From the NCBI GenBank assembly GCA_035221665.1, contig CM069137.1:75082001-75146000 (forward strand): DNA of 64,000 nucleotides, given 5' to 3'. Origin of the DNA: Okamejei kenojei (taxonomy: Eukaryota). Positions 1 through 64,000 of the stretch are shown piece after piece; within the stretch, counting starts at the first letter, position 1, and the number at the start of each line of letters is the position of its first letter. The position numbers and the translations under genes were made by a program. The notes beneath the pieces are model-generated. The model had not been told where the DNA came from. It did not search any database and saw only the letters and a list, made by a program, of their open reading frames with translations.

Positions 1-77
1 GTAACTTTCCGATTTCTTTAACTATGGATGCGCGTTTGGTTGCATGTATTTGTGTGAGCATATACGTATGTATGCGT

Positions 78-479
78 CGAAGGTAGACACAAAATGCTGG
101 AGTAACACAGCGGGACAGGCAGCATCTCCGGAAAGAAGGGATGGGTGACGTTTCGGGTCGAGACCCTTCTTCAGACTGATGTATAAATGCGTCTGCCTTT
201 CTGCCTGTTTACCAAGCTACCAGCGTGTCAATCTATTCAATTTCGAAGTTTGCTTCATGTTGAATTCCGCCTTGAGCATTTGGTATTCTTTACATATTTT
301 CAGCTTTATGTTAAGGGTCTCAACCCGATACGTCACCCATTCCTTCTCTCCAGAGATGCTGTCTGTCCCGCTGAGTTACTTCAGGAAGAAGGGTCTCGAC
401 CCGAAACGTCACCCATGTTTTCTCTCCAGGGATGCTGCCCGTCCCGCTGAGTTACTCTAGCATTTTATGTCTACCTTCG
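78..479. mobile_element. Inverted pair plus one partial copy of a short elasmobranch interspersed repeat (Penelope-like pLTR/SINE-like) with a hammerhead-like core
   Basis: 78-178 (cgaaggtagacacaaaatgctggagtaacacagcgggacaggcagcatctc...gacgtttcgggtcgagacccttcttcagact) is the near reverse complement of about 385-479; a further partial copy lies at about 313-380. The same family recurs at 1896-2138 and 29871-30043. Confidence 0.85.
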
Positions 480-819
480 CTTCATGTTAATTCGCTCCCT
501 GATTTCCGAAGCGAAAGTATACTTTCAATTTGTGTTTCGGTGAGACTTCAGTTCATAGGATATTATTGTGATTCTGCTCAGTATTATTTAACCCAGTGAT
601 ACGCTAACGGCTGAATGTTTCACATGCTATGTTATATTCCATTAGAATGGATATTGATCATTATTCTATAACAAAGGTGAGTGATCAGCCTAATCCTCCA
701 CGTGCAATCAAATAATTTCATTAATACCTATGGATTTATTTTCTGATTGTGTTATCTGATCTCTGAAATGTTACTTTTCGCGTCGCAGTGTTTTCTCTCT
801 TTGTCTCTCTCTATGTATT

Positions 820-978
820 GTGGCATTGAGGTACTTTTTGATAGGAACACGATGTGCAGGGAATGGAAGGGTGTGGATCACGTGAAGGCGGAGGATAATA
901 GTTTAATTTAGCATCATTATTTGCGAGGACGTTATGGGCCGAAAGGCCGGTTCCTGTGCTGTACTGTTTTATATTCTA
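820..978 (+). mobile_element. 5'-truncated 3' end of a CR1-like LINE (shark HER1/HE1-type tail)
   Basis: Ends in atgggccgaaaggccggttcctgtgctgtactgttttatattcta, which resembles the recalled 3' tail shared by chondrichthyan CR1-clade LINEs and their partner SINEs. Confidence 0.65.
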
Positions 979-1895
979 CGTGAATTAATTTAATGACTGT
1001 GTCAAAATCATTGCTTTAAAAACGATAAAGGATGTTGGCACCTGAATAATCCGTTCACATTTGCACTTGGAGTCTTTCCGCACACCTATTTTGCTTATGT
1101 CAGATAGTTTTGACTTTGTTCTGTCTTTGGTTCGACATTTAATACCAACTGCAAAAGGTACAAATGGCCAAAAAGGTCATGGTCAGCAGGCCTCCAGAAA
1201 AACAAAGCCATCATTGTATAATTTGTCGGCGAAGAGCTTCCTTACGGACGAAAAATAAACTCGTCACCTCCTTTTTCGCCCTTTCATGACATTCAAAACA
1301 CCCGTCTGGAATTTGGTTACAACTTAACTTCGAATTCATGCCAATGTATCTTGTGCGTCTGCCTGAGTGAGCTGATGGGTTTCCAGTTCAACCTGTCATT
1401 TGAAAGACGCTACTTCTGACAATGTTGCACATCGTCGACACGGTACCAGAACATCAAACTAAAATGTTGTGCTCCAATGTAAGGAAGTTGTAGGAATCGA
1501 TATTCTGCGACTGTGCGCGTCGAGAAGTCTTAACTGCAATGCGCAAGATTACTGAAATGTGGTCTTAATTTAAAGCACCACATCCCAATATTTGATGTGC
1601 ATAAGCAGAGGGCCGTTTTACAGATAGATAAAACTGTACAACAATCAAAGAGAAACGCACTCCTCATTAGCTAATTACAATTAGATTCTACTTAAATCAA
1701 TGCTTGTCAGATGAAATCAGCTTCAAATGCATTACAGAGGATTAAAGGTTCCATCTTAAATGCCATTTGATTAAAAGGTACATAAAGCACCCAATTTCTC
1801 TTAACAAATCAAGTCACAAAATACATTCTATTTTGGTGTCATCTTTTTGCGCAGAGCAGATTATCCAAGACCATTATAGTCCGAAAATGAAGATA

Positions 1896-2138
1896 CAAGG
1901 AATGGCAGATGGTGGAATTCTGCGTAGAACAGGAAGTACTGGAGTAACTGACAGGTCAGGCAGTATCCATGGAGAACATGGATATGTGAGGTTTCGGGAC
2001 GGGGCTCACCTTTAGACAGTCTGAAGAGCGGTCCAGACACGAAATAGCGTGAAGATGGATACCGACCAGAAACGTCACCTATCTATGTTCTCCGGAGATG
2101 CTGCCTGGCCCGCTGATTTGCTCCAGCACTTTGTGTCT
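1896..2138. mobile_element. Older, diverged inverted pair of the same short repeat family
   Basis: The left arm (aaggaatggcagatggtgga...ctggagtaactgacaggtcaggcagtatccatggagaacatggatatgtgaggtttcggg) and right arm (gaaacgtcacctatctatgttctccggagatgctgcctggcccgctgatttgctccagcactttgtgtc) are reverse complements meeting near 2017. Confidence 0.75.
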
Positions 2139-5100
2139 AATATTATGGTCCTAATAGTTAACAGCACTGCCGAGTGAAAGTTCCAATATTTTTTACATGG
2201 GTCGTGTTGGTTTTGTAGGCGAAAATTGTAACAGACCATAAAGGATTCCAGCTTACTAGTCGCACAGTATTAGAGTTCCATTGGAAACCCTACTATTTTT
2301 TAATCGATTATTAGACTGCTACGGACATGGAAAACATCAGGATCTACTTTTTGTAAGAACTTTTGAAATATAATCAATACATTAAATAGTCAATTGTGTA
2401 GGGCAATTCTTACCGGTTCGGAAGAATATTCATTAACTTGTCCTATCTCTTGCCTATTCGTGGCAAGGGTTTCCAGACCCGTAATTCGACATTAATATTT
2501 GAAACCAGCATTCAATTTTACCGCCCGGAAATTAGGTACGCCCACCAGCTCTAGACATATCGCCACTTGTATGATAATTGCATTATGACAATTTAGACAT
2601 TCTCATAATTAATCAAGAGAAGGAAAAAAGTAAATATTGGCTACTTTAACATGAATACTGAGTTGGGCCTGCACTCTTAACCAATTAATCATGTCGTGGG
2701 AGGTTCCCTGGATGGCTGCATTTGTTCATGGCTCCTGGTATACAATAGGAAAGGCCAACCATTTATGCTGAACTTTAGTCAAGAACGTTACCGCGCAACA
2801 ATCTTTCTTCAGGTTCATTAATGATCATGGGGAAACTGAATTTTCAGTATAGAAAGCTTTAGAGGATGCAAGGCCCTATAAGATATTGTTAAACATTGTT
2901 GTGAATGCTTAAGTAGAATATTGTCAATATAATTTGAATATTTGAGCTAATCCTTTTAAACACTAGACAGTGGGATTTATTTATTCACGTCATCACTCTC
3001 AAGTAGAGCGACTCACGGGTGATACTCTTTAGCATAATTGCAGTAGTGTATAGATTTTTTAAATCGTTTTATTTTGCAATATCGTTTTAATTTGCAAATT
3101 TTTAAACTCATTTAAATAGAGGTCAGAAGTATATTTGCATGCGCACCACTCCAATTCGGCAGCTCACGCCTAAATTCTGCATTTTATGTGTATTTGAATT
3201 CTACGACCTTTCACTGGACATTTCTTCCTGCTTATTGAAAAATGTATATCTATCCATAGGTAATACTATTCTGTTCTGGGATTGGACTTTGTTGCAAGAA
3301 GTGGTCATTTCCATAGAAAATATATGATCCTCAAAGAATCTTCTGGTTTAAGATACTTTTTTGAACTCAAATGGAGGTCTTGGAATTGGATGCAGGCATT
3401 TTCGTTGTTAAGATGCAAACATTCTGTCGGCTGGAGTTTAGCACGCTCGCTCCCCACAACAAGAGTGCTACGTTTTTAATATTTTCGTTGTGTGAACGAA
3501 GTATATTTAACAACCGCTTTTTTGATTTAGTCAATGGCCTAAGTTGCCAAATTCTCTACAGACACGCAGGCACAAACCTTAGACATATTTGTGATACTTG
3601 GGGCAGAAGGTATAGTTTTGTGGCTTGTAAAGTAGTAAATTACTTCCGTTGTTCCAACTGGAACACACACATATATGTCGAGGCAGGAGGCGCTGATTTT
3701 AAGCGTTTAATCGGTTGCTAATGACGGTAGATTAAATACATCTTTCGTTATCCTGATTATTGTTGATAGTGTAAATCCATTTTAGTTCTAAGTCCGCCAT
3801 GTTTTCAAGGTTATTATTGATGCAATTCGGCAATGTCGCAAAGAAAACTATTTCATATCAGCGATTGTCAAGAGTGTTCAATTACATATATTGTGTCAGG
3901 AAAAAAAATGTATACCGGGTAGCCAGGCCTTGATAGGAGTTTGTTTTGCATTTGCTAAAGAAAGAAAATATTTCTGGTGAGTAATCTGGTTTCATTCAGG
4001 TATAAATATCGGCCATCGCGTTTGACAAAAAAAGACATGTTTACGAGAATATGTAGTCAAACGGGGCTTATATAATCTGTTACATAGTCAGATTCACTTA
4101 TGAATACCTGGATATATATTTTATCAATTGATTCTGTTTTTTAACAAGACGTCTGTTAACGTTAACAAAGTTAAGATGATACTTTTGCATAACAACATAA
4201 ATTTTTACCTTGGGTGCAGCTTAATTTGCATCGAATTGCTTCGCGTAGGCTGAATGGCCCCATCATTACTTTAAAAACATCTAAATTTGTAAAAAACCTT
4301 CTGATTAGGATTAGAAACATATCTGACATACGATCAAATTAACGGCATTGAACTTCGTAATGGATGCTGTCCATATGTGGGCATATATTACCCATATAGC
4401 AGATATATTTATGAACCGAAATATTGTTAATGCGTTAGGTTTATGATTCGCTCTATGGATCTTGCCATCCGGAATGACATTCAGCAAACATGTTAAACAA
4501 TAACTACCTTGTGCTACTTGCAGTAGCCCCAACGTCACGAAAACAGTGTAGAATTAACCAAATGTTGTGCGTTCGAAGCAAAATACCCAAACTACAATTC
4601 TCAACACCATCCACAATGTGACTGAGAGAATGTTTCTGTTTAAGTTTCCACAAGAATAGGAAACAATTAAAGAAAATAATCCTGGGCCCAAATAACACCC
4701 AATAAATGCTTTTAATGTTCATGTAAATCATCTGCTCGCTATATAACATTAACATTTTGCAAGGAAATACGACCAATCTACTTGAATAAAATGGAGATTT
4801 ATATTTGTCTCGATCGCCTCAGTATTTTTGATTTGATCTAGATACTGGCGATGCGTCAAGGCCACGTTCTTTGCCATGATAAGTTGACCATGGGTCTTCT
4901 GGTGCAATCCTACTTGAATTCTTTCTCAACTTGTTAATGAAAATGGCGTTTTACTTTTACAACCAATTGAATAAGCAAAGTAACACATCCCCTGTTTGTA
5001 AATTAGAGCATCGTTTCACATAGTTCTTCATGAATATTTGTCTTCAATCCATGATTGGACATATTAGAAATAAAACATATAATTTAGAATCTGGTATAAT

Positions 5101-5179
5101 TCGCACCTAACGTCATTTTTTCAAATTGTCACGTAACTCCCACGGAGCTGTGGAACTGCTTTTAACCGCTATTTATCGT

Positions 5180-5290
5180 CCTTCTCTCTCTCTCCCCCCC
5201 CTCCCCCCCTCTCTTTCTGTCTCCCCCTCCCCTCTCTCTCTCTCTCACTCTCTTTTTCTCCTTGTTCACCCCACCCCACCCCCTCTCCAC
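5180..5290. repeat. Polypyrimidine (CT)n/poly-C low-complexity tract
   Basis: Seen directly: ccttctctctctctccccccc...; it explains the spurious ORFs at 5126-5423. Confidence 0.9.
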
Positions 5291-5926
5291 CTTGACCTTG
5301 GCCTTCATCTACTTCCGGAAAGAACCCCTTTGTCTGCATACCAGAGATGCGAGCAACTTGAAAGAGCGATTTGTTTTTTAAAATCCTCTCCTGCATTCCC
5401 CCCACTCCCGGATTTCTGAACAACAGCTACCCGAAAGCAAATGTTAGCATATGCTTTCTCCATCGCGAAAGTAGGAGCTACTCACTTCATATATATTTTG
5501 ATACATAACGAGGGATGCCATTCGAATGGTCTTAAATAAACGCGCTGCATTTCTTTTCCAAGTATACTTGGGGTGCAAAGGATGCATTGAATTCGCTGTT
5601 CTGAAATAATTCTCTCTGATTTTTTAAAACACTTTTGTAGATTCGTCTCCAAATATTAGCGGAGTGTACCGCCAGATCAGGAAAAATGTGCATCTTTTAA
5701 ATGAAGAAAGTAAACCAAAGGATTCACAGAAATTAATGTATTTGAGTTAATGCAAAATCGTGGATTCCGCTTGCTTTCTGAGCACCGAATCTTGCAGGTA
5801 GATTCTGTTTTGTCTCACTGAAGTAACTTGTATATTTATTTTATTCTCCCCGCCTGGGCGGAGGGATGGGGTCGCCAAGAATCGCCATTCAAAATGAATT
5901 TTAGAAATCTCGTCACAATCCTAATC

Positions 5927-5972
5927 TTGCTCCTATATGCGATATCTAATTGCTCCTGTATGCGATATCTAA
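5927..5972. repeat. 23-bp tandem duplication
   Basis: ttgctcctatatgcgatatctaa / ttgctcctgtatgcgatatctaa, one mismatch. Confidence 0.9.
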
Positions 5973-7582
5973 TCTAAACCATTGTTTCCCGAAAAGTGCC
6001 ATGTTTCTGAGCGGAGCAACATGATCAAGACATTTGCTGGCGCACATAATCTAACTTTGGAGGGGTTGGTTGGACATCTTCTCTGTAAATGGCCAGCTCA
6101 GCCCTTCAGTCTGCCACAATATTCCATGCTCACAACGAGATCAGTCTCATTGCTTTCCACAATCCAATTAGTTGAATTATACCATTGCCGTTTAACTTTT
6201 ATGTAAAATCTGTCGCTTTCTTCGTATAAGTCTCGATGTGAATATAAGATCTAGTGCGCGTACAAACAATCTTTAAACAGTGTATGGTTTGGTGTGGTTT
6301 GATGTACTGCATTAGTCGTAACCTACATACGTCGTGTAAGTAAATTGTGGTAGAGAATTAGATAGACTTTTACATCACATCGTATTGTCGTCAGGCTTGC
6401 CATAATCTAAAGATGTCTTATTCCATATTATCTGGTATATATTTACATGCTTCTTATATGTTTCTGCCCTGAGGTCTGACATAACAATGAAGTAAAATGG
6501 GCCAGGCACTCGAATTATGCTAGCTTGTTCAAGCAAAAGCAAGGTATTTTCGGATCTTTGTGCAAGGGGGGCTTGTTGAGAAAACCTATGACTCTGAAAT
6601 CATATGTTCGTCTACTTGACGCAAATAAGTTAAAGTTCTGGCACGATCATGTTGCGCTGGGCGTGGGCAATTTGGAATAACAGCTTTTTCGATACAAGAT
6701 ATAAAGATACAATATATAAAACATGGCCCTCAAATGCTACCTTGCATTTATATCATGCGATTTATTTTTGTACCAAACATCAATAGCACAATGCAAATGA
6801 TAAAAATCTCAGTTCTGAGTGTGAATAAAAGTGTATATTTAAGTAACTTCATCTCAGTATTTATGCCCCATAATATAACATGCGTCTACAACCTGAATGG
6901 AAATCAGTGTAAGTGTAATCGATTTAAGGCTCAATTAGAAAAAAGGAGAATAAGTAATCTTTAAAATCTACTTGACGCTGGCTGTATAGATAGGATTGGT
7001 ACATGCAATCACATATTATGATGCAAAAATGGTTGCTGCCGAGATCTTCATCAGAATACAAGAAAAGACAAAATCGGTCACAAAAATGTGCCAATCCAAT
7101 AATAACGCGTGATGATACCACAATTCCATTTTCAAAATGGATATGGCAATTTTCCAAAATGTCTTCAATACTTAATTTTAACTGATAATTCAGTCAAACA
7201 AACGCCTGATGTGTTCGACATATGTGCGTAACTTATTCTTTAAATTGCAGAATACATTTATTAAGGTATCACTATTTTCCAATTTAAATCTCAGCTCTAT
7301 CGCATCGGTTCAAGTATTGACGAAGTAAAGGCGATACACGTCAACAGTGCTGGATTATTTACTATGATTTTTTTGGGGGGGAGTGGGGGGAACAATGAGT
7401 TTAAGATCGGGAGAGGAGTGCAATGGGAACTGAAGACAGATCAGTTGCGTTGCGTCACGTGGTCGGGATCGACCTATCGCGTTTCACTTGCGCAGTGCAC
7501 TCTAATCAGTGAAAATAAGCACCTCTTCTCACTGCCGAGCCTGCTTTTATAAAGCACTACTTAGTTTGCTGTGGGACGTGAT

Positions 7583-8261
7583 ATGACAGCTCTTCTTTCA
7601 GACCCTTGGAGGACTGATACTATCAGATACTTGCACAGCAGAAACGACGCGAATAAGCCGGAGATGGAAGGACTGGGTGGGAACGTCCCTTCAAATCAAT
7701 GCAGGAATTTTCTGTCTCCCTCTGCATTTGGAGCACATCACAACTCTTTATCTTCGGGACCTGCTTACTCAGGCGGAGATCGGACGCATTCTGTCATTTC
7801 TGAATCAGCTAAGCAATGTAGCCCAGCTCCTACAAGCCCTCCAAATCCAGCCTTCAGTTACGGCTATCATTTTGGGAGCAGCTATTACAGTTGTCGAAAT
7901 GTTGGTATACAGCAAAGTGGATTGAAACCTGGTGCTCATGCATCCTTAGCCGGCTACCCAGTGGATAAATATATGGACGTTTCGGGGTTGACCAACAGTC
8001 CTGTCCCCACTGACGATGTATCAACTCGGGCAAAGGAATTTGCTTTTTATCAGAGTTACCCTAATCCATATCAACGGGTATCTAGTTATTTGGACGTTCC
8101 TGTAGTCCCTACCATAAGTGGCCACGGAGAGCCAAGGCATGAAGCCTTATTATCCATGGAGGGTTACCAGCCTTGGACATTTACTAATGGCTGGAATGGT
8201 CAAGTGTACTGTCCTAAAGATCAGACGCAGTCTTCCCATTTTTGGAAATCGCCACTTACAG
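7583..8261 (+). CDS. HOXD13: Homeobox protein Hox-D13, exon 1
   Basis: [17 protein letters not shown]...QCRNF...[15 protein letters not shown]...DKYMD...RAKEFAFYQ...GEPRHEA...YQPW...[21 protein letters not shown] matches the Hox13 N-terminal domain with HoxD13-type residues. The first ATG is at 7583 (the ORF track starts at an upstream GTG); donor ACAG|gtatca, phase 1. Confidence 0.95.
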
Positions 8262-8631
8262 GTATCATGAAATATTTTGCGCTGGAAAATATATTCGACT
8301 CTTTAACGTAAAATAAAGAAAAATAAACGAAACTTCCATTCAGTATATTTTACTTTTTCAGGAATTGTCTAGTGTTTTTTTAATTATTAAAATCATTTGC
8401 AAGATTTAAAATTATTAATGCATGGGGTTCATTTATCAGAATTAATGTAAGTTTGACCGAGTGCTGAAATGTCGCAAATGAGTTATCCAATGTACCCTAT
8501 AGACAAAGTCTGTGTTGTCATTTTTATTTCTTTGTAACGTTCCCTCTGTCTCCTCCCTTTTCTTTTCCTGGCCCTTTCAACTGCAGCCGCTTGAAGTTTA
8601 TGTTCTTATAATTTGCATTTTTCCCCCTCAG

Positions 8632-8882
8632 GAGATGTGATGCACAATCAGACAGATATAAACATTTACAGGCGAGGGAGGAAGAAAAGGGTTCCCTATA
8701 CGAAAACGCAGCTTAAAGAACTCGAGCGAGAATATGCCACCAACAAATTCATAACCAAGGAAAAAAGACGAAGGATATCTACAGCCACCAACCTCACCGA
8801 AAGACAAGTCACCATTTGGTTTCAGAACAGAAGAGTCAAGGAGAAAAAAGTCGTTTCCAAAGTCAAAGAAAATATACCTTGA
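8632..8882 (+). CDS. HOXD13: Hox-D13, exon 2 (homeobox)
   Basis: Acceptor ttttccccctcag|GA; [60 protein letters not shown]; TGA stop. Confidence 0.97.
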
Positions 8883-11409
8883 TTGCACCGACATCACCAA
8901 CCAACAATGGCGCATTGTAAATTATACATAATGGTCTTTTAGAAACGGAAGCTACATGAACGTGGGAGACTTTAAAGCAACGTCTTCGGATTTATAACAT
9001 AAAAAATCTTGAAGTGACAAGTTCTGTGAGATGTTTTGCAAAAAACTTTGCCAGAATGCTTGATGTGACTCATCACCACATGCGAACAAATAAGACACTC
9101 ATCTTGAGAACGCGCCCTCATCGTTATTCGTATATTTGTATTGCTTTAACGTGCTGGATCATTTTCACGAGCCACATTGCAGAAGTTGCAAAATAATGCA
9201 ACTCCTTTAACAGCATTCTGTGGATTCAGATAAATATCGAAAGGTTTCACAATCTAGAGATAAAATGGCGACTACAAGCGATAACACATTTACACCTAAA
9301 AGCTGACATTAAGTAAAGTTTGACCTTAGCCTTCTTGATGCACGGCGATATTTATTTACATTTTAATTTTTGTCATGTTTTACAAGATGTACCATGGGTG
9401 CATTGTGAATGGGTTCAAATGGTAATCGCATATGCTAGCAACAATCATTTAATGATTGAAAATATAGTGGTAAAATGCCATTTTAAGTCTATGGCCGTAA
9501 GAAGTTGTTTGCAATAGAGATACATGCATACTAAGTGCGGCAAACACCGTATTATATTAATCAGTAGCGAATTTACAATCATGTACATAACAAATTATTT
9601 AGCCCATATACCAAAAAAACGCCTTCTGTTGATTTACATCAGAAAATTCCGCAGTAACATATTTCGCGGAGCAAATGTCGACATTGTAGAGAAATTTCGG
9701 TTTCAAGTGAAATATTTGTCAAGTTTAAACGTCTTAATGTATCTATATGTTTTTAATTAAAATATGAAAGACTTTGTTCTGCCTTTTGAATATTTTGTTC
9801 TTTGAACTGTTATTTTCAAAACAAAAGCTAATATATTTGAACGCTCCATTGACGTTTTGAATGCGGAGTCTTTAAATGAACCCTGTTCAGCTGTTTTCTA
9901 ATTAATAACTTGTTGCGCTGTGTACTTAAATTACTTCTTTATTGTAATCGCGATTACTATATGAGTAAATAGTGAAAATCATTCCTGTAGTTTATGTATA
10001 TTTTTCAAATAAGCCTTGTTCATATTTCCCTCCGTCCTTTAACAGGGCGAATTAAAATTGACCTTGCGTAGTTTTCTTACATGGATTTATGGTATGTAAA
10101 AAAAATTAAAACAAATCGCACTTCAACTGTCTCCAAGTTTTATATTTCTTGTAAATTAATTCGGTTTTATTTTTACCACATCATCATGTGTCATACTAGA
10201 CTGCACAATGCTCTGATGTACGCTTCAGAATTCACCGCAATGTTGCGCTTTTTTCGACGAAAGTAAAATTAAAATTGAATAAATATAAATTGTTGCATTC
10301 ATAAATTTAAAGGAACTGTTGCTGTTGAAATAGTTTTGTTTTTTTAATAGACACTTCAGCCTATCCAATATTTGCTTCCTGGGTATTTTTGTAAGCATGA
10401 TTTGAGCTTCTAGAAATATGCAATAGATCCAGGTTGCTGAGCTTTAAGAAAATAACAAATAAGATAATTAGACAGCAATAACAAAACATGACGAGTACAT
10501 TTCAAAATAGTAATTGTAAATGCACTAGAATGAAATCCAATGAGATCTTAAAATACTGCGATATCTATTAAAATATCTTACTCAATTGCACCACCTCATT
10601 TTCGCATTTGCCGATTAATTCAAAACAAAGTAACATTAATTTCACATACGCCATCCAACATTGTGTAAAGATCGCCACAAATGTTGTTGGTGGGTGAATA
10701 AATTGGAATGGCATGTGGATATCAGAAGCAATTACAACAAAGCTTTCCAAAATATTCGCAATGATATTCTCTCTCCCCCCCCCCCCCCCCCCCGTTTATT
10801 ATTTATAATTAAATGTCGACACCATCCAGCTAATTTATTTTATCCTGAATTTATACTGAAACATTTGGAAAGAAAACGACCCCCCCCCCCCTCCAAATGG
10901 GCAAGGAAAGTATGAATTGTACAATTGCTGTTAGCTGCTCTGCACAAATAATACAAAAAACATGATGATATGAATTACGTGTTGAAAGCAGCCAAAACAT
11001 AGCCTGGGTATGCCCGCGCCCCTTGAAGGGAAAAATAAGGGGAGCATATTACAGTGGCACGGAAGTGGGGAGGGGGCGATAAATTAGTTCCTAGTTTTGA
11101 AAATAGACATATTATGTGATGAAATTTAGAATTAAGTGAGATTCATTGCTTTTATATGAGCACGAACTTAGTAGGTGATAATGCTGTTGACCCAGCCATC
11201 TTTATTTACCAGCTGCTAACAATTGCAAACCATATTCCTGTGGCATTGTGATAAGTTTTGTTGGTCAACCGTAAGAACAAATTAAAAAGATTCATGCTTT
11301 CGCGAATTAAATTCAAACTCCGATATCTTTGGTTGTCTGCATACGTTGACTTTTCATCCTTTTTTTAAAACTTTGAGACATTAAAATATTATTTTGGAGG
11401 GTTGCTCGG

Positions 11410-11540
11410 CTCTCTGACGTCAGATTTCTATTTACCATTGACCTTGACTATCGTTATAGTCTTTGACCTTGACTTTATTTAGCATCATGAATAATAAAGT
11501 CTGACCTGATCACAGAACTAGTTCGCCATCTGCTGGCTGA
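11410..11540. promoter_or_regulatory. Candidate conserved element between HoxD13 and HoxD12 (position of mouse region XI): CRE, two TCAAGGTCA/DR0 sites and a CTCF-like motif
   Basis: TGACGTCA 11415-11422; TGACCTTGACT at 11439 and 11464; CCAGCAGATGGCGA on the minus strand at 11523-11536. Confidence 0.6.
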
Positions 11541-12309
11541 ACCGCTGTAAAACACGGGGCAGCACAGTTGTTGCAGCCGAAGCGCGGGCTTCAAGATGGT
11601 CGGTCGGTCGGTCGTACTTTAATGTTGCAGACCAATGTGAGAATTGGGCCAACTATTCAGTTTTACTTCCATGCTCTTAATGATGTGCAATTTAGAGGGC
11701 AACGGTTTTGTTTTCAAGATAGACACGACAAAATAAGTTTTTGAATAAACTAATTGAAGTGAGATTTTTCCAAGGCGGAGTGCAATGTGTTAATAACCGA
11801 GGTCTAATATTTCACATAATTTAAATTTAGCGCGTTTCACGAAGTTATGCATAATGTGGTATTTCTATATCTAGGTCAATTTTGTGCCATGCCCCTGATG
11901 CCCGGAAAACAAAGCACATCCCGGTCATGGCGTTATGTTGTAAGTAAACCTGCCTTTCTGCGCCGATAGTTGCTGTGAAATGTAAAACATAGAAATGTCC
12001 CCGTTCTGTGATTCTTCAATATTTTTCAACGCGTAGCGATAACATCTAATAAACAGAACTTAAAGGTTAACCGGGATCGTGCAAGCGGTTTGAGAAACGT
12101 CATTAACAATAAAGCAGCTTTTGTTGTAGAGAGTGCAAAGTGAGAATTCGTGGCTCAGTTGCATTCCTTGGTTACATTAAATCAAATGAAAATTTCATTG
12201 TGTGCAACCTGACACCAGCTACCAAACAAAATGGCAAAACACATATTGATCTTAAACATTATAAGTATATTCTCAATAAACAAAACAGCGATTTGATCCC
12301 GTTCGACAT

Positions 12310-12321
12310 TGACCTTGAACT
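12310..12321 (-). promoter_or_regulatory. DR0 nuclear-receptor site AGTTCA-AGGTCA (NR6A1/GCNF type)
   Basis: TGACCTTGAACT seen directly; function is inferred. Confidence 0.55.
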
Positions 12322-14348
12322 GAGCCACAGTTTAATTTTCGGGTAATTTCAAGATTTTCGAAAGTTTGGTAGAGATCCGGCTTCGGTCAACTGCCTTTGT
12401 TTGTAATTCCTTTTAGATTTTGAGGTCTGACTAAAGTAAAATCTTTTCGGGACTTCTGTAGGGAATCGTGAGATCATAAAATGACAAGAGACAAACAGTC
12501 GTTTTTCCTTCCGGTGAGGATGTGGTGGCGGTGTCTGCTTTGATTTTACTGCTCCCGATTTTAGCTGTGAAGGATCATTTTTTGTCAAGTTGCAGGTAAG
12601 TATGGATCTTAAAGAGTAAAACACGTTGTTAAATGATAGACTTGGGATCATTGATAGTAGAAACAAAAACTGACTATTATGTTTCTGCAATTGACGTTAG
12701 TTGTGTTACTTTAGAAAACAGGAGTGACTTTGGATTATCTTGTTCTCATATTCGACATAATAAATTGTACGTTTCCATAATCATATACGCATTTGGGTTA
12801 CTGTTGTTACGCTTGCATTGTTGTTGCTAAATGAAAAAGTGACATGATAATATTATATAGAATCATACAGAGTTTTGATGCATCGCATGATGTTGTAACA
12901 AAATCAGCTTAATTTGAAATTAAAAAAACAGAAAAACGCAAGGCACATGTATTTTGATGCCAGCGTCGGCAAACTCATTGGGATTTACAACAGCAGGCGT
13001 ATTGCACCATTTGCTTTCGTTTAGATTTAAAATAAAGTTTGCGGTGTTCGAATTTACCGATACTAATCTTCAGACATATTTGTCTTTTTTCTCTACTAAA
13101 AACCGTAAAATTAAGGAGAGATTAAATTAAATTACTGTATTCTATTTAAATACACGCGTTTAAACACAACATTCGAATGGAATTTAAGATCCGTATTTTA
13201 AACCCAGTCGTAAATGTTAGGCGCAGGAGAGCTACACTATCCTTTTCTGCTTAAATGTGGACACACTGGGAGCAGAGCCATTTTACTTTTCGCCTACAAA
13301 TCAATTGTAAACTTTAACGTAATTCCAATACTCCCACTGTAAATGATTTTTGGTTGATTTTTAAAAATCAAATGACTTAATATGTTGCATTTAACGCTGC
13401 GGTTGAGGGACCGACTTCCGGCAAAGACAACGGTAATGTATAGTATTGTTTAATTTTATGATTAACGTGTATATTCTTGCTAAATCCCCAAACCAGATTT
13501 TGCACATTGTATTCACTTTTTTTTAAACCGGCGTATTCGTTGTCATGAACTCATCCCTAAATTCGGCACGGAATTTATTTTCCAATCGCGTTAGAAGATT
13601 TAGATTGGCGTTCACGTGTCTGACTTTTGAACCTAGTCTTCGTTTATTCGTCCTTTTGCGAGCACACGGAAACAAAACAAAATATGTAGTATGCAAGATT
13701 TACACTTACATGCGGTCATCAAGGGATTTGGACGGTACAAAAAATACTGACCAACACACGAATAAAAGAAGCGTATCAAATATAAATTGTCCAGAAATGT
13801 CTGGTTGTAATGTTAAACGTTTATTCGACCTAAATAGATATCACTATTGTATAATATTGAGGAATAATATATTATCTCTATGAATTATCTCTATGGACAA
13901 TATATTTAATGTTCTTTAATGTTATTTTCTTTAATTATCAAATAATTTTTGAAACTGGTTTGCAATACTTTAGCGAAAGTGGGATTATTTCGGTTTTAAA
14001 CTAAGTACAATACGTGTATATCAAATATAGAATGTAACCAACATAGCAATTATTCTGTGAAATATATATGTGTTTGTAGGTCAGAATGGTCGCGTTAAAG
14101 TGTTTTCCTGAACAACATTTGCACCCCGTTGCCTCCAGCGAGCGGCGTCGCCCTCACAGCCGGCAAGTACACATGGACGTGGACTTGGCTATTTCAGTTG
14201 CGAGTTGTATTGGGACGTAGGCGGTGCCAAAAAAAGCTGCTTCCGCTTGTCTTGTGACCCTCCAGGAGCCAATCGACGAGCGCCTTTCATTTATCTCTGT
14301 CTGGAAGCTAAATAGGAGACAGAGAAGATCTGATCGCGCTTCTCGGAA

Positions 14349-14928
14349 ATGTGCGAGCACAATCTGCTAAATTCAGGCTATGTCGGCTCCCTGTTAAATT
14401 TTGCCAGCCCGGAGCCTTTCTACTTTCCCAACCTGCGTCCGAATGCGGCTCAACTGGCAAGTCTGTCACCCGCACTCTCTTACACCCGCCGGGAGGTGTG
14501 CTCGCTCCCGTGGACTTCGAGTCCATGCGCATCGCCGCCGCAGAGCCGCGCCTTCAGCGGCTACTCTCAGTCCTATCTCAGCAATTCTGTCTCCATCAGC
14601 ATCAATAGGCATGGATCAGACAAAGCAGCGGCCGGCGAAGAGCCCACCAAATACTACTTCCAAGACAGCAGCCGAAAACTGGAGGAGAGATGCAGACACA
14701 GTCAGTCCTACCCAAGTGATACCAGTATCCCTTCTTCAGTCAATATCAATCCTGCTAAGTACGAGTACCCAAACGTGGAAACATCTCTCCATGGCTCCTC
14801 CTTACATAATCAAGGCTTTGAATTGAATTCCAACTCTCCCTCTGTAAATGAAGGCGTCAAGCAATGTGTGAGCCTCAATATGTCATTACAGTCACCAGTA
14901 ACACCAGTGTGCAACAGATCCTCCGATG
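14349..14928 (+). CDS. HOXD12: Homeobox protein Hox-D12, exon 1
   Basis: MCEHNLLNSGYVGSLLNFASPEPFYFPNLRPNAAQLASL is the Hox12 N-terminus; donor GATG|gtacag, phase 1. Confidence 0.93.
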
Positions 14929-15614
14929 GTACAGTATCAGTGCAGTATTAAAACGATAACCGTTTGAAAAAAAATGCGGTATCCGTCCTCGTTCAAAGTG
15001 CTACCTGTCATCTTCATTTGTTGAACATCGGTGATCTTGGAACAAATATGCTTAAAGCAATCAAAATCACCAAGAAATAATTATTGTAATTACATTACGA
15101 GATAATACAAACGTAGATCAAACCATAGATGATAACTAGTTATTGTACCTAAAGCGTATAATTACAACGTCGTTTTAAAAAAAAAACTTTAAACGTTAGT
15201 CAACTTAAACGACAAAAAGAACATAGCATATATCTGATTTTGTTTTGTAATTTTATTTGGAGGCCAAAAAAAAAATCAAAATATCTCTTTGTTATGATTT
15301 AAATTAGTTAGCTCTGTACGTTGACGATGACAGAATATTTAGATGATCGGATGCCTTGTTTAAATATTTGTGTTTATTCTATTTGTCTTGGGGAATACTT
15401 AAACTGCTTGGTAGCGTTGGCTGTTGTTTGCATGATTAAAGACCAGCAAAGTAAAGAATATGGTATCGAATAATAACCAAATTATGAATCCTGCAACGTT
15501 GACAATGTTAGCGCGCGAACTAACAAACACATTAAAGTATCGACTAGCTTGCGATGATAACGTGGGTAAAGTGCGACAATGTCTTCAACGTTTTTTTCCA
15601 ATTTCGATTTGCAG

Positions 15615-15853
15615 GGCTCTCCTGGTGCCCGACCCAAGTGAGGTCAAGGAGGAAACGCAAGCCATACACAAAGCAACAGATAGCTGAACTTGAAAATGAA
15701 TTCCTCGCGAACGAGTTTATCAACCGACAGAAGAGAAAGGAATTGTCCGACAGGCTAAACCTGAGCGACCAACAAGTCAAAATCTGGTTTCAAAACCGGC
15801 GCATGAAAAAGAAAAGACTTGTTATGCGCGAACAAACGCTCTCACTCTTTTAG
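15615..15853 (+). CDS. HOXD12: Hox-D12, exon 2 (homeobox)
   Basis: Acceptor tttgcag|GG; [70 protein letters not shown], where [11 protein letters not shown] and [10 protein letters not shown] are D12-type. Confidence 0.97.
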
Positions 15854-18800
15854 ACCAAAGTAAAGTTTAAATGTGAGTTTCAAGGTCGTGAATTAAACTT
15901 TTTTAATGGTAATTAAGCTTGCTCGCAGAAAGCATGTAGATCAAGAATATCCATTGTTTTAATGGAAAGGTGCTCCTTTGATGTGCTGTCATATAAAACA
16001 GCAATCTACCATTACATTGCCACTGCCACTAGTCCAGGGCGTGTTGGTTTAGTTTAACCTCAGCGGCATAAAGGGACTGAGATGCAAACTATGGATACCT
16101 CGTGAAATATCGTTATAGCAGGAAATTGAACGCCGGGCAAAAAAAAAAAAAAAAAGACTTTCGGTTACCAGTATCTTGCTGCCGTGGATGACATACCAGC
16201 GCCTTAACATCACCATTGAATAGTTTCAAATGACATTTGTAGCTATTTCGTTTCTTGTTTGTTTAATTTGCTCCATGACTCTTCACTTGAGTAACAAGCA
16301 GATATTCTGCATTTTGAGAATGTAAGTACAACAGGTAATTAGAATGGAACATTCGTATTTTAATCTTAAAAATACAAATATTATGCATGCACTCTACCTA
16401 TGTAAATTGAGTAATAATAAAACGAATGTCGAAACAATTGTTCGTTTGTATATATGTCATGTTCTTTACTAATTGAATTATAAAGGTAGAGCCGGTAGGC
16501 TGATTAATTGTAAGGTGTATGCGCATCTTATCAAGATGCAGACTTAATCGTGGGTATTACATTCATCTTTGGAAAGCAGAGCGTGTTGGGGATATATGAT
16601 AGCTATGGCTGCGGATTTTAGTCAGGAGTAGGTGCGCGAATTATTTACATTCTGGCCACGCTTCAATATGTGTGCTGCTCTGATTTTCAAGACTGCGCTT
16701 ACTTCTGCCGCATTACTCTGTTACCTATTGAACCCAACTGAAATTACAGGTGAATCTGGTGCGTATAATAAAACAAGTAAGCAAATGGTGTCAAACAAAT
16801 TAAATAAATAAAACACATGAGCAATAAACAGTTACATATTTGTATTTTCCCTGGGTCTTTTAAAGACCCGCACTGAACAAAACAAGAAAGAAATGCGCTT
16901 CATTTTTAAAATAAAATTGATTTATTGCTGTCATTTTAGTTCTGTAACGTAATTACTGAAGGAGCCATTTCTAAATGTTACAATATTTATACACTAGCTT
17001 TTTAATTCTGATGTACAATATTAACCCGCTACACCAGCCGCGGTACTGGGAAGTATCAATTGTCAAACAGCCAAATCGCAAGGTACAAAGCTTCAAACTC
17101 AACGGCTTCCAAACAAAGCATTAATATTGCACCAACATTAATTTACATGCGAGCTCATTTTTCTCCGTCTATTTAGTTTACCTATCAACTTGAATTTTTG
17201 ATCGTTTAAAAAGTCTGACGAACACTTCGATATTTTGACACGATGGGAATATAATCACATCGAATCCAGACTAAACGAAATTATTTTCTCCCTATATTAA
17301 AGCTGAAACTGTGCCCAATAGAAATACTTCATAACATTAAGACACCCCGTGGTTTTTCTCTCCCACTTTCAATCTGTTGGCTTCTGATTTGATTATAGGT
17401 CATTTAATACTTCCCGGTTGGGAGGTATTTCCTCAATTATCCATTTTTCATCTGCAATGGATCTTTTTTTTGATTAAAAACAATATTAGCTGCCCCCTAC
17501 GGAAGTGTTACCAGCTAATTTCAAAGTATTCACTTACATCGCCAGAAAGAGTAAGCAACCTTTCCGTAAGACTATAGTTATTTGATCGGTTATGACGTGA
17601 TCTATTTCATTTGAAGCAATAAATGGACATTTGTTAATTTAATGTCCTACCGTTTGGCGGCGATTCAATTATTGCCGAACAGTTCAGAAATTAATATTTC
17701 CTAAGAAATGTAGCAATAATAATCGATATTCAAGAATGAAGCAAAGAGGTAACTACCTCTTCCGAAGGGGATCATTTCAATAGCCTTTTATGGACCACAT
17801 CACAGCCGGGTCCGAATTGATTCATTTCTTTAAAAAGATGGATTCAAGTTTTTCATTAATTTCAATGTTGCTATGTAATTAAGTTATGGTTATTAATGAA
17901 TGAGGGCTTTACGGGAAGCTCTGTACCTGTGCCTGAGCATTTAGCAGAGGATGTAAACGAGAGCAAATGAGTTGCAGCCTCTTTAATTTTCTTTCCAGCA
18001 AATCAGGGCGTGGGTGGGCTGAAAACAGACAGTTCTTCCAATCCCGCCATTTGTTTGGCCTGCCATTAATTAAGCATGCGCCGGGAGATTTTCATAAATC
18101 TTTTAAAACCGTTTATTGAAACATATCAATTTCAAAATAAAAATGAATCTATTAAATGCAATTATTTGACACCGCATATCTTTTTTTGGGGATCCATCAA
18201 CAATATTTCACGGGACTTAAATATGTTGAGATAATAAATGGTGAACGACCAGTTCTCAGGATTGTTACACTGTGCCTATGAAATTCAAATAGTGTTTTGT
18301 TTCAAACCACGTATGTAAATGAGAATTGCACTGCAAACTACGAAGCGACACTGTTAACAGCATTAATACAATTCGAGGGAAATATTGAAATATTTCCTGG
18401 TGGTAAAACGACTGTTTATGCCCTTGTTCCTGGGCGTCATGTTTCTTGCGAGCAAATAAAAGAAAAAAATAGGTGCCTGTAGCCCAGATGTTACATACAT
18501 TTTCCTGTGTTCCTGTGAACTGGGTAATGAAAAGAGAAGTGCTGCCTTTGTCTGGGGCCTTTTCCATTTCAGGAAGACGGGTTTTATGAGAGAAAATACT
18601 TTAGATTAGGAGACACGGAAGTAAAGTTTCCACCATTGCCACTGCATATAAAATATCGAATTAAATGTTTATATCTCCCACCAAAATCAATTCTCGGAGG
18701 ATTGGTATATATTTGCATAATATTACGCGGATTGCACTATTAAGTGTGCTAGAAACGAACTCGTGAAGTTATGCATTGCCCACGCTACCACAACTCCAAG

Positions 18801-19349
18801 TGCAATGACGATAATAACGGTAGCCTTTCTACCGACGCGTTGTCTTACATCATGGGCTGCACATTGATATACACAAACACCAACATTTGTAGGCCTCGTC
18901 TGAGTCCGAAGATATGCAAACTGTGATTCCATACATTGACGTTTCGTAATTTTTTTTGTTGATGTTATTATCATGCCGGTTCAAACAGTACTTGGAAATA
19001 AAAATGCCTGGGATTCCTGTAGTTTAGCGTTGCAAATTCACGTGTAAATTGAATTATAAATTGACTTATTAAAAAAGTCCTCCTGCCGTTCCAACGACTG
19101 TTGGTGTCTTTTGGGGAATGATTAGTCCTGAGCATGATGCTGAATTTCTAAATACTTTCCCAATGCATTAAACATAGACCTTTATTTCAACTATGTTATT
19201 CACATTCATCTGTTGGATAAACCTAACTCACACAAAATGCTTGAAAACCTAAATGCATTGCAACAATGTTATCGGATTTGCAGCAGTGCTAACCCAAGCT
19301 TTGGGAAATTGTCGACTTTCAGTTGAATCGCCCAGAATCTCTTTTTCAT

Positions 19350-19440
19350 TTCATTTTTATGGTCGAGCTGCCAGACGGTGTCTCTACATGTTTTCCAGAT
19401 ACCGGGGGCGCCATAACAAAGTTAAGGTCAAGTTAGTGCT
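19350..19440. promoter_or_regulatory. Candidate conserved element between HoxD12 and HoxD11 (position of mouse region X)
   Basis: TTTTATGG and CCATAA Cdx/Abd-B sites, a GGGGGCGCC core, and the DR0-like AAGTTA-AGGTCA at 19419-19430. The region name is assigned by position only. Confidence 0.5.
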
Positions 19441-22032
19441 TCTTTTTGGATCGCAGAAGTCTAACATACCGCTCACCGGTCGTGTACTTCGCCTGACCAA
19501 TGAAAGTTGCTTTCCACATTGGAAAGTATTATTTTTTCGTGCAGTGCAACACAAAAAAATATATAACGAGGCTAATATTTTGCTGGATCGTCAAACTGAA
19601 AACAAAGATCGTGGTCTTGATGAATTGCGTAAGAGAAGCAACGCCCTACAATCTAGATTCTTGCATCGCTTAATGTTGTATGTAAGAGAATGATATCTGA
19701 ACTTGTGCTACAAAGAAAAACATATATTGTAAATCGGTATTAACGTTGAGTCCCCATCGCCGGTCTGCAGCGTGTTAGACTCTTGCAGACTATAAGCATT
19801 AAGTGCGCTCCGAACACGAGACGGGAACAAAGGCCACGCGTAATTCCCGTTCTATTCGCAGTTATTGCCAAGTTATTGAACAGCGCTGGCTAATGCTATT
19901 TGACCGTTGAGTTTTTGATCAATTAATATAAATTACCTTGAGGTTTTGGCCAGCACTTTAATCTTTTTTTCAAATAGCTGCATTGAACAACAGTAGTATT
20001 ATAACCACATAATAACTGATTAAATCGTGTCAGTCACGAGCCTGTGAACAGTAGTCGCAAGGATGAGACATATTAATGAAACATGGCAAATATTAGGTTC
20101 CAACGGAACGTTTAAAACCTTCATATGTTGTATAGTAGTGTGTGAGTGTGCCTGTGTTAGAAGTGTCGTATTTCTAATAATTTACATGGCATGCTGCCGA
20201 ACACCCAGCATTTAATCCTTCATTGTGAGTTTGCCGTATATTTGTTATACCCTATTACCGTTAACGAGAAGATGGATCACTTAGTTGTATTAGGTTTTAC
20301 ATTTTTTATTTAACCTCCTCGGTATGCGGGGTTTAATCATTACGAGTAGTGACATCAAATTCCGATCTTTTAGCATACTAGACTTTCTTTTTCTGGTATT
20401 ATCATTATTATTTCTACAGCAAACAAATACCACACTGGAGGCTGGATCTCACTAATTAAACCAGCACAGTGTCACATGCCTTATGCTGACATCGACCGGA
20501 TGTCACATTTTATATATCTGTGCCCGTGGATTCAACGAATCTAAATTCGCATATTATTATATTTAGAAGTTTCTAGTAATCTATATATGTTTCAGAAAAA
20601 TATAATTTTGTTTCCAAAAATAAAAAGCTCAATAGTGCGTGTCAGTTCGGTCAGTATATGAAATGTATTTGCATATTCTTGTTAATCGAGAGTTCCCAAT
20701 TTATTTAGGTGTCATTCTCAGATTGCTCGAATTTGTGGCACAGAATTTTGATCTAAGCCGCCAGCTGTAAATGTGCTCAACTATGGATTTTAATCCGTCA
20801 AACATTGATCATGCATAATATGGGAGAATAACATAAAAATAAAAATGTTATTCTGCACCGGTGAACTTTTGTTTCTCTCTGTGAAGCTAATTTTCCTATA
20901 GATCAATTTAGATTTGATAGTTACTTGCAACCTTCCTCTGGTTTAATTTTCGCTTGACTGGTGTTCCATTAAGAGAGCTGCAGTGTAGCCCACGTTTGTA
21001 GATTCAAAGACTTTTCAAATCAAAATTTCGCTCTCGTGCAAATCAAACTATTTAAAAAAAAAATCCAGGTTATTGGAAGTGAGTGAATTACGGAAAATCG
21101 CATCAATGCAGGGCCTTTAATCCTTAAGCGTACTGAAAGCCATTTTCCATCTTTTTAGCATACCAGACTTTCATATTACATTTCCATTGTTTTAATTTGA
21201 AAGGAAGCTTCGCAATAATAGCGTACCTAGAGTGACTCTCGTGTCCTGAGAATATTCTAACTTTTGTAGCACGACCATATTTTGATGTTAGTCGTAATGG
21301 TGGCGCTTGCTGTGGGGTGGAGTTCAAGCAGTTCACGAGTCTCCAACCTTCAAAATCCTGTGATTTATACACACCCTCTTAGTGCTAAAATATAATATTA
21401 AATTCACACATCCTGGACAGTCGGCTTACGAAATGTAAATTATACATTATCATTTAATGTAGTAAAGCAAGATAGGTAATTGCATATTCCTGTCAGTAGC
21501 AAGTTCCTGATTTATTTAATATACTGAAGCAGAAGCAAAATAATTAAAAACTAGCCATTTCAAAATAATTTCATTATCCTTTACAATGATTGGCATTTCC
21601 ACACGTTTCTGTGTGATACATATTTTGAAAATTGTATTCATCGAATTTATAAATACATAATTTAACCATGATGTAGTTTAGCCTGCAAGTAACATTTGCA
21701 TTTGCCAACAGCAAATTATTACGAAATGTAAAAGATAATAATTTATATTATTTCTGACAGAATATGTCTCGAGTTATTATGAATATGAATTCACCAGCTA
21801 ATGAACCCCAATTGATGGTTTTGATGTTTTCAAAAGTCCAAATGCAAATATGACAGACTCCGATACGGACACTTCATTTTTTATTGTAGTTTGTTATTTC
21901 CCCAGTCAGAGCACAAATCCTCGATCATGGGAAAGAAACGCAGCTAACATGTAACTACTGAAAGCCAATAGGCTAATTTCGAATTATCTACCGGTTCCCA
22001 AGGATGGATCTTAATGACCAAAACTGATATAT

Positions 22033-22113
22033 GGTAATTTCTACATTGGATCACATGACTCGTTTACCCTCAGAATCAATCAAGATGAATTGCACGTCAG
22101 CTTACGTTCCCAA
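22033..22113 (+). promoter_or_regulatory. HoxD11 proximal promoter (CCAAT plus E-box)
   Basis: taatttctacATTGGaTCACATGA...gcacgtcagcttacg about 170 bp upstream of the ATG; resembles recalled Hox11 promoters. Confidence 0.6.
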
Positions 22114-22223
22114 TCTTTTTTTTCTTTCGCCGACCCGTTCATACGCCTTTAGAGTAGAATAGATGGAGCATGCTTAACGCCATCAATCCTGATAATTTGT
22201 TCTCGAAACCACGAAAACAAAAC

Positions 22224-22827
22224 ATGACTGAGTTTGAAGAGCGTGGTAGCTGCAACTCCAGCATGTATCTACCCAGCTGCACCTACTATGTTTCAGGCCA
22301 AGATTTCTCGGCAGTGTCAACGTTCTTACCGCAGACGACTTCTTGCCAAATGACATTTCCGTACTCCTCTAATTTAGCTCAGGTCCAACCTGTTCGCGAA
22401 GTATCGTTCAGAGACTACGGGTTAGAACTTCCGACCAAGTGGCATTACAGGGGCAACTATACTCCTTATTGCCCTGCAGAAGAGATCATGCACAGAGACT
22501 ATATCCAGCCACCGGCCAGGACGGGAATGTTGTTTAAAAATGATAATGTATACAGTCAGCGTGCAAGCTCAAATCCATCTTGCAATTTCTACACCACAGT
22601 TGGCAGGAATGGAATACTCCCGCAAGGTTTTGATCAGTTTTTTGAGACAGCCTATGGGATTCCCGACACTTCTAATTATGAACATTTGACCGAAAAGTCC
22701 GTGTCTACGTGCCAGAGTATTACAGCGTCTGATAAAGTTTCTGTGGATCAAACGAAAGAAAGTGCAACCGAAAAGAACACCGGCGAGTCCTCCGGTAACA
22801 GTGTGGCCGACAAAGACAGCCTATCCA
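22224..22827 (+). CDS. HOXD11: Homeobox protein Hox-D11, exon 1
   Basis: MTEFEERGSCNSSMYLPSCTYYVS...YSSNLAQVQPVREVSFRDYGLE...VGRNGILPQGFDQFFE is the Hox11 N-terminal domain. An in-frame upstream ATG at 22170 is possible; donor TCCA|gtaggt, phase 1. Confidence 0.92.
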
Positions 22828-23368
22828 GTAGGTGCATTGGTAACCCAGGGGTAGAATATAGGGCCAACACATTTTGTCTCACAGATTTTATGTGAAATTT
22901 TATAAGCAGACGCAGGATTTTATATACCCTATAAGATCTGCTTTAAAGCTGTAAAGATTGTTTACGATGGGAAATCAGTTTAGGTGGGCTTTTTGAATAT
23001 GCAAAATCATGATTACTCGATGTGTAAGTTCCTGTATTAATTTCTGTAATGTGACTATTATTTGTGCGATGATATTTTTGTTCTATGTTTCGCGAATCCT
23101 TTCGTTCGTGCAAACAAGACCGAGCTTAATTCAGGATTCGTTTCTTCTACTTAACTTTCAATATGGGTATAACCATGCAATAAATTAATTAAACACGCGA
23201 TTACATATATTCATTGTATATCTCTATGGTGATTAATTAAAGGTAGCCGTGTGTGACCGCTATGTTTTTGCGCCATTTTACATCAAGTTTAACTAGGTAT
23301 AAGAAAATAAAGATCGCGTCTATTGGTTTAAGATAATTTGTAACTTTTTAAAACCACTTTTCCATCAG

Positions 23369-23601
23369 CTACTCTGCGATCCAGAAAGAAAAGATGCCCC
23401 TATACCAAATATCAGATTCGGGAACTTGAGCGAGAATTTTTCTTCAATGTCTACATCAACAAAGAGAAGCGTTTGCAATTGTCGAGGATGTTGAACCTCA
23501 CCGACCGACAAGTCAAAATATGGTTCCAGAATCGCAGAATGAAGGAAAAGAAACTTAGCAGAGACCGCCTGCACTTTTTTACTGGTAATCCTTTATTGTG
23601 A
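23369..23601 (+). CDS. HOXD11: Hox-D11, exon 2 (homeobox; missing from the ORF track)
   Basis: Acceptor cttttccatcag|CT; manual translation gives [76 protein letters not shown]. Confidence 0.96.
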
Positions 23602-24889
23602 CTATGATACAGCATACCCTGATGGATTCCCTTTGGCCGACTCTTCATTGCCTTAGTCAATATTTATTTACACAAGGAGGGACTGCAAGTTTGATGGAAA
23701 CGGTTTTGCTGTTCTTGTATGGAAACCAATTTAAACGATTAACATAGAATTGAATTTGAGATGACGCGATGGTGCAGATAACATGGACGTAATGTTGATT
23801 AGGAAACATTCGTACCTCAGCATAGATGTTATTCCGTTCCAAAGGAAGAAGTTTGATTCTGCGGGATATTCAGCGACAATAAACGGTTTTTATTTTAAAC
23901 AGCAAACTGGGGTAAGGGAGGGCTAAAATTAAATATTGTTAGTTCACAGCGATGGGTCAATCACATAAGACAATGTGTTCGATTTCTTCTTTTAGTCGAC
24001 GTTAGCCAAACTAACCAGAATGTTTTAAGTTGTGTATTCCGGTGAAAAGAAGAAATGCATATTTATTACTTTACCCTTCCAGTCTATGTCATGAGATAAT
24101 TGTAATATACTGTAGCTAGGGACGTTTAAAGCAGATGTGATGTTAATAATAATGTTTCCGGGTTACACACTAGTTGACATTTCACGGTAAACGCATGTGA
24201 TAGGATGTCTTTCCTTTCCAAATAAACATTCAATATGTTAATATTGAAATTTCAATATGTTATTCCAAACATTTCAAATAAAACATCTTTTTACGATAAA
24301 ACGACCATTTGCGTCTTTATAAGAAAATTCCGTGCAAATGGTTCCAAAGACCACCGTCAAATAACATAATTATGATTAAATTCTGCAATATAGCGAAAAG
24401 CAAACATTATAGTTTATTGGATTAATTACGAAATAGTGGAAACCGGAAATATAATCCGTGTTGCCTAATCCTTTGACTATTTTCGGCATACATGGATCCC
24501 AGGTTCTTATGTTTCACGTCTCTCTGAGCAGCCATTTAGTATACAGCCTTGATACAAAAATGGAAACACAATGTGCCCTGTTTTAGATGTAAAGCTATAT
24601 GTTAAACTGAAGTTTTGCTTCTTAAGCATAATAGAAAGTTGTAATTTGTTTTTTATAAATAGTTTGATTTAATATTATTACCAGTCAGTACCTGGAAATC
24701 AATTGATGGGTCTATTTCGATTACTTGTGAGGACAAAAGACAAATAGCAACATATGTGAACAATTTGCTGAATTTCAGCTGAAGGGAGGCACTTAAATGT
24801 ACACATTAGATCGGACAACTTGTAGCTCACCTCGGAGACTTATTAGAAGAGCGAGTTAAGCTTCGCAAAACTCTTCGAAAAAGAATTGC

Positions 24890-25355
24890 CAAATTTCCGT
24901 GCCGCATGACATAGCTTTGCTGTTTACAAAACCTTGAACTGTCTAGACAACATCGTAAAGTTCACTGCTCCAAACAGCTTAATGGCTACTTATTGCACCT
25001 TCTAGTCACGAAGATGGGCTTCCGCATTCTATTCCAAACAAAAGGATCGAAGGAAATCAAAGTAAATAGGGCCGACTAGATGATTTTAAAAAGGAAGAAA
25101 CCACAACATCAATTACATTTATAAAGTTTCACATTTGAAAAAAAAAGTATAACAAAAACTGGATTGTGCATAAATTAAGTCCATTGAATCTGTCAAACTT
25201 AATGAAGACCAGGATGATGCTCAAAAAGTGGTGTCGTCTCCTGAGCATACTAAAGCATATTTCGTGAAGAGGATGCTTATAATGTTGCCTTTGAACTTCT
25301 ATAAAGTCAAGGTCATCACCTTTAACCTTTTTAAAGACATAGGCGCCTGGTGGCT
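24890..25355. promoter_or_regulatory. Candidate regions VIII/IX (nuclear-receptor elements 3' of HoxD11)
   Basis: tttacaAAACCTTGAACT at 24929-24940; TGCCTTTGAACT 25286-25297, AAGTCAAGGTCA 25304-25315 and TCACCTTTAACCT 25316-25328. Mouse RVIII/RIX lie in this interval and RIX carries nuclear-receptor sites. Confidence 0.65.
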
Positions 25356-28300
25356 GTTGGGTTGCTCTTGCAGCTTCCCCAGCTCCACAGTAAAACAGAA
25401 TCTCTAATGTTTATAATATACTATTGTGTGCGCATGCTTAAGTACTCAACTAGTAAAAATGAAAAAAAAACAATACTCTTATTACTAAGCGTTAAGATTA
25501 TATTCAACAATACTCTTGAATGTTGCTATGAACATCCATTTGCTCCTCGTTGGGCTTTACACCGTATAGTTTATTCACATGCGAGCTGAACTAGTCAAAA
25601 TATTCATCGTATGTCTGTACACTACACCAATCATCCGCGAGGGTCTTGGTTTCCATGGAAATGGGAGAAAATGTAATTTATGACTCAGTGGTTGAAGATT
25701 TCCACGTATGTGTGACACCTCCACATATTCCGTGCTCTTATAATGTTTAATTCTTAACTATGTAAAGGTGACCCGGTGCAATTCTTCCTTCAATGACTCG
25801 TAACACATAATATAGTTAGATTAAGGTTTTAAAAAATAAACGCGGAGCAGCGAAAATAATTTTACAGTGATACTCTGAACATTGTCAAAGATGGTTGCTT
25901 TTTATAAAGAGCCACATGGAGGCGCACTCCAGCCCATGACCACGACCGTACTTTGCAAACGAGGTCTGTGGCAATGGCTTTCGGAGATGAACATGAAATT
26001 AATTGAAATAACGTGAAGCGGTAAAGTTCTGTTGCCATCAGATATCTGGAGCAGCAGGCCGACGAAGGTAGTTAAGTGAAAGGGAGTTCGTTGTAATGGT
26101 AAACTGCGATTTTTTTTTTATTGGTTTGGTTTATTAGTCGCTTCGAAGAAAAAAAATCTTCATGTGCTCGCTGGAATGAGTATAAAATCATATTTATTAA
26201 AAAATGCCCCAATGATATTTCTCCAAAGGGTACGTTCAATGTTACTTAGTTTATTTGTTAAAATCGTTGATCAGATGTGTTTGACGTAGAAATGTTGGAC
26301 TTGCATCCATGGGGCCGAACAAAGCTTTTGTAACGAGCAGTAGAAAAAAAATAGGTTTGGGAATTATTTATCTAGCAATTTCAAATAATAATTGTAAATG
26401 TATATAGTAAACTATAGGGAACATAATATTTCTACTTCCAAATTCCGAGTAACGTGAAAATAGCTAAGGCGAACAGATAAATGCTGAACAGTTACGTTCA
26501 CATCCTGCTGATGTGGCCGGTTGAAATGCCAGCACACCCTCTTTTAACCAACGCTTTCTGATTATTGCTTCTCCAAGATCTCTCCTCATATCTTACCCAC
26601 TTTCCAGAGTGCTTTACAAAAGTATAAAGCATATAGTGAAGAAGGCCGCCTAACGTTTCAGCTTATACATTCCACCTCGATAATAAAGAATGTTAAACCA
26701 CAATATTAATTTCCTTAAAAAGAGGAAACAATTCATGTCATCGTTTGAATTTCTCCTTTCTTTTGCAAAAGTGGAAATATTGGAGGAAACATGTACTTTA
26801 GCAATGAAAAATGTGCAGCTACCGCTTTATATCACTGACAATAGAGACGAACGATATTTGTCAGTGACTTATATAATTCTGATCATATTCCATCAGCTGT
26901 TCAAGTGGAATCAAATGTGCACTCCACTGGACACATTTAAAATGTGAAATGTTCATCTTTCTTTCAAAATGGGAATAGTTTTCAAGAATTATCTCTATTA
27001 TACACAAACAAATACTCCTTCATCTGGCAATTCAAAAAAAAATCTCCACATTAGCAATGTATTTCATAATAGGCAACCGTTGATCAGGGTAAATGGCAGA
27101 AATTACAACTTCATCTCCAATAATATGTTGACATTAATTGGGTACATTTGCTTTTCACCCATAGGCCCATGCTAGCGAGCTTAAGATCACAGTCTGGCCG
27201 TGATTTCTTATTTCGCGACAACGGGGAAGTTCATCCTTAGCAGAGTATCCTCGCATCATATCGCACTTTTTATTCCATTTTTGTGGGGAAATTTCGATCC
27301 TTTTGTCCTCGTAAAAATCACCTTTATTGCAGTTTAAAATGACGAGAAACTATTCTGGGAGAGTTTATTGTTTATCTGCCTGTTCATTTTATAAGGCCAT
27401 AAAAATAGTGCGTGTCTTTTGCTCAGATAAAATCCCGCCGAAAATGCATGGACATGTATTATTTGAACAGAGGGAAGTTAAGACTCTTAGATCGCCGATC
27501 GTTTAGTGATAGCAAAAATCGCAAAGGTTTATTTATGTGACAAGGAGTGAAGTGATTTAAATATGAGGAGTTGTGTTAGTAATTTGCAATTTGTAGGCAA
27601 GCGTAATGAAAGCGGCAGCCGTGTACACAATACATTGGCTTTCATACACAATTTAGCTGAAAACATTCGATGAAGAAAAATATTTCCTTAGTATCTACAG
27701 GTGGTAACATTAAAACAAAGTTTGTCAAAGAACAACCGCGGTGGTACTGCCGAACGCTTAACATGCATTTTGGCCGGATGTTTATTGAAAATTTAGATAA
27801 CAAGGAAGATTTTCGAACAGTCCTTTTCAGTGTTTATCCGAGGAGCTTTAAGCTGAAAGACCAGGTTGAAATTGATGGCATGCTCCAGATGATAATAATT
27901 TTAAAATTTGACATAGAAATATGGAGAACGTCCGAATATCAGACTAAAAGTGCAGGATATAAGTGGACGGCGGTCTCTGGGTCATAAGACCACCGCAGTT
28001 TAGGCTAATGAGGAAACCAAGTGGAATGAAAGAAGGGATAATACGCTAATTAACTCCATAAGGAAAACAAAATAAATTTTATCCGACGAAATGAGGCGAC
28101 GATTTTGAAGTGCTTGGTCAACATTTTTGGAGAAATTAATAATAGTCTTTGTATTATTTTGTTAGGAAAATTATTATTATAAGCTATGTGTTGGAGAATG
28201 GCGAATCTGTTATATGGTAAATCACTGCAAACATAATAAAGTTGCCTCCATGTTCCTGCTTAGCTCTAATATCCATTTAGCTACCAATATATAAAATCCT

Positions 28301-29870
28301 TTCAGCAAAACAGATTCCACATTGGTGCTTTAAAGTATTACGAGGTTTTAATTAAGCTCCATCATTAGAACTAATTTAAGGAGGATTGTACTTAGGTTTC
28401 CCCCCATAAACAGCTTATAACTACGTTATTAAACATGGAAGTATCGTTCGGAGACTAATCACTCACACTACTATCTAAGTACTACTAACACAACAATTCC
28501 TTTGCTGTAACTTGGCTCGTCTTCCAGTGAGCATACCCAGACGATAACAGTGGTTTGATTCTATAATAGTCTCTCCTGCCTACTAGGACACTTTATATTG
28601 CAAAGAATACATATCCGTTAATTCCAGTGCATCTGTAGTCGTTATATTTTATGAGTTTTTTTCGTACAAGGGATTTTAGGATACAGGTTTGCAGACACCA
28701 TTTTACTTAAGTTCATTGAAATTACGAGTTGTCCTATGTCATTGAGAACTTTAAAAAAGTTAATTTGTGTAGTTGGCTTGTAATTTTTAGTGATTGGTAC
28801 AATGCGATTTTCTGTTTGATGCACATAATATCCCACTATTATTAATTTTACTGAACATATTACAATAATTAACATAAATAAGTAATAACCATGTACACAA
28901 TTGCTGAAATTGCTTTGCAAATTTAATAAATCCTCTACCTAGTAGGATCAGTTTATAACTGATGCATATCCACACACATACACCAATATATGATTATGCC
29001 TTGCCACAGAATTTTGCGGTCACTAATTCATTTCATTTGAACACATTTGGAGCAAGAGTAAATGTTATTCCGATTAGCATGGTATGCCGTTTACTGAGCA
29101 ACGCGGTGCCCTATTGTGGGTGGAAAGGAATGAGGTCCATGGTGAAAATGCATTCGAACTATGCCTGGCCTACTTTAAGTTCAAGGCAACACTTCCATCA
29201 AACACGAGAAGATTTGGACACCACAATTTCTACAGGAAAGCAGTTTTATATAATGTCAGCCAGAAGACGCCAAGTTCTCGGACTTTCAAGGCAGAGCGAA
29301 GCATTTTTTGTCTGGAAAATGAGCAGCATTGGTTTCTAACGTAGGATTTCTCTTGGTTATATGCTTCTGTATACCCGTAATCATCACCAGGCTGATTTGG
29401 TCAATGTTAATCTAATAGCGTCGATATTAAAAAATAATATTGGACTATAGAGAAGTCAGGCGCGTTCTCAACTAACCGTGGCTTATGTACTCAAAACAAC
29501 CGAGATTCTCTAATTGCATGTAATAGTTATTTAAGTATCATGTTCTAGGTATAGCGTGCTCTCTACATGTGTTTACTGAATGGCATCTGTAACATTGAGA
29601 GTCTGTTTCATTTTACTAACACGTATGCTACATTAGTATTTAGGTTGTGCCAACTTTAAGGTTTGAGGACTACAAATTGATGACGGAGAAAATAAGAAAT
29701 AATATTTTAAAAATGTATTTCCCTTGCATTTTACTATTAATCACCGCATTGGTATCCAATGTTCCAAGACGACAAGTGAAGGAATGTGTGTTCCTGCTTT
29801 GCCTTCGGTTAGAAGGAAAGGTTTGCACATGAGCACTAATAAGTTGCATGAACATTATCAATGACGAAGT

Positions 29871-30043
29871 TTTAAAGAAGGAACTGCAGATGCTGGAGAA
29901 TCGAGGGTACACAAAAAGCTGGAGAAACTCAGCGGGTGCACCGTCTCAACTGGATGCATGCAGCATCGTTAAGGACTTGGTCAATTTATTGTGAGGAGAC
30001 CCAACGAGATAGGCGACGTTTCGGGCCGAGACCCTTCTTCAGG
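29871..30043. mobile_element. Interrupted copy of the same short repeat family inside the cluster
   Basis: aagaaggaactgcagatgctggagaatcgagggtacacaaaaagctggagaaactcagcggg ... ataggcgacgtttcgggccgagacccttcttcag matches 78-178, with the central part replaced or rearranged. Confidence 0.8.
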
Positions 30044-31699
30044 GACAGTCTTCTGACTTTGAATTAACAACGTTGAACTTAAAATAGTAATGTGAAATAG
30101 GGTCGATTAGTTTACAAAATGTGGTACAAAATATAGTTTCACAAATACCAGTTTTCAACTGTAGGGATGCAGATTGTCTAATAAAATGGTATACATTTGT
30201 GCCTGATTTGAATGATCCGCGCATGCCTACCTTATTATCGATGTTCACGGCCATTTTTGTATAATTTTAAATGTTTAGCACAAGACTAAGATTGACCAAA
30301 TTCTGAATCAATTACCGAGTGATGTCATTACATTAAAAAAAATAAAAGAAATGGCGCAGCCGTGACAACCTTGACCCTGAATCTGTCCCCTTCACACTTC
30401 TTGGTGTGAAGTAGGAAATATCGTTAGTTTTATGTGGATGTCAAATTGATCCTCCATAGCTGATCCCCATCGAGCTGGTTTTCCTAATAGTCATCAGTGA
30501 ATGTGTGCTCTTATTTGGCATTTTGCCTCGAGAAGCGCAGAGAGGTCAGAAAGCGCTTGCTACGGGTAAGAGCACAAATAGCATGAGCATCCGTCATACT
30601 AAATTGAACAAACACCGAGCGGTGGACCCCAGGAGGGCGTTCTGGCAGCGTTTCTGTTACCTTACATGATAGTTCGATTTTGAGAGGCTGACACCTTTTC
30701 GTCCTATTATGGAAAATATTTCCACCGATCATCATCGGCGATGGAACAGGGAGAACGTGGTAAGAACTCAACCTTAAGGGAGAGTTTTTAGAATAAAGTA
30801 ATAAAACCCAAGCGCCAATAATCTTCATTAAAGGCCATTCTCTGCCCTAACAAATTAATGAGAGGTTTTGCAAACGCGGCGCTTCCTCTCCCACAGTCTT
30901 AAATCTTGTATGTCCGTGTAAATTTTCGCACGCAAATACCGCATTAAGAAGTGTGCATTGTCACCCCGAGGTGTTTCTGGCTTTTACCCAGCATTGACAT
31001 TTTGTATAATAGAAAGCATAGGCGCCCACCGTGGTGAGGGTGGGAAATAGACATTTTTTTTCTCACGAAGATTTGGTTTAACTTGCAACGAAACATTTGC
31101 AGATGTGAAACGATTATTTAGAGAGCAAAAAATTTACTGATGAATTCTGGAACGGATAAACAGGAGCAAGGAATCTACCGATGAATACCAATGTGGATGG
31201 AGATGTTGATTCCACGCATCGATTTCACAACACACTTGTTCAATGCCAAAACACCGAACGGCCGCATTGGTTCTACGTGGGTATAAGGTATCCTGCACAC
31301 ACTGGACACCCTTTTGGTTTGCAAAATTACGATAGGTATCAGCACTCTGCTCTGCATTCGTTTCATTGCGAGGAGGTTTACGGTGTAATAAGAAATGCCT
31401 GCAGTTAGTTTTTATCGATCGACGTCTTTGTTGTTAGAATTTCTAGGAACTAAAACGTTGTTGTACTTTTAGCAAACAGACTACAACCGGAATGCTGATT
31501 ATTTTCCCGTTGATGGCAGGGATGAGATTGTACAACGTAAACGCTGCATGCGTTAAAGGATTTGAGTGGGGCTCTGTGCGCAGATTAAAGTGAACAGGAG
31601 CGGGCGCCGCTTTGGAATTGGGTTTGTAGGTGTCGCTGTTGTCCACAGTTAAGATCAAATTCAACTGCCTGGACATCATGTGATGTTCGGGGAGGTAGT

Positions 31700-31839
31700 G
31701 CCTCAAGGCCACTTTCAAATTCCATTGGCTCGGTAGTCATGTGGCCGCACAGAGGCTTCCACAATTACACAGGGAATGTTTTGTTAGAGATGTCAGCTTA
31801 CAAAGGACATCCTCTGCTTTCTTCAAATTGCTCTCCAAA
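31700..31839 (+). promoter_or_regulatory. HoxD10 promoter/5'UTR
   Basis: ATTGG (31724) followed by GTCATGTG (31736); the leader agagatgtcagcttacaaaggaca resembles recalled Hox10 5'UTRs. Confidence 0.65.
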
Positions 31840-32578
31840 ATGTCCTGTCCCAATAGCTCTCCCGCTACCAACTCGTTTTTAGTAGATTCCCTGATTAGTG
31901 CTTGCAAGGGTGACAGCTTCTATTCAAACAGCTCCCTGTACACGCCGTCGAGTATGGACATGGGAACTTACGGAATGCAGACCTGTGGACTGTTCCCGAC
32001 CATGACTAAACGAGGAGAGATCACCCATCAAAATATGAGCATGAGCGTTCATCCGTATTTATCTCAGGTAGATGGTTGGGCTGACCATTCCAGACCATGT
32101 CGAATTGAGCAACCTGTTACTCCTCAGATGCCCACGTGTTCTTTTCCTACTAGCATAAAGGAAGAAAGCACTTGCTGCATGTATAATTCTGATAAGCGGG
32201 TCAAAGTAAACCCTACCACAATTCCCACCTATTCCAGGCTGGTATCCGAAAGCTGTTCTATTGAGAACCCTGAGATTCCCATCCCGGGATATTTCAGACT
32301 CTGCCAGGCTTACCCACTAGAGAAAAGTCTGGACTATAATCACAGCGGAGAGCTCAGTTCCAATGTAATGCCGCATTCAAACCCTGGGTTTATCAGTAAA
32401 CTTCAGGTGTCCGACCCATCTCCAGCGGAAACGAAAGTAAACGAGAAACCAAACGCACAGGAATCCATAAAGGGGATATATGTGGAAAGTCCAGAGCCAA
32501 AGCCGAGTTTACTGGAGGCCAATGCAACCGCCAAAGACGGCGAGTCTGGCTCGGAACTGTCGGACAAAGAGGCGGAAG
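31840..32578 (+). CDS. HOXD10: Homeobox protein Hox-D10, exon 1
   Basis: [29 protein letters not shown]...[11 protein letters not shown]...CRIEQPVT...[10 protein letters not shown]...PGYFRL is the HoxD10 signature; donor GAAG|gtgagc, phase 1. Confidence 0.96.
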
Positions 32579-33630
32579 GTGAGCGATGGAAAGATTTAAT
32601 GTGAACATGGCAGTATTGTGCGCTGATACAAAACCTTACATTGCCATTATAATGCGGGATCTATGGTGGCGATATATTTGGCAAGTTGTATGTACTTTTG
32701 TTCAATTATTTCCCTTTTAATAAAGACATTGGATATTAAGGTGAACTGTTGGTAATTTTGCTTAATAACGACTGGTAAAGACACAATAAAGGCCAGCACA
32801 GATGGTAGATACGGTAATGTACCAACCTTCCAGTACCAAAGACGATATTTATGAAGAATGACTATTCATATATTAATTCTATAGACGTACTTTGGTGTCT
32901 TGCAGTGTAAGTTACTTGCAACATTTCCGACTTGAAAGGTTTGAAGGGGAAGTATTAACATTGTCAATTGGCTTGAAATACTTTACATTAAATATATAAC
33001 ATATTATTATAGCCTGAGGGGGGGAAAAGTTCCATTCAAATACATTGAAATATTGCTAGCCGTTTATAATCATAAATTGGAATCGAGCCGCTTTCTAAGA
33101 GCCAGCCGTGATACGTTTAATGTGAAGATTTACTTCTGGAATTACTGTCAGCATATTTGTGCTGTCGGTATCATAGAATCACAACATTTAGTTATTAATT
33201 TGAAAAAAACGACCTATTATTGGGGGATAAAACCTGTGATCTGAAAGCAGCAGCTCACAGGTAATAACGTTACCTGCAAACCCATTGTGTTCGTGTGAGT
33301 AGGGTATATTTGGGTAGATTAACAAATCTCTGCTAAATTGTTCAAATTATATGAAAAAAAGTATTCTGTAGCATTATTTGCCAAACTGCAAATATATATT
33401 TTCAATAACTTTAATGAACCACATTTATTTTTCCAATTATAATAATTTGTATCGACTTTTGTAAATTAATTTGACCAATGAGTAACTTATTAATTTGTTG
33501 GCGTTGCGAATAACTAATTAGGTCGTAATTTTTTTTTGTATTTAATCCTAAGTGTTGAGCCTTAAATGCACTGCATTGTGTAAGAGGCGTGTTTACCAGA
33601 ATCTCATTTCTTGTTTCTTACTTCTGATAG

Positions 33631-33902
33631 AAGAGACCAAAACTCCGATAAGCAACTGGCTAACAGCAAATAGTGGAAGGAAAAAGAGATGTCCTTATAC
33701 AAAACATCAAACTCTGGAATTAGAGAAAGAATTTTTATTTAATATGTATCTGACTCGTGAGCGCCGTCTAGAGATAAGTAAGTGCGTGAATCTGACCGAC
33801 AGACAAGTGAAGATCTGGTTTCAAAATCGCAGAATGAAGCTGAAGAAAATGAGCAGAGAAAACCGAATTCGAGGACTGACCACTAACCTGCCCTTCTCGT
33901 GA
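33631..33902 (+). CDS. HOXD10: Hox-D10, exon 2 (homeobox)
   Basis: Acceptor cttctgatag|AA; [73 protein letters not shown]. Confidence 0.97.
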
Positions 33903-35422
33903 GCGTGGAAAACGGATTCGATAATGTAGTGTCTTACTGGGGGTTGTGGAATAGGGTTTGTTTATCCTCTCTGGGATATTATGGTTAATTCGGATTTCAG
34001 TGTTTTAGCGTTAAGGTTGTCCGAATGTACAATAGCACGTTTACCTTAGCAAGAATATTTCCATTTAAGAATGTTCTATTGAATATAAGGCCAATCGTTT
34101 TACTTTGCGTAGCAGGGTCAAGTTTAAGTTGAGCAATTTGAGTAACGTTTACCGTTTTTCACAACACTATTTGAATCACAGTGACACTTAAACCATGGTC
34201 ATATAAATACAATATTTAGGTCTGTAGACGAACTTATTTTGGCCATTTTCTAGAGAGTGCGGTGGAGTGGTAATGCACATTTCGTTTATTTATATGCATG
34301 ACTGTTGCACGATTTATAAATTTAGGACACATATATATATATATTTAGGATATATTTAGGACATATATATATATCCTGAATTATATTTCAATATCTTTAA
34401 CTCTTTTACAAGAAGGGTAGTCTTCACTAATATCCACCAAGTTACTCGTGGGCAAAATGGGATCAAAATGTTTTAACTACGACAAATACTGATCTGGCTG
34501 AATAAATTAAATATAATCATGCGATTCTGAAATAAATTCTATCTAATTTCCTAAAATATCATAAAGGAATGCGCATTTGTGAGTATCAAGTGGCCTACAT
34601 TATATCTGAGGGTAGTTTCCTCTATTTAAATTAACGCAAAGAGCAGAATTATCCCGAAGAGTGAACGCGGTTTGATTATGGGCACATAATTTGTAAATTT
34701 GCGGATTAATTCATCCAAATAATGTTTATACTTTTCTCCCGAGGTATAAATGAATTTGAGTAAATACGGAATTCATCATATTTATTGGTATAAATCATCT
34801 CCCAGAATAGAAATGGGTAAATATCAATGTTTGGGTTATGAAGTACAAAAAAGCCATTTGTCACAGAAATATGTACATATTGTAATAATAATATGTTTTA
34901 TTGACGAAGAAAAAGTTCACGGTTAAGCATTGTTTATTTGAGTTTTACTTTCACGGTATGAAAACCATATTTCAATGAGTCCTTGGGATAACCAAGACGA
35001 GATATTCCGACGGTTTCAATGTAAATGACAATTCCGCTGCTCACGTGTTAATATCCCGTCAGAAATAAAGTGAGTATCTTTGGTGGCAGTCAGGATCAAA
35101 TGTTATGAAATATTTTCGTTGTTCTGATGAGTCGAGGTTGCAACCTGTAAATATTCCCCGCTGCAACTAAAACAAAAGAATAGTTTTAGTGGCACGATTA
35201 GGCATCTTGATATGTCTAATACTCTAATGCATGGTTTTAAGATGCAAATGCACTGGTGAAATAGAAGTTCTCACCAGATTTAAAAATAAATCAAACTGTA
35301 ATTCAAAAATGAACAAAAAGGAACGGTGGGATAAAGGATGAATTCGTTGCAACCCATTTGACAAAAATAGGTTGAATCTAAGCAATAAAGGGCTTCAAGA
35401 GCCAGTACCATGTATGTTTATA

Positions 35423-35474
35423 GAGTGAAATTCTATTATTTCTAAATATTTTTTAAAATAATAGAATTTCACTC
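35423..35474. repeat. Perfect 19-bp inverted repeat with a 14-nt spacer
   Basis: gagtgaaattctattattt (35423-35441) / aaataatagaatttcactc (35456-35474). Confidence 0.95.
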
Positions 35475-36861
35475 CTAATGGCCGCATCGTTAAAAAAAGG
35501 GGGAATTACATTTAAATTTGAAATTGTAAGAATAACTATTCGACAAATGGTTGATATTACGAACTTTATAACATTGATAAATTAAATAAAATAGCATGAC
35601 TGCTCGTATTTTATTATACTTGAAACATACCAAGATTCAGAAACGTTTAAAATTGCAGTGTGCACAAGGACACATTGTAAGAAATTAAACCAGAACAAAC
35701 GCACCAATGGGATTAATCGTGTCAAAGGGCAAAATAAAAATATTGTTTTTACATAATGCGAACCAAAACATGAACATTTGCAATGTTTGTTTTGTATAAT
35801 ATTTATTTCGACATTAATTCTGACTAATGCTAAATAAATTATTTTCACCCAGTTTGTTCTAGATAAGTGGGCAAAGGAACAAGTCTTTCTAATTTGTTAT
35901 TAATCACTGCCGTCTATATTCAAATGGGAAAGTAAATAAAATAATTCTTTTTTGGTAAGTTTAAACGCGCATTTACTTAATATTCCTCCATAATAATAAG
36001 AATTTCGGTGGTGTTATACCTAGTTGGGTTTTATCGAATCCCAGTCGGTGGTGAAAGATTATAAAGTATTTAACAAGCCTGCTTCTCTTCTGTATAATAC
36101 AATATAACACAAATACACGATTATTTATCTCTAACATATTATTATTCGAGTACTTAAATGGTAAGGCATTGTGTTAACTACATCACCTCTTTTGTAAATA
36201 GTAAATAATAGTAAATTACTTGGCGAGCAACAAAATGGCAGCCAACGAAAAAATTATGCTCTTCGATTAAAGTAATTTTATGAATGATAGTAAATTTTAC
36301 AAACATGAATGTGGTAAACAGCGAACCTCATCTAACGTTTATTTTAAATAACTCTAAAGGCACGCAAATGCAATCCTCGCTTCAGGGTCTGCTATCGCTG
36401 CATCTCTCCATATAAACATTTTACGTATAATTCTTTAAAGTCACGGGAGAAAGGTAAAATGTTGCATTTTTAATTTGCAAATGGCACGGGGCAGCAGCGT
36501 TGGACGTATTAGTATTCATTCAACGCACCAAACAAGTGACACTTTGAAAACAAACCATTCAATCAGTTAGCCGCCACAATGTACATATCCATATGTTGTC
36601 TCAATTCGGCAAGATGGTTATTCGATAATATTACCTGGCAGCACGGAGTAGCAAACTAAAAAAACAAAGGTGTATTTTCAAGAATGATCATAAATAGACC
36701 AAAAGGGTCTCTGTGCAAATGTTGCGCCATGTGAAGTAATGTAACAGAACGGTTACAACTGGAGAAGATTCTGGTCTTCCGTAATGATCTATTCAACTTT
36801 TTATTTTGCTTATACAGAACAAACATTAAGCAATAGCGTTTGTGACTATAAACTCACGTAC

Positions 36862-37045
36862 NNNNNNNNNNNNNNNNNNNNNNNNNNNNNNNNNNNNNNN
36901 NNNNNNNNNNNNNNNNNNNNNNNNNNNNNNNNNNNNNNNNNNNNNNNNNNNNNNNNNNNNNNNNNNNNNNNNNNNNNNNNNNNNNNNNNNNNNNNNNNNN
37001 NNNNNNNNNNNNNNNNNNNNNNNNNNNNNNNNNNNNNNNNNNNNN
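36862..37045. other. Assembly gap (184 N)
   Basis: Run of N. Confidence 1.
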
Positions 37046-37270
37046 TCCTGAGATTGGCTGTGTTATTGGCTGTAAACGAATCATGGTGAATGCCAAGATT
37101 GCTGAACCATTCTTGGCAATATAAAAAAAACCCAAAGTTCAATAACTAAACTGGAAATAGAACTTCTGCAATGTAATTCTAAAGATACTCCTTTTTTATC
37201 AACGAAGTTCCGTCCATTTTTATTTTGTCATGGAGGACGGGCATCGAGTGGCATTTCTGTAGAAACACGC

Positions 37271-37474
37271 ACTCCCTGTACATCAGTTCAACGTCGGTCA
37301 TGTTTTAAAACTCCGAATTCAATCTTACCGACCTCTGCTCATCGACTCATTCCGATTTCTCCATCGTATCACTCCCTGTACATCAGTTCAACGTCGGTCA
37401 TGTTTTAAAACTCCGAATTCAATCTTACAGACCTCTGCTCATCGACTCATTCCGATTTCTCCATCGTATCACTC
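37271..37474. repeat. 100-bp tandem duplication
   Basis: 37271-37370 and 37371-37470 are identical except C37329/A37429. Confidence 0.97.
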
Positions 37475-38305
37475 AGCGGGTGCGGTGATGAGCGTTTATG
37501 TTTAAATATATATTCCCCTCTGCTCTGTACGATGGTGCAATGAACTGCGATTAACAGGCGATGGACCAGAGGCATATTTACAGGCAGGAATATTGTACCT
37601 TTGTGGGAATATTTGGGCGTCCACTGTTGATTAAACATACTTTACAGTACCAAAGTAGGCCTGTTTTATTAAGGACGCATTAATGTATAATCAAATACAC
37701 CTCATAAAATTTTTATTGATGGACATAAAAACATTTATGGTGGCTTCTGAGTGTAGACTCCAAGGCAGAGGAAGAGCCATTTGCTTCAAATGTGGTGATA
37801 TTTAAAACAAATGAAAGTCTCCGGCGAAGAAATGAAATGGGGGCAACTAAAACAAAGGCAACTAATTGATGATATTTTAAAGGATAGGTTTAAATCCTTC
37901 ATTTCACGACGTATTTTACTTACTTTATGCGAGACGCAACTCAATGATCTGTGAAAGCTCTCATCTAAACAGAGTATATGTACAACATAGAAACACCAAC
38001 GTACCTCGAAGGTGTTTTCTTGCCGCTTTATTGCACTAACAAATATTTGCTCTTGACACAGATCATGGACTACGCGCTGCTGATTATGAAATGAGTGACA
38101 TACTTTAATTAGAAAATAGTCCCCTGCTTCTCGACAAGCTGTTTTTTGGGGTCAAAAAATGCACGGAGGGTTAGTCCTTCTGACCCCCAGAAGAAGATTT
38201 CCAACGTTCTTGATCGAGCGAGTTTTTTTTTTTGTTTGCTCCACTGACAATATAATATTTTATTTCTCCTAAAGCTGGTCTAGGCCCAGATGTGGCCACA
38301 CCGAT

Positions 38306-38405
38306 GGGCGGATTGATTTACTCTCTGTATTGGTAAATACAGTCACGTGAATCGCGCAACCAATAGCTGCAGCTGCAGTCGGCAAAATACTATGATTGTT
38401 CAGAG
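38306..38405 (+). promoter_or_regulatory. HoxD9 proximal promoter
   Basis: GGGCGG, TGATTTAC, ATTGG (38329), GTCACGTG (38342) and CCAAT just upstream of the ATG. Confidence 0.65.
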
Positions 38406-38464
38406 TGAAGGTATCAGATACACTTCCCAGTGTAACCTTTTCTATGAAAGCGAGAGAGGCTAAA

Positions 38465-39020
38465 ATGTCGACCGGTAGCACCATACACAATTATTATGTT
38501 GATTCTTTGATAGGGCAGGAGACAGAGGACTTGTACGCAGCGAGGCGTGCACAAGGAGCCCACGGCACAGCTTCAAGGCCATCAGGTGTAACGGACAGCT
38601 CAGATTTTTCCTCCTGCAGTTTTACCCCCAAGTCAACCGTGTTTTCCACTCCCTGGTCACCCGTCCATCCACAATCCTCTGCCGCCGTTACAGGGATCTA
38701 CCATCCTTTCATGCATCCGTCGCACCTTGGAGCTGCAGATTCCAGATACCCTCGCTCATGGTTAGAACCTCTCTCCACTTCTGTCTCTTTCCCCGGATTT
38801 CATCCAACCGGCCGGCATTACGGAATCAAGCCAGAAACTCTAGCAGCCAAGAGAACTGAGTGCCCATCCTATGAGCTGCAAACTCTCAGCCTACCCGAAT
38901 TCACGTGCACTTCCTACCGAGAGGGCAGGGAGAAGCTTCCCAGGGAGATTGGATGCACCAGCTCCGAGACTACGAGCAGCAGTGAACACAAGGAAGAGAA
39001 CCCCCGGCAACTTGACCCAA
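38465..39020 (+). CDS. HOXD9: Homeobox protein Hox-D9, exon 1
   Basis: MSTGSTIHNYYVDSLIGQE...FSSCSFTPKSTVFSTPWSPVHPQ...RSWLEP...RHYGIKPE...QLDP is the Hox9 activation region; donor CCAA|gtaagt, phase 1. An in-frame ATG is also present at 38444. Confidence 0.94.
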
Positions 39021-39589
39021 GTAAGTGTACGAATTGCAGATTGATTTACAACCCCGAACCTGCAGACCCGAGTGTGCAAAGCTGATGGTTTTACAAACCT
39101 ATAAAAATGTCTAGACGCCTACCCAAGTCTGAAAAGCCACAGCTAGCAGTAAAAACTTTATATTGTTTACAGATAATTTTTGCACACAAATCTGCACGAG
39201 ACTATAAAACCTTATTTTGAAGTTGTTGCATTGCTACCCACTGAATTTGACAGGGGCTTTCCGAAATTCCAACTTCCGCCCTCATCCAAGTTAAACCAAT
39301 TGTGCGTTTTCACCACTCCTATCAAGGCGTTTGTGTTCAGTTTTGATATTAAGCCATGTCTAGGCATACTCAAAAGTACGGAAAGCAATTGCTCGCTCCA
39401 TTTCTCAATATATCTGTCCGGAACATGACAAATATTCACCGAGAAAAGAGTGCTGTAGGTTTCAGTGATACTATTGGGTTTGTGGGAGTCCTTGAAAAAG
39501 TCTGAAATCCTAAGCCTGAAAAAGTCTGAAGTCGCAAAGGTATTGAGAAGTTAACCCAAGTTTAATTATTCTTTATTCCTTACTTCCAG

Positions 39590-39831
39590 ATCATCCAGCA
39601 ATCAACTGGATCCACGCTCGCTCTAACAGGAAGAAGCGTTGCCCCTACACTAAATACCAGACGCTTGAATTGGAAAAGGAGTTTTTATTTAATATGTATC
39701 TTACCAGAGACCGCCGCTATGAAGTTGCTAGAATTTTAAATCTTACCGAGCGGCAAGTAAAAATTTGGTTTCAAAACAGAAGAATGAAAATGAAAAAGAT
39801 GAACAAGATGAAAAACAATGAAGAACCTTGA
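39590..39831 (+). CDS. HOXD9: Hox-D9, exon 2 (homeobox; missing from the ORF track)
   Basis: Acceptor ccttacttccag|AT; manual translation gives [79 protein letters not shown]. Confidence 0.96.
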
Positions 39832-42800
39832 TTTGCCAACTTCTTCGAAGTGAAAGATCTGAAAACCTCTACAGACTGTGTAAAAACTGTTCTGTCTATC
39901 TGGTGGTGCTTGGTCGATCGAAGCACGGTCTTTGTTGTACTGTTTCAGAACAATTCTGTGTTTAAACAACTGCCTTGCATCGAGTGACTGTTCCTGATTT
40001 GCTGCTATGGGTTACATTAAACTAAATTTAAACTGATGTCAGCACGTTAGTTGTATTACGTTAGAACTTTGACGACATAATACTGATCTACTTGTTTTAT
40101 ACAGGCAAACCACGCACATTTGAACATTCCGTTTGGATGTGCAACGTTTAAAATGCCGTGTATCTGCTGTATTGCTAGAAATAAAATGTTTAGAGATAAC
40201 TTTAGAGGGAAACGATACAGTGCCATTTATGCCGTTTTTATGCCAGTTCGCCGTGGAATGTAATGCAAACGTTGTACATCATTGTTAATTTCCGATGGAA
40301 TGAAACCATCACTGTGCTGATAAAGGCAATGTAATATTTATTTATAATATTTCAGGTTACCTTAGCAAAAGCTTCACGGTCACCCTGGAAAGCGATCTAG
40401 TCCTCGAGTAACTTTAAAAAAGGTGTCATTGAGCAAGAGACATTTTAACTATCGAAACACAAATAAATAGAAATTGTTTAAATTGTGTTAATTTCCCAGT
40501 GACTGGGGGACAGGGGCATCTTTTTTTGTGCGTTTGGGACAATCTGAAACATGTTTGGTTTAGCGACAAGAATTTGACCTGCTTTCATGGCGTCGATTTG
40601 AACACTCTTATAAAGAGCCAATTTCTCGGGCCACTACATAAGTCAAATCCATTGTAATGAATTAAGTCTGAGGATGGAAGAAATATAATTTTACCGTAGT
40701 TTCTGATTTACTCAAAATCCCCTACGCTATTTAATGGCCACGACAGATGTGATAATAAACATTATACTGTCCTGCAAAAGTCGAAATGCTATAAATAAAA
40801 GCGGTATGTTCCACTTATGCACGCTCCTCTGTACCTTACTTTTGGTTAATATGATTACAATAAAATGTTTATGAACATTTTAGGTTTGGCTGCCAGGGCA
40901 AAAAGCCGTTTATAAGGCGATAAACACTCTTCCGATGCAAACAACGGAACATTGTAGGAGGACCTACATAGTCCGTTAGTTTCACATAATACCTTGCCTC
41001 AGTTTTACATTGAAAACACCCAGTAATGTCGATTAGATTGTGTTATTAAGATGGCATAAATACGATTTACTTCCGATTATCTGACTAGCACTAATTTTAT
41101 GGAAATGCCCTGTTTGCTGGATTAAATTATACAGCCTGTTCTGAAACCTTGGATATTTTGCACGTGGCATTTAGAGATCACCAACCAACCGCATGCTGAT
41201 GCACTTTCTATAGATAATAGATAAAGTTGCTCATCGTTTTTAACCAATTCACCTTATATATTCCTTCGGTATATGAGCTAGTGCCCGTTTCCATGTTGGT
41301 GATCGACTCTTGAGTAGACATTTATCGACTGTTGATAGGTGTTCTATAATTTTTCCCTTCATGTTTGAGTAGACTGTTTAAAAAGTTTATATATTGTTCA
41401 TAACATAATATATATATATATATATATATTAAGCACCTGCAAAACAATGTAGCAGGATGGGATAATTAAAAATACAACCAACCGCGAAGTATTATTGGAA
41501 AGATGCTGAATAGGGATGAAATAATCAACCACAAAGCACACACAGATGTACAGCTATGTTTAATTTCACGTCGCTGTCGCAGTTCGATATCCCACTGGAA
41601 ACAATTGCGTGAATTTCTTCAATTAGAACCGTTCTCATTTTGCAGAAGCTCCCGGAAAACATGTCGTGTTCTGAAGGTGTTGAATTGCAACGCCATCTAT
41701 TGCCACGATTTTGCATACAGTACTTTAAAACAGGAAGGAACGGGATACGATAAACCCCACGGCTGGCTAGACGTCTTAATGTCTTTATGGTTTTCTTCGT
41801 GTAATTACGGTGTTCTTTGAAATCCCCCAATTCAATGTTTTTGTCTGTCGGCGACAAATAAAATGCAGACACTATTTAAAGAGACGAAAACAATGAATTC
41901 ACAAAAATCTGGACAAATTTGTAACTATTACCAACCATATATGCAAACATTCGCTGCAACATAGATTTACATACAAAATGCTTGTCGGTAGTCCAATTAA
42001 ATAAACATAAGGAGGAATCAGCAAGCTTCAACCACGGAAGGGCTTGTGAGAGAAAACAACAGGCAGACAGAGATACGTATTTCTACGCGCAACATGTTTT
42101 GTTATGTAAAATGCAAATACATTCGATTTGAATTTTAGTAGCAAATTGTTTAAACGACGAAGCAAAACAAAACTAAATACAACTAAGTTCCATCAGTTTG
42201 CTCTAACCTTCCATGATTTATTCCAAGTTACAACACCAGTTAAACATTCCTGACTTCACACACAAATGTTTACAGCAATTCACATATTCAGCGAATACTC
42301 TGATAACGGCAAACGGAACACAGCAGATGACGCTCTATCTTAGCCTGGAAAATAACATATTTGGACGTTTTCAGATTGCAATTGTTCCTAATAGGGCTCC
42401 CTTATGCCTCTCTGTTTATTTCTTGTCTGTGCAAACATGTGCAGTCACACACGATCTCTCTACACCCACCTTCTTGGGCCTTCTTCACCTCAACTTTCAA
42501 TTCTTGGACCGAAATAAATATTTGTTTCTTTAGAAAATAAGATATCTAGAAAACTGGCAGCCGTAACTTATATATTGGTTTTGAACCTCTGTATCAGTAA
42601 AATATACATAGCAGACGAAAACATTCTGACTAATAGCAACCGATTACATTTGCAAACAATCACCCAACTTTTTGAACTTCAATAGTTTCGTTGTTAATTC
42701 CTGAAAGTCGACGTTAACTAAACTAGAGCAGATGAAACCAGCAGTTTCAGTGTCAATTTTGCTTTATTTTACATGGAAATATTGTAATATCCGTTGGCAT

Positions 42801-42922
42801 TTACAGGAACGTTTTTTAATGTTTAATTTCTTCTTGAGCATTTTAATTGATTCTTATGTGATTCGACTAAAAATGAACAAAAATAGCACCGCGTTCGATT
42901 TAGTCGTAGTTTATACGATTGT

Positions 42923-42936
42923 CCACCGGGGGGCGC
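42923..42936 (+). promoter_or_regulatory. CTCF-like motif between HoxD9 and HoxD8
   Basis: CCACCGGGGGGCGC, one mismatch from the core consensus CCACCAGGGGGCGC, standing out in AT-rich DNA. Confidence 0.7.
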
Positions 42937-45594
42937 CGTCGCTCCATTATACCAAATTGTAGACTAGGGGTGAGAACGGAAAAAATATATAAAAAGAGGT
43001 TAAAAGGCAACTAGCCCATTTTTGTATGGAATTTTCTTTAATTTAGAATACAGCAAAAGCCGAACCCTGACTTTTGAGAGGATTTTCAAAATAAAAAAAT
43101 CGCATCACCATGTAAACTCTATAAAATAGTTGCGAATTAAACGCGTGTAAACATGCGCTCGCTTAACATTGAAAGGTCCAACTAATTTCATGGAAACGTA
43201 TTATTAATTAATTACATAGAAGAAGCTTTCTATATAAAAATATTTGTAAGAACAAAATGGACAGATTTTTCAGAACTAGGCACACCTGTTGTAAGCCGTA
43301 GTGGTTTCATTTTCTAACAAAAAACACCATATTTGTGTCTGCTCTTCTTGCCTTTGTTGGAATGATGTTCATTTGCCGAAATTCTAAAATGTGATCTCTT
43401 TGCAATGGGTCAAGGCTTATACTATAAACAAGGTCGGCGCGATAGATAAACCGGAGTAGGATTCGAGAGAAAGGATATATCGGGCTTTTTGTTCTTTCAC
43501 AATTTTAATAAAAGACTTTAGCAATAAAGAAAATTGTAACGTTTAAACCAGTGCTGCATTAGTACAATAAAAAAAGCACATCGTTCGAGCGACCTTGCTA
43601 ATAATTATAAATAACAATAGGTGCAGTTATTTTTGCAGTTTTATATGTTTATTTCAACCGTTAAAGAGTAAAACAAATTGAGCCAATTGCACGATATTTG
43701 TTTACTATTTGCTTGAGGGGAAATTTTACAATCCTCTCAATAAAATACTTCTTTCAAAAAATGCAGTCTGCTCCTGATGTTTCTGAAACAGTTTCAAGCA
43801 TTCGGAAGCAGATAGAGATTTTGAAAGTAAAATAGAATAAAACACATCACACTCACTGGTTGGCCGTGGCACGGGGTTTGCTGCGAGAACGATTCCCGGA
43901 ATAAACCAATTTCCAATTAAAATAATACCGAGGCCGCAAAAACAGGGAATAAAATCTTCAGATGAATCTTAAATTACAATCTCCGTTTGAAAGTTACTTT
44001 TCAATTAAAAGTATGTCCTTTTGTAAGATTTCCAATGAGACGTTTGCGGCTAATTACATTTTAAATATATACCGGGTGCTTTATCTTAAAAATGTATCCA
44101 GCAACATTGCATAATTACAAATAATTATATATTTCTTTCCATTTGTTTTCAGCTGATCTTTGAGAGAATTATTCGGTAAATCAGATATGTATTAATTTAT
44201 ATTTTTCGGATCTTTAACTTATGTCTTTTGATAAAATGGGTTTGCAATTGTTTTCAGAAGGCAAAAAAAAGGTAACACAGTTGAAATAAAACTTATTGTA
44301 CTCGTAGGCTTCCCATGTCTGTCAGGCCTAGTTTTTAAAACGTTAAAATGACTTGAATGGTTTGTAAAAAAAAAAAGAGCATTGGAAAAATAATCTTAAA
44401 TTGAAATTACCTTTCCAAATAAATGTGCTTAAACGAACCAAACATGCGATCATCCAAATATCTTGGCGAAAATCAGTAGCACGCACATATATATGTGCGG
44501 AACAAAATTAATATGCTGAATATTTTGTATTGCAAATTAACGTAAATATTCCATATTCTGGGAAGTGTTTTCTTGGATACTGGACTGTGGCGCTGACCGA
44601 TGTCCGCGGTCTAGAAAACATTTAAAATCGGGCAAATGATCCCGTTTATGCCCATTTCAATCTTTAAACGTGGTAGTGTTACATTAGGATTAAGGGGTAC
44701 ATCGTGTTTAAAACTGCGAATTGTCAGCTGCGTATTTATTTTATGCAAATAAATGAAAAAAAGTTCAGAAGAATATAGTTGCTGTGGTCCATTACATATT
44801 GGACTAAATTATTGGTTGTGCCCACTTTGAACGAACATACAGTGCATGCATCCAGGAAGAACTTGAATTCTTCGGGTTAGCAGTTACTGAAAACATTGCT
44901 GTTTTTATTTCCCCGCAGCAGTTTGTGGATTGAGACAAGCATCGGAGCGTGAGGAACAAAGTTCACTGGTGAATTCAAGTTTCACCAGATCAAGCACTCT
45001 TTTCCATTAAACTTTAAGCGCAGTCGCTTGAATTGGGGGAAAGGACAGGGGGGAGGGGGGGGGGGGGGAAGTGGGATTGGGGTTTATTTCTGGGCAACTC
45101 GTGAACCTGGGAATGGACGCCTCTAACCTAGCCTTGGTATTTCTCCCGGATTTTGCAGCTCTTGATGAAATTTCAACCACAGTCTGCAAACTTCGTGCTG
45201 CCCTGCAGACCCGAGCTGCTTTTCTCGCCAATGACGTCTGCCATGGGTGAAATGATGGAAATTGTATTCAGAAGCATGATTTTCATTAGCTAGTGATTAA
45301 CCTCCAAGTTTCAGTCAAGCGAGCATATTTTTTTTAAATCTGAGTCAAGGATAACTCTTTCCCCCGTTCTTAGTAGACTATTGTTTCAGAAAATATATTA
45401 ATGCTATTAGATAAAACAGTTTATTTTAAACAGGCATCGGATTTTGTGCATCTGCTTCCTATTTAGACCTAATAATGGGAATAATATTGCCAACTCACTT
45501 CAGTCTGTACGTAAATGGCAGGTATCCGTGCGCCAAAGTACCTATATAAATATAAGACACACGTTTATATACATATATATATTGATGGCTATTG

Positions 45595-45678
45595 ATATAT
45601 TATATATATATATATATATATAATATGTGTGTGTGCGCGCGTGTGTATATAATATGTGTGTGTGCATGTATGTGTGTG
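45595..45678. repeat. (TA)n/(TG)n microsatellite
   Basis: Seen directly. Confidence 0.85.
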
Positions 45679-46343
45679 AAGTTAAGAGACAGACAGTGAC
45701 AGGCGCAAGCAGATTTTACAAGCTTTACAGAAACATCCTAAACCAAATAATCCCTAATGTTAATTCTAACTTTAACCTTTTAGCCCTCGAGCCTCCCCCA
45801 TCCCCCATTCCCCCTTTTTGACTGTGTCTTGACCTTGAGACCGGTCTCACCTTGTTGTGTTCTGAAATCTAATTGCTGTGCTGTAACCGGGCCAGTTTCA
45901 TTTCTCTTCAGCTGAGTGGCGCACGTATTTCATGTTTTCTGTGATGCGGCCCGCCTAATTGTAATGAGAGGGTGCTGAATATATTAATCCGCATGTTATC
46001 TTTTTTTTCTCCCCCCCGATCAGTGTGCCCTCTACTTTCCTAAAAAAATATCATTTCTCAGCACAGACGTGTTGTCCGCGAAGGCAGTAACTGTAAACGG
46101 CAGTCTTAAGATCTCTTCAGCCGGCTTACAACTGATCTGCGGTTTCAAAGTGAAGCAGTCACAGCACCGAGGCAGTGGTGCACCTTCAGTATTAGCGAGT
46201 ATGTTGCACGGGGCATCAGTGCACACTGGACCTGCATTGCCATCATGAACAGTGTGTAGACCGAGCAAGTCAATAATACCACTCCAGAACTGCTTAAGCA
46301 TTTATTTTGTTTATATTCATTGGCCACTCTTGAGTCTGCACAG

Positions 46344-46770
46344 ATGAGTTCATATTTTGTAAATCCATTCTACTCCAAGTACAAGCCGGGAGAAGCCCTA
46401 AGTCCCACTTACTACGACTGCCGGTTTCCACAGGACGTGAGCAGCAGACACGCTGTGGTGTATGGTCCCAGCAGCGGAGCGAGCTTCCAGCACCCTGCTC
46501 AAGTTCAAGAATTTTACCATCATGGGACATCAGCGCTTCCTAATACTGGCTTTCAACAGAATCCTTGTGGAATTACGTGTCATGGTGACCCCTCTAAATT
46601 TTACGGATACGATAACTTACAAAGACAGCAAATTTTTACGACACAGCAAGAGGCCGATCTGGTACAATATCCTGACTGTAAATCGTCCAGCAGTAATATT
46701 GGCGAAGAACCAGAGCACTTAAATCAGGGCTCGTCTCCTACTCAAATGTTTCCCTGGATGAGACCTCAAG
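46344..46770 (+). CDS. HOXD8: Homeobox protein Hox-D8, exon 1
   Basis: [14 protein letters not shown]...PTYYDC...[38 protein letters not shown]...QMFPWMRPQ is D8-diagnostic and includes the FPWM hexapeptide; donor CAAG|gttgga, phase 1. Confidence 0.96.
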
Positions 46771-46996
46771 GTTGGATATATTAAAATTAGCTTCCATCTC
46801 ACGTTTTACTGCTCAGTTCTGCCGCCAAGGTGTTTCATGCTATCTGTACTAGTCAGCTTTAATAGGAACATTTTCTTTATGTAGCATTACCGTGCAAAGC
46901 GAAAATCGCTGCCTTTTTGGCTAGTCTTGTCGTTATTTGACCGTGCAAATTTGACTCAATCTTTTATTGTCTTTTTGTGTTTCTCGTGTCGTTTAG

Positions 46997-47292
46997 CAGC
47001 GCCTGGTAGACGCCGAGGGAGACAAACTTACAGCCGATTCCAAACTCTGGAGCTGGAGAAGGAATTCCTGTTCAATCCGTATCTGACTCGAAAGCGAAGG
47101 ATCGAGGTTTCTCATGCTCTGGGACTGACCGAGAGACAGGTGAAGATCTGGTTTCAAAACAGGAGAATGAAATGGAAAAAGGAAAACAACAAGGACAAAT
47201 TCCCAACCTCTCGGAACGACGAGGAGGGGGAAGAGGTCAAGAAAGAACAGGAAGAGCCCGAGCAGGACACATCAGAGAAAGAGACCAAGTAA
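46997..47292 (+). CDS. HOXD8: Hox-D8, exon 2 (homeobox)
   Basis: Tandem acceptor tttag|cag| (alternative start 47000); [69 protein letters not shown]. Confidence 0.96.
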
Positions 47293-47690
47293 CTTTACCC
47301 CTTTGGCCTCCGAGAAGAACGTCATTCAGTTTGTGCCAATTCCACTGTTATACGTGTTGATCAGATTGAATCCTCCCGCACATTGATGGTTAGTTTGGTG
47401 TGAACAGTCCACCAGATTTTTGAAGTTCTTTCGAGCCTTAATTCAACATTATTTCCAATGAGGTCTGTGTGCATCATTTTAACCTTTTCGAATACACCCT
47501 GACAGAAATATATATATAGTATCAACCGCCGTATAGAATTTTGCAACTCCCTTTAAAAGTGGAAGGTTGCAATATCCCAGAAGAAATAGCCATTCTGAAT
47601 AAAGATTTTATTGCTTTTTAATAGGAGGAAATATAAAATGAAATTGTGATTAATTTAGTTTGTTGATTTTATTTAGCATTTGTGATTACA

Positions 47691-47711
47691 CCCAACAACA
47701 TGAACTGCCTA
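47691..47711 (+). promoter_or_regulatory. miR-196 complementary site in the HoxD8 3'UTR
   Basis: CCCAACAACATGAACTGCCTA versus the reverse complement of miR-196a (CCCAACAACATGAAACTACCTA): one deletion and one G:U wobble. Confidence 0.9.
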
Positions 47712-48324
47712 ATAGAATGGATTATTTGGAATGTATTGCGAACACACTTAATTAATAATAGAAAAAAACAGTGCACTTGCGATGTGTCTTAATTACTGTG
47801 CGTGTAAACTAATTGGTGGTGTATTGCGGCTGGAAATTCTCAAAAATTACCTATTCTCCGAAATGCAGTTAATAAACATAAGCAAAAAAAAAAAAAACAC
47901 AAGGTATTCCGCAGCAATAGTCACTTTTTATGATGGTCGAATGTGATTAAATTAATAAATGTTGATTAAATTTAGCTGCGTACTTGTTTCATTTTACGAC
48001 CAGTGTCCCAAAGAAAAATAAAAGTAACGTGTGTTTCGGTAGAGAATCATTATGGGTTGATTGGGAATTAGGTCGCTGCAATTATTATTTAGCCAGCTTT
48101 TTGTGGCTGTTTTCAGTAGTTTCTGCAAGATTAAATCGAATATACTTTATTTTTGTTTACCTCTGCAGTCACGGGGTGCCCATCTGCCATACGGCACGGC
48201 AGATCTGATCGTTGGATGAAAAAGACTGGAGATGGTGTATTTTTACATGCAGTTATAAAAGTTAATGACAGGGTTGATGATTAGAATATTAGTTTATCTA
48301 TGCCCTAAGTTAAATAGTCTTCGG

Positions 48325-48530
48325 GTGGCCATTGGCCAGTCAGATCACATGCCTGACTCGTGTGTGGCTAAAACGACGCTGTAAAAGTTAGTGTTTTGTG
48401 TAAAGCTGCGGTCTACTGTACACGTATATCAGCAAATCTCGTAAAACCGACAATAAAATTCTAATACTACAAATCACTCGGCAAACTGAAGACTTCTAGG
48501 TTCCAATTTATTCTTTTCCGCTTTACAGGT
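48325..48530 (+). pseudogene. Relic promoter/5'UTR of the lost HoxD7
   Basis: ATTGG-N9-TCACATG, then ctcgtaaaaccgacaataaaattctaatactacaaatcactcggcaaa, which resembles the recalled Hox7 leader (ctcgtaaaaccgacactaaaac...ctacaaatcatccggccaaattATG). No ATG or ORF follows. Confidence 0.6.
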
Positions 48531-51029
48531 TGGAGGCGAAAGCAGAGCCTACAGTTGTCGAATAGCCTTCCATTTTGCCGTTAAACTTTACACAACCGGC
48601 GATTAAGCCACATTTAAACTTCAGCAGAACCGGCGCGCAAGCCGCATATAAGTGCTCAGCACACGAATAGACGATTTTTGATGTCCACCTCTATGCACAA
48701 ATTACAATGTCATGGTAAGGTTTAACAAAACAAAACGATGAGAGCAAACAGGAAACGATTCTGGGGAGGGGGAGGAAAAACATACCTCTACCAATGTTAT
48801 GCAAACAACTAAAAACACAATTGCTGGCAGTATAAAATTATTAGTAGCGGAGTCCAGACTCCACTCTGATAAGGCAATGTTGTTAAGATAACTTCAGAAA
48901 CAGTTTTCAGATATGGAACCGAATTTAGTCATAGGTTGCACAATTAGACCATACTTCTGCAATGACCAGCTTCTGCCAGGGACAGTTGCCAAATTAAACA
49001 CCAATTAACTATTTCAAAGCGAGAAGGGACAAAATTGCAGACTACAATTTTGTTACCATGGTTAACACAATATGTGCCATGTACCCATTAAAAAAAAAGC
49101 TGGCTTCACGTTTTACGTTAAAGCAAACATATTTGATCGAATTTAAACATTCTCAGAAAGGTCATAGTCAACCAAGCAGATAAACTCTTTCAGCAGCTAC
49201 ATCAATTTTACGTGAAGTAATATGAAGAATTCATTTTCACAATTGTCTGCTCAATCCAGAGGAGTATTCTTTGGGCGATTTTTTAGCCAGTTTTTTTCAA
49301 AACTTATTCTCACAATCTAATCACACCGCGCCAATAGGGTGGACAGTGGTGCTTCCCCCAAGCGTAATTGTGATCTGAGCCTTCTTACAGAAAAAACCCT
49401 ATCTAAAACAATTGACCATCTTTATAATCATTTTATAAACCAAATAATCAAACAGAGGGCTATGTCGCGTTTGTTGTTTTTTATGTATTGGTGAATCAAT
49501 TATTGGTGTCCGTGGCGTTGGTGTGGACAATGGTACGAGATCTGGATCTCAGCAGTGAGCTTATTCGTAGGGTTTCACTGGCGGATTGAATGGTCCAAAT
49601 ATCAAGTCGTGTTTTTGAGAAGAATTAACCTATAGAGGCTTATGAAAGGAGTTACATTTCATAATTTCATATTTTTTATAACACAAATATATCCAAAAAA
49701 CTCCAACCTTTAGAATCACGCATTAGAACCGCTTTTCGTGAATCCGTGCAACTGGATTATTTAGGTTCTGCAATCCGTTCGTTTCTTTAAAAAAAAACCT
49801 CACTTTTACTGAAAACTCTCCTCTGCATCCTGCCTACACTCCAACCTCCCCATCCAAATCCAGAAAAAAAATTCCGAAATCAAAGTTAATAGAATTTCAA
49901 AGTTTGAATATTTTATTAACATTGCGCCTCATTTTAAATTCCCGTCGCCAGCTAAAGGAAACACGGCGCATTGTATGGACATTATGAGTTATGTTTCAGA
50001 ATTCGGTGCTTAGCCATTTAATCTCAAGGGATGGTTTTGCATTTTCTCAGTAAAAATTCTTCGCGGGCTTCAGTCCAGATTTTATCAGATGATCTACCTT
50101 CTACATATCTCAATCCACGGGAAGCATGAGGCAAGGGGAAAGGGCGATGTCAAATAACTGCCAGGCACCTTCTTCTCTCCTGATGAATTTCCTCCCTCGC
50201 TGGCAACGAGAAGAACAATTACACATCAAACTGATTCAAGAATTTCTGCACTTTCATGAGCCTTAAATATATATACAAAAAATAAAGATTTGTTTTGTCC
50301 ATTTAACTTAATTTCTTGTGGGATGTGTGATTGTGACTGGGGTGTATTTCGTTTTTTCTTCTCTTCTACATTGGAATCAGCGGGGACATAATGAAATAAT
50401 CCATAGTAGTTGGAAATGGAGGCTCGATATGTTACCAGATAGCTCCACATACTGATAACCAACTTCCTCTTTCTCACCTGTGTAGAATACACCACAGAGC
50501 ATTTATTGCGAGTTGTCACGCTTTCTGCATTACTGTTTTTGTTTGAATGAATGCAGCCGCCATGGTGCAGTTTCTAACTGAGTGACCAAACGTGCTTCAG
50601 ATTCCCTTGTTTCCTATTCTTAACCCGACCAAATTAAAAAGGTTTCAGGAAATCATGTCAAAGCTAATCCGGAAGCTGTCTGACTCATAATTGCCAACAT
50701 TGGGAAATGTGCATCATACGTGCTTCATAATTTGCAGCAGTTGCTTTGGGGGGAAAATCTTTATTCTAGACGTATTGGGAACACGAACTAAAATACATTA
50801 TATTACCAAATTGCAGGGGTCTGATTGCAGTGGTGTGAAGTGCCCACTGTCGAGAGAGTTATTTCCCTTTATGTTTACGCTGTTACTGCACTTCCCCCTG
50901 TATAGTTGGTTAGAGTGTGGGTTACAATGCATGTTATATAACAAATAGCTCTTGCAAAGAACTCGTTAAAGGAAACATGGCGCTTGCGAGCTGTACTTGC
51001 GAAATCCGCAAGGAATTGCTGCGAATTCC

Positions 51030-51155
51030 TTTTTGTTTGAAGAAAATTTACAACTTTGTAATGGACCTTTTACGAGGGAGCCGGCGCTGCCATTGGCTAG
51101 TTTTGGTCATGTGAAGCAAGTAACTGCGTTCATGGCCTTTTCATGATTTCCCTTG
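51030..51155 (+). promoter_or_regulatory. Promoter-like conserved element of the Hox7-Hox6 interval
   Basis: TTTACAAC and TTTTACGA Hox/Cdx sites, ATTGG (51092) followed by GGTCATGTG (51105). It resembles an element recalled upstream of Hox6 paralogues. Confidence 0.6.
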
Positions 51156-54100
51156 TGAATATTTCACTGCATTCCGCTGCTAACTCGTCTCAAACCGTCT
51201 TTTCTGTCAGTATCTCCCCTTGCCTGCTTTTGTCGTTGGTATTTGGCGCCAGCTGCTTGGGAAAAAGGGGGAGACTTTCCGCTCTATTCGCGGTGTTCAA
51301 CCCTTTTCTGTATAACTATGAGGAAGTGATTCGACTCATGCTGGGATTTTAGCAATCTGATCTTTCTCTCAGACCTCTGACGTCTGCTAACAACCTCTAA
51401 CTTACCCTCCAACTCGCTTTACCCATTTTTAAGTTATTTTGATAATCGAAACTGTACAAATGGAATACAAAATCCACCTGGTTCCCGATCGGGGGAAACG
51501 CCATGAAACCGGTAAGTGTTTTTGCTCTCGCCTGCTCGGCTGTTGCAGACAGCAGTATTGTAATGCGTGGCAACGCCGTTGCCTTCGCTGGTTCAGTTCT
51601 AGGCAGCTGTTCTGCCAGGTCGAGAAATGCTCGAGAAATTAACAATCAGCACGACTGGTTTTCAAACGGTGTATTCTAACCAGGTCCAGGTGACCGATTG
51701 AGTATAAACTGTGGCTGTGCGGCAAATTAATTAAATATTTATTTCCCGCAATGAAACAGAGTTGCTATTCGGTCCTATATTTGCGATGATCGTGTTGCTG
51801 TAACACGACTGACATTTGTGTCCAGCATCTCCTGTGAAGATGAGTCGCTTTGCCTAGTTAAATTAAGATTATATATATATATACAACATTTATATACAAA
51901 TATATATATTTGCTACTTTTATTGCCGGTGCTGCTCTGGTGCTTGTTGGTTTTCGGGTGGGTCGCCAGTGAACCGCCTCAGTGATTGGCGGCTTGGGTCT
52001 GCGGCTTTCTATGCTCTTTTTTTTTTACCGTGTTGTGGCGGAGGGTATGAAGGTTGAACACTTTCTCTCGTCAAATGAAAAGTTGCAGCAATGAGTGATG
52101 GATTTGTGTTAACGATGCTAATAAGTCCGTGCGGCAATCTCTGGCTTTGAAAACATCGAGTGCTTTGGGATTTTGGGAGAAAAGCTCAGCTTAACATTTT
52201 AATGATATTTTATCACGTGACTGCAGTCTGCACAAATGAGCAATACTCTTAGCACAATCTTCCCGCGGTCAACATGAAGAGGTCTCTTCAATACCTTGAT
52301 GTTGGTTTGAGTAGACGACCATAGAGCTTTCTAGTGTTTTGTCATTGTGCAAATATTTTCGATTTGTGCATCTGATCAATTGCTTTCTGAAGATGTTATG
52401 CCGAGTTGTATTGGTTCATTCATTTGGATGGTGTATAAGAACTCCAATGTCTATATTCTGAGACCTCAGAATAAGGATATTCTGAGAAATGTTTATGATT
52501 TGACGAAAACTGTTCCAAATTCATGTTGGTAACTTCACAATACAAAACACGAAATAAAAGCACCGTAATCTTTATTATATTCTAATTTCACAATTTTTTT
52601 TTATTGCAACAGTCTGATGGGGAAATATGTGTAAGGTTGAAACTTGAGATATTGGTAGCGGAAAAGTAATGTGAATATTCCCATAACTGTTTCTTTATCT
52701 TAGCCAGTTGGCTGTATTTCTGCTGGTTAAATATTGGAAAAGTTCACCACTTTGCATCGGAGCTGAAGGAAGAAGTTTCTGTCCGCATGCCGTTGAAAAT
52801 CAATATAATTCGACTATGAACTAATTCATCTTTCAGACCCCATATTAGAATGGAAATATAACTATAATATATCATCCTGACCCATGTAGCATATAATAAT
52901 ATCGATGTTAGTTCACCATTGGCAATTGGTGTATATTTGCAAATGATAAATAAATTAAAATCTTATTTCTACCTGCGTCCATTTGGACAGAGTGACAGGT
53001 ACGTTGTGGAAATGAAGCAATCACGACAAAAAAAAAAACAAAAAACACACAAAGTATTGGAACCAAATAAACGTTTAATGATATTGTGAGTGTACTTTCA
53101 TTACAAAATACTTAGAAGAAGCATTTAAATTTATATCTGATTGGCGATAGCGGAGTGCACAATCTTTTGCTCCTTGGAGAAAGTAGAATAATGATCATCT
53201 CGGTTTTCAAACATTGATTGGCTTTAATTATTTTTCTTCAGTCAGATTTCATGTATGTTTCAGTCCGTCTGTGTTCGCTACAATTTGTGGTGCAGACTGG
53301 TATTCTTATGGAGCAGTTAGTCATTCAGATCTTTTATTGCAATTTTATAAAAGTGAAGATGTTAAAAATGTGTTGAATTGTTCTCGTTAAACTAAATCGT
53401 GTTTGCATCAAGTATACGCCATTCATTTTTAAATTTCAGTGAAAGGCCTCTTGATGATTTTCATGTTTGCACCACGCTTTCTACCAAATGGGTCATAATC
53501 CGGCACAACTAAATCTCGGAACAAAACAAAGATAAATTGTCATTATGAAAATAATCAGTAAGTTCATCTTTCCCAATCACGATTTAATCGACAACTTCAA
53601 AGTGGGACTATTTAATTTATTTTCAGATTATCCAAGCAAAACTTCCTAAAACATATAAAGGTGAATGTGGACATCGTTCTCTTGAGGTTTGGATATTGTT
53701 TATTGAATACCCAGAGTTTTTTTATGGAAGGTTATATCTAAAGAATATTGCTCAGAATATTTCTGAAGGATTTTTCCTCTATAATGGATCGACAACGCTC
53801 ATATGTAAACCGCCAATACAATTTCCATTCAACAATAACAACATTTCCTTTTTTAATGGAAATATTTTCAATTAAAATCTGTGACACACATAATTCGATT
53901 CTCAACAATGTTGAGTACCTTTTAATTTGCAGCGCTCATTCTCAGTTTTAAGGCATATATGCCAACATAAACAACTTCTAGCGCAAATCCCACATATTTA
54001 ATGCGGTGTATAACGGGAATCAATTTACTGCGATCCCAGAAAATTGCTCTTCTTCACAGAACCCATAAAATAATTTCCAGATCGTGATCTTCTCTCGAAA

Positions 54101-54934
54101 TTATTACAAGGCCTAGAATACTGCAAAAAAGGAAAAATCAAAAACATTACTATATGGTGCGCGGACTGTTTTATTTATTCCACAGTAGGGTCGGGGTTTA
54201 CAGTCGCGTCCAGTGGAAAGTTAATTACAAGCTTTCTGCGTCAAAAGTTTCGGGGACGTAAGGAGTGGTGATCTGGGTTTATTTTTACTTTAGGTGTGCT
54301 CAGAACTGGAAACCGTACATTCCACTATTGTTGAAGAGCAACTAATTAATATGGGGCAAATATAATTTCTTCCATCCAATGTCAAAGACGGCTGCTGCAA
54401 AATTAGATTTACGAGGGCTAGACGGTCAATTGGATTATAGCAATTAGGATCTTAGCTCGGAATTGTAAGACAAAACACAATCAAAATTCCCCAACTCTAA
54501 ATGAAACCAGACCCCATGTTATGACAATTAATGTAAAATATACGTTAAAATGTTACATGCTCTTCTGCTTACACTTAATCCATCTCAAGTTCTAAATTGC
54601 TGGATCTATTTAACGTCATATTTAGGTTTAGAACACTTCCAATCCAGACCCTCGACCGGACTTCCGAACAACCAACAATGCTGCAACATTTCCCAAATTC
54701 GGAGAGTTGCTCAGTTTCAGAGAACAATGGACGGCGGCCCAGTACCCGATTGCGTATACTCCTTACATCTAGTCATGAAATATTTCAACTCCAGACTCTT
54801 AAGTACCCACTGGCAAGAGAGTACAAAGAGCTCGATCTGCCAACACTCCAAGACTGAAAAACAGTGATTTTTTTTTACCATGGTTAATACACTTTCAAAC
54901 CAAAGGTCATGCGTGTGTACTTGTATGTGCGCGC

Positions 54935-54972
<38 letters not shown>

Positions 54973-54980
54973 GGAGGGGG
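54935..54980. repeat. (GT)n(GA)n compound microsatellite
   Basis: Seen directly. Confidence 0.9.
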
Positions 54981-56634
54981 TGCAGTGGCAAGTAATCTGC
55001 TGATCCTATTTCAATGCTTCATAATTCACTTACCCAAGAGGTTTGGAAACACCCTTTTTAAATCCCTAAAAAAAACACCCAGCAACAGATAACTGCAGCC
55101 CACGTGCGTTAAGTATCACCGCGACAATGGGCGGATCTTTGCCAAATTCTTCAGACTCAGATTAATGCAGTCAGTGTTTTGACATCGTTTCGTTGCCTTC
55201 ATTAGATGTGCGATTCCGGATCGCAATCAAGCATTTATAATTCGCCTATTAATCAAAGAGGAAAAAGCAAACACTGCATTCAGATATTACATTTATTACC
55301 GTCGCGGTTTTACTGCATTAGTAGCCAACTGGATTCGACTTGATATGTCTCAAATAAAGTTCCACACCGTGAAACACCCCTCCGGAGCAGGACAAACGAC
55401 AGTGCGGCCCCTGAAATCGTATCATTCGTTTTCGATACCTAATCGGTTTTGTAATTACCTTAGTGTATATATTCATCAGATCTTGCAACAGATCTAGTTG
55501 GTATATTTTGAACAACTGCAGTTGAAAATATCGCCAAAGCTACGATGCAGTTGAATCGCACAATGAAACAAAAAGTGCATTGCGCGCTTCTGCTTACGCT
55601 TTCGGTTAGTGGTTCTCTCGTAACAGGCCTCAACTCAATCAGTCAGAAAATAATTTAACATATAAAATAATAAAGATTCATTCTTATTTTTATTTCCTTA
55701 ACTATTGCCCGATAAAAATAGAAAACAAATACTTATCTAGGATCCTGCGCTCAAAAGACAGTACAAGACGAATCGCCTATTTGTAAACCAGAAAATAAAC
55801 TAAGTGCAAAGTTTGTGAAATAAATTTTCTGTAAAGATATTTGATTCGTGGCTAAACAGTCCTAATCCAGTACTCTACGAAAACAACATACTGCAGTCTG
55901 TGAAAGCCTTGATGAAATGTGCATTGTCTGTAGATTTGAATGGTGTGTTTGGTTCTTGCTTAAGAACATATTTTGGTTGGCGTCTTTTAACACCAGTAAC
56001 AACATCTAAAACGTCCACCCCGCTGAAATACAGATTACAATATGAATTCTGGAGTCATAATTGGAAATTCTGAAGTCATTGGAAAAATTTAGGATCTTTT
56101 AACAGGTTCCTCGTCGTGAATGTAATTATTTACTCATAGTGTACATCAAGTGTTGGTGTTGAATATATAGTTAATACAAAGTTTAAAAAAAAATCAACTC
56201 AAGTGAAAAGACTTGATGTGTGTTGAATTCTTTGGGAATAATTTTAGGTATTAAAATCATCGCATGATTTTTTGAGGCTACGATAATGGTGCAATATATC
56301 ACGGTGTACGAGAACTGCGATTTTAAATTATTGTATACTCTTGTTTTCTATGTGTACAAACGTTGTACGTGCACTTTCCTATACATGTCTCCGTTAAATA
56401 ATTGGTAATTTCAGATAACAGAAAGAAGAGTTCATAGTTAAGGATTACCCTTATTCCTGAACCATTTTGATGTAAAAAAATGAAACCATTCCGGAACAAA
56501 AAACATACAAACCCCTTTACACATCAAAGTATCTTTCAATTTTGCTTTGGCGACCTGGGCCTGGTTTTCTCCGTGGATGTCAGAAGGAGGCGCTGTAGGA
56601 CAAGGCTCGCTGAATCACAGTAAGCATTCTCACT

Positions 56635-56838
56635 GCATGAATTACCCCCAGGGTCAGGCACAAGAATTTACGACTGGTCAACAAAAGCACGTGATCTAAA
56701 CTTGTGTCCCATATTTGGTTGCATACGTAGGAGGCAGAGAAATGACATGTGCCTTTTATTTCCATATTTCATTATATATCGCGCGTTCTGGTGGCGAATA
56801 AACGTCTAAGAACCACAAATCAATCCCCTAAAAGGCAG
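56635..56838 (+). promoter_or_regulatory. Hox5-type proximal promoter/5'UTR
   Basis: atttacgactggtcaacaaaagcacgtgat...cccatatttggttgcatacgtaggagg...atttccata...ccacaaatcaa closely resembles the recalled HoxA5/B5/C5 promoter. Confidence 0.8.
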
Positions 56839-57346
56839 ATGAGTTCCTACTTTCTAAACTCTTTCCCAGGTCGCTACCAAAATGGCCACGATTATCAGTT
56901 GCAGAGTTATGGGAATGCCTCGTCTGTGGAGGAGCATTTTAGGGAGTCGACGATGCTTTCGGCCAGGTATGGCTATGATTACACTGGGATAGACCTCAGC
57001 ATGACTCGTTCTAACTCAAATCTTCGTGGAGACAGTGAAAGGTCTACTGACTACATGCAGACAGGCAGTAACACCTTTCACAGTTCTTCTAGTGTGAGAA
57101 CTAAGTCTCCTGATCATACCTTCAGCCCAGGACCTTTGATAAGCCCGTCAGATAGTACTATTAAAACTGGGGCTGCTATCACAGGGCCAAGTCATTCATA
57201 CCGCGGTGGTCAGGACACATCACCGGTTACCGATGAACATCTTGAGGGAACGAACAGCCCCAAACCAGAAAGTGGGCAACTAGACAAGGATTCAGCACAG
57301 CAGATGCAAATATACCCATGGATGAAAAAGCTTCACCTTAATCAAG
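56839..57346 (+). CDS. HOXD5: Homeobox protein Hox-D5, exon 1
   Basis: [25 protein letters not shown]...[12 protein letters not shown]...[13 protein letters not shown] is the Hox5 N-terminus with the YPWM hexapeptide; donor CAAG|gtacgc, phase 1. Confidence 0.94.
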
Positions 57347-57720
57347 GTACGCTCAATGCCGCCATTATATACTTTTGATATACATTTTTAATTTTGGTCG
57401 AAGTATTTTTTTAGATTGGGAAACAGAGTAACTTAATCAAAATTAATAGAGCATGGTATTTGTAAAATCATAACAGTTTGAATGAAATCAGAATATATAA
57501 GCTGTTGCTTTGAACGGTTACAGCAATCGTGTCAGGAACTGCATTTTATGCATCTTGAAAACTGAATCATGTCTAAAAATACTTCAACTTATCTATCGGA
57601 AAACTTGTCTATTTTGTTCTGTTGGTGTTGTAAAGCGCATTAAACCATTATGTCTAAAACCATATCATTTAATATATTTACACCAATGCGTGTAGTAATT
57701 AATCTTTAACTTTTTATTAA

Positions 57721-57963
<243 letters not shown>

Positions 57964-59414
57964 CCCGTTACACCTAACTGGCTATAATATTATTGTCCTT
58001 TACGTTGCAATGGGGAAGATTGTCTGGCCACATAAAATGTTGTGTGAGATACGTTGTTGGGTTCAACACCCTGTCATCAGTAGATTTTATCACTTATCAT
58101 CAACAGATGTTAACATCTTTTTTTCTTTCAATATATATATTTATAATATCTATGCCTAAATTTAGATCAGAAGGGAGAACAATAAAGAGATCAGTCGGCG
58201 TAATGTAGCCATGCAAACAGTTCACATCGGAGAGCAGAATGAACTTGTTCTCTGTGGCTGGTAGCTAAATCTTCTGTCGGATGAATTATTATTTTAAACT
58301 ATCATTTGATAATGTTTTGTAAAGTTAGATAAATATTTTTACTTTCATCTTTTTTTTACATCAACGGTGATTTTCCTTTGTTTGAATAATTCCGAGATTC
58401 GTTCTGTCTTCCCAGCTATATCTTGTTATGTATATTCTGTACATACATAATGTTTAAATGTCTGACTTTGTGCTATATAAATGAAATGAGTGGTGATTTG
58501 TCTACAACGTTGAAATAAACACAGTTTTACCAATAAATACTTCACTTAGTGTTTTTAGCTGCAGTGCATGTTCAGAAGTACTGGCAATTGTGCACTTGCG
58601 AAAGAAGCGAGGCGACTTTGTATTCGCATTTTGTTTCGATTTACTCGACACCAGAGTTCTTCGATTTTCGTAAAAGGTCCTAGAAATGGACTGACTTTCA
58701 ATATTTTCTGTCAGGTATTGTTCTTGGGAAGAACTCTTGGCCGAGCTAACGCCTATTCGATTTGATGTTAAAAGAGAATGTGTCTTAGTTCAGGAAGTAC
58801 AGCATCCAGTTTCCAGACATGTTCATTTACATATGATAATATGTCATCTAATGATTGAACATATCAGTTTGTTTTATATATTTTGTGTCTATTGATATTG
58901 TACTATTAAAATGTATACATCCAGTGGTGAGACTGAACTGCACGAGCATTGGGAACCAGAGGGCCATCTATTAGTTTCCATTGCAGGATCATTTAGGAGG
59001 GTAAAATCCAATGGGGATTTAAACTCTGCATTTAACTCTAAAACAAGATGAAATAATAGATGATTGAAGCAATTGAAATAGGAAAACAATGTCACAGGAA
59101 ACTCTAAATGTTATAAAGGAATTCTTGCTTGAATTCCTAATCGACCCGGTTTTATATCACTGAAGCTATCGGTCACGGATACACAGTGTATTTAAACTTA
59201 CCAAGTGTAAATAGATCGCCGTGGTTGCATAGGAAATGCCCAAATTGCGTTTTAAAGTAAAGGAAACTTATTATCCAAGGTAAACGTCCATCTGGGTTCG
59301 CGGAGATTTAGCTTTATATTACTGAGAGAAGATTTCAATGAACAAGGCTATCTTTAGTGAATAAAAGTTTTAAACTTTAAGGGTTATTTATATGGACGCC
59401 GCAGAGCCAGGTCC

Positions 59415-59654
59415 TGACTGGTTGTACAGGGGCACGTGACGCCATTAAACTTTGTTTTATGGTTAGGGGAGTTGACACGCCGAAATATAATTCACATCAT
59501 ATATTAGGTTAAGAGCAGACAAGTGCAGATGGTTAGTGTTTTCGAGAAGGCCTGTGGAAAGTGACACCAAGAAGCTAGCTGTCCTGATCCGCCGCTATGC
59601 ATTGGAAATGTCCGAGTGCCTTCTACCTTTGCGCTGGGAAAGCAGCAAGTAAGT
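59415..59654 (+). promoter_or_regulatory. Candidate distal promoter and non-coding first exon for HoxD4/D3 transcripts
   Basis: ACTGG-N9-GGCACGTGA, ccattaaactttgttttatgg, ggagttgaca, followed by a consensus donor CAA|gtaagt at 59649. The position fits the distal (P2) promoter of mouse Hoxd4. Confidence 0.55.
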
Positions 59655-62600
59655 TATTTCTAGTGGTTTACAGGGCTGGTAGACGCGTGACACCTGATGT
59701 CATTCCAGGCTCTTGGGCGCATGTACTGTTTCTTGACTAGCCCAAAATCTAGTCCAGCCTGAGTTCATTTTCGACAGCCCTCTGTAGTGACGGCTGCACA
59801 TAATGAATAAGTATGAAATTAATATCGCAATGGACGAGACAAATAACTATCACGCACGTTATTCCACTTTAATTGCAATTATGAATCGATGAATTAAGTT
59901 TGTCATGTTCGTTTAAGCATTCCGTTAAAGGAAAATATAAACAAAAAAATCAACATGATCTTATCTTGTGAATACATTTGAACATAATTACTTACTAAAT
60001 TGAATGACGTGTATTTGATATGGCATTATAATTTAAAGATTACTCAGTGCTTCATAAAAATAGATCTTGGAAGGGTTATGCTGTTAACCGAAAAACAAAC
60101 ACCCCTTTTATACCGAGAGGCTGAATAAAAATATATTTAGAGATAGGAAATAATTTTAAAAGCAATTCTCAACGTTATGGATTCAAATGTTCAAATCCTT
60201 TATTGTGCCCCATATTAATTTTCTGAGATTGTATCACACTGTTAAAGATTCCCCACAGTTATAGATGCTAACGTTTTATTCACTGTCCCGAGGGTTTTGT
60301 AATTGATCACATTCGTTGCAATTTGTATAAGAAATATAGAACAATGACGAACAAGGTGTGCTTAATGTATAAAATAGTGAGTTTTCATTTCCTACAATTA
60401 CCTTCTGAAAGAAAGCTTTCTGGTCTTTAAAGGTGCTGTAAGAATTTCCTTACAACTGGCGAGATGTTACTCGGATTTCTCTTCACCAATCTTTAAAATG
60501 CAATCGCCACTAAACAAACCCCATTGCCTCAATTTTACCCTACACTGACATTAATTGTAAAGGTAGAGAACCATAAAGAGAAAGAGGGAAGAGGGCGAAA
60601 TCACAAACTATATGAACCCGGATTCAAATCCTTCATATTCCCACCGCCAACGAATTTATCAATCAGACTAAAGATGCACATCTCGAGAGCTGAAATGGAA
60701 ATTGCTTACACAGAGCAACGCGCTGTAAATAATCACAATATATTTTGCAAAAAAAAAAAAAAAAAACGCCTGGCACGTTGATACTGTTTTAACCACCTTT
60801 AGTTTAATGGAAAACTCTGAAGCTATACTTTAACAAAAGACAGAAATCATGATTTTGAAATTCTTCAAGGTTAATGAGCTGCATCATCAAAACAAGCGAA
60901 CGCTTTCACTGCTGCAAATGTTCAACATCACTTGCACTGACCTAATAACGATTAGAATACATCGAGAAAACATCGAGAAACACGTCGAAAATACTTTTTA
61001 AGGGCGAAAGGATGATGTTCCGTGTATAAATCGATGTTTTGTTCACATGTAACTTCCTTTTCGGGGAAAAAAGAATCGCCTCCTTAATTGAAGAGAGATT
61101 AGTAGAAAATAACACCAGGCTATATTAATGACTACGATAATCTGAATGAATTGTTGAAATAACTCTATACGTGAAATGGATACGACTTTTTGCCTTCCTT
61201 ATATTTAGCTCAAGGAGAAACTATAATGGTCAGATCAATTAGCTGCTCAAAGCATACATGATCGAATTTTTGTTTTCAAACCTGCATTATAAAAACGCGG
61301 GCTGGCAATTCCAATTACATTGTAGATCACAATTATTTTTTTAAACTTGGAAAGTAAAATGTCACAGTGCCCCGGCGTTAACAACATGTACGTTAGTTTA
61401 ATATTAATCTGGATTAGAAAATCCACCTGTGCTCGTATTTTGCATTGAATGTTATTAAACGCGATTCCCTCAGCATAAATTGTGTTTTTTATTGCAGAGC
61501 TGGCGGAATGGGGGAAGCTCGGAAGTAAGTATTATTGAATGAATTATTTCTTATTAACATGGCGAATGGCTAGAAACGGTCGGCTGTTTTGAATGTGAAA
61601 TTTGTGTGAGGTGAAGATGTAGTTGCATTATGACAAGAGGACTGGTAAACTGGATACTGAGATGATGTCAGTGAAAATGGTTGTGGACACTCTTTTGCAT
61701 TCTTTGTGATCTATTTTTACAGCGATATTTAACTCGTCGTGTAATTACATTCTCCTTCTGTGAAAGGGGTGGACTTGTTATAGGTACAGAGTACGATTAA
61801 AACATGACTATGTTTAACTCCAATTACCTATGACATTATGGAGGAGAAGCAGATTTAGCTGCCTTGTGACTATGAAGCGGGCAAGGCGGGCACAGCGCCT
61901 CCCAGTGCAAGACTGCATTTTTAAAAGGTCATTTGGAGGAAAGTTATTGTTCCGGTTTCAACATCTGCAAAAATGACTTAGCAAATGACGTGGTAATAAT
62001 TATAGAAGATGTATAAAGTTTACTCGTAATGAGCTAATAGAAAGTTGTAGGTAGAATCAAATGTGAAAGCTCCCCAGATACAACCAGGCAGGCCTAACGT
62101 TCAGCCTCGCGTCTGTTCTAATATTAGCTGAAGCATTCGTTTGACTGAAAAAATGTACTTCTTTTCTTCAATTATCTCTTCGCTAGGTTTGCCTGCATAA
62201 AATGTCGCCGACATTTTGTACAACTTGACCAGGTCGACGGTGGAGTTATTATTGATGAAACAATTAGTGTTTATAATACTTTTGCTATTTTTTTTAAATA
62301 GAGACTGGATCCTTGGTTCTTGTCGTTTCTAAACCCAGTAACAGAGTCACAGGAATAATTCGACACTAGCATTTTAAAATCATACACATAAGAAAAAGTG
62401 TATCAGCATTCGTATCATAAAAAACAAAATATTACATATATTAGACAGACTCTGTCCCCATATTTCAAATGACCAATATAATATTAATCTCCATTATTAT
62501 TAGGCAACCACAAAACAATAATACAAATGTTCAGATTCTACCTTATTTACAACAGGAATAGTAAATATTTCTTTCACCTTGGGTCTACCATTGCTCTTTC

Positions 62601-63233
62601 ACTAAGATAATCAGAACCTCTGCCAGGATATCGTCCAACTTCTACAGAAGGCAACATCTCTCCACGCGATATTCGCCACAAACACTCTTCAAGTAACAGC
62701 ATACTTTTACCGCTAGTTAAACGTTGAGCAGCAACTCACTTTAAATGGGTCCACATAATGTTTAAGCAGTATTCGCAAAGTAATGGCCCAGCGCCATGGA
62801 TCCACCGTTTCAGCACTAGTTTTACAATGTGAATCTTTAGGCGTTGATAAATAATGAAGGACAATTGCTGCTGAAAAGCAAAACAGTCTTGACATATGCT
62901 GAAGCAGCTTCTGCAAGAAAATGGCTTTCTGGGTCAGTAGAAAGCTGAACTTTTGAAAAATTCAATTTTGTTTTTAAAATCAGTGTACTTATACGTAGGA
63001 AAGCTCATGGCAGACTGTTGACAATAATAGCTTTCATTGAACCACAGAATCTATGAATAAATATAGGCCTCACTTCCCAAACACTTAGTTTGCATTGACA
63101 TTCTCTAGGTCAAAATCTGTTAGATCAAAAGTCGCAGCACTTGTGTGGGCAGTTAAAAAAAGAGGTGAATTTTAATCGGGTTTGTTCATCAATAACTCTT
63201 TGGCATTGACCTGTCTGAACGAGTCGAGCAGTA

Positions 63234-63250
63234 AGGTGAAATGCAGGTCA
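63234..63250 (+). promoter_or_regulatory. DR5 retinoic acid response element (Hoxd4 5' RARE)
   Basis: AGGTGA-aatgc-AGGTCA, identical to the recalled mammalian Hoxd4 upstream RARE and in the expected position. Confidence 0.9.
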
Positions 63251-64000
63251 CAGCGTCTAACAAATATTAAAATGTGTAGCACCAATCAGCTTCACAATGT
63301 GCGTTAATTTGATCATTAAAGAGATTTGGCTTTCGGATTATCGGATGATGTAATGATATCTGGTATTTTCTGTGCAAAAAGCCTTTTAAAAGCAGAATTC
63401 ACTGTTGGTGCTTTCGTTGGCGCCATTGGTTGTCGGAAACTGTTTAGCTGTTTTCTTTCCTAAATCACTGGGCTAAATGGAAAAAAAATCGCAGGTAAAT
63501 AAATCAGCGACGTGCTTGGGATTTTTGTTACAAAAGGTAAAATAATTACAGTAACATATTAGTTATTAAACAAAAACTGGATCGTTGATGAAAGAGTAGT
63601 TTAGATTGTTCTGCCATAGATCGCAGCTGAACCGAAACCTTTGTTGTGGGCAGAAAGAACGAAGGATTAAACACGTGAAGGTACAGTTCACAGTTAAAAA
63701 GTTCAGCTTCAGTGCTACATTGAACCAATGCATCTCGGAACATTTAAACACAGTGTTTGTACTGATGAACGCACTTATCCTTTTTCGTTAGCGTGGTTTG
63801 TACAATTGTTCTCAGTCTGTCTCTCGCGTGTGGAGCCTTTTAACTAGAAATGCAAGGACAGGATTGCCCTCAGCTTAGCTGAACAGTTAATTCGAAAAGA
63901 CTCGCGCACTTTGAAAAGGTCATGCATTAGGCTGTGGCTAAAGCGAAAATAATAATGCAACTTTACGATGTGTTTGCAAATGATTTCAGTCTGACCTCAT

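Follow-up and report, generated by a model that had tools for sequence, protein, structure and literature searches.

DR0-type nuclear receptor motifs in the posterior HoxA, HoxB and HoxD clusters of Okamejei kenojei: candidate response elements for NR6A1

Gerard et al. (1993, 1996) reportedly assigned to regions VIII/IX a silencer function that determines the Hoxd11/d10 boundary and where the sacrum forms; in the 1996 work, region IX is said to be bound in vitro by RARs and COUP-TFs and to silence Hoxd11 anteriorly. A second line of work concerns NR6A1. PMC9755267 reports that, when Nr6a1 is lost, Hoxd11 expression moves rostrally, lumbar vertebrae become sacral and Hoxb13 rises more than 200-fold, while a ChIP reanalysis places putative NR6A1 sites in four of four Hox clusters; gain of Nr6a1 raises rather than lowers Hoxa11, which counts against a repressor model. 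PMC10563765 reports that somite peaks linked to Hox10-13 are enriched in NR6A1 motifs, with a negative correlation with accessibility, and a 2024 review states that direct repression of posterior Hox genes by NR6A1 is open. According to PMC4446430, COUP-TFs, RAR/RXR, ESRRB and NR5A2 also bind DR0 and TCA-extended half-sites; since several receptors bind the same motif, the sequence cannot name its reader. Finally, the 32-nt element of region X was found to be transcribed, and two paralogous oligonucleotides of it pair in vitro (PMC7139118); as cited there, transgenes carrying region X were expressed in the limb and mice lacking it had no phenotype, observations that count against a repressor role.

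We analysed a window of 64,000 nucleotides of O. kenojei (contig CM069137.1, positions 75,082,001 to 75,146,000), which carries HoxD13 through D5 (Table 1). A preliminary description had proposed that the 9-mer TCAAGGTCA and DR0 motifs form an ancient, cluster-wide set of nuclear receptor sites. The five exact matches it listed were found again (11439, 11464, 12310 and 45830 on the minus strand, 25307 on the plus strand), four of them between D13 and D10, where most had been said to lie; the five DR0-like variants (1174, 5287, 19419, 24929 and 30366) were as claimed on re-inspection. By the literature consensus an NR6A1/GCNF element is a DR0 of AGGTCA or a TCA-extended half-site, and the window sites have this form. 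Genome searches, which give lower bounds, yielded three Hox clusters (HoxA, HoxB and HoxD) and neither a HoxC cluster nor a fourth module copy; the cross-cluster BLAST was run with interspersed repeats masked.

Table 1. Coding spans and motif features of the window (positions in the window)
Feature	Position	Strand	Remark
One-mismatch DR0 AGGTCATGGTCA	1174-1185	+	between HoxD14 and HoxD13; unsupported
Three half-site chain AGGCCA AGGTCA AGGTGG	5287-5305	-	2.3 kb 5' of HoxD13
HoxD13 coding span	7583-8882	+	ORF and homeodomain
Tandem GTCAAGGTCA pair, 25 bp apart	11439-11475	-	2.6 kb 3' of HoxD13 stop; Hox13 3' module
CTCF-like motif, extended flank	11514-11536	- (reverse)	59 bp from second site of pair
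Perfect DR0 AGTTCAAGGTCA	12310-12321	-	between D13 and D12
HoxD12 coding span	14349-15853	+	ORF and homeodomain
32-nt HOTAIR/HOXD conserved element (region X)	19405-19436	+	D12-D11 interval
Half-site chain AAGTTA AGGTCA AGTTAG	19419-19436		18-nt part of 32-nt element
HoxD11 coding span	22224-23601	+	ORF and homeodomain
Two-mismatch DR0 AGTTCAAGGTTT	24929-24940	-	within fp26 (regions VIII/IX) offset range
Composite element	25285-25329		1.7 kb 3' of HoxD11; DR1-like, DR0-like, DR1-like
Composite left flank, DR1-like	25285-25297	-	
Composite centre, AAGTCAAGGTCA	25304-25315	+	DR0-like; contains 25307 9-mer
Composite right flank, DR1-like	25316-25328	-	
CTCF-like motif	25912-25925	+ (forward)	~0.6 kb 3' of composite; 2 mismatches to CTCF consensus
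Overlapping DR0 variants	30366-30383	-	1.5 kb 5' of HoxD10; unsupported
HoxD10 coding span	31840-33902	+	ORF and homeodomain
Lone TCAAGGTCA	45830-45838	-	514 bp 5' of HoxD8 start codon

An excess of TCAAGGTCA/DR0 motifs is specific to the posterior parts of HoxA, HoxB and HoxD. The earlier estimate of less than one chance match per 64 kb holds: the 26,294 matches in 2.757 Gb of the genome correspond to 0.61 per 64 kb, and 100 dinucleotide shuffles gave a mean of 0.56, none of them reaching five. At the genome rate, the window count of five has P(>=5)=4e-4, or 3.6e-3 with the tandem pair taken as one. In an all-word search of the window alone, the 9-mer ranks 22-94 of 42,910, depending on the Markov order, and the enrichment does not survive; we count the signal as real because it is replicated in HoxA and HoxB. 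Posterior D, A and B together hold 11 exact matches vs. 1.49 expected, and posterior A and B alone 7 vs. 1.16 (P=2e-4), the HoxA pair being a paralogue of the HoxD pair and therefore not an independent draw. The anterior parts of A, B and D (249 kb) hold one vs. 2.37 expected, and control loci (400 kb) two vs. 3.8. The posterior boundary was set only after the map of matches had been viewed, and the pooled enrichment was robust in 16 of 16 boundary choices (P from 2e-4 to 5e-7), with P from 0.03 to 2e-4 for A and B over the same choices. When the repeat-masked posterior halves are pooled, TCAAGGTCA ranks first of 65,614 non-simple 9-mers; in posterior A and B alone it ranks second.

Among 27 half-site geometries, DR0 alone lies above controls in the posterior parts (22 sites, p=0.0008), and single half-sites are flat between posterior parts and controls. 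Neither DR5 nor DR2, the classical RARE spacings, is enriched posteriorly; six of six perfect DR5s, which serve as a positive control, are in the anterior parts, and the sole perfect posterior DR2 is in HoxA. Since two-mismatch DR0s are frequent in controls (65 per 100 kb), each variant needs support of its own, those at 5287, 19419, 24929 and 30366 having at best one or two mismatches to DR0. Separate support consists of human identity for 19419, a 15-mer common with HoxA for 5287 and position only for 24929; none was found for 1174 and 30366.

The two sites of the 11439/11464 pair are imperfect DR0s. On the 3' side of HoxA13 there is a paralogous pair, 26 bp apart on the same strand and with a common spacer end (flank alignment p=0.01), and on the 3' side of HoxB13 a DR0 chain takes the place of the first site, followed by a degenerate form of the second (flank alignment p=0.065). 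Genome-wide, the pair pattern has 49 matches, many of them within tandem repeats. The adjacent motif at 11514-11536 has one mismatch to the CTCF consensus, and a 22-letter pattern derived from its three copies has exactly three genomic matches, one 3' of each Hox13. It is predicted to be a CTCF-like boundary motif, kept among paralogues and in the expected reverse orientation, which is also that of the mouse CTCF sites between Hoxd12 and Evx2. Mapped by offset only, the 11439 pair agrees with footprint fp17 of PMC3091776, listed there for 10 of 11 species. At 11447, the outermost position of the first 9-mer, one related organism differs, which speaks against the receptor reading; cross-species footprinting (10900-24800; two of four runs covering, ~3% divergence) was uninformative. 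We rejected the idea that receptor sites generally accompany CTCF-like motifs: of 31 posterior modules, 4 have such a motif within 150 bp vs. 2.6 expected, and three of these four represent one ancestral Hox13 module.

The composite element has paralogues 3' of HoxA11 (C2:61876822) and in the HoxB13-B10 spacer (C31:12561747), and the genome contains exactly three matches to a flank pattern derived from these three copies. Its core common to the three clusters is the two DR1-like flanks, while TCAAGGTCA persists in the D and B copies but is lost from the HoxA copy, which points to the action of other receptors as well. The HoxA copy has a near-identical CTCF-like motif ~0.55 kb 3' of it. In the offset mapping with the PMC3091776 table, the composite lies at the edge of fp26, the horn shark offsets for which (regions VIII/IX) project to 24791-25295; by offset, not by sequence alignment, it is likely the homologue of region IX. 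In region X, comparison by eye of the window's minus strand with Table S1 of PMC7139118 gives 30/32 identities to human HOXD and 30/32 to HOXC for the 32-nt element, and 18/18 and 17/18, respectively, for its 18-nt chain. The element is single-copy in this genome; a degenerate candidate for a HoxA paralogue of the chain (C2:61869076) was rejected (p=0.24).

Motif-centred flank alignment in HoxA/HoxB recovered two of nine tested receptor sites (the 11439 pair and 25307). It gave no paralogue in either cluster for 1174, 12310, 24929 or 30366, and the flanks of 5287 fail to align with HoxA or HoxB; the comparisons of 1174 with A, 5289 with B and 45830 with A (p<=0.05) were dismissed, with low-complexity flanks or an alignment that ends before the motif. 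The 15-mer at 5291-5305 has 11 genome copies, one of which, in the same orientation, lies 5' of HoxA13 (C2:61856030); the pattern was picked after both copies had been viewed, and the paralogy is weak. The position of 12310, whose DR0 class has a genome-wide density of 0.39 per Mb, is compatible with region XI as judged by distance only, region XI being without a horn shark entry in the PMC3091776 table. A paralogue alignable beyond the motif exists for 11439-11536 and 25285-25329, and through human HOXC for 19405-19436; conservation in bony vertebrates is a sequence match for 19405-19436 only, and a matter of position in the footprint table for fp17 and fp26. In mouse (mm10), region X is at chr2:74,679,612-74,679,644; offsets from it put fp17 at about chr2:74,673,100, region XI at about 74,673,850 and regions VIII/IX at about 74,684,800-74,685,900, with an uncertainty of +/-0.3 kb.

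Modules common to paralogous clusters should be older than cluster duplication, and the proposed antiquity is borne out by the Hox13 3' and Hox11 3' modules and, more weakly, by the chain upstream of Hox13. The suggestion of one module per posterior interval fails: D13-D12 has two, D12-D11 has no exact 9-mer and only the 19419 chain, and D10-D9, scanned outside its 184 N bases, has none. The motif at 45830, the sole exact match in anterior A, B and D, is not conserved in either A or B, occurs at the chance rate and is probably due to chance. The earlier interpretation is partly supported: posterior enrichment, DR0 geometry and cross-cluster modules speak for it, and the regular spacing does not hold.

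The genome encodes NR6A1, the DNA-binding domain at C33:8689406 being identical to PDB 5KRB at 67 of 69 residues in the one exon compared. Judged from sequence, it seems moderately probable that the posterior HoxA, HoxB and HoxD TCAAGGTCA/DR0 motifs are nuclear receptor response elements, read mainly by NR6A1, that delay Hox10-13 until the trunk-to-tail switch. NR6A1 would occupy these sites while expressed in trunk-stage axial progenitors and would recruit co-repressors there; clearance of NR6A1 by Gdf11 and miR-196 would then release the posterior genes. Multiple sites may be redundant with one another, the Hox13 3' module would place the brake at the CTCF boundary insulating Hox13, and some sites, above all the DR1 flanks, are probably used by other receptors too. 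A broader proposal, which we offer tentatively and hold to be possible rather than probable, is that the ancestral vertebrate Hox cluster, while still single, carried a DR5 retinoic-acid "go" signal anteriorly and an NR6A1 DR0 "wait" signal posteriorly, with regions IX, X and XI, the HOTAIR element and the DR0 pair by the Hox13 CTCF site forming one redundant, direct NR6A1 trunk-to-tail brake. Such redundancy would explain the weak or absent phenotypes seen after single deletions.

The sites could also be true silencers whose main reader is COUP-TF (NR2F) or unliganded RAR/RXR, with NR6A1 acting indirectly. This agrees with the DR1-like nature of both flanks kept in the three copies of the Hox11 3' element, with the posterior DR1 excess in A and B (<=1 mismatch, 15 vs. 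4.7 in local shuffles, mostly HoxB) and with the reported in vitro binding of region IX noted at the outset. These receptors bind DR0 as well (PMC4446430). However, the top-ranked word is a TCA-extended AGGTCA, posterior D shows no DR1 excess (1 vs. 1.8), and the Nr6a1 mutant phenotype in PMC9755267 is that expected from a lost region-IX-type silencer, so that we find this alternative rather unlikely.

We regard as improbable that the sites are activators for monomeric NR5A/ERR in later tissues where posterior Hox genes are used (cloaca, gonadal ducts, fins), with no part in the axial timer. Among other words of the NR5A-type consensus YCAAGGYCA, TCAAGGCCA occurs 2, 0 and 0 times in posterior D, A and B, and CCAAGGCCA 0, 0 and 0 times. 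Such words are not consistently enriched posteriorly, and many conserved sites comprise two or three direct half-sites, beyond a monomer's need, even though TCAAGGTCA doubles as an NR5A/ERR-type extended half-site (PMC4446430), the 11439/11464 sites are imperfect DR0s and region X drove limb expression (cited in PMC7139118). Very improbable is a function at the RNA level (base pairing between non-coding Hox transcripts, or 3' UTR signals) with an incidental receptor motif. The transcription and in vitro pairing of the 32-nt element (PMC7139118) and the location of the Hox13 3' sites on one strand in all clusters are in line with it, but oppositely transcribed paralogous copies are complementary by construction, the single-copy element has no HoxC partner in our lower-bound searches, five of five teleosts in the PMC7139118 table have a HoxD copy without a HoxC copy, receptor sites lie on both strands, and the whole window is without an Rfam match. 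Chance with post-hoc choice of the word fits the modest window-only rank and the independently unsupported sites 45830, 1174 and 30366, and is the best reading for the first, but for the set it is largely refuted and scarcely credible given the replication in HoxA and HoxB, the pooled first rank, the paralogous flanks and the human identity.

A short list of conserved candidate sites can now be named for the question of direct repression. If NR6A1 does read them, several old HoxD elements would be tied to one factor, the HOTAIR conserved element would receive a DNA-level explanation, and the CTCF boundary insulating Hox13 would gain a candidate connection to a timing repressor. Such sites, when altered, could be relevant to how trunk vertebral number evolved.

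Hoxd11 regions VIII/IX resemble the composite in position (1.2-1.7 kb past the Hoxd11 stop by horn shark offsets) and in having receptor half-sites; unlike them, the composite belongs to a set of several DR0-type modules, with paralogous copies in HoxA and the HoxB spacer. The HOTAIR/HOXD element of PMC7139118 shares the D12-D11 position and the identity to both human copies. It is explained there by RNA-RNA pairing and enhancer activity, in a main text with no occurrence of "motif", "nuclear receptor", "binding site" or "CTCF", whereas we read the most conserved part as a chain of receptor half-sites. Conserved Hox CTCF arrays and anterior DR5 RAREs (PMC8559674, PMC10335938) are likewise paralogue-conserved Hox cis elements, and a reverse CTCF-like site lies here in the D13-D12 interval, to which the mouse TAD border was assigned; unlike the RAREs, the present motifs are DR0 rather than DR5, and posterior rather than anterior. 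"Nr6a1" has no occurrence in PMC10335938 or in the Hoxb13 CTCF preprint. The Oct4 proximal promoter (PMC4446430) packs DR0-like and DR1-like sites into one element, as does 25285-25329; it is bound by GCNF, COUP-TF, RAR/RXR, ESRRB and NR5A2, whereas the Hox elements are intergenic, repeated along the cluster and putative binding sites. Closest in target genes and motif class is the work on NR6A1 and posterior Hox timing, with its putative ChIP sites and motif enrichment in the mouse (PMC9755267, PMC10909835, PMC10563765); in the excerpts used, these sources name no sites and the review calls directness unclear, whereas the present analysis provides specific sites and their age.

The posterior parts of the Hox clusters of Okamejei kenojei are rich in the TCA-extended AGGTCA half-site TCAAGGTCA/AAGTCAAGGTCA. 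The five exact copies and five variants placed in the window by the preliminary description were all found at their positions, and its estimate of less than one chance match per 64 kb agrees with 0.56 copies expected from shuffles (0 of 100 shuffles had five) and with 26,294 genome-wide copies, or 0.61 per 64 kb. Five copies have P = 4e-4 at the genome rate (3.6e-3 if the tandem pair is counted as one). Since the 9-mer was chosen by eye and ranks 22–94 among 42,910 in the window alone, the window alone is not decisive.

HoxD13, D12, D11, D10, D9, D8 and D5 are all encoded on the window's + strand. About 2 kb upstream is an intron-interrupted homeobox of HoxD14 type (contig C7:75079780-75080200). 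The joint presence of D5 and D14 suggests a cartilaginous fish. A homeodomain search of the genome gave 72 matches; they include three Hox clusters (HoxD on C7, HoxA on C2, HoxB on C31) and none that would make up a fourth. The controls for 140 kb of HoxA, 200 kb of HoxB and 60 kb of HoxD flanks were 400 kb drawn from 20 further homeobox loci and 20 flanking or arbitrary stretches. "Posterior" starts 10 kb ahead of the Hox13 homeobox and ends at that of Hox10, a rule fixed after the map of matches was known. The repeat-masked share is 16% in the HoxB stretch vs. 6% in A and D; a short interspersed repeat with copies upstream of D13 is dense in the HoxB13-B10 spacer (C31:12.51-12.57 Mb).

Posterior D, A and B hold 4, 2 and 5 copies of the 9-mer, 11 vs. 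1.49 expected, and A+B alone hold 7 vs. 1.16 (P = 2e-4). In the anterior halves there is 1 copy vs. 2.37 expected, and in the controls there are 2 vs. 3.82. Across 16 boundary choices, P ranged from 2e-4 to 5e-7 pooled and from 0.03 to 2e-4 for A+B. In the repeat-masked posterior halves, TCAAGGTCA ranks first of 65,614 non-simple 9-mers (P = 5e-9; second in A+B alone), followed by the overlapping GTCAAGGTC. TATGTCGA (3, 3, 6) and TAATTTCAA (5, 6, 7) are likewise over-represented in posterior D, A and B. Upstream of HoxB13, three + strand TCAAGGTCA sites, one a perfect DR0, fall within 3 kb (C31:12499863-12502897).

Among 27 half-site geometries (direct, inverted and everted repeats, spacers 0–8; ≤1 mismatch for the DR0 count), the NR6A1-type DR0 alone exceeds controls posteriorly (22 sites, p = 0.0008), followed by IR3 (0.052) and DR1 (0.07). 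Single AGGTCA half-sites show no posterior excess over controls. Against 40 local dinucleotide shuffles, posterior A+B contain 15 DR0 vs. 5.6 and 15 DR1 vs. 4.7, posterior D contains 5 DR0 vs. 1.8 (matched in 3 of 40 shuffles), and anterior A+B contain 17 DR5, the classical RARE type, vs. 8.7. The perfect DR0 form AGKTCAAGGTCA has three posterior copies vs. 0.06 expected; all six perfect DR5 are anterior, and one perfect DR0 of different form lies 5.3 kb past HoxA1. Anterior DR5 and DR1 elements (one in the window; C7:75164076, C7:75185424 and C7:75185642), at the positions of the Hox4 and Hox1 RAREs, have clear paralogues in HoxA and/or HoxB and served as positive control.

Features of the HoxD window (window coordinates)
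Feature	Position	Strand	Remark
Short interspersed repeat	79-480, 1941-2140		
Half-site cluster	5287-5305		contains a 15-mer (11 genome copies) that recurs upstream of HoxA13; flanks not shared
Hox13 3' pair	11439, 11464		25 bp apart
CTCF-like motif, Hox13 3' module	11514-11536	-	
GGTC short tandem run	11594-11615		just past the CTCF-like motif; one unit fewer in relatives
DR0	12310		perfect; near the expected place of region XI; no paralogue
CTCF-like motif	17490	-	
GGGGGCGCC run	19401-19412		adjoins the half-site chain of region X; looks like half of a CTCF motif
Region X element	19405-19436		
Composite element, Hox11 3'	25285-25329		DR1-like, AAGTCAAGGTCA, DR1-like
CTCF-like motif	31506	+	
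CTCF-like motif	42923	+	one mismatch; between D9 and D8
CTCF-like motif	50557	+	
Anterior DR5/DR1 element	63234-63275		

Site-by-site conservation between the paralogous clusters held in part: motif-centred alignments were obtained for two of nine receptor sites and for none of the rest, and no paralogues of 1174, 24929, 30366 or 45830 were found in HoxA or HoxB. The Hox13 3' pair has a same-strand counterpart 1.6 kb behind the HoxA13 homeobox, 26 bp apart, with the spacer end and downstream flank in common. In the HoxB13 copy the first site is a DR0 chain and the second is degenerate (p = 0.065). Another 56–112 bp along, a CTCF-like motif in reverse orientation, with a common flank, is present in each of the three copies; a 22-letter pattern derived from them matches those three places only in 2.76 Gb. 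General proximity of receptor sites to CTCF-like motifs was rejected (4 of 31 close vs. 2.6 expected). A single relative differs at 11447, in a comparison of contigs that is low in power. By horn shark offsets the module corresponds to fp17, an unnamed footprint that PMC3091776 lists for 10 of its 11 species, which range from human to horn shark, and in mouse trunk a TAD border is called between Hoxd13 and Hoxd12, with local CTCF sites reversed (PMC8559674, PMC10335938).

The composite element sits, by offset, at the edge of footprint fp26 (regions VIII/IX) of PMC3091776. One paralogue follows HoxA11 and another is located between HoxB13 and HoxB10 (C31:12561747); the flank pattern of the element matches only these three places in the genome. 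The middle is a perfect DR0 in the HoxB copy and gone from the HoxA copy. No Hox11 homeobox was found in HoxB, though the element is kept there; this copy is a regulatory relic of a lost gene. Gerard et al. in 1996 reportedly found that region IX is a silencer that binds RARs and COUP-TFs in vitro, and that mutating it shifts the sacrum anteriorly.

Region X, the 32-nt HOTAIR/HOXD element, has the 19419 variant as its core. Compared by eye with a table in PMC7139118, the window's element is identical at 30 of 32 positions to each of the human HOXD and HOXC copies, and its half-site chain at 18/18 and 17/18, respectively. That paper accounts for the element by RNA pairing, and the terms "motif", "nuclear receptor" and "binding site" are absent from its main text. 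It cites limb expression from region X transgenes and no phenotype upon deletion. The GGCGCCCC part of the adjoining run is kept in both human copies there; the run fell below threshold in the CTCF scan of the window.

An NR6A1 DNA-binding domain encoded in the genome matches the solved domain at 67 of 69 positions. Its exon (C33:8689406) is followed 120 kb downstream by a second nuclear receptor gene on the same strand (C33:8809812-8810328), an arrangement like that of the NR6A1-NR5A1 tandem. In mouse, Nr6a1 loss moves Hoxd11 forward by 6–7 somites, gives lumbar vertebrae a sacral identity and increases Hoxb13, the most sensitive gene, >200-fold, and reanalysed ChIP gives putative NR6A1 sites in all four clusters (PMC9755267). 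Peaks linked to Hox10-13 are enriched for NR6A1 motifs (PMC10563765); a 2024 review judged direct action unclear. These motifs are also targets of COUP-TF, RAR/RXR, ESRRB and NR5A2 (PMC4446430), and the DR1 flanks of the composite element favour shared receptor use. The sites are very probably selected nuclear-receptor elements of some kind. That they form a redundant set of putative silencers at which NR6A1 would act directly, and which its clearance would release, we consider somewhat favoured.

Our literature search, with most subscription papers outside its reach, returned no account of DR0 modules shared as paralogues between posterior Hox clusters, and none that interprets the HOTAIR element as receptor-binding DNA. 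Matsunami 2010 is reported to describe three CNSs common to all four clusters, which may overlap the modules found here. Restraint of posterior Hox genes by NR6A1 is a known idea; the site map, the age of the sites, the DR0/DR5 polarity and the reinterpreted region X appear to be new.

Follow-up and report, generated by a model that had tools for sequence, protein, structure and literature searches.

The window analyzed here, a 64,000-nucleotide stretch of the Okamejei kenojei genome, raises the question of whether the promoter and leader of a Hox gene can persist in a cluster from which the gene itself has disappeared. The gene concerned is HoxD7, for which an initial annotation had proposed a ghost downstream of HoxD8; to our knowledge, no jawed vertebrate has a HoxD7.

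Genomic context of the HoxD8-HoxD5 interval

Six-frame translation of the window revealed an elasmobranch-type HoxD cluster on the + strand, with the genes in the order D13, D12, D11, D10, D9, D8 and then D5. HoxD6 and HoxD7 are absent from HoxD, and the gap between D8 and D5 measures 9.5 kb. D4, D3, D2 and D1 lie past the end of the window, and miR-10 lies between D5 and D4 (precursor at L018 884-955; Rfam RF00104, 72.5 bits). In the same genome, the HoxA cluster consists of A13, 11, 10, 9, 7, 6, 5, 4, 3, 2 and 1, and the HoxB cluster of B13, 10, 9, 8, 7, 6, 5, 4, 3, 2 and 1; Hox gene names were assigned from order and sequence. Among the 51 matches listed in a search of the assembly with the HoxA7 homeodomain, seven have at least 89% identity and correspond to A7, B7, B6, A6, A5, B5 and D5, and no central-class Hox gene outside the three clusters was found among the matches listed. 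Therefore, HoxD7 is neither in its place nor elsewhere in the assembly. A HoxC cluster was not seen in the assembly, either with this search or with the composite pattern described below; its loss is expected for elasmobranchs (PMC3707753, section 11).

Other observations concern the HoxA and HoxB clusters. HoxB3 exon 2 (G000:C31 ~12655450-12655950) contains heavy frameshifts in the assembly, and the HoxB1 homeobox (G000:C31 12672800-12673000) is also frameshifted; assembly error is the likelier explanation for both, over true pseudogenes. A paralogous non-coding element is located 3' of HoxA9 (G000:C2 61899586-61899678) and HoxB9 (G000:C31 12593541-12593633), with 77% over 95 nt (E 3e-10) and no HoxD match.

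The upstream neighbor of the locus is HoxD8 (homeobox to stop codon, 47016..47292, +). Its 3'UTR contains a block in common with HoxB8 (47691..47711, +; 21/22 identical), which we take to be a miR-196 target site. The next gene downstream, HoxD5 (56839..57963, +), served as the intact-promoter control.

Organization of the HoxD7 relic

The relic spans 48330..48496 (+) and is homologous to the 5' regions of HoxA7 and HoxB7. In the three-way alignment of A7, B7 and the relic, the blocks follow a common order: CCAAT, E-box, GTGTAAA, TATATCA, a 15-nt word, ACAAATCA and the start. The CCAAT box (48331..48335, - strand), also found in A7 and B7, is read as ATTGG at 48331 on the + strand, 1.04 kb from the HoxD8 stop codon (47292), and an E-box CACATG begins at 48346, in agreement with the promoter that had been placed about 1 kb past this stop. 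The E-box region (48346..48362, +) comprises CACATG, part of 9 nt that match A7 exactly, and a degenerate CTCGTG that corresponds to the canonical CACGTG of A7 and B7. The GTGTAAA and TATATCA blocks (48398..48431, +) are invariant in A7, B7 and the relic and lie 27 nt apart in all three. They are followed by the 15-nt invariant block CTCGTAAAACCGACA (48438..48452, +), which presumably contains a site of Cdx or posterior-Hox type, and by the pre-start block ACAAATCA (48469..48476, +), which is again invariant in the three copies.

The leader quoted in the initial annotation is present at 48438-48485 and is followed by CTG AAG ACT TCT. The start codon is indeed gone, with AAG (48489) at the place of the ATG, 1.2 kb past the HoxD8 stop. 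The dead start, AAGACTTC (48489..48496, +), is identical at 6/8 positions to ATGAGTTC of A7 and B7, and beyond it similarity drops to background. The distance from the Hox8 stop to the Hox7 start is 1197 nt after D8, compared with 1581 nt from B8 to B7, where HoxB8 likewise precedes HoxB7. The statement that no ORF follows also agrees with the sequence: no ATG-started + strand ORF of at least 30 codons occurs in 48301-48798, and the only ATG within the element (48349) opens 11 codons. The initial description needs one correction: the upstream half is less well kept than the leader, and the canonical CACGTG is mutated there.

An AATAAA hexamer (48452..48457, +), found in the D copy only, is a possible distal poly(A) signal of HoxD8. 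It raises the alternative that the relic was kept as the 3' end of HoxD8, either as part of a long 3'UTR or as a distal poly(A) signal or terminator that shields the downstream genes from read-through. A T-rich tract (48500-48525) follows the hexamer, the distance of 1.2 kb from the D8 stop would suit a 3' end, and the D8 3'UTR extends to 47711 or further, provided that the block in common with HoxB8 is a miR-196 site. However, seven other A[A/T]TAAA hexamers lie nearer the D8 stop, HoxA7 carries the same blocks with no Hox8 upstream of it, and a poly(A) role leaves the promoter-order arrangement of CCAAT, E-box, GTGTAAA, TATATCA and the 15-mer unexplained. We consider this alternative unlikely.

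Downstream of the dead start, the region 48510..48720 (+) contains, at the motif level, a splice-acceptor-like site (15/18 pyrimidines, with CAG ending at 48528) and a donor-like GTAAG at 48715. These sites (48528-48715) may bound a possible 186-nt non-coding exon. No significant remains of the first Hox7 codons were found in the acceptor-like tract (best p 0.05 of 10 tests). The CpG ratio of the relic is 1.11, compared with 0.56-0.84 in plain flanks. A 34-nt unit is repeated 2.1 times (78% matches) just 3' of the relic, at 48581-48651.

Homology to Hox7 5' regions

The segment 48200-48500 was locally aligned with 32 Hox 5' regions of the same genome, with 150 shuffles as reference. HoxA7 scored 88.5 (z 21) and HoxB7 72.5 (z 16), for shuffle scores of 23.0 +/- 3.1 (maximum 33.5) and 21.9 +/- 3.2 (maximum 41.5), respectively. 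The other 30 regions scored 18-32, the next best being D5 with 32.0. The predicted alignment with HoxA7 and HoxB7 upstream regions was thus obtained. The 14-mer CTCGTAAAACCGAC has four matches in the 2.76-Gb genome, namely the HoxA7 leader, the HoxB7 leader, the relic and one unrelated place; since a reversed control pattern had 28 matches, this word alone is no evidence. The composite pattern TATCA-N6-CTCGTAAAA-N20-26-ACAAATCA has exactly three genome-wide matches (A7, B7 and the relic), compared with 0 for its control.

The upstream regions of 32 Hox genes were also scanned against 504 kb of cluster sequence, in 53,427 comparisons with a median score of 24. The scores of the relic, 86 and 70, are level with or above those of several intact pairs, namely 72 (A11-D11), 59 (A10-D10), 80 (A3-D3) and 74 (A2-D2). 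Apart from the HoxB13 promoter and a tract of low complexity, the relic is the only strong gene-less match. The HoxB13 promoter scored 68 (B13 is missing from the gene table), and other gene-less matches were scattered at 46-58. Matches of a C-rich tract upstream of B10 (up to 71) were rejected as relics, being of low complexity. No relic of the lost B11 or D6 appeared in the scan, which is blind to HoxA8 or Hox12 relics, the B8, D8 and D12 upstream regions having no match of at least 46.

The 300 nt upstream of HoxD8 (46144-46343 in the window) gave no alignment of at least 46 with HoxB8, both genes being intact. Between clusters, the promoter of the dead HoxD7 has thus been preserved better than those of the live Hox8 genes.

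The relic also has the expected syntenic place and orientation, after Hox8 and before the Hox7-6 element and Hox5. The Hox7-specific alignment, the three-way blocks, the scan and the composite pattern all uphold its descent from a Hox7 promoter and leader: the segment 48330-48496 is the relic of the HoxD7 promoter and leader.

Absence of the gene body and of HoxD6

A coding counterpart to the leader was sought in the D interval. Exon DNA of A7, B7, A6 and B6 scores 24.5-35 there, compared with 212 and 217.5 for A7-B7, and the best tblastn E value for a coding remnant is 0.11 among the matches listed. Coding similarity in the first 45-300 nt behind the dead start has p values of 0.05-0.47. In the first 60 nt past the dead start, 22/48 columns shared by A7 and B7 are kept, which is near background; the value for the intact D5 is 47/56. 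Exon 2 and the 3' sequence of Hox7 have left no trace in the D interval, and the recognizable broken coding sequence of a classical pseudogene is absent from it.

Between the Hox7 start and the following conserved element lie 2535 nt in D, compared with 4136 and 4060 nt in A and B, a shortening of about 1.5 kb. A deletion may therefore have taken out the coding part; the contrast between leader and coding sequence would then carry less weight.

HoxD6 has left no relic, the best scores of the A6 and B6 promoters in the D interval being 28 and 30.5. Similarity between the A6 and B6 promoters is as high as between those of A7 and B7 (142 and 136), yet no D6 remnant is found.

A second paralogous element

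A second, separate paralogous element (51024..51190, +) is common to the Hox7-Hox6 intervals of HoxA and HoxB. It matches the A and B intervals with E values of 4e-16 and 3e-17 (72-74% identity over 151-168 nt), has three genome-wide pattern matches, keeps 105/134 columns, and contains CCAAT, E-box and TTTACGA motifs whose spacing is constant. We assume that it is probably the published H8/7-6 four-cluster sequence. It was considered as a HoxD6 promoter relic and rejected, the A6 and B6 scores of 21.5 and 22.5 being at shuffle level. A donor-like GTAAG was noticed by eye near 51513.

Related motifs (TTTACGA, CCAAT or E-box) occur in this element and in the HoxD5 promoter, and PMC3595034 reports three elements common to all four clusters. 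Both points would suit a different account, in which the relic was from the outset a cluster-level Cdx/Hox response element, placed between Hox8 and Hox6 and coinciding in part with the Hox7 leader of A and B. The name HoxD7 relic would then say more about where the element lies than about its origin or its role. This account is met by two observations. The similarity to A7 and B7 spans the pre-start block and 6/8 start bases, and the relic is therefore the gene's own 5' end; moreover, the relic does not align to the 51024-51190 element or to other Hox promoters. We consider a cluster-level element of this kind very improbable.

Selection or neutral decay

The relic keeps 80/108 columns in which A and B agree (0.74), compared with 0.40 in random windows (maximum 0.47 in 25 windows) and with 90/114 (0.79) for the intact HoxD5 promoter. 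Retention in the other intact D promoters is 0.87 for D4, 0.69 for D10, 0.60 for D3, 0.53 for both D2 and D1, and 0.50 for D9. At fourfold sites, the D genes and their A/B paralogues are identical at 65/212 positions in the homeobox (30.7%) and at 145/403 in exon 1 beyond codon 20 (36.0%), in a comparison that left out D8, D12 and pairs with no usable partner. The corresponding divergence is about 0.7-1.0 changes per site per lineage, an imprecise distance because silent sites are near saturation.

Neutral decay was simulated at several divergences (d). The observed retention of 0.74 was attained in 31/70 runs at d 0.3, 6/70 at 0.4, 1/70 at 0.5, and 0/70 at both 0.6 and 0.72. Under the most generous neutral model, with A7 or B7 as ancestor and a 300-nt score, the observed score was reached in 46 and 76/150 runs at d 0.6, and in 4 and 11/150 at d 0.72. 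Exact words of at least 15 nt survived in 4 and 14/150 runs at d 0.5 and in 3 and 1/150 at d 0.6; the longest exact words in the relic are 17 nt with A7 and 15 nt with B7.

These simulations bear on the possibility that the relic is a functionless fossil, that is, that HoxD7 survived long in the cartilaginous-fish line, its body was deleted just past the start, and the leader is now decaying in a slowly evolving genome. The retention reproduced at d 0.3-0.4, the simulations from a generous A7/B7 ancestor and the interval shortened by about 1.5 kb are all compatible with such a history. At high d, however, simulated decay falls short, so that under neutral decay HoxD7 must have been lost late, within about the second half of the period following the split of the clusters. 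Several independent losses would follow, in bony vertebrates and in chimaeras, where no HoxD7 is known. In addition, exact words as long as those of the relic rarely survive at d 0.5-0.6, and Hox7 exon 2 and 3' sequence are without trace. A fossil with no function is accordingly improbable.

Early loss followed by continued selection is simpler, since we know of no jawed vertebrate with HoxD7. Because the relic is retained like an intact promoter at a distance where silent sites are near saturation, selection after the loss of the gene is likely. The proposal that the regulatory head was kept under selection is to this extent sustained by internal controls, on the premise of an early loss taken from the Hox inventories known to us. 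If the loss is old, the relic is a paralogous conserved non-coding element, conserved between clusters above neutral expectation.

Proposed function of the relic

The predicted RNA structure of the relic is not stronger than that of shuffled sequences (z +1.25; 185/200 shuffles fold as well), and there are no Rfam matches within the window. Since there is no fold above shuffles and no frame to translate, a DNA-level role is the most likely. In our preferred reading, selection has likely preserved the lost gene's promoter and leader as a control module acting at the DNA level. Within this reading, promoter activity appears to have slightly better than even chances, and use solely as an enhancer slightly less than even ones.

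As such a module, the relic would remain a target of CCAAT, bHLH and Cdx/posterior-Hox factors. Because the order and spacing of its blocks remain promoter-like, it probably still opens chromatin and starts transcripts; these would be non-coding or long spliced transcripts toward HoxD5, HoxD4/miR-10 and HoxD3, and a transcript start here would thereby make the relic a shared enhancer for the neighboring genes. HoxD7 itself may have been dispensable because A7 and B7 cover the protein; the control DNA would not be, if the neighbors depend on it. The CpG ratio of 1.11 and the acceptor- and donor-like sites lend mild support to an orphan promoter, and the mutated CACGTG and the D-only AATAAA speak against one. 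The 51024-51190 element has a similar motif set and qualifies just as well as a candidate start of long transcripts.

Several published systems provide a background for these proposals. According to PMC9456764, the DNA of the mouse Hoxa7 'leader' is an E-box-dependent promoter whose activity is abolished when both E-boxes are lost. Long polycistronic Hox transcripts are described in mammals, including HoxD4-D3 with miR-10b and HoxC6-5-4 (PMC1831499, in part), and the mammalian clusters produce long transcripts with non-coding first exons (PMC1831499, PMC3185001 and PMC2148072, in the portions used). These portions place no transcript start at an element equivalent to the relic. A more far-reaching scenario is that the whole HoxD7 promoter and leader have persisted for over 400 million years after the loss of their gene and today fire a non-coding or long spliced transcript, using a splice acceptor derived from what was left of the first codons; taken as a whole, it is doubtful. 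If it were true, the hyperconserved Hox7 leader would owe its conservation to a role as DNA rather than to translation, and orphan promoters would help to hold Hox clusters together.

A leader kept with no reading frame favors the DNA-level promoter view, as set out in PMC9456764, over translational control. A promoter that outlives its gene would be a direct case of control DNA shared by neighbors, and bears on the integrity of Hox clusters. Both conservation questions become testable on this single piece of 170 nt, and its deletion would remove no gene.

Comparison with known systems

Matsunami, Sumiyama and Saitou (J Mol Evol 71:427, 2010) reportedly described two elements in the Hox8/7-Hox6 region, of which one, said to be present in HoxC and HoxD too, lies immediately upstream of Hox7. 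The H8/7-6 four-cluster sequence is said to have been described in horn shark by Kim et al. in 2000. It resembles the relic as a non-coding element kept in several clusters 3' of Hox8 or Hox7; its position, however, fits the 51024-51190 element (Hox7-Hox6 in A/B), whereas the relic matches the Hox7 5' end. Three non-coding elements were found in all four Hox clusters in a 2010 study (PMC3595034). The window has two paralogous elements in the Hox8/7-Hox6 region. There is a somewhat better than even chance that the relic is one of these four-cluster elements, and it is probably already catalogued as a conserved Hox non-coding element.

No text naming a HoxD7 relic was found in the literature covered; older subscription and non-licensed papers lay outside its scope, and supplements may list the element. 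The relic motif had no match in the supplements of PMC4470032 (mostly pictures), PMC2080641 (coding alignments) and PMC3595034 (four files). A pattern scan of metagenomes gave three chance matches in bacterial-looking sequence with no Hox similarity. Since this kind of element is known and the relic is probably present in published lists, its existence is of limited surprise.

Compared with the Hoxa 'leaders' (Akirtava et al. 2022, PMC9456764), among which mouse Hoxa7 was tested, the relic similarly has a CCAAT box beside an E-box in a conserved 5' block, but it lacks a reading frame behind the block and its canonical CACGTG is mutated. The HOTAIR/ncHOXD11 element (PMC7139118) is also non-coding, has persisted in two Hox clusters from the time of genome duplication and overlaps a HoxD non-coding promoter; in contrast to the relic, it is 32 nt long, lies in the posterior part of the cluster and does not originate from the promoter of a lost gene. 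Caecilian psi-HoxD12 (PMC4470032) and the chimaera Hox14 pseudogenes (PMC3707753) resemble the relic in marking, at the syntenic position, a Hox gene that has been lost. However, these are pseudogenes or gene remnants, whereas the relic consists of the regulatory head only, preserved at the level of a working promoter.
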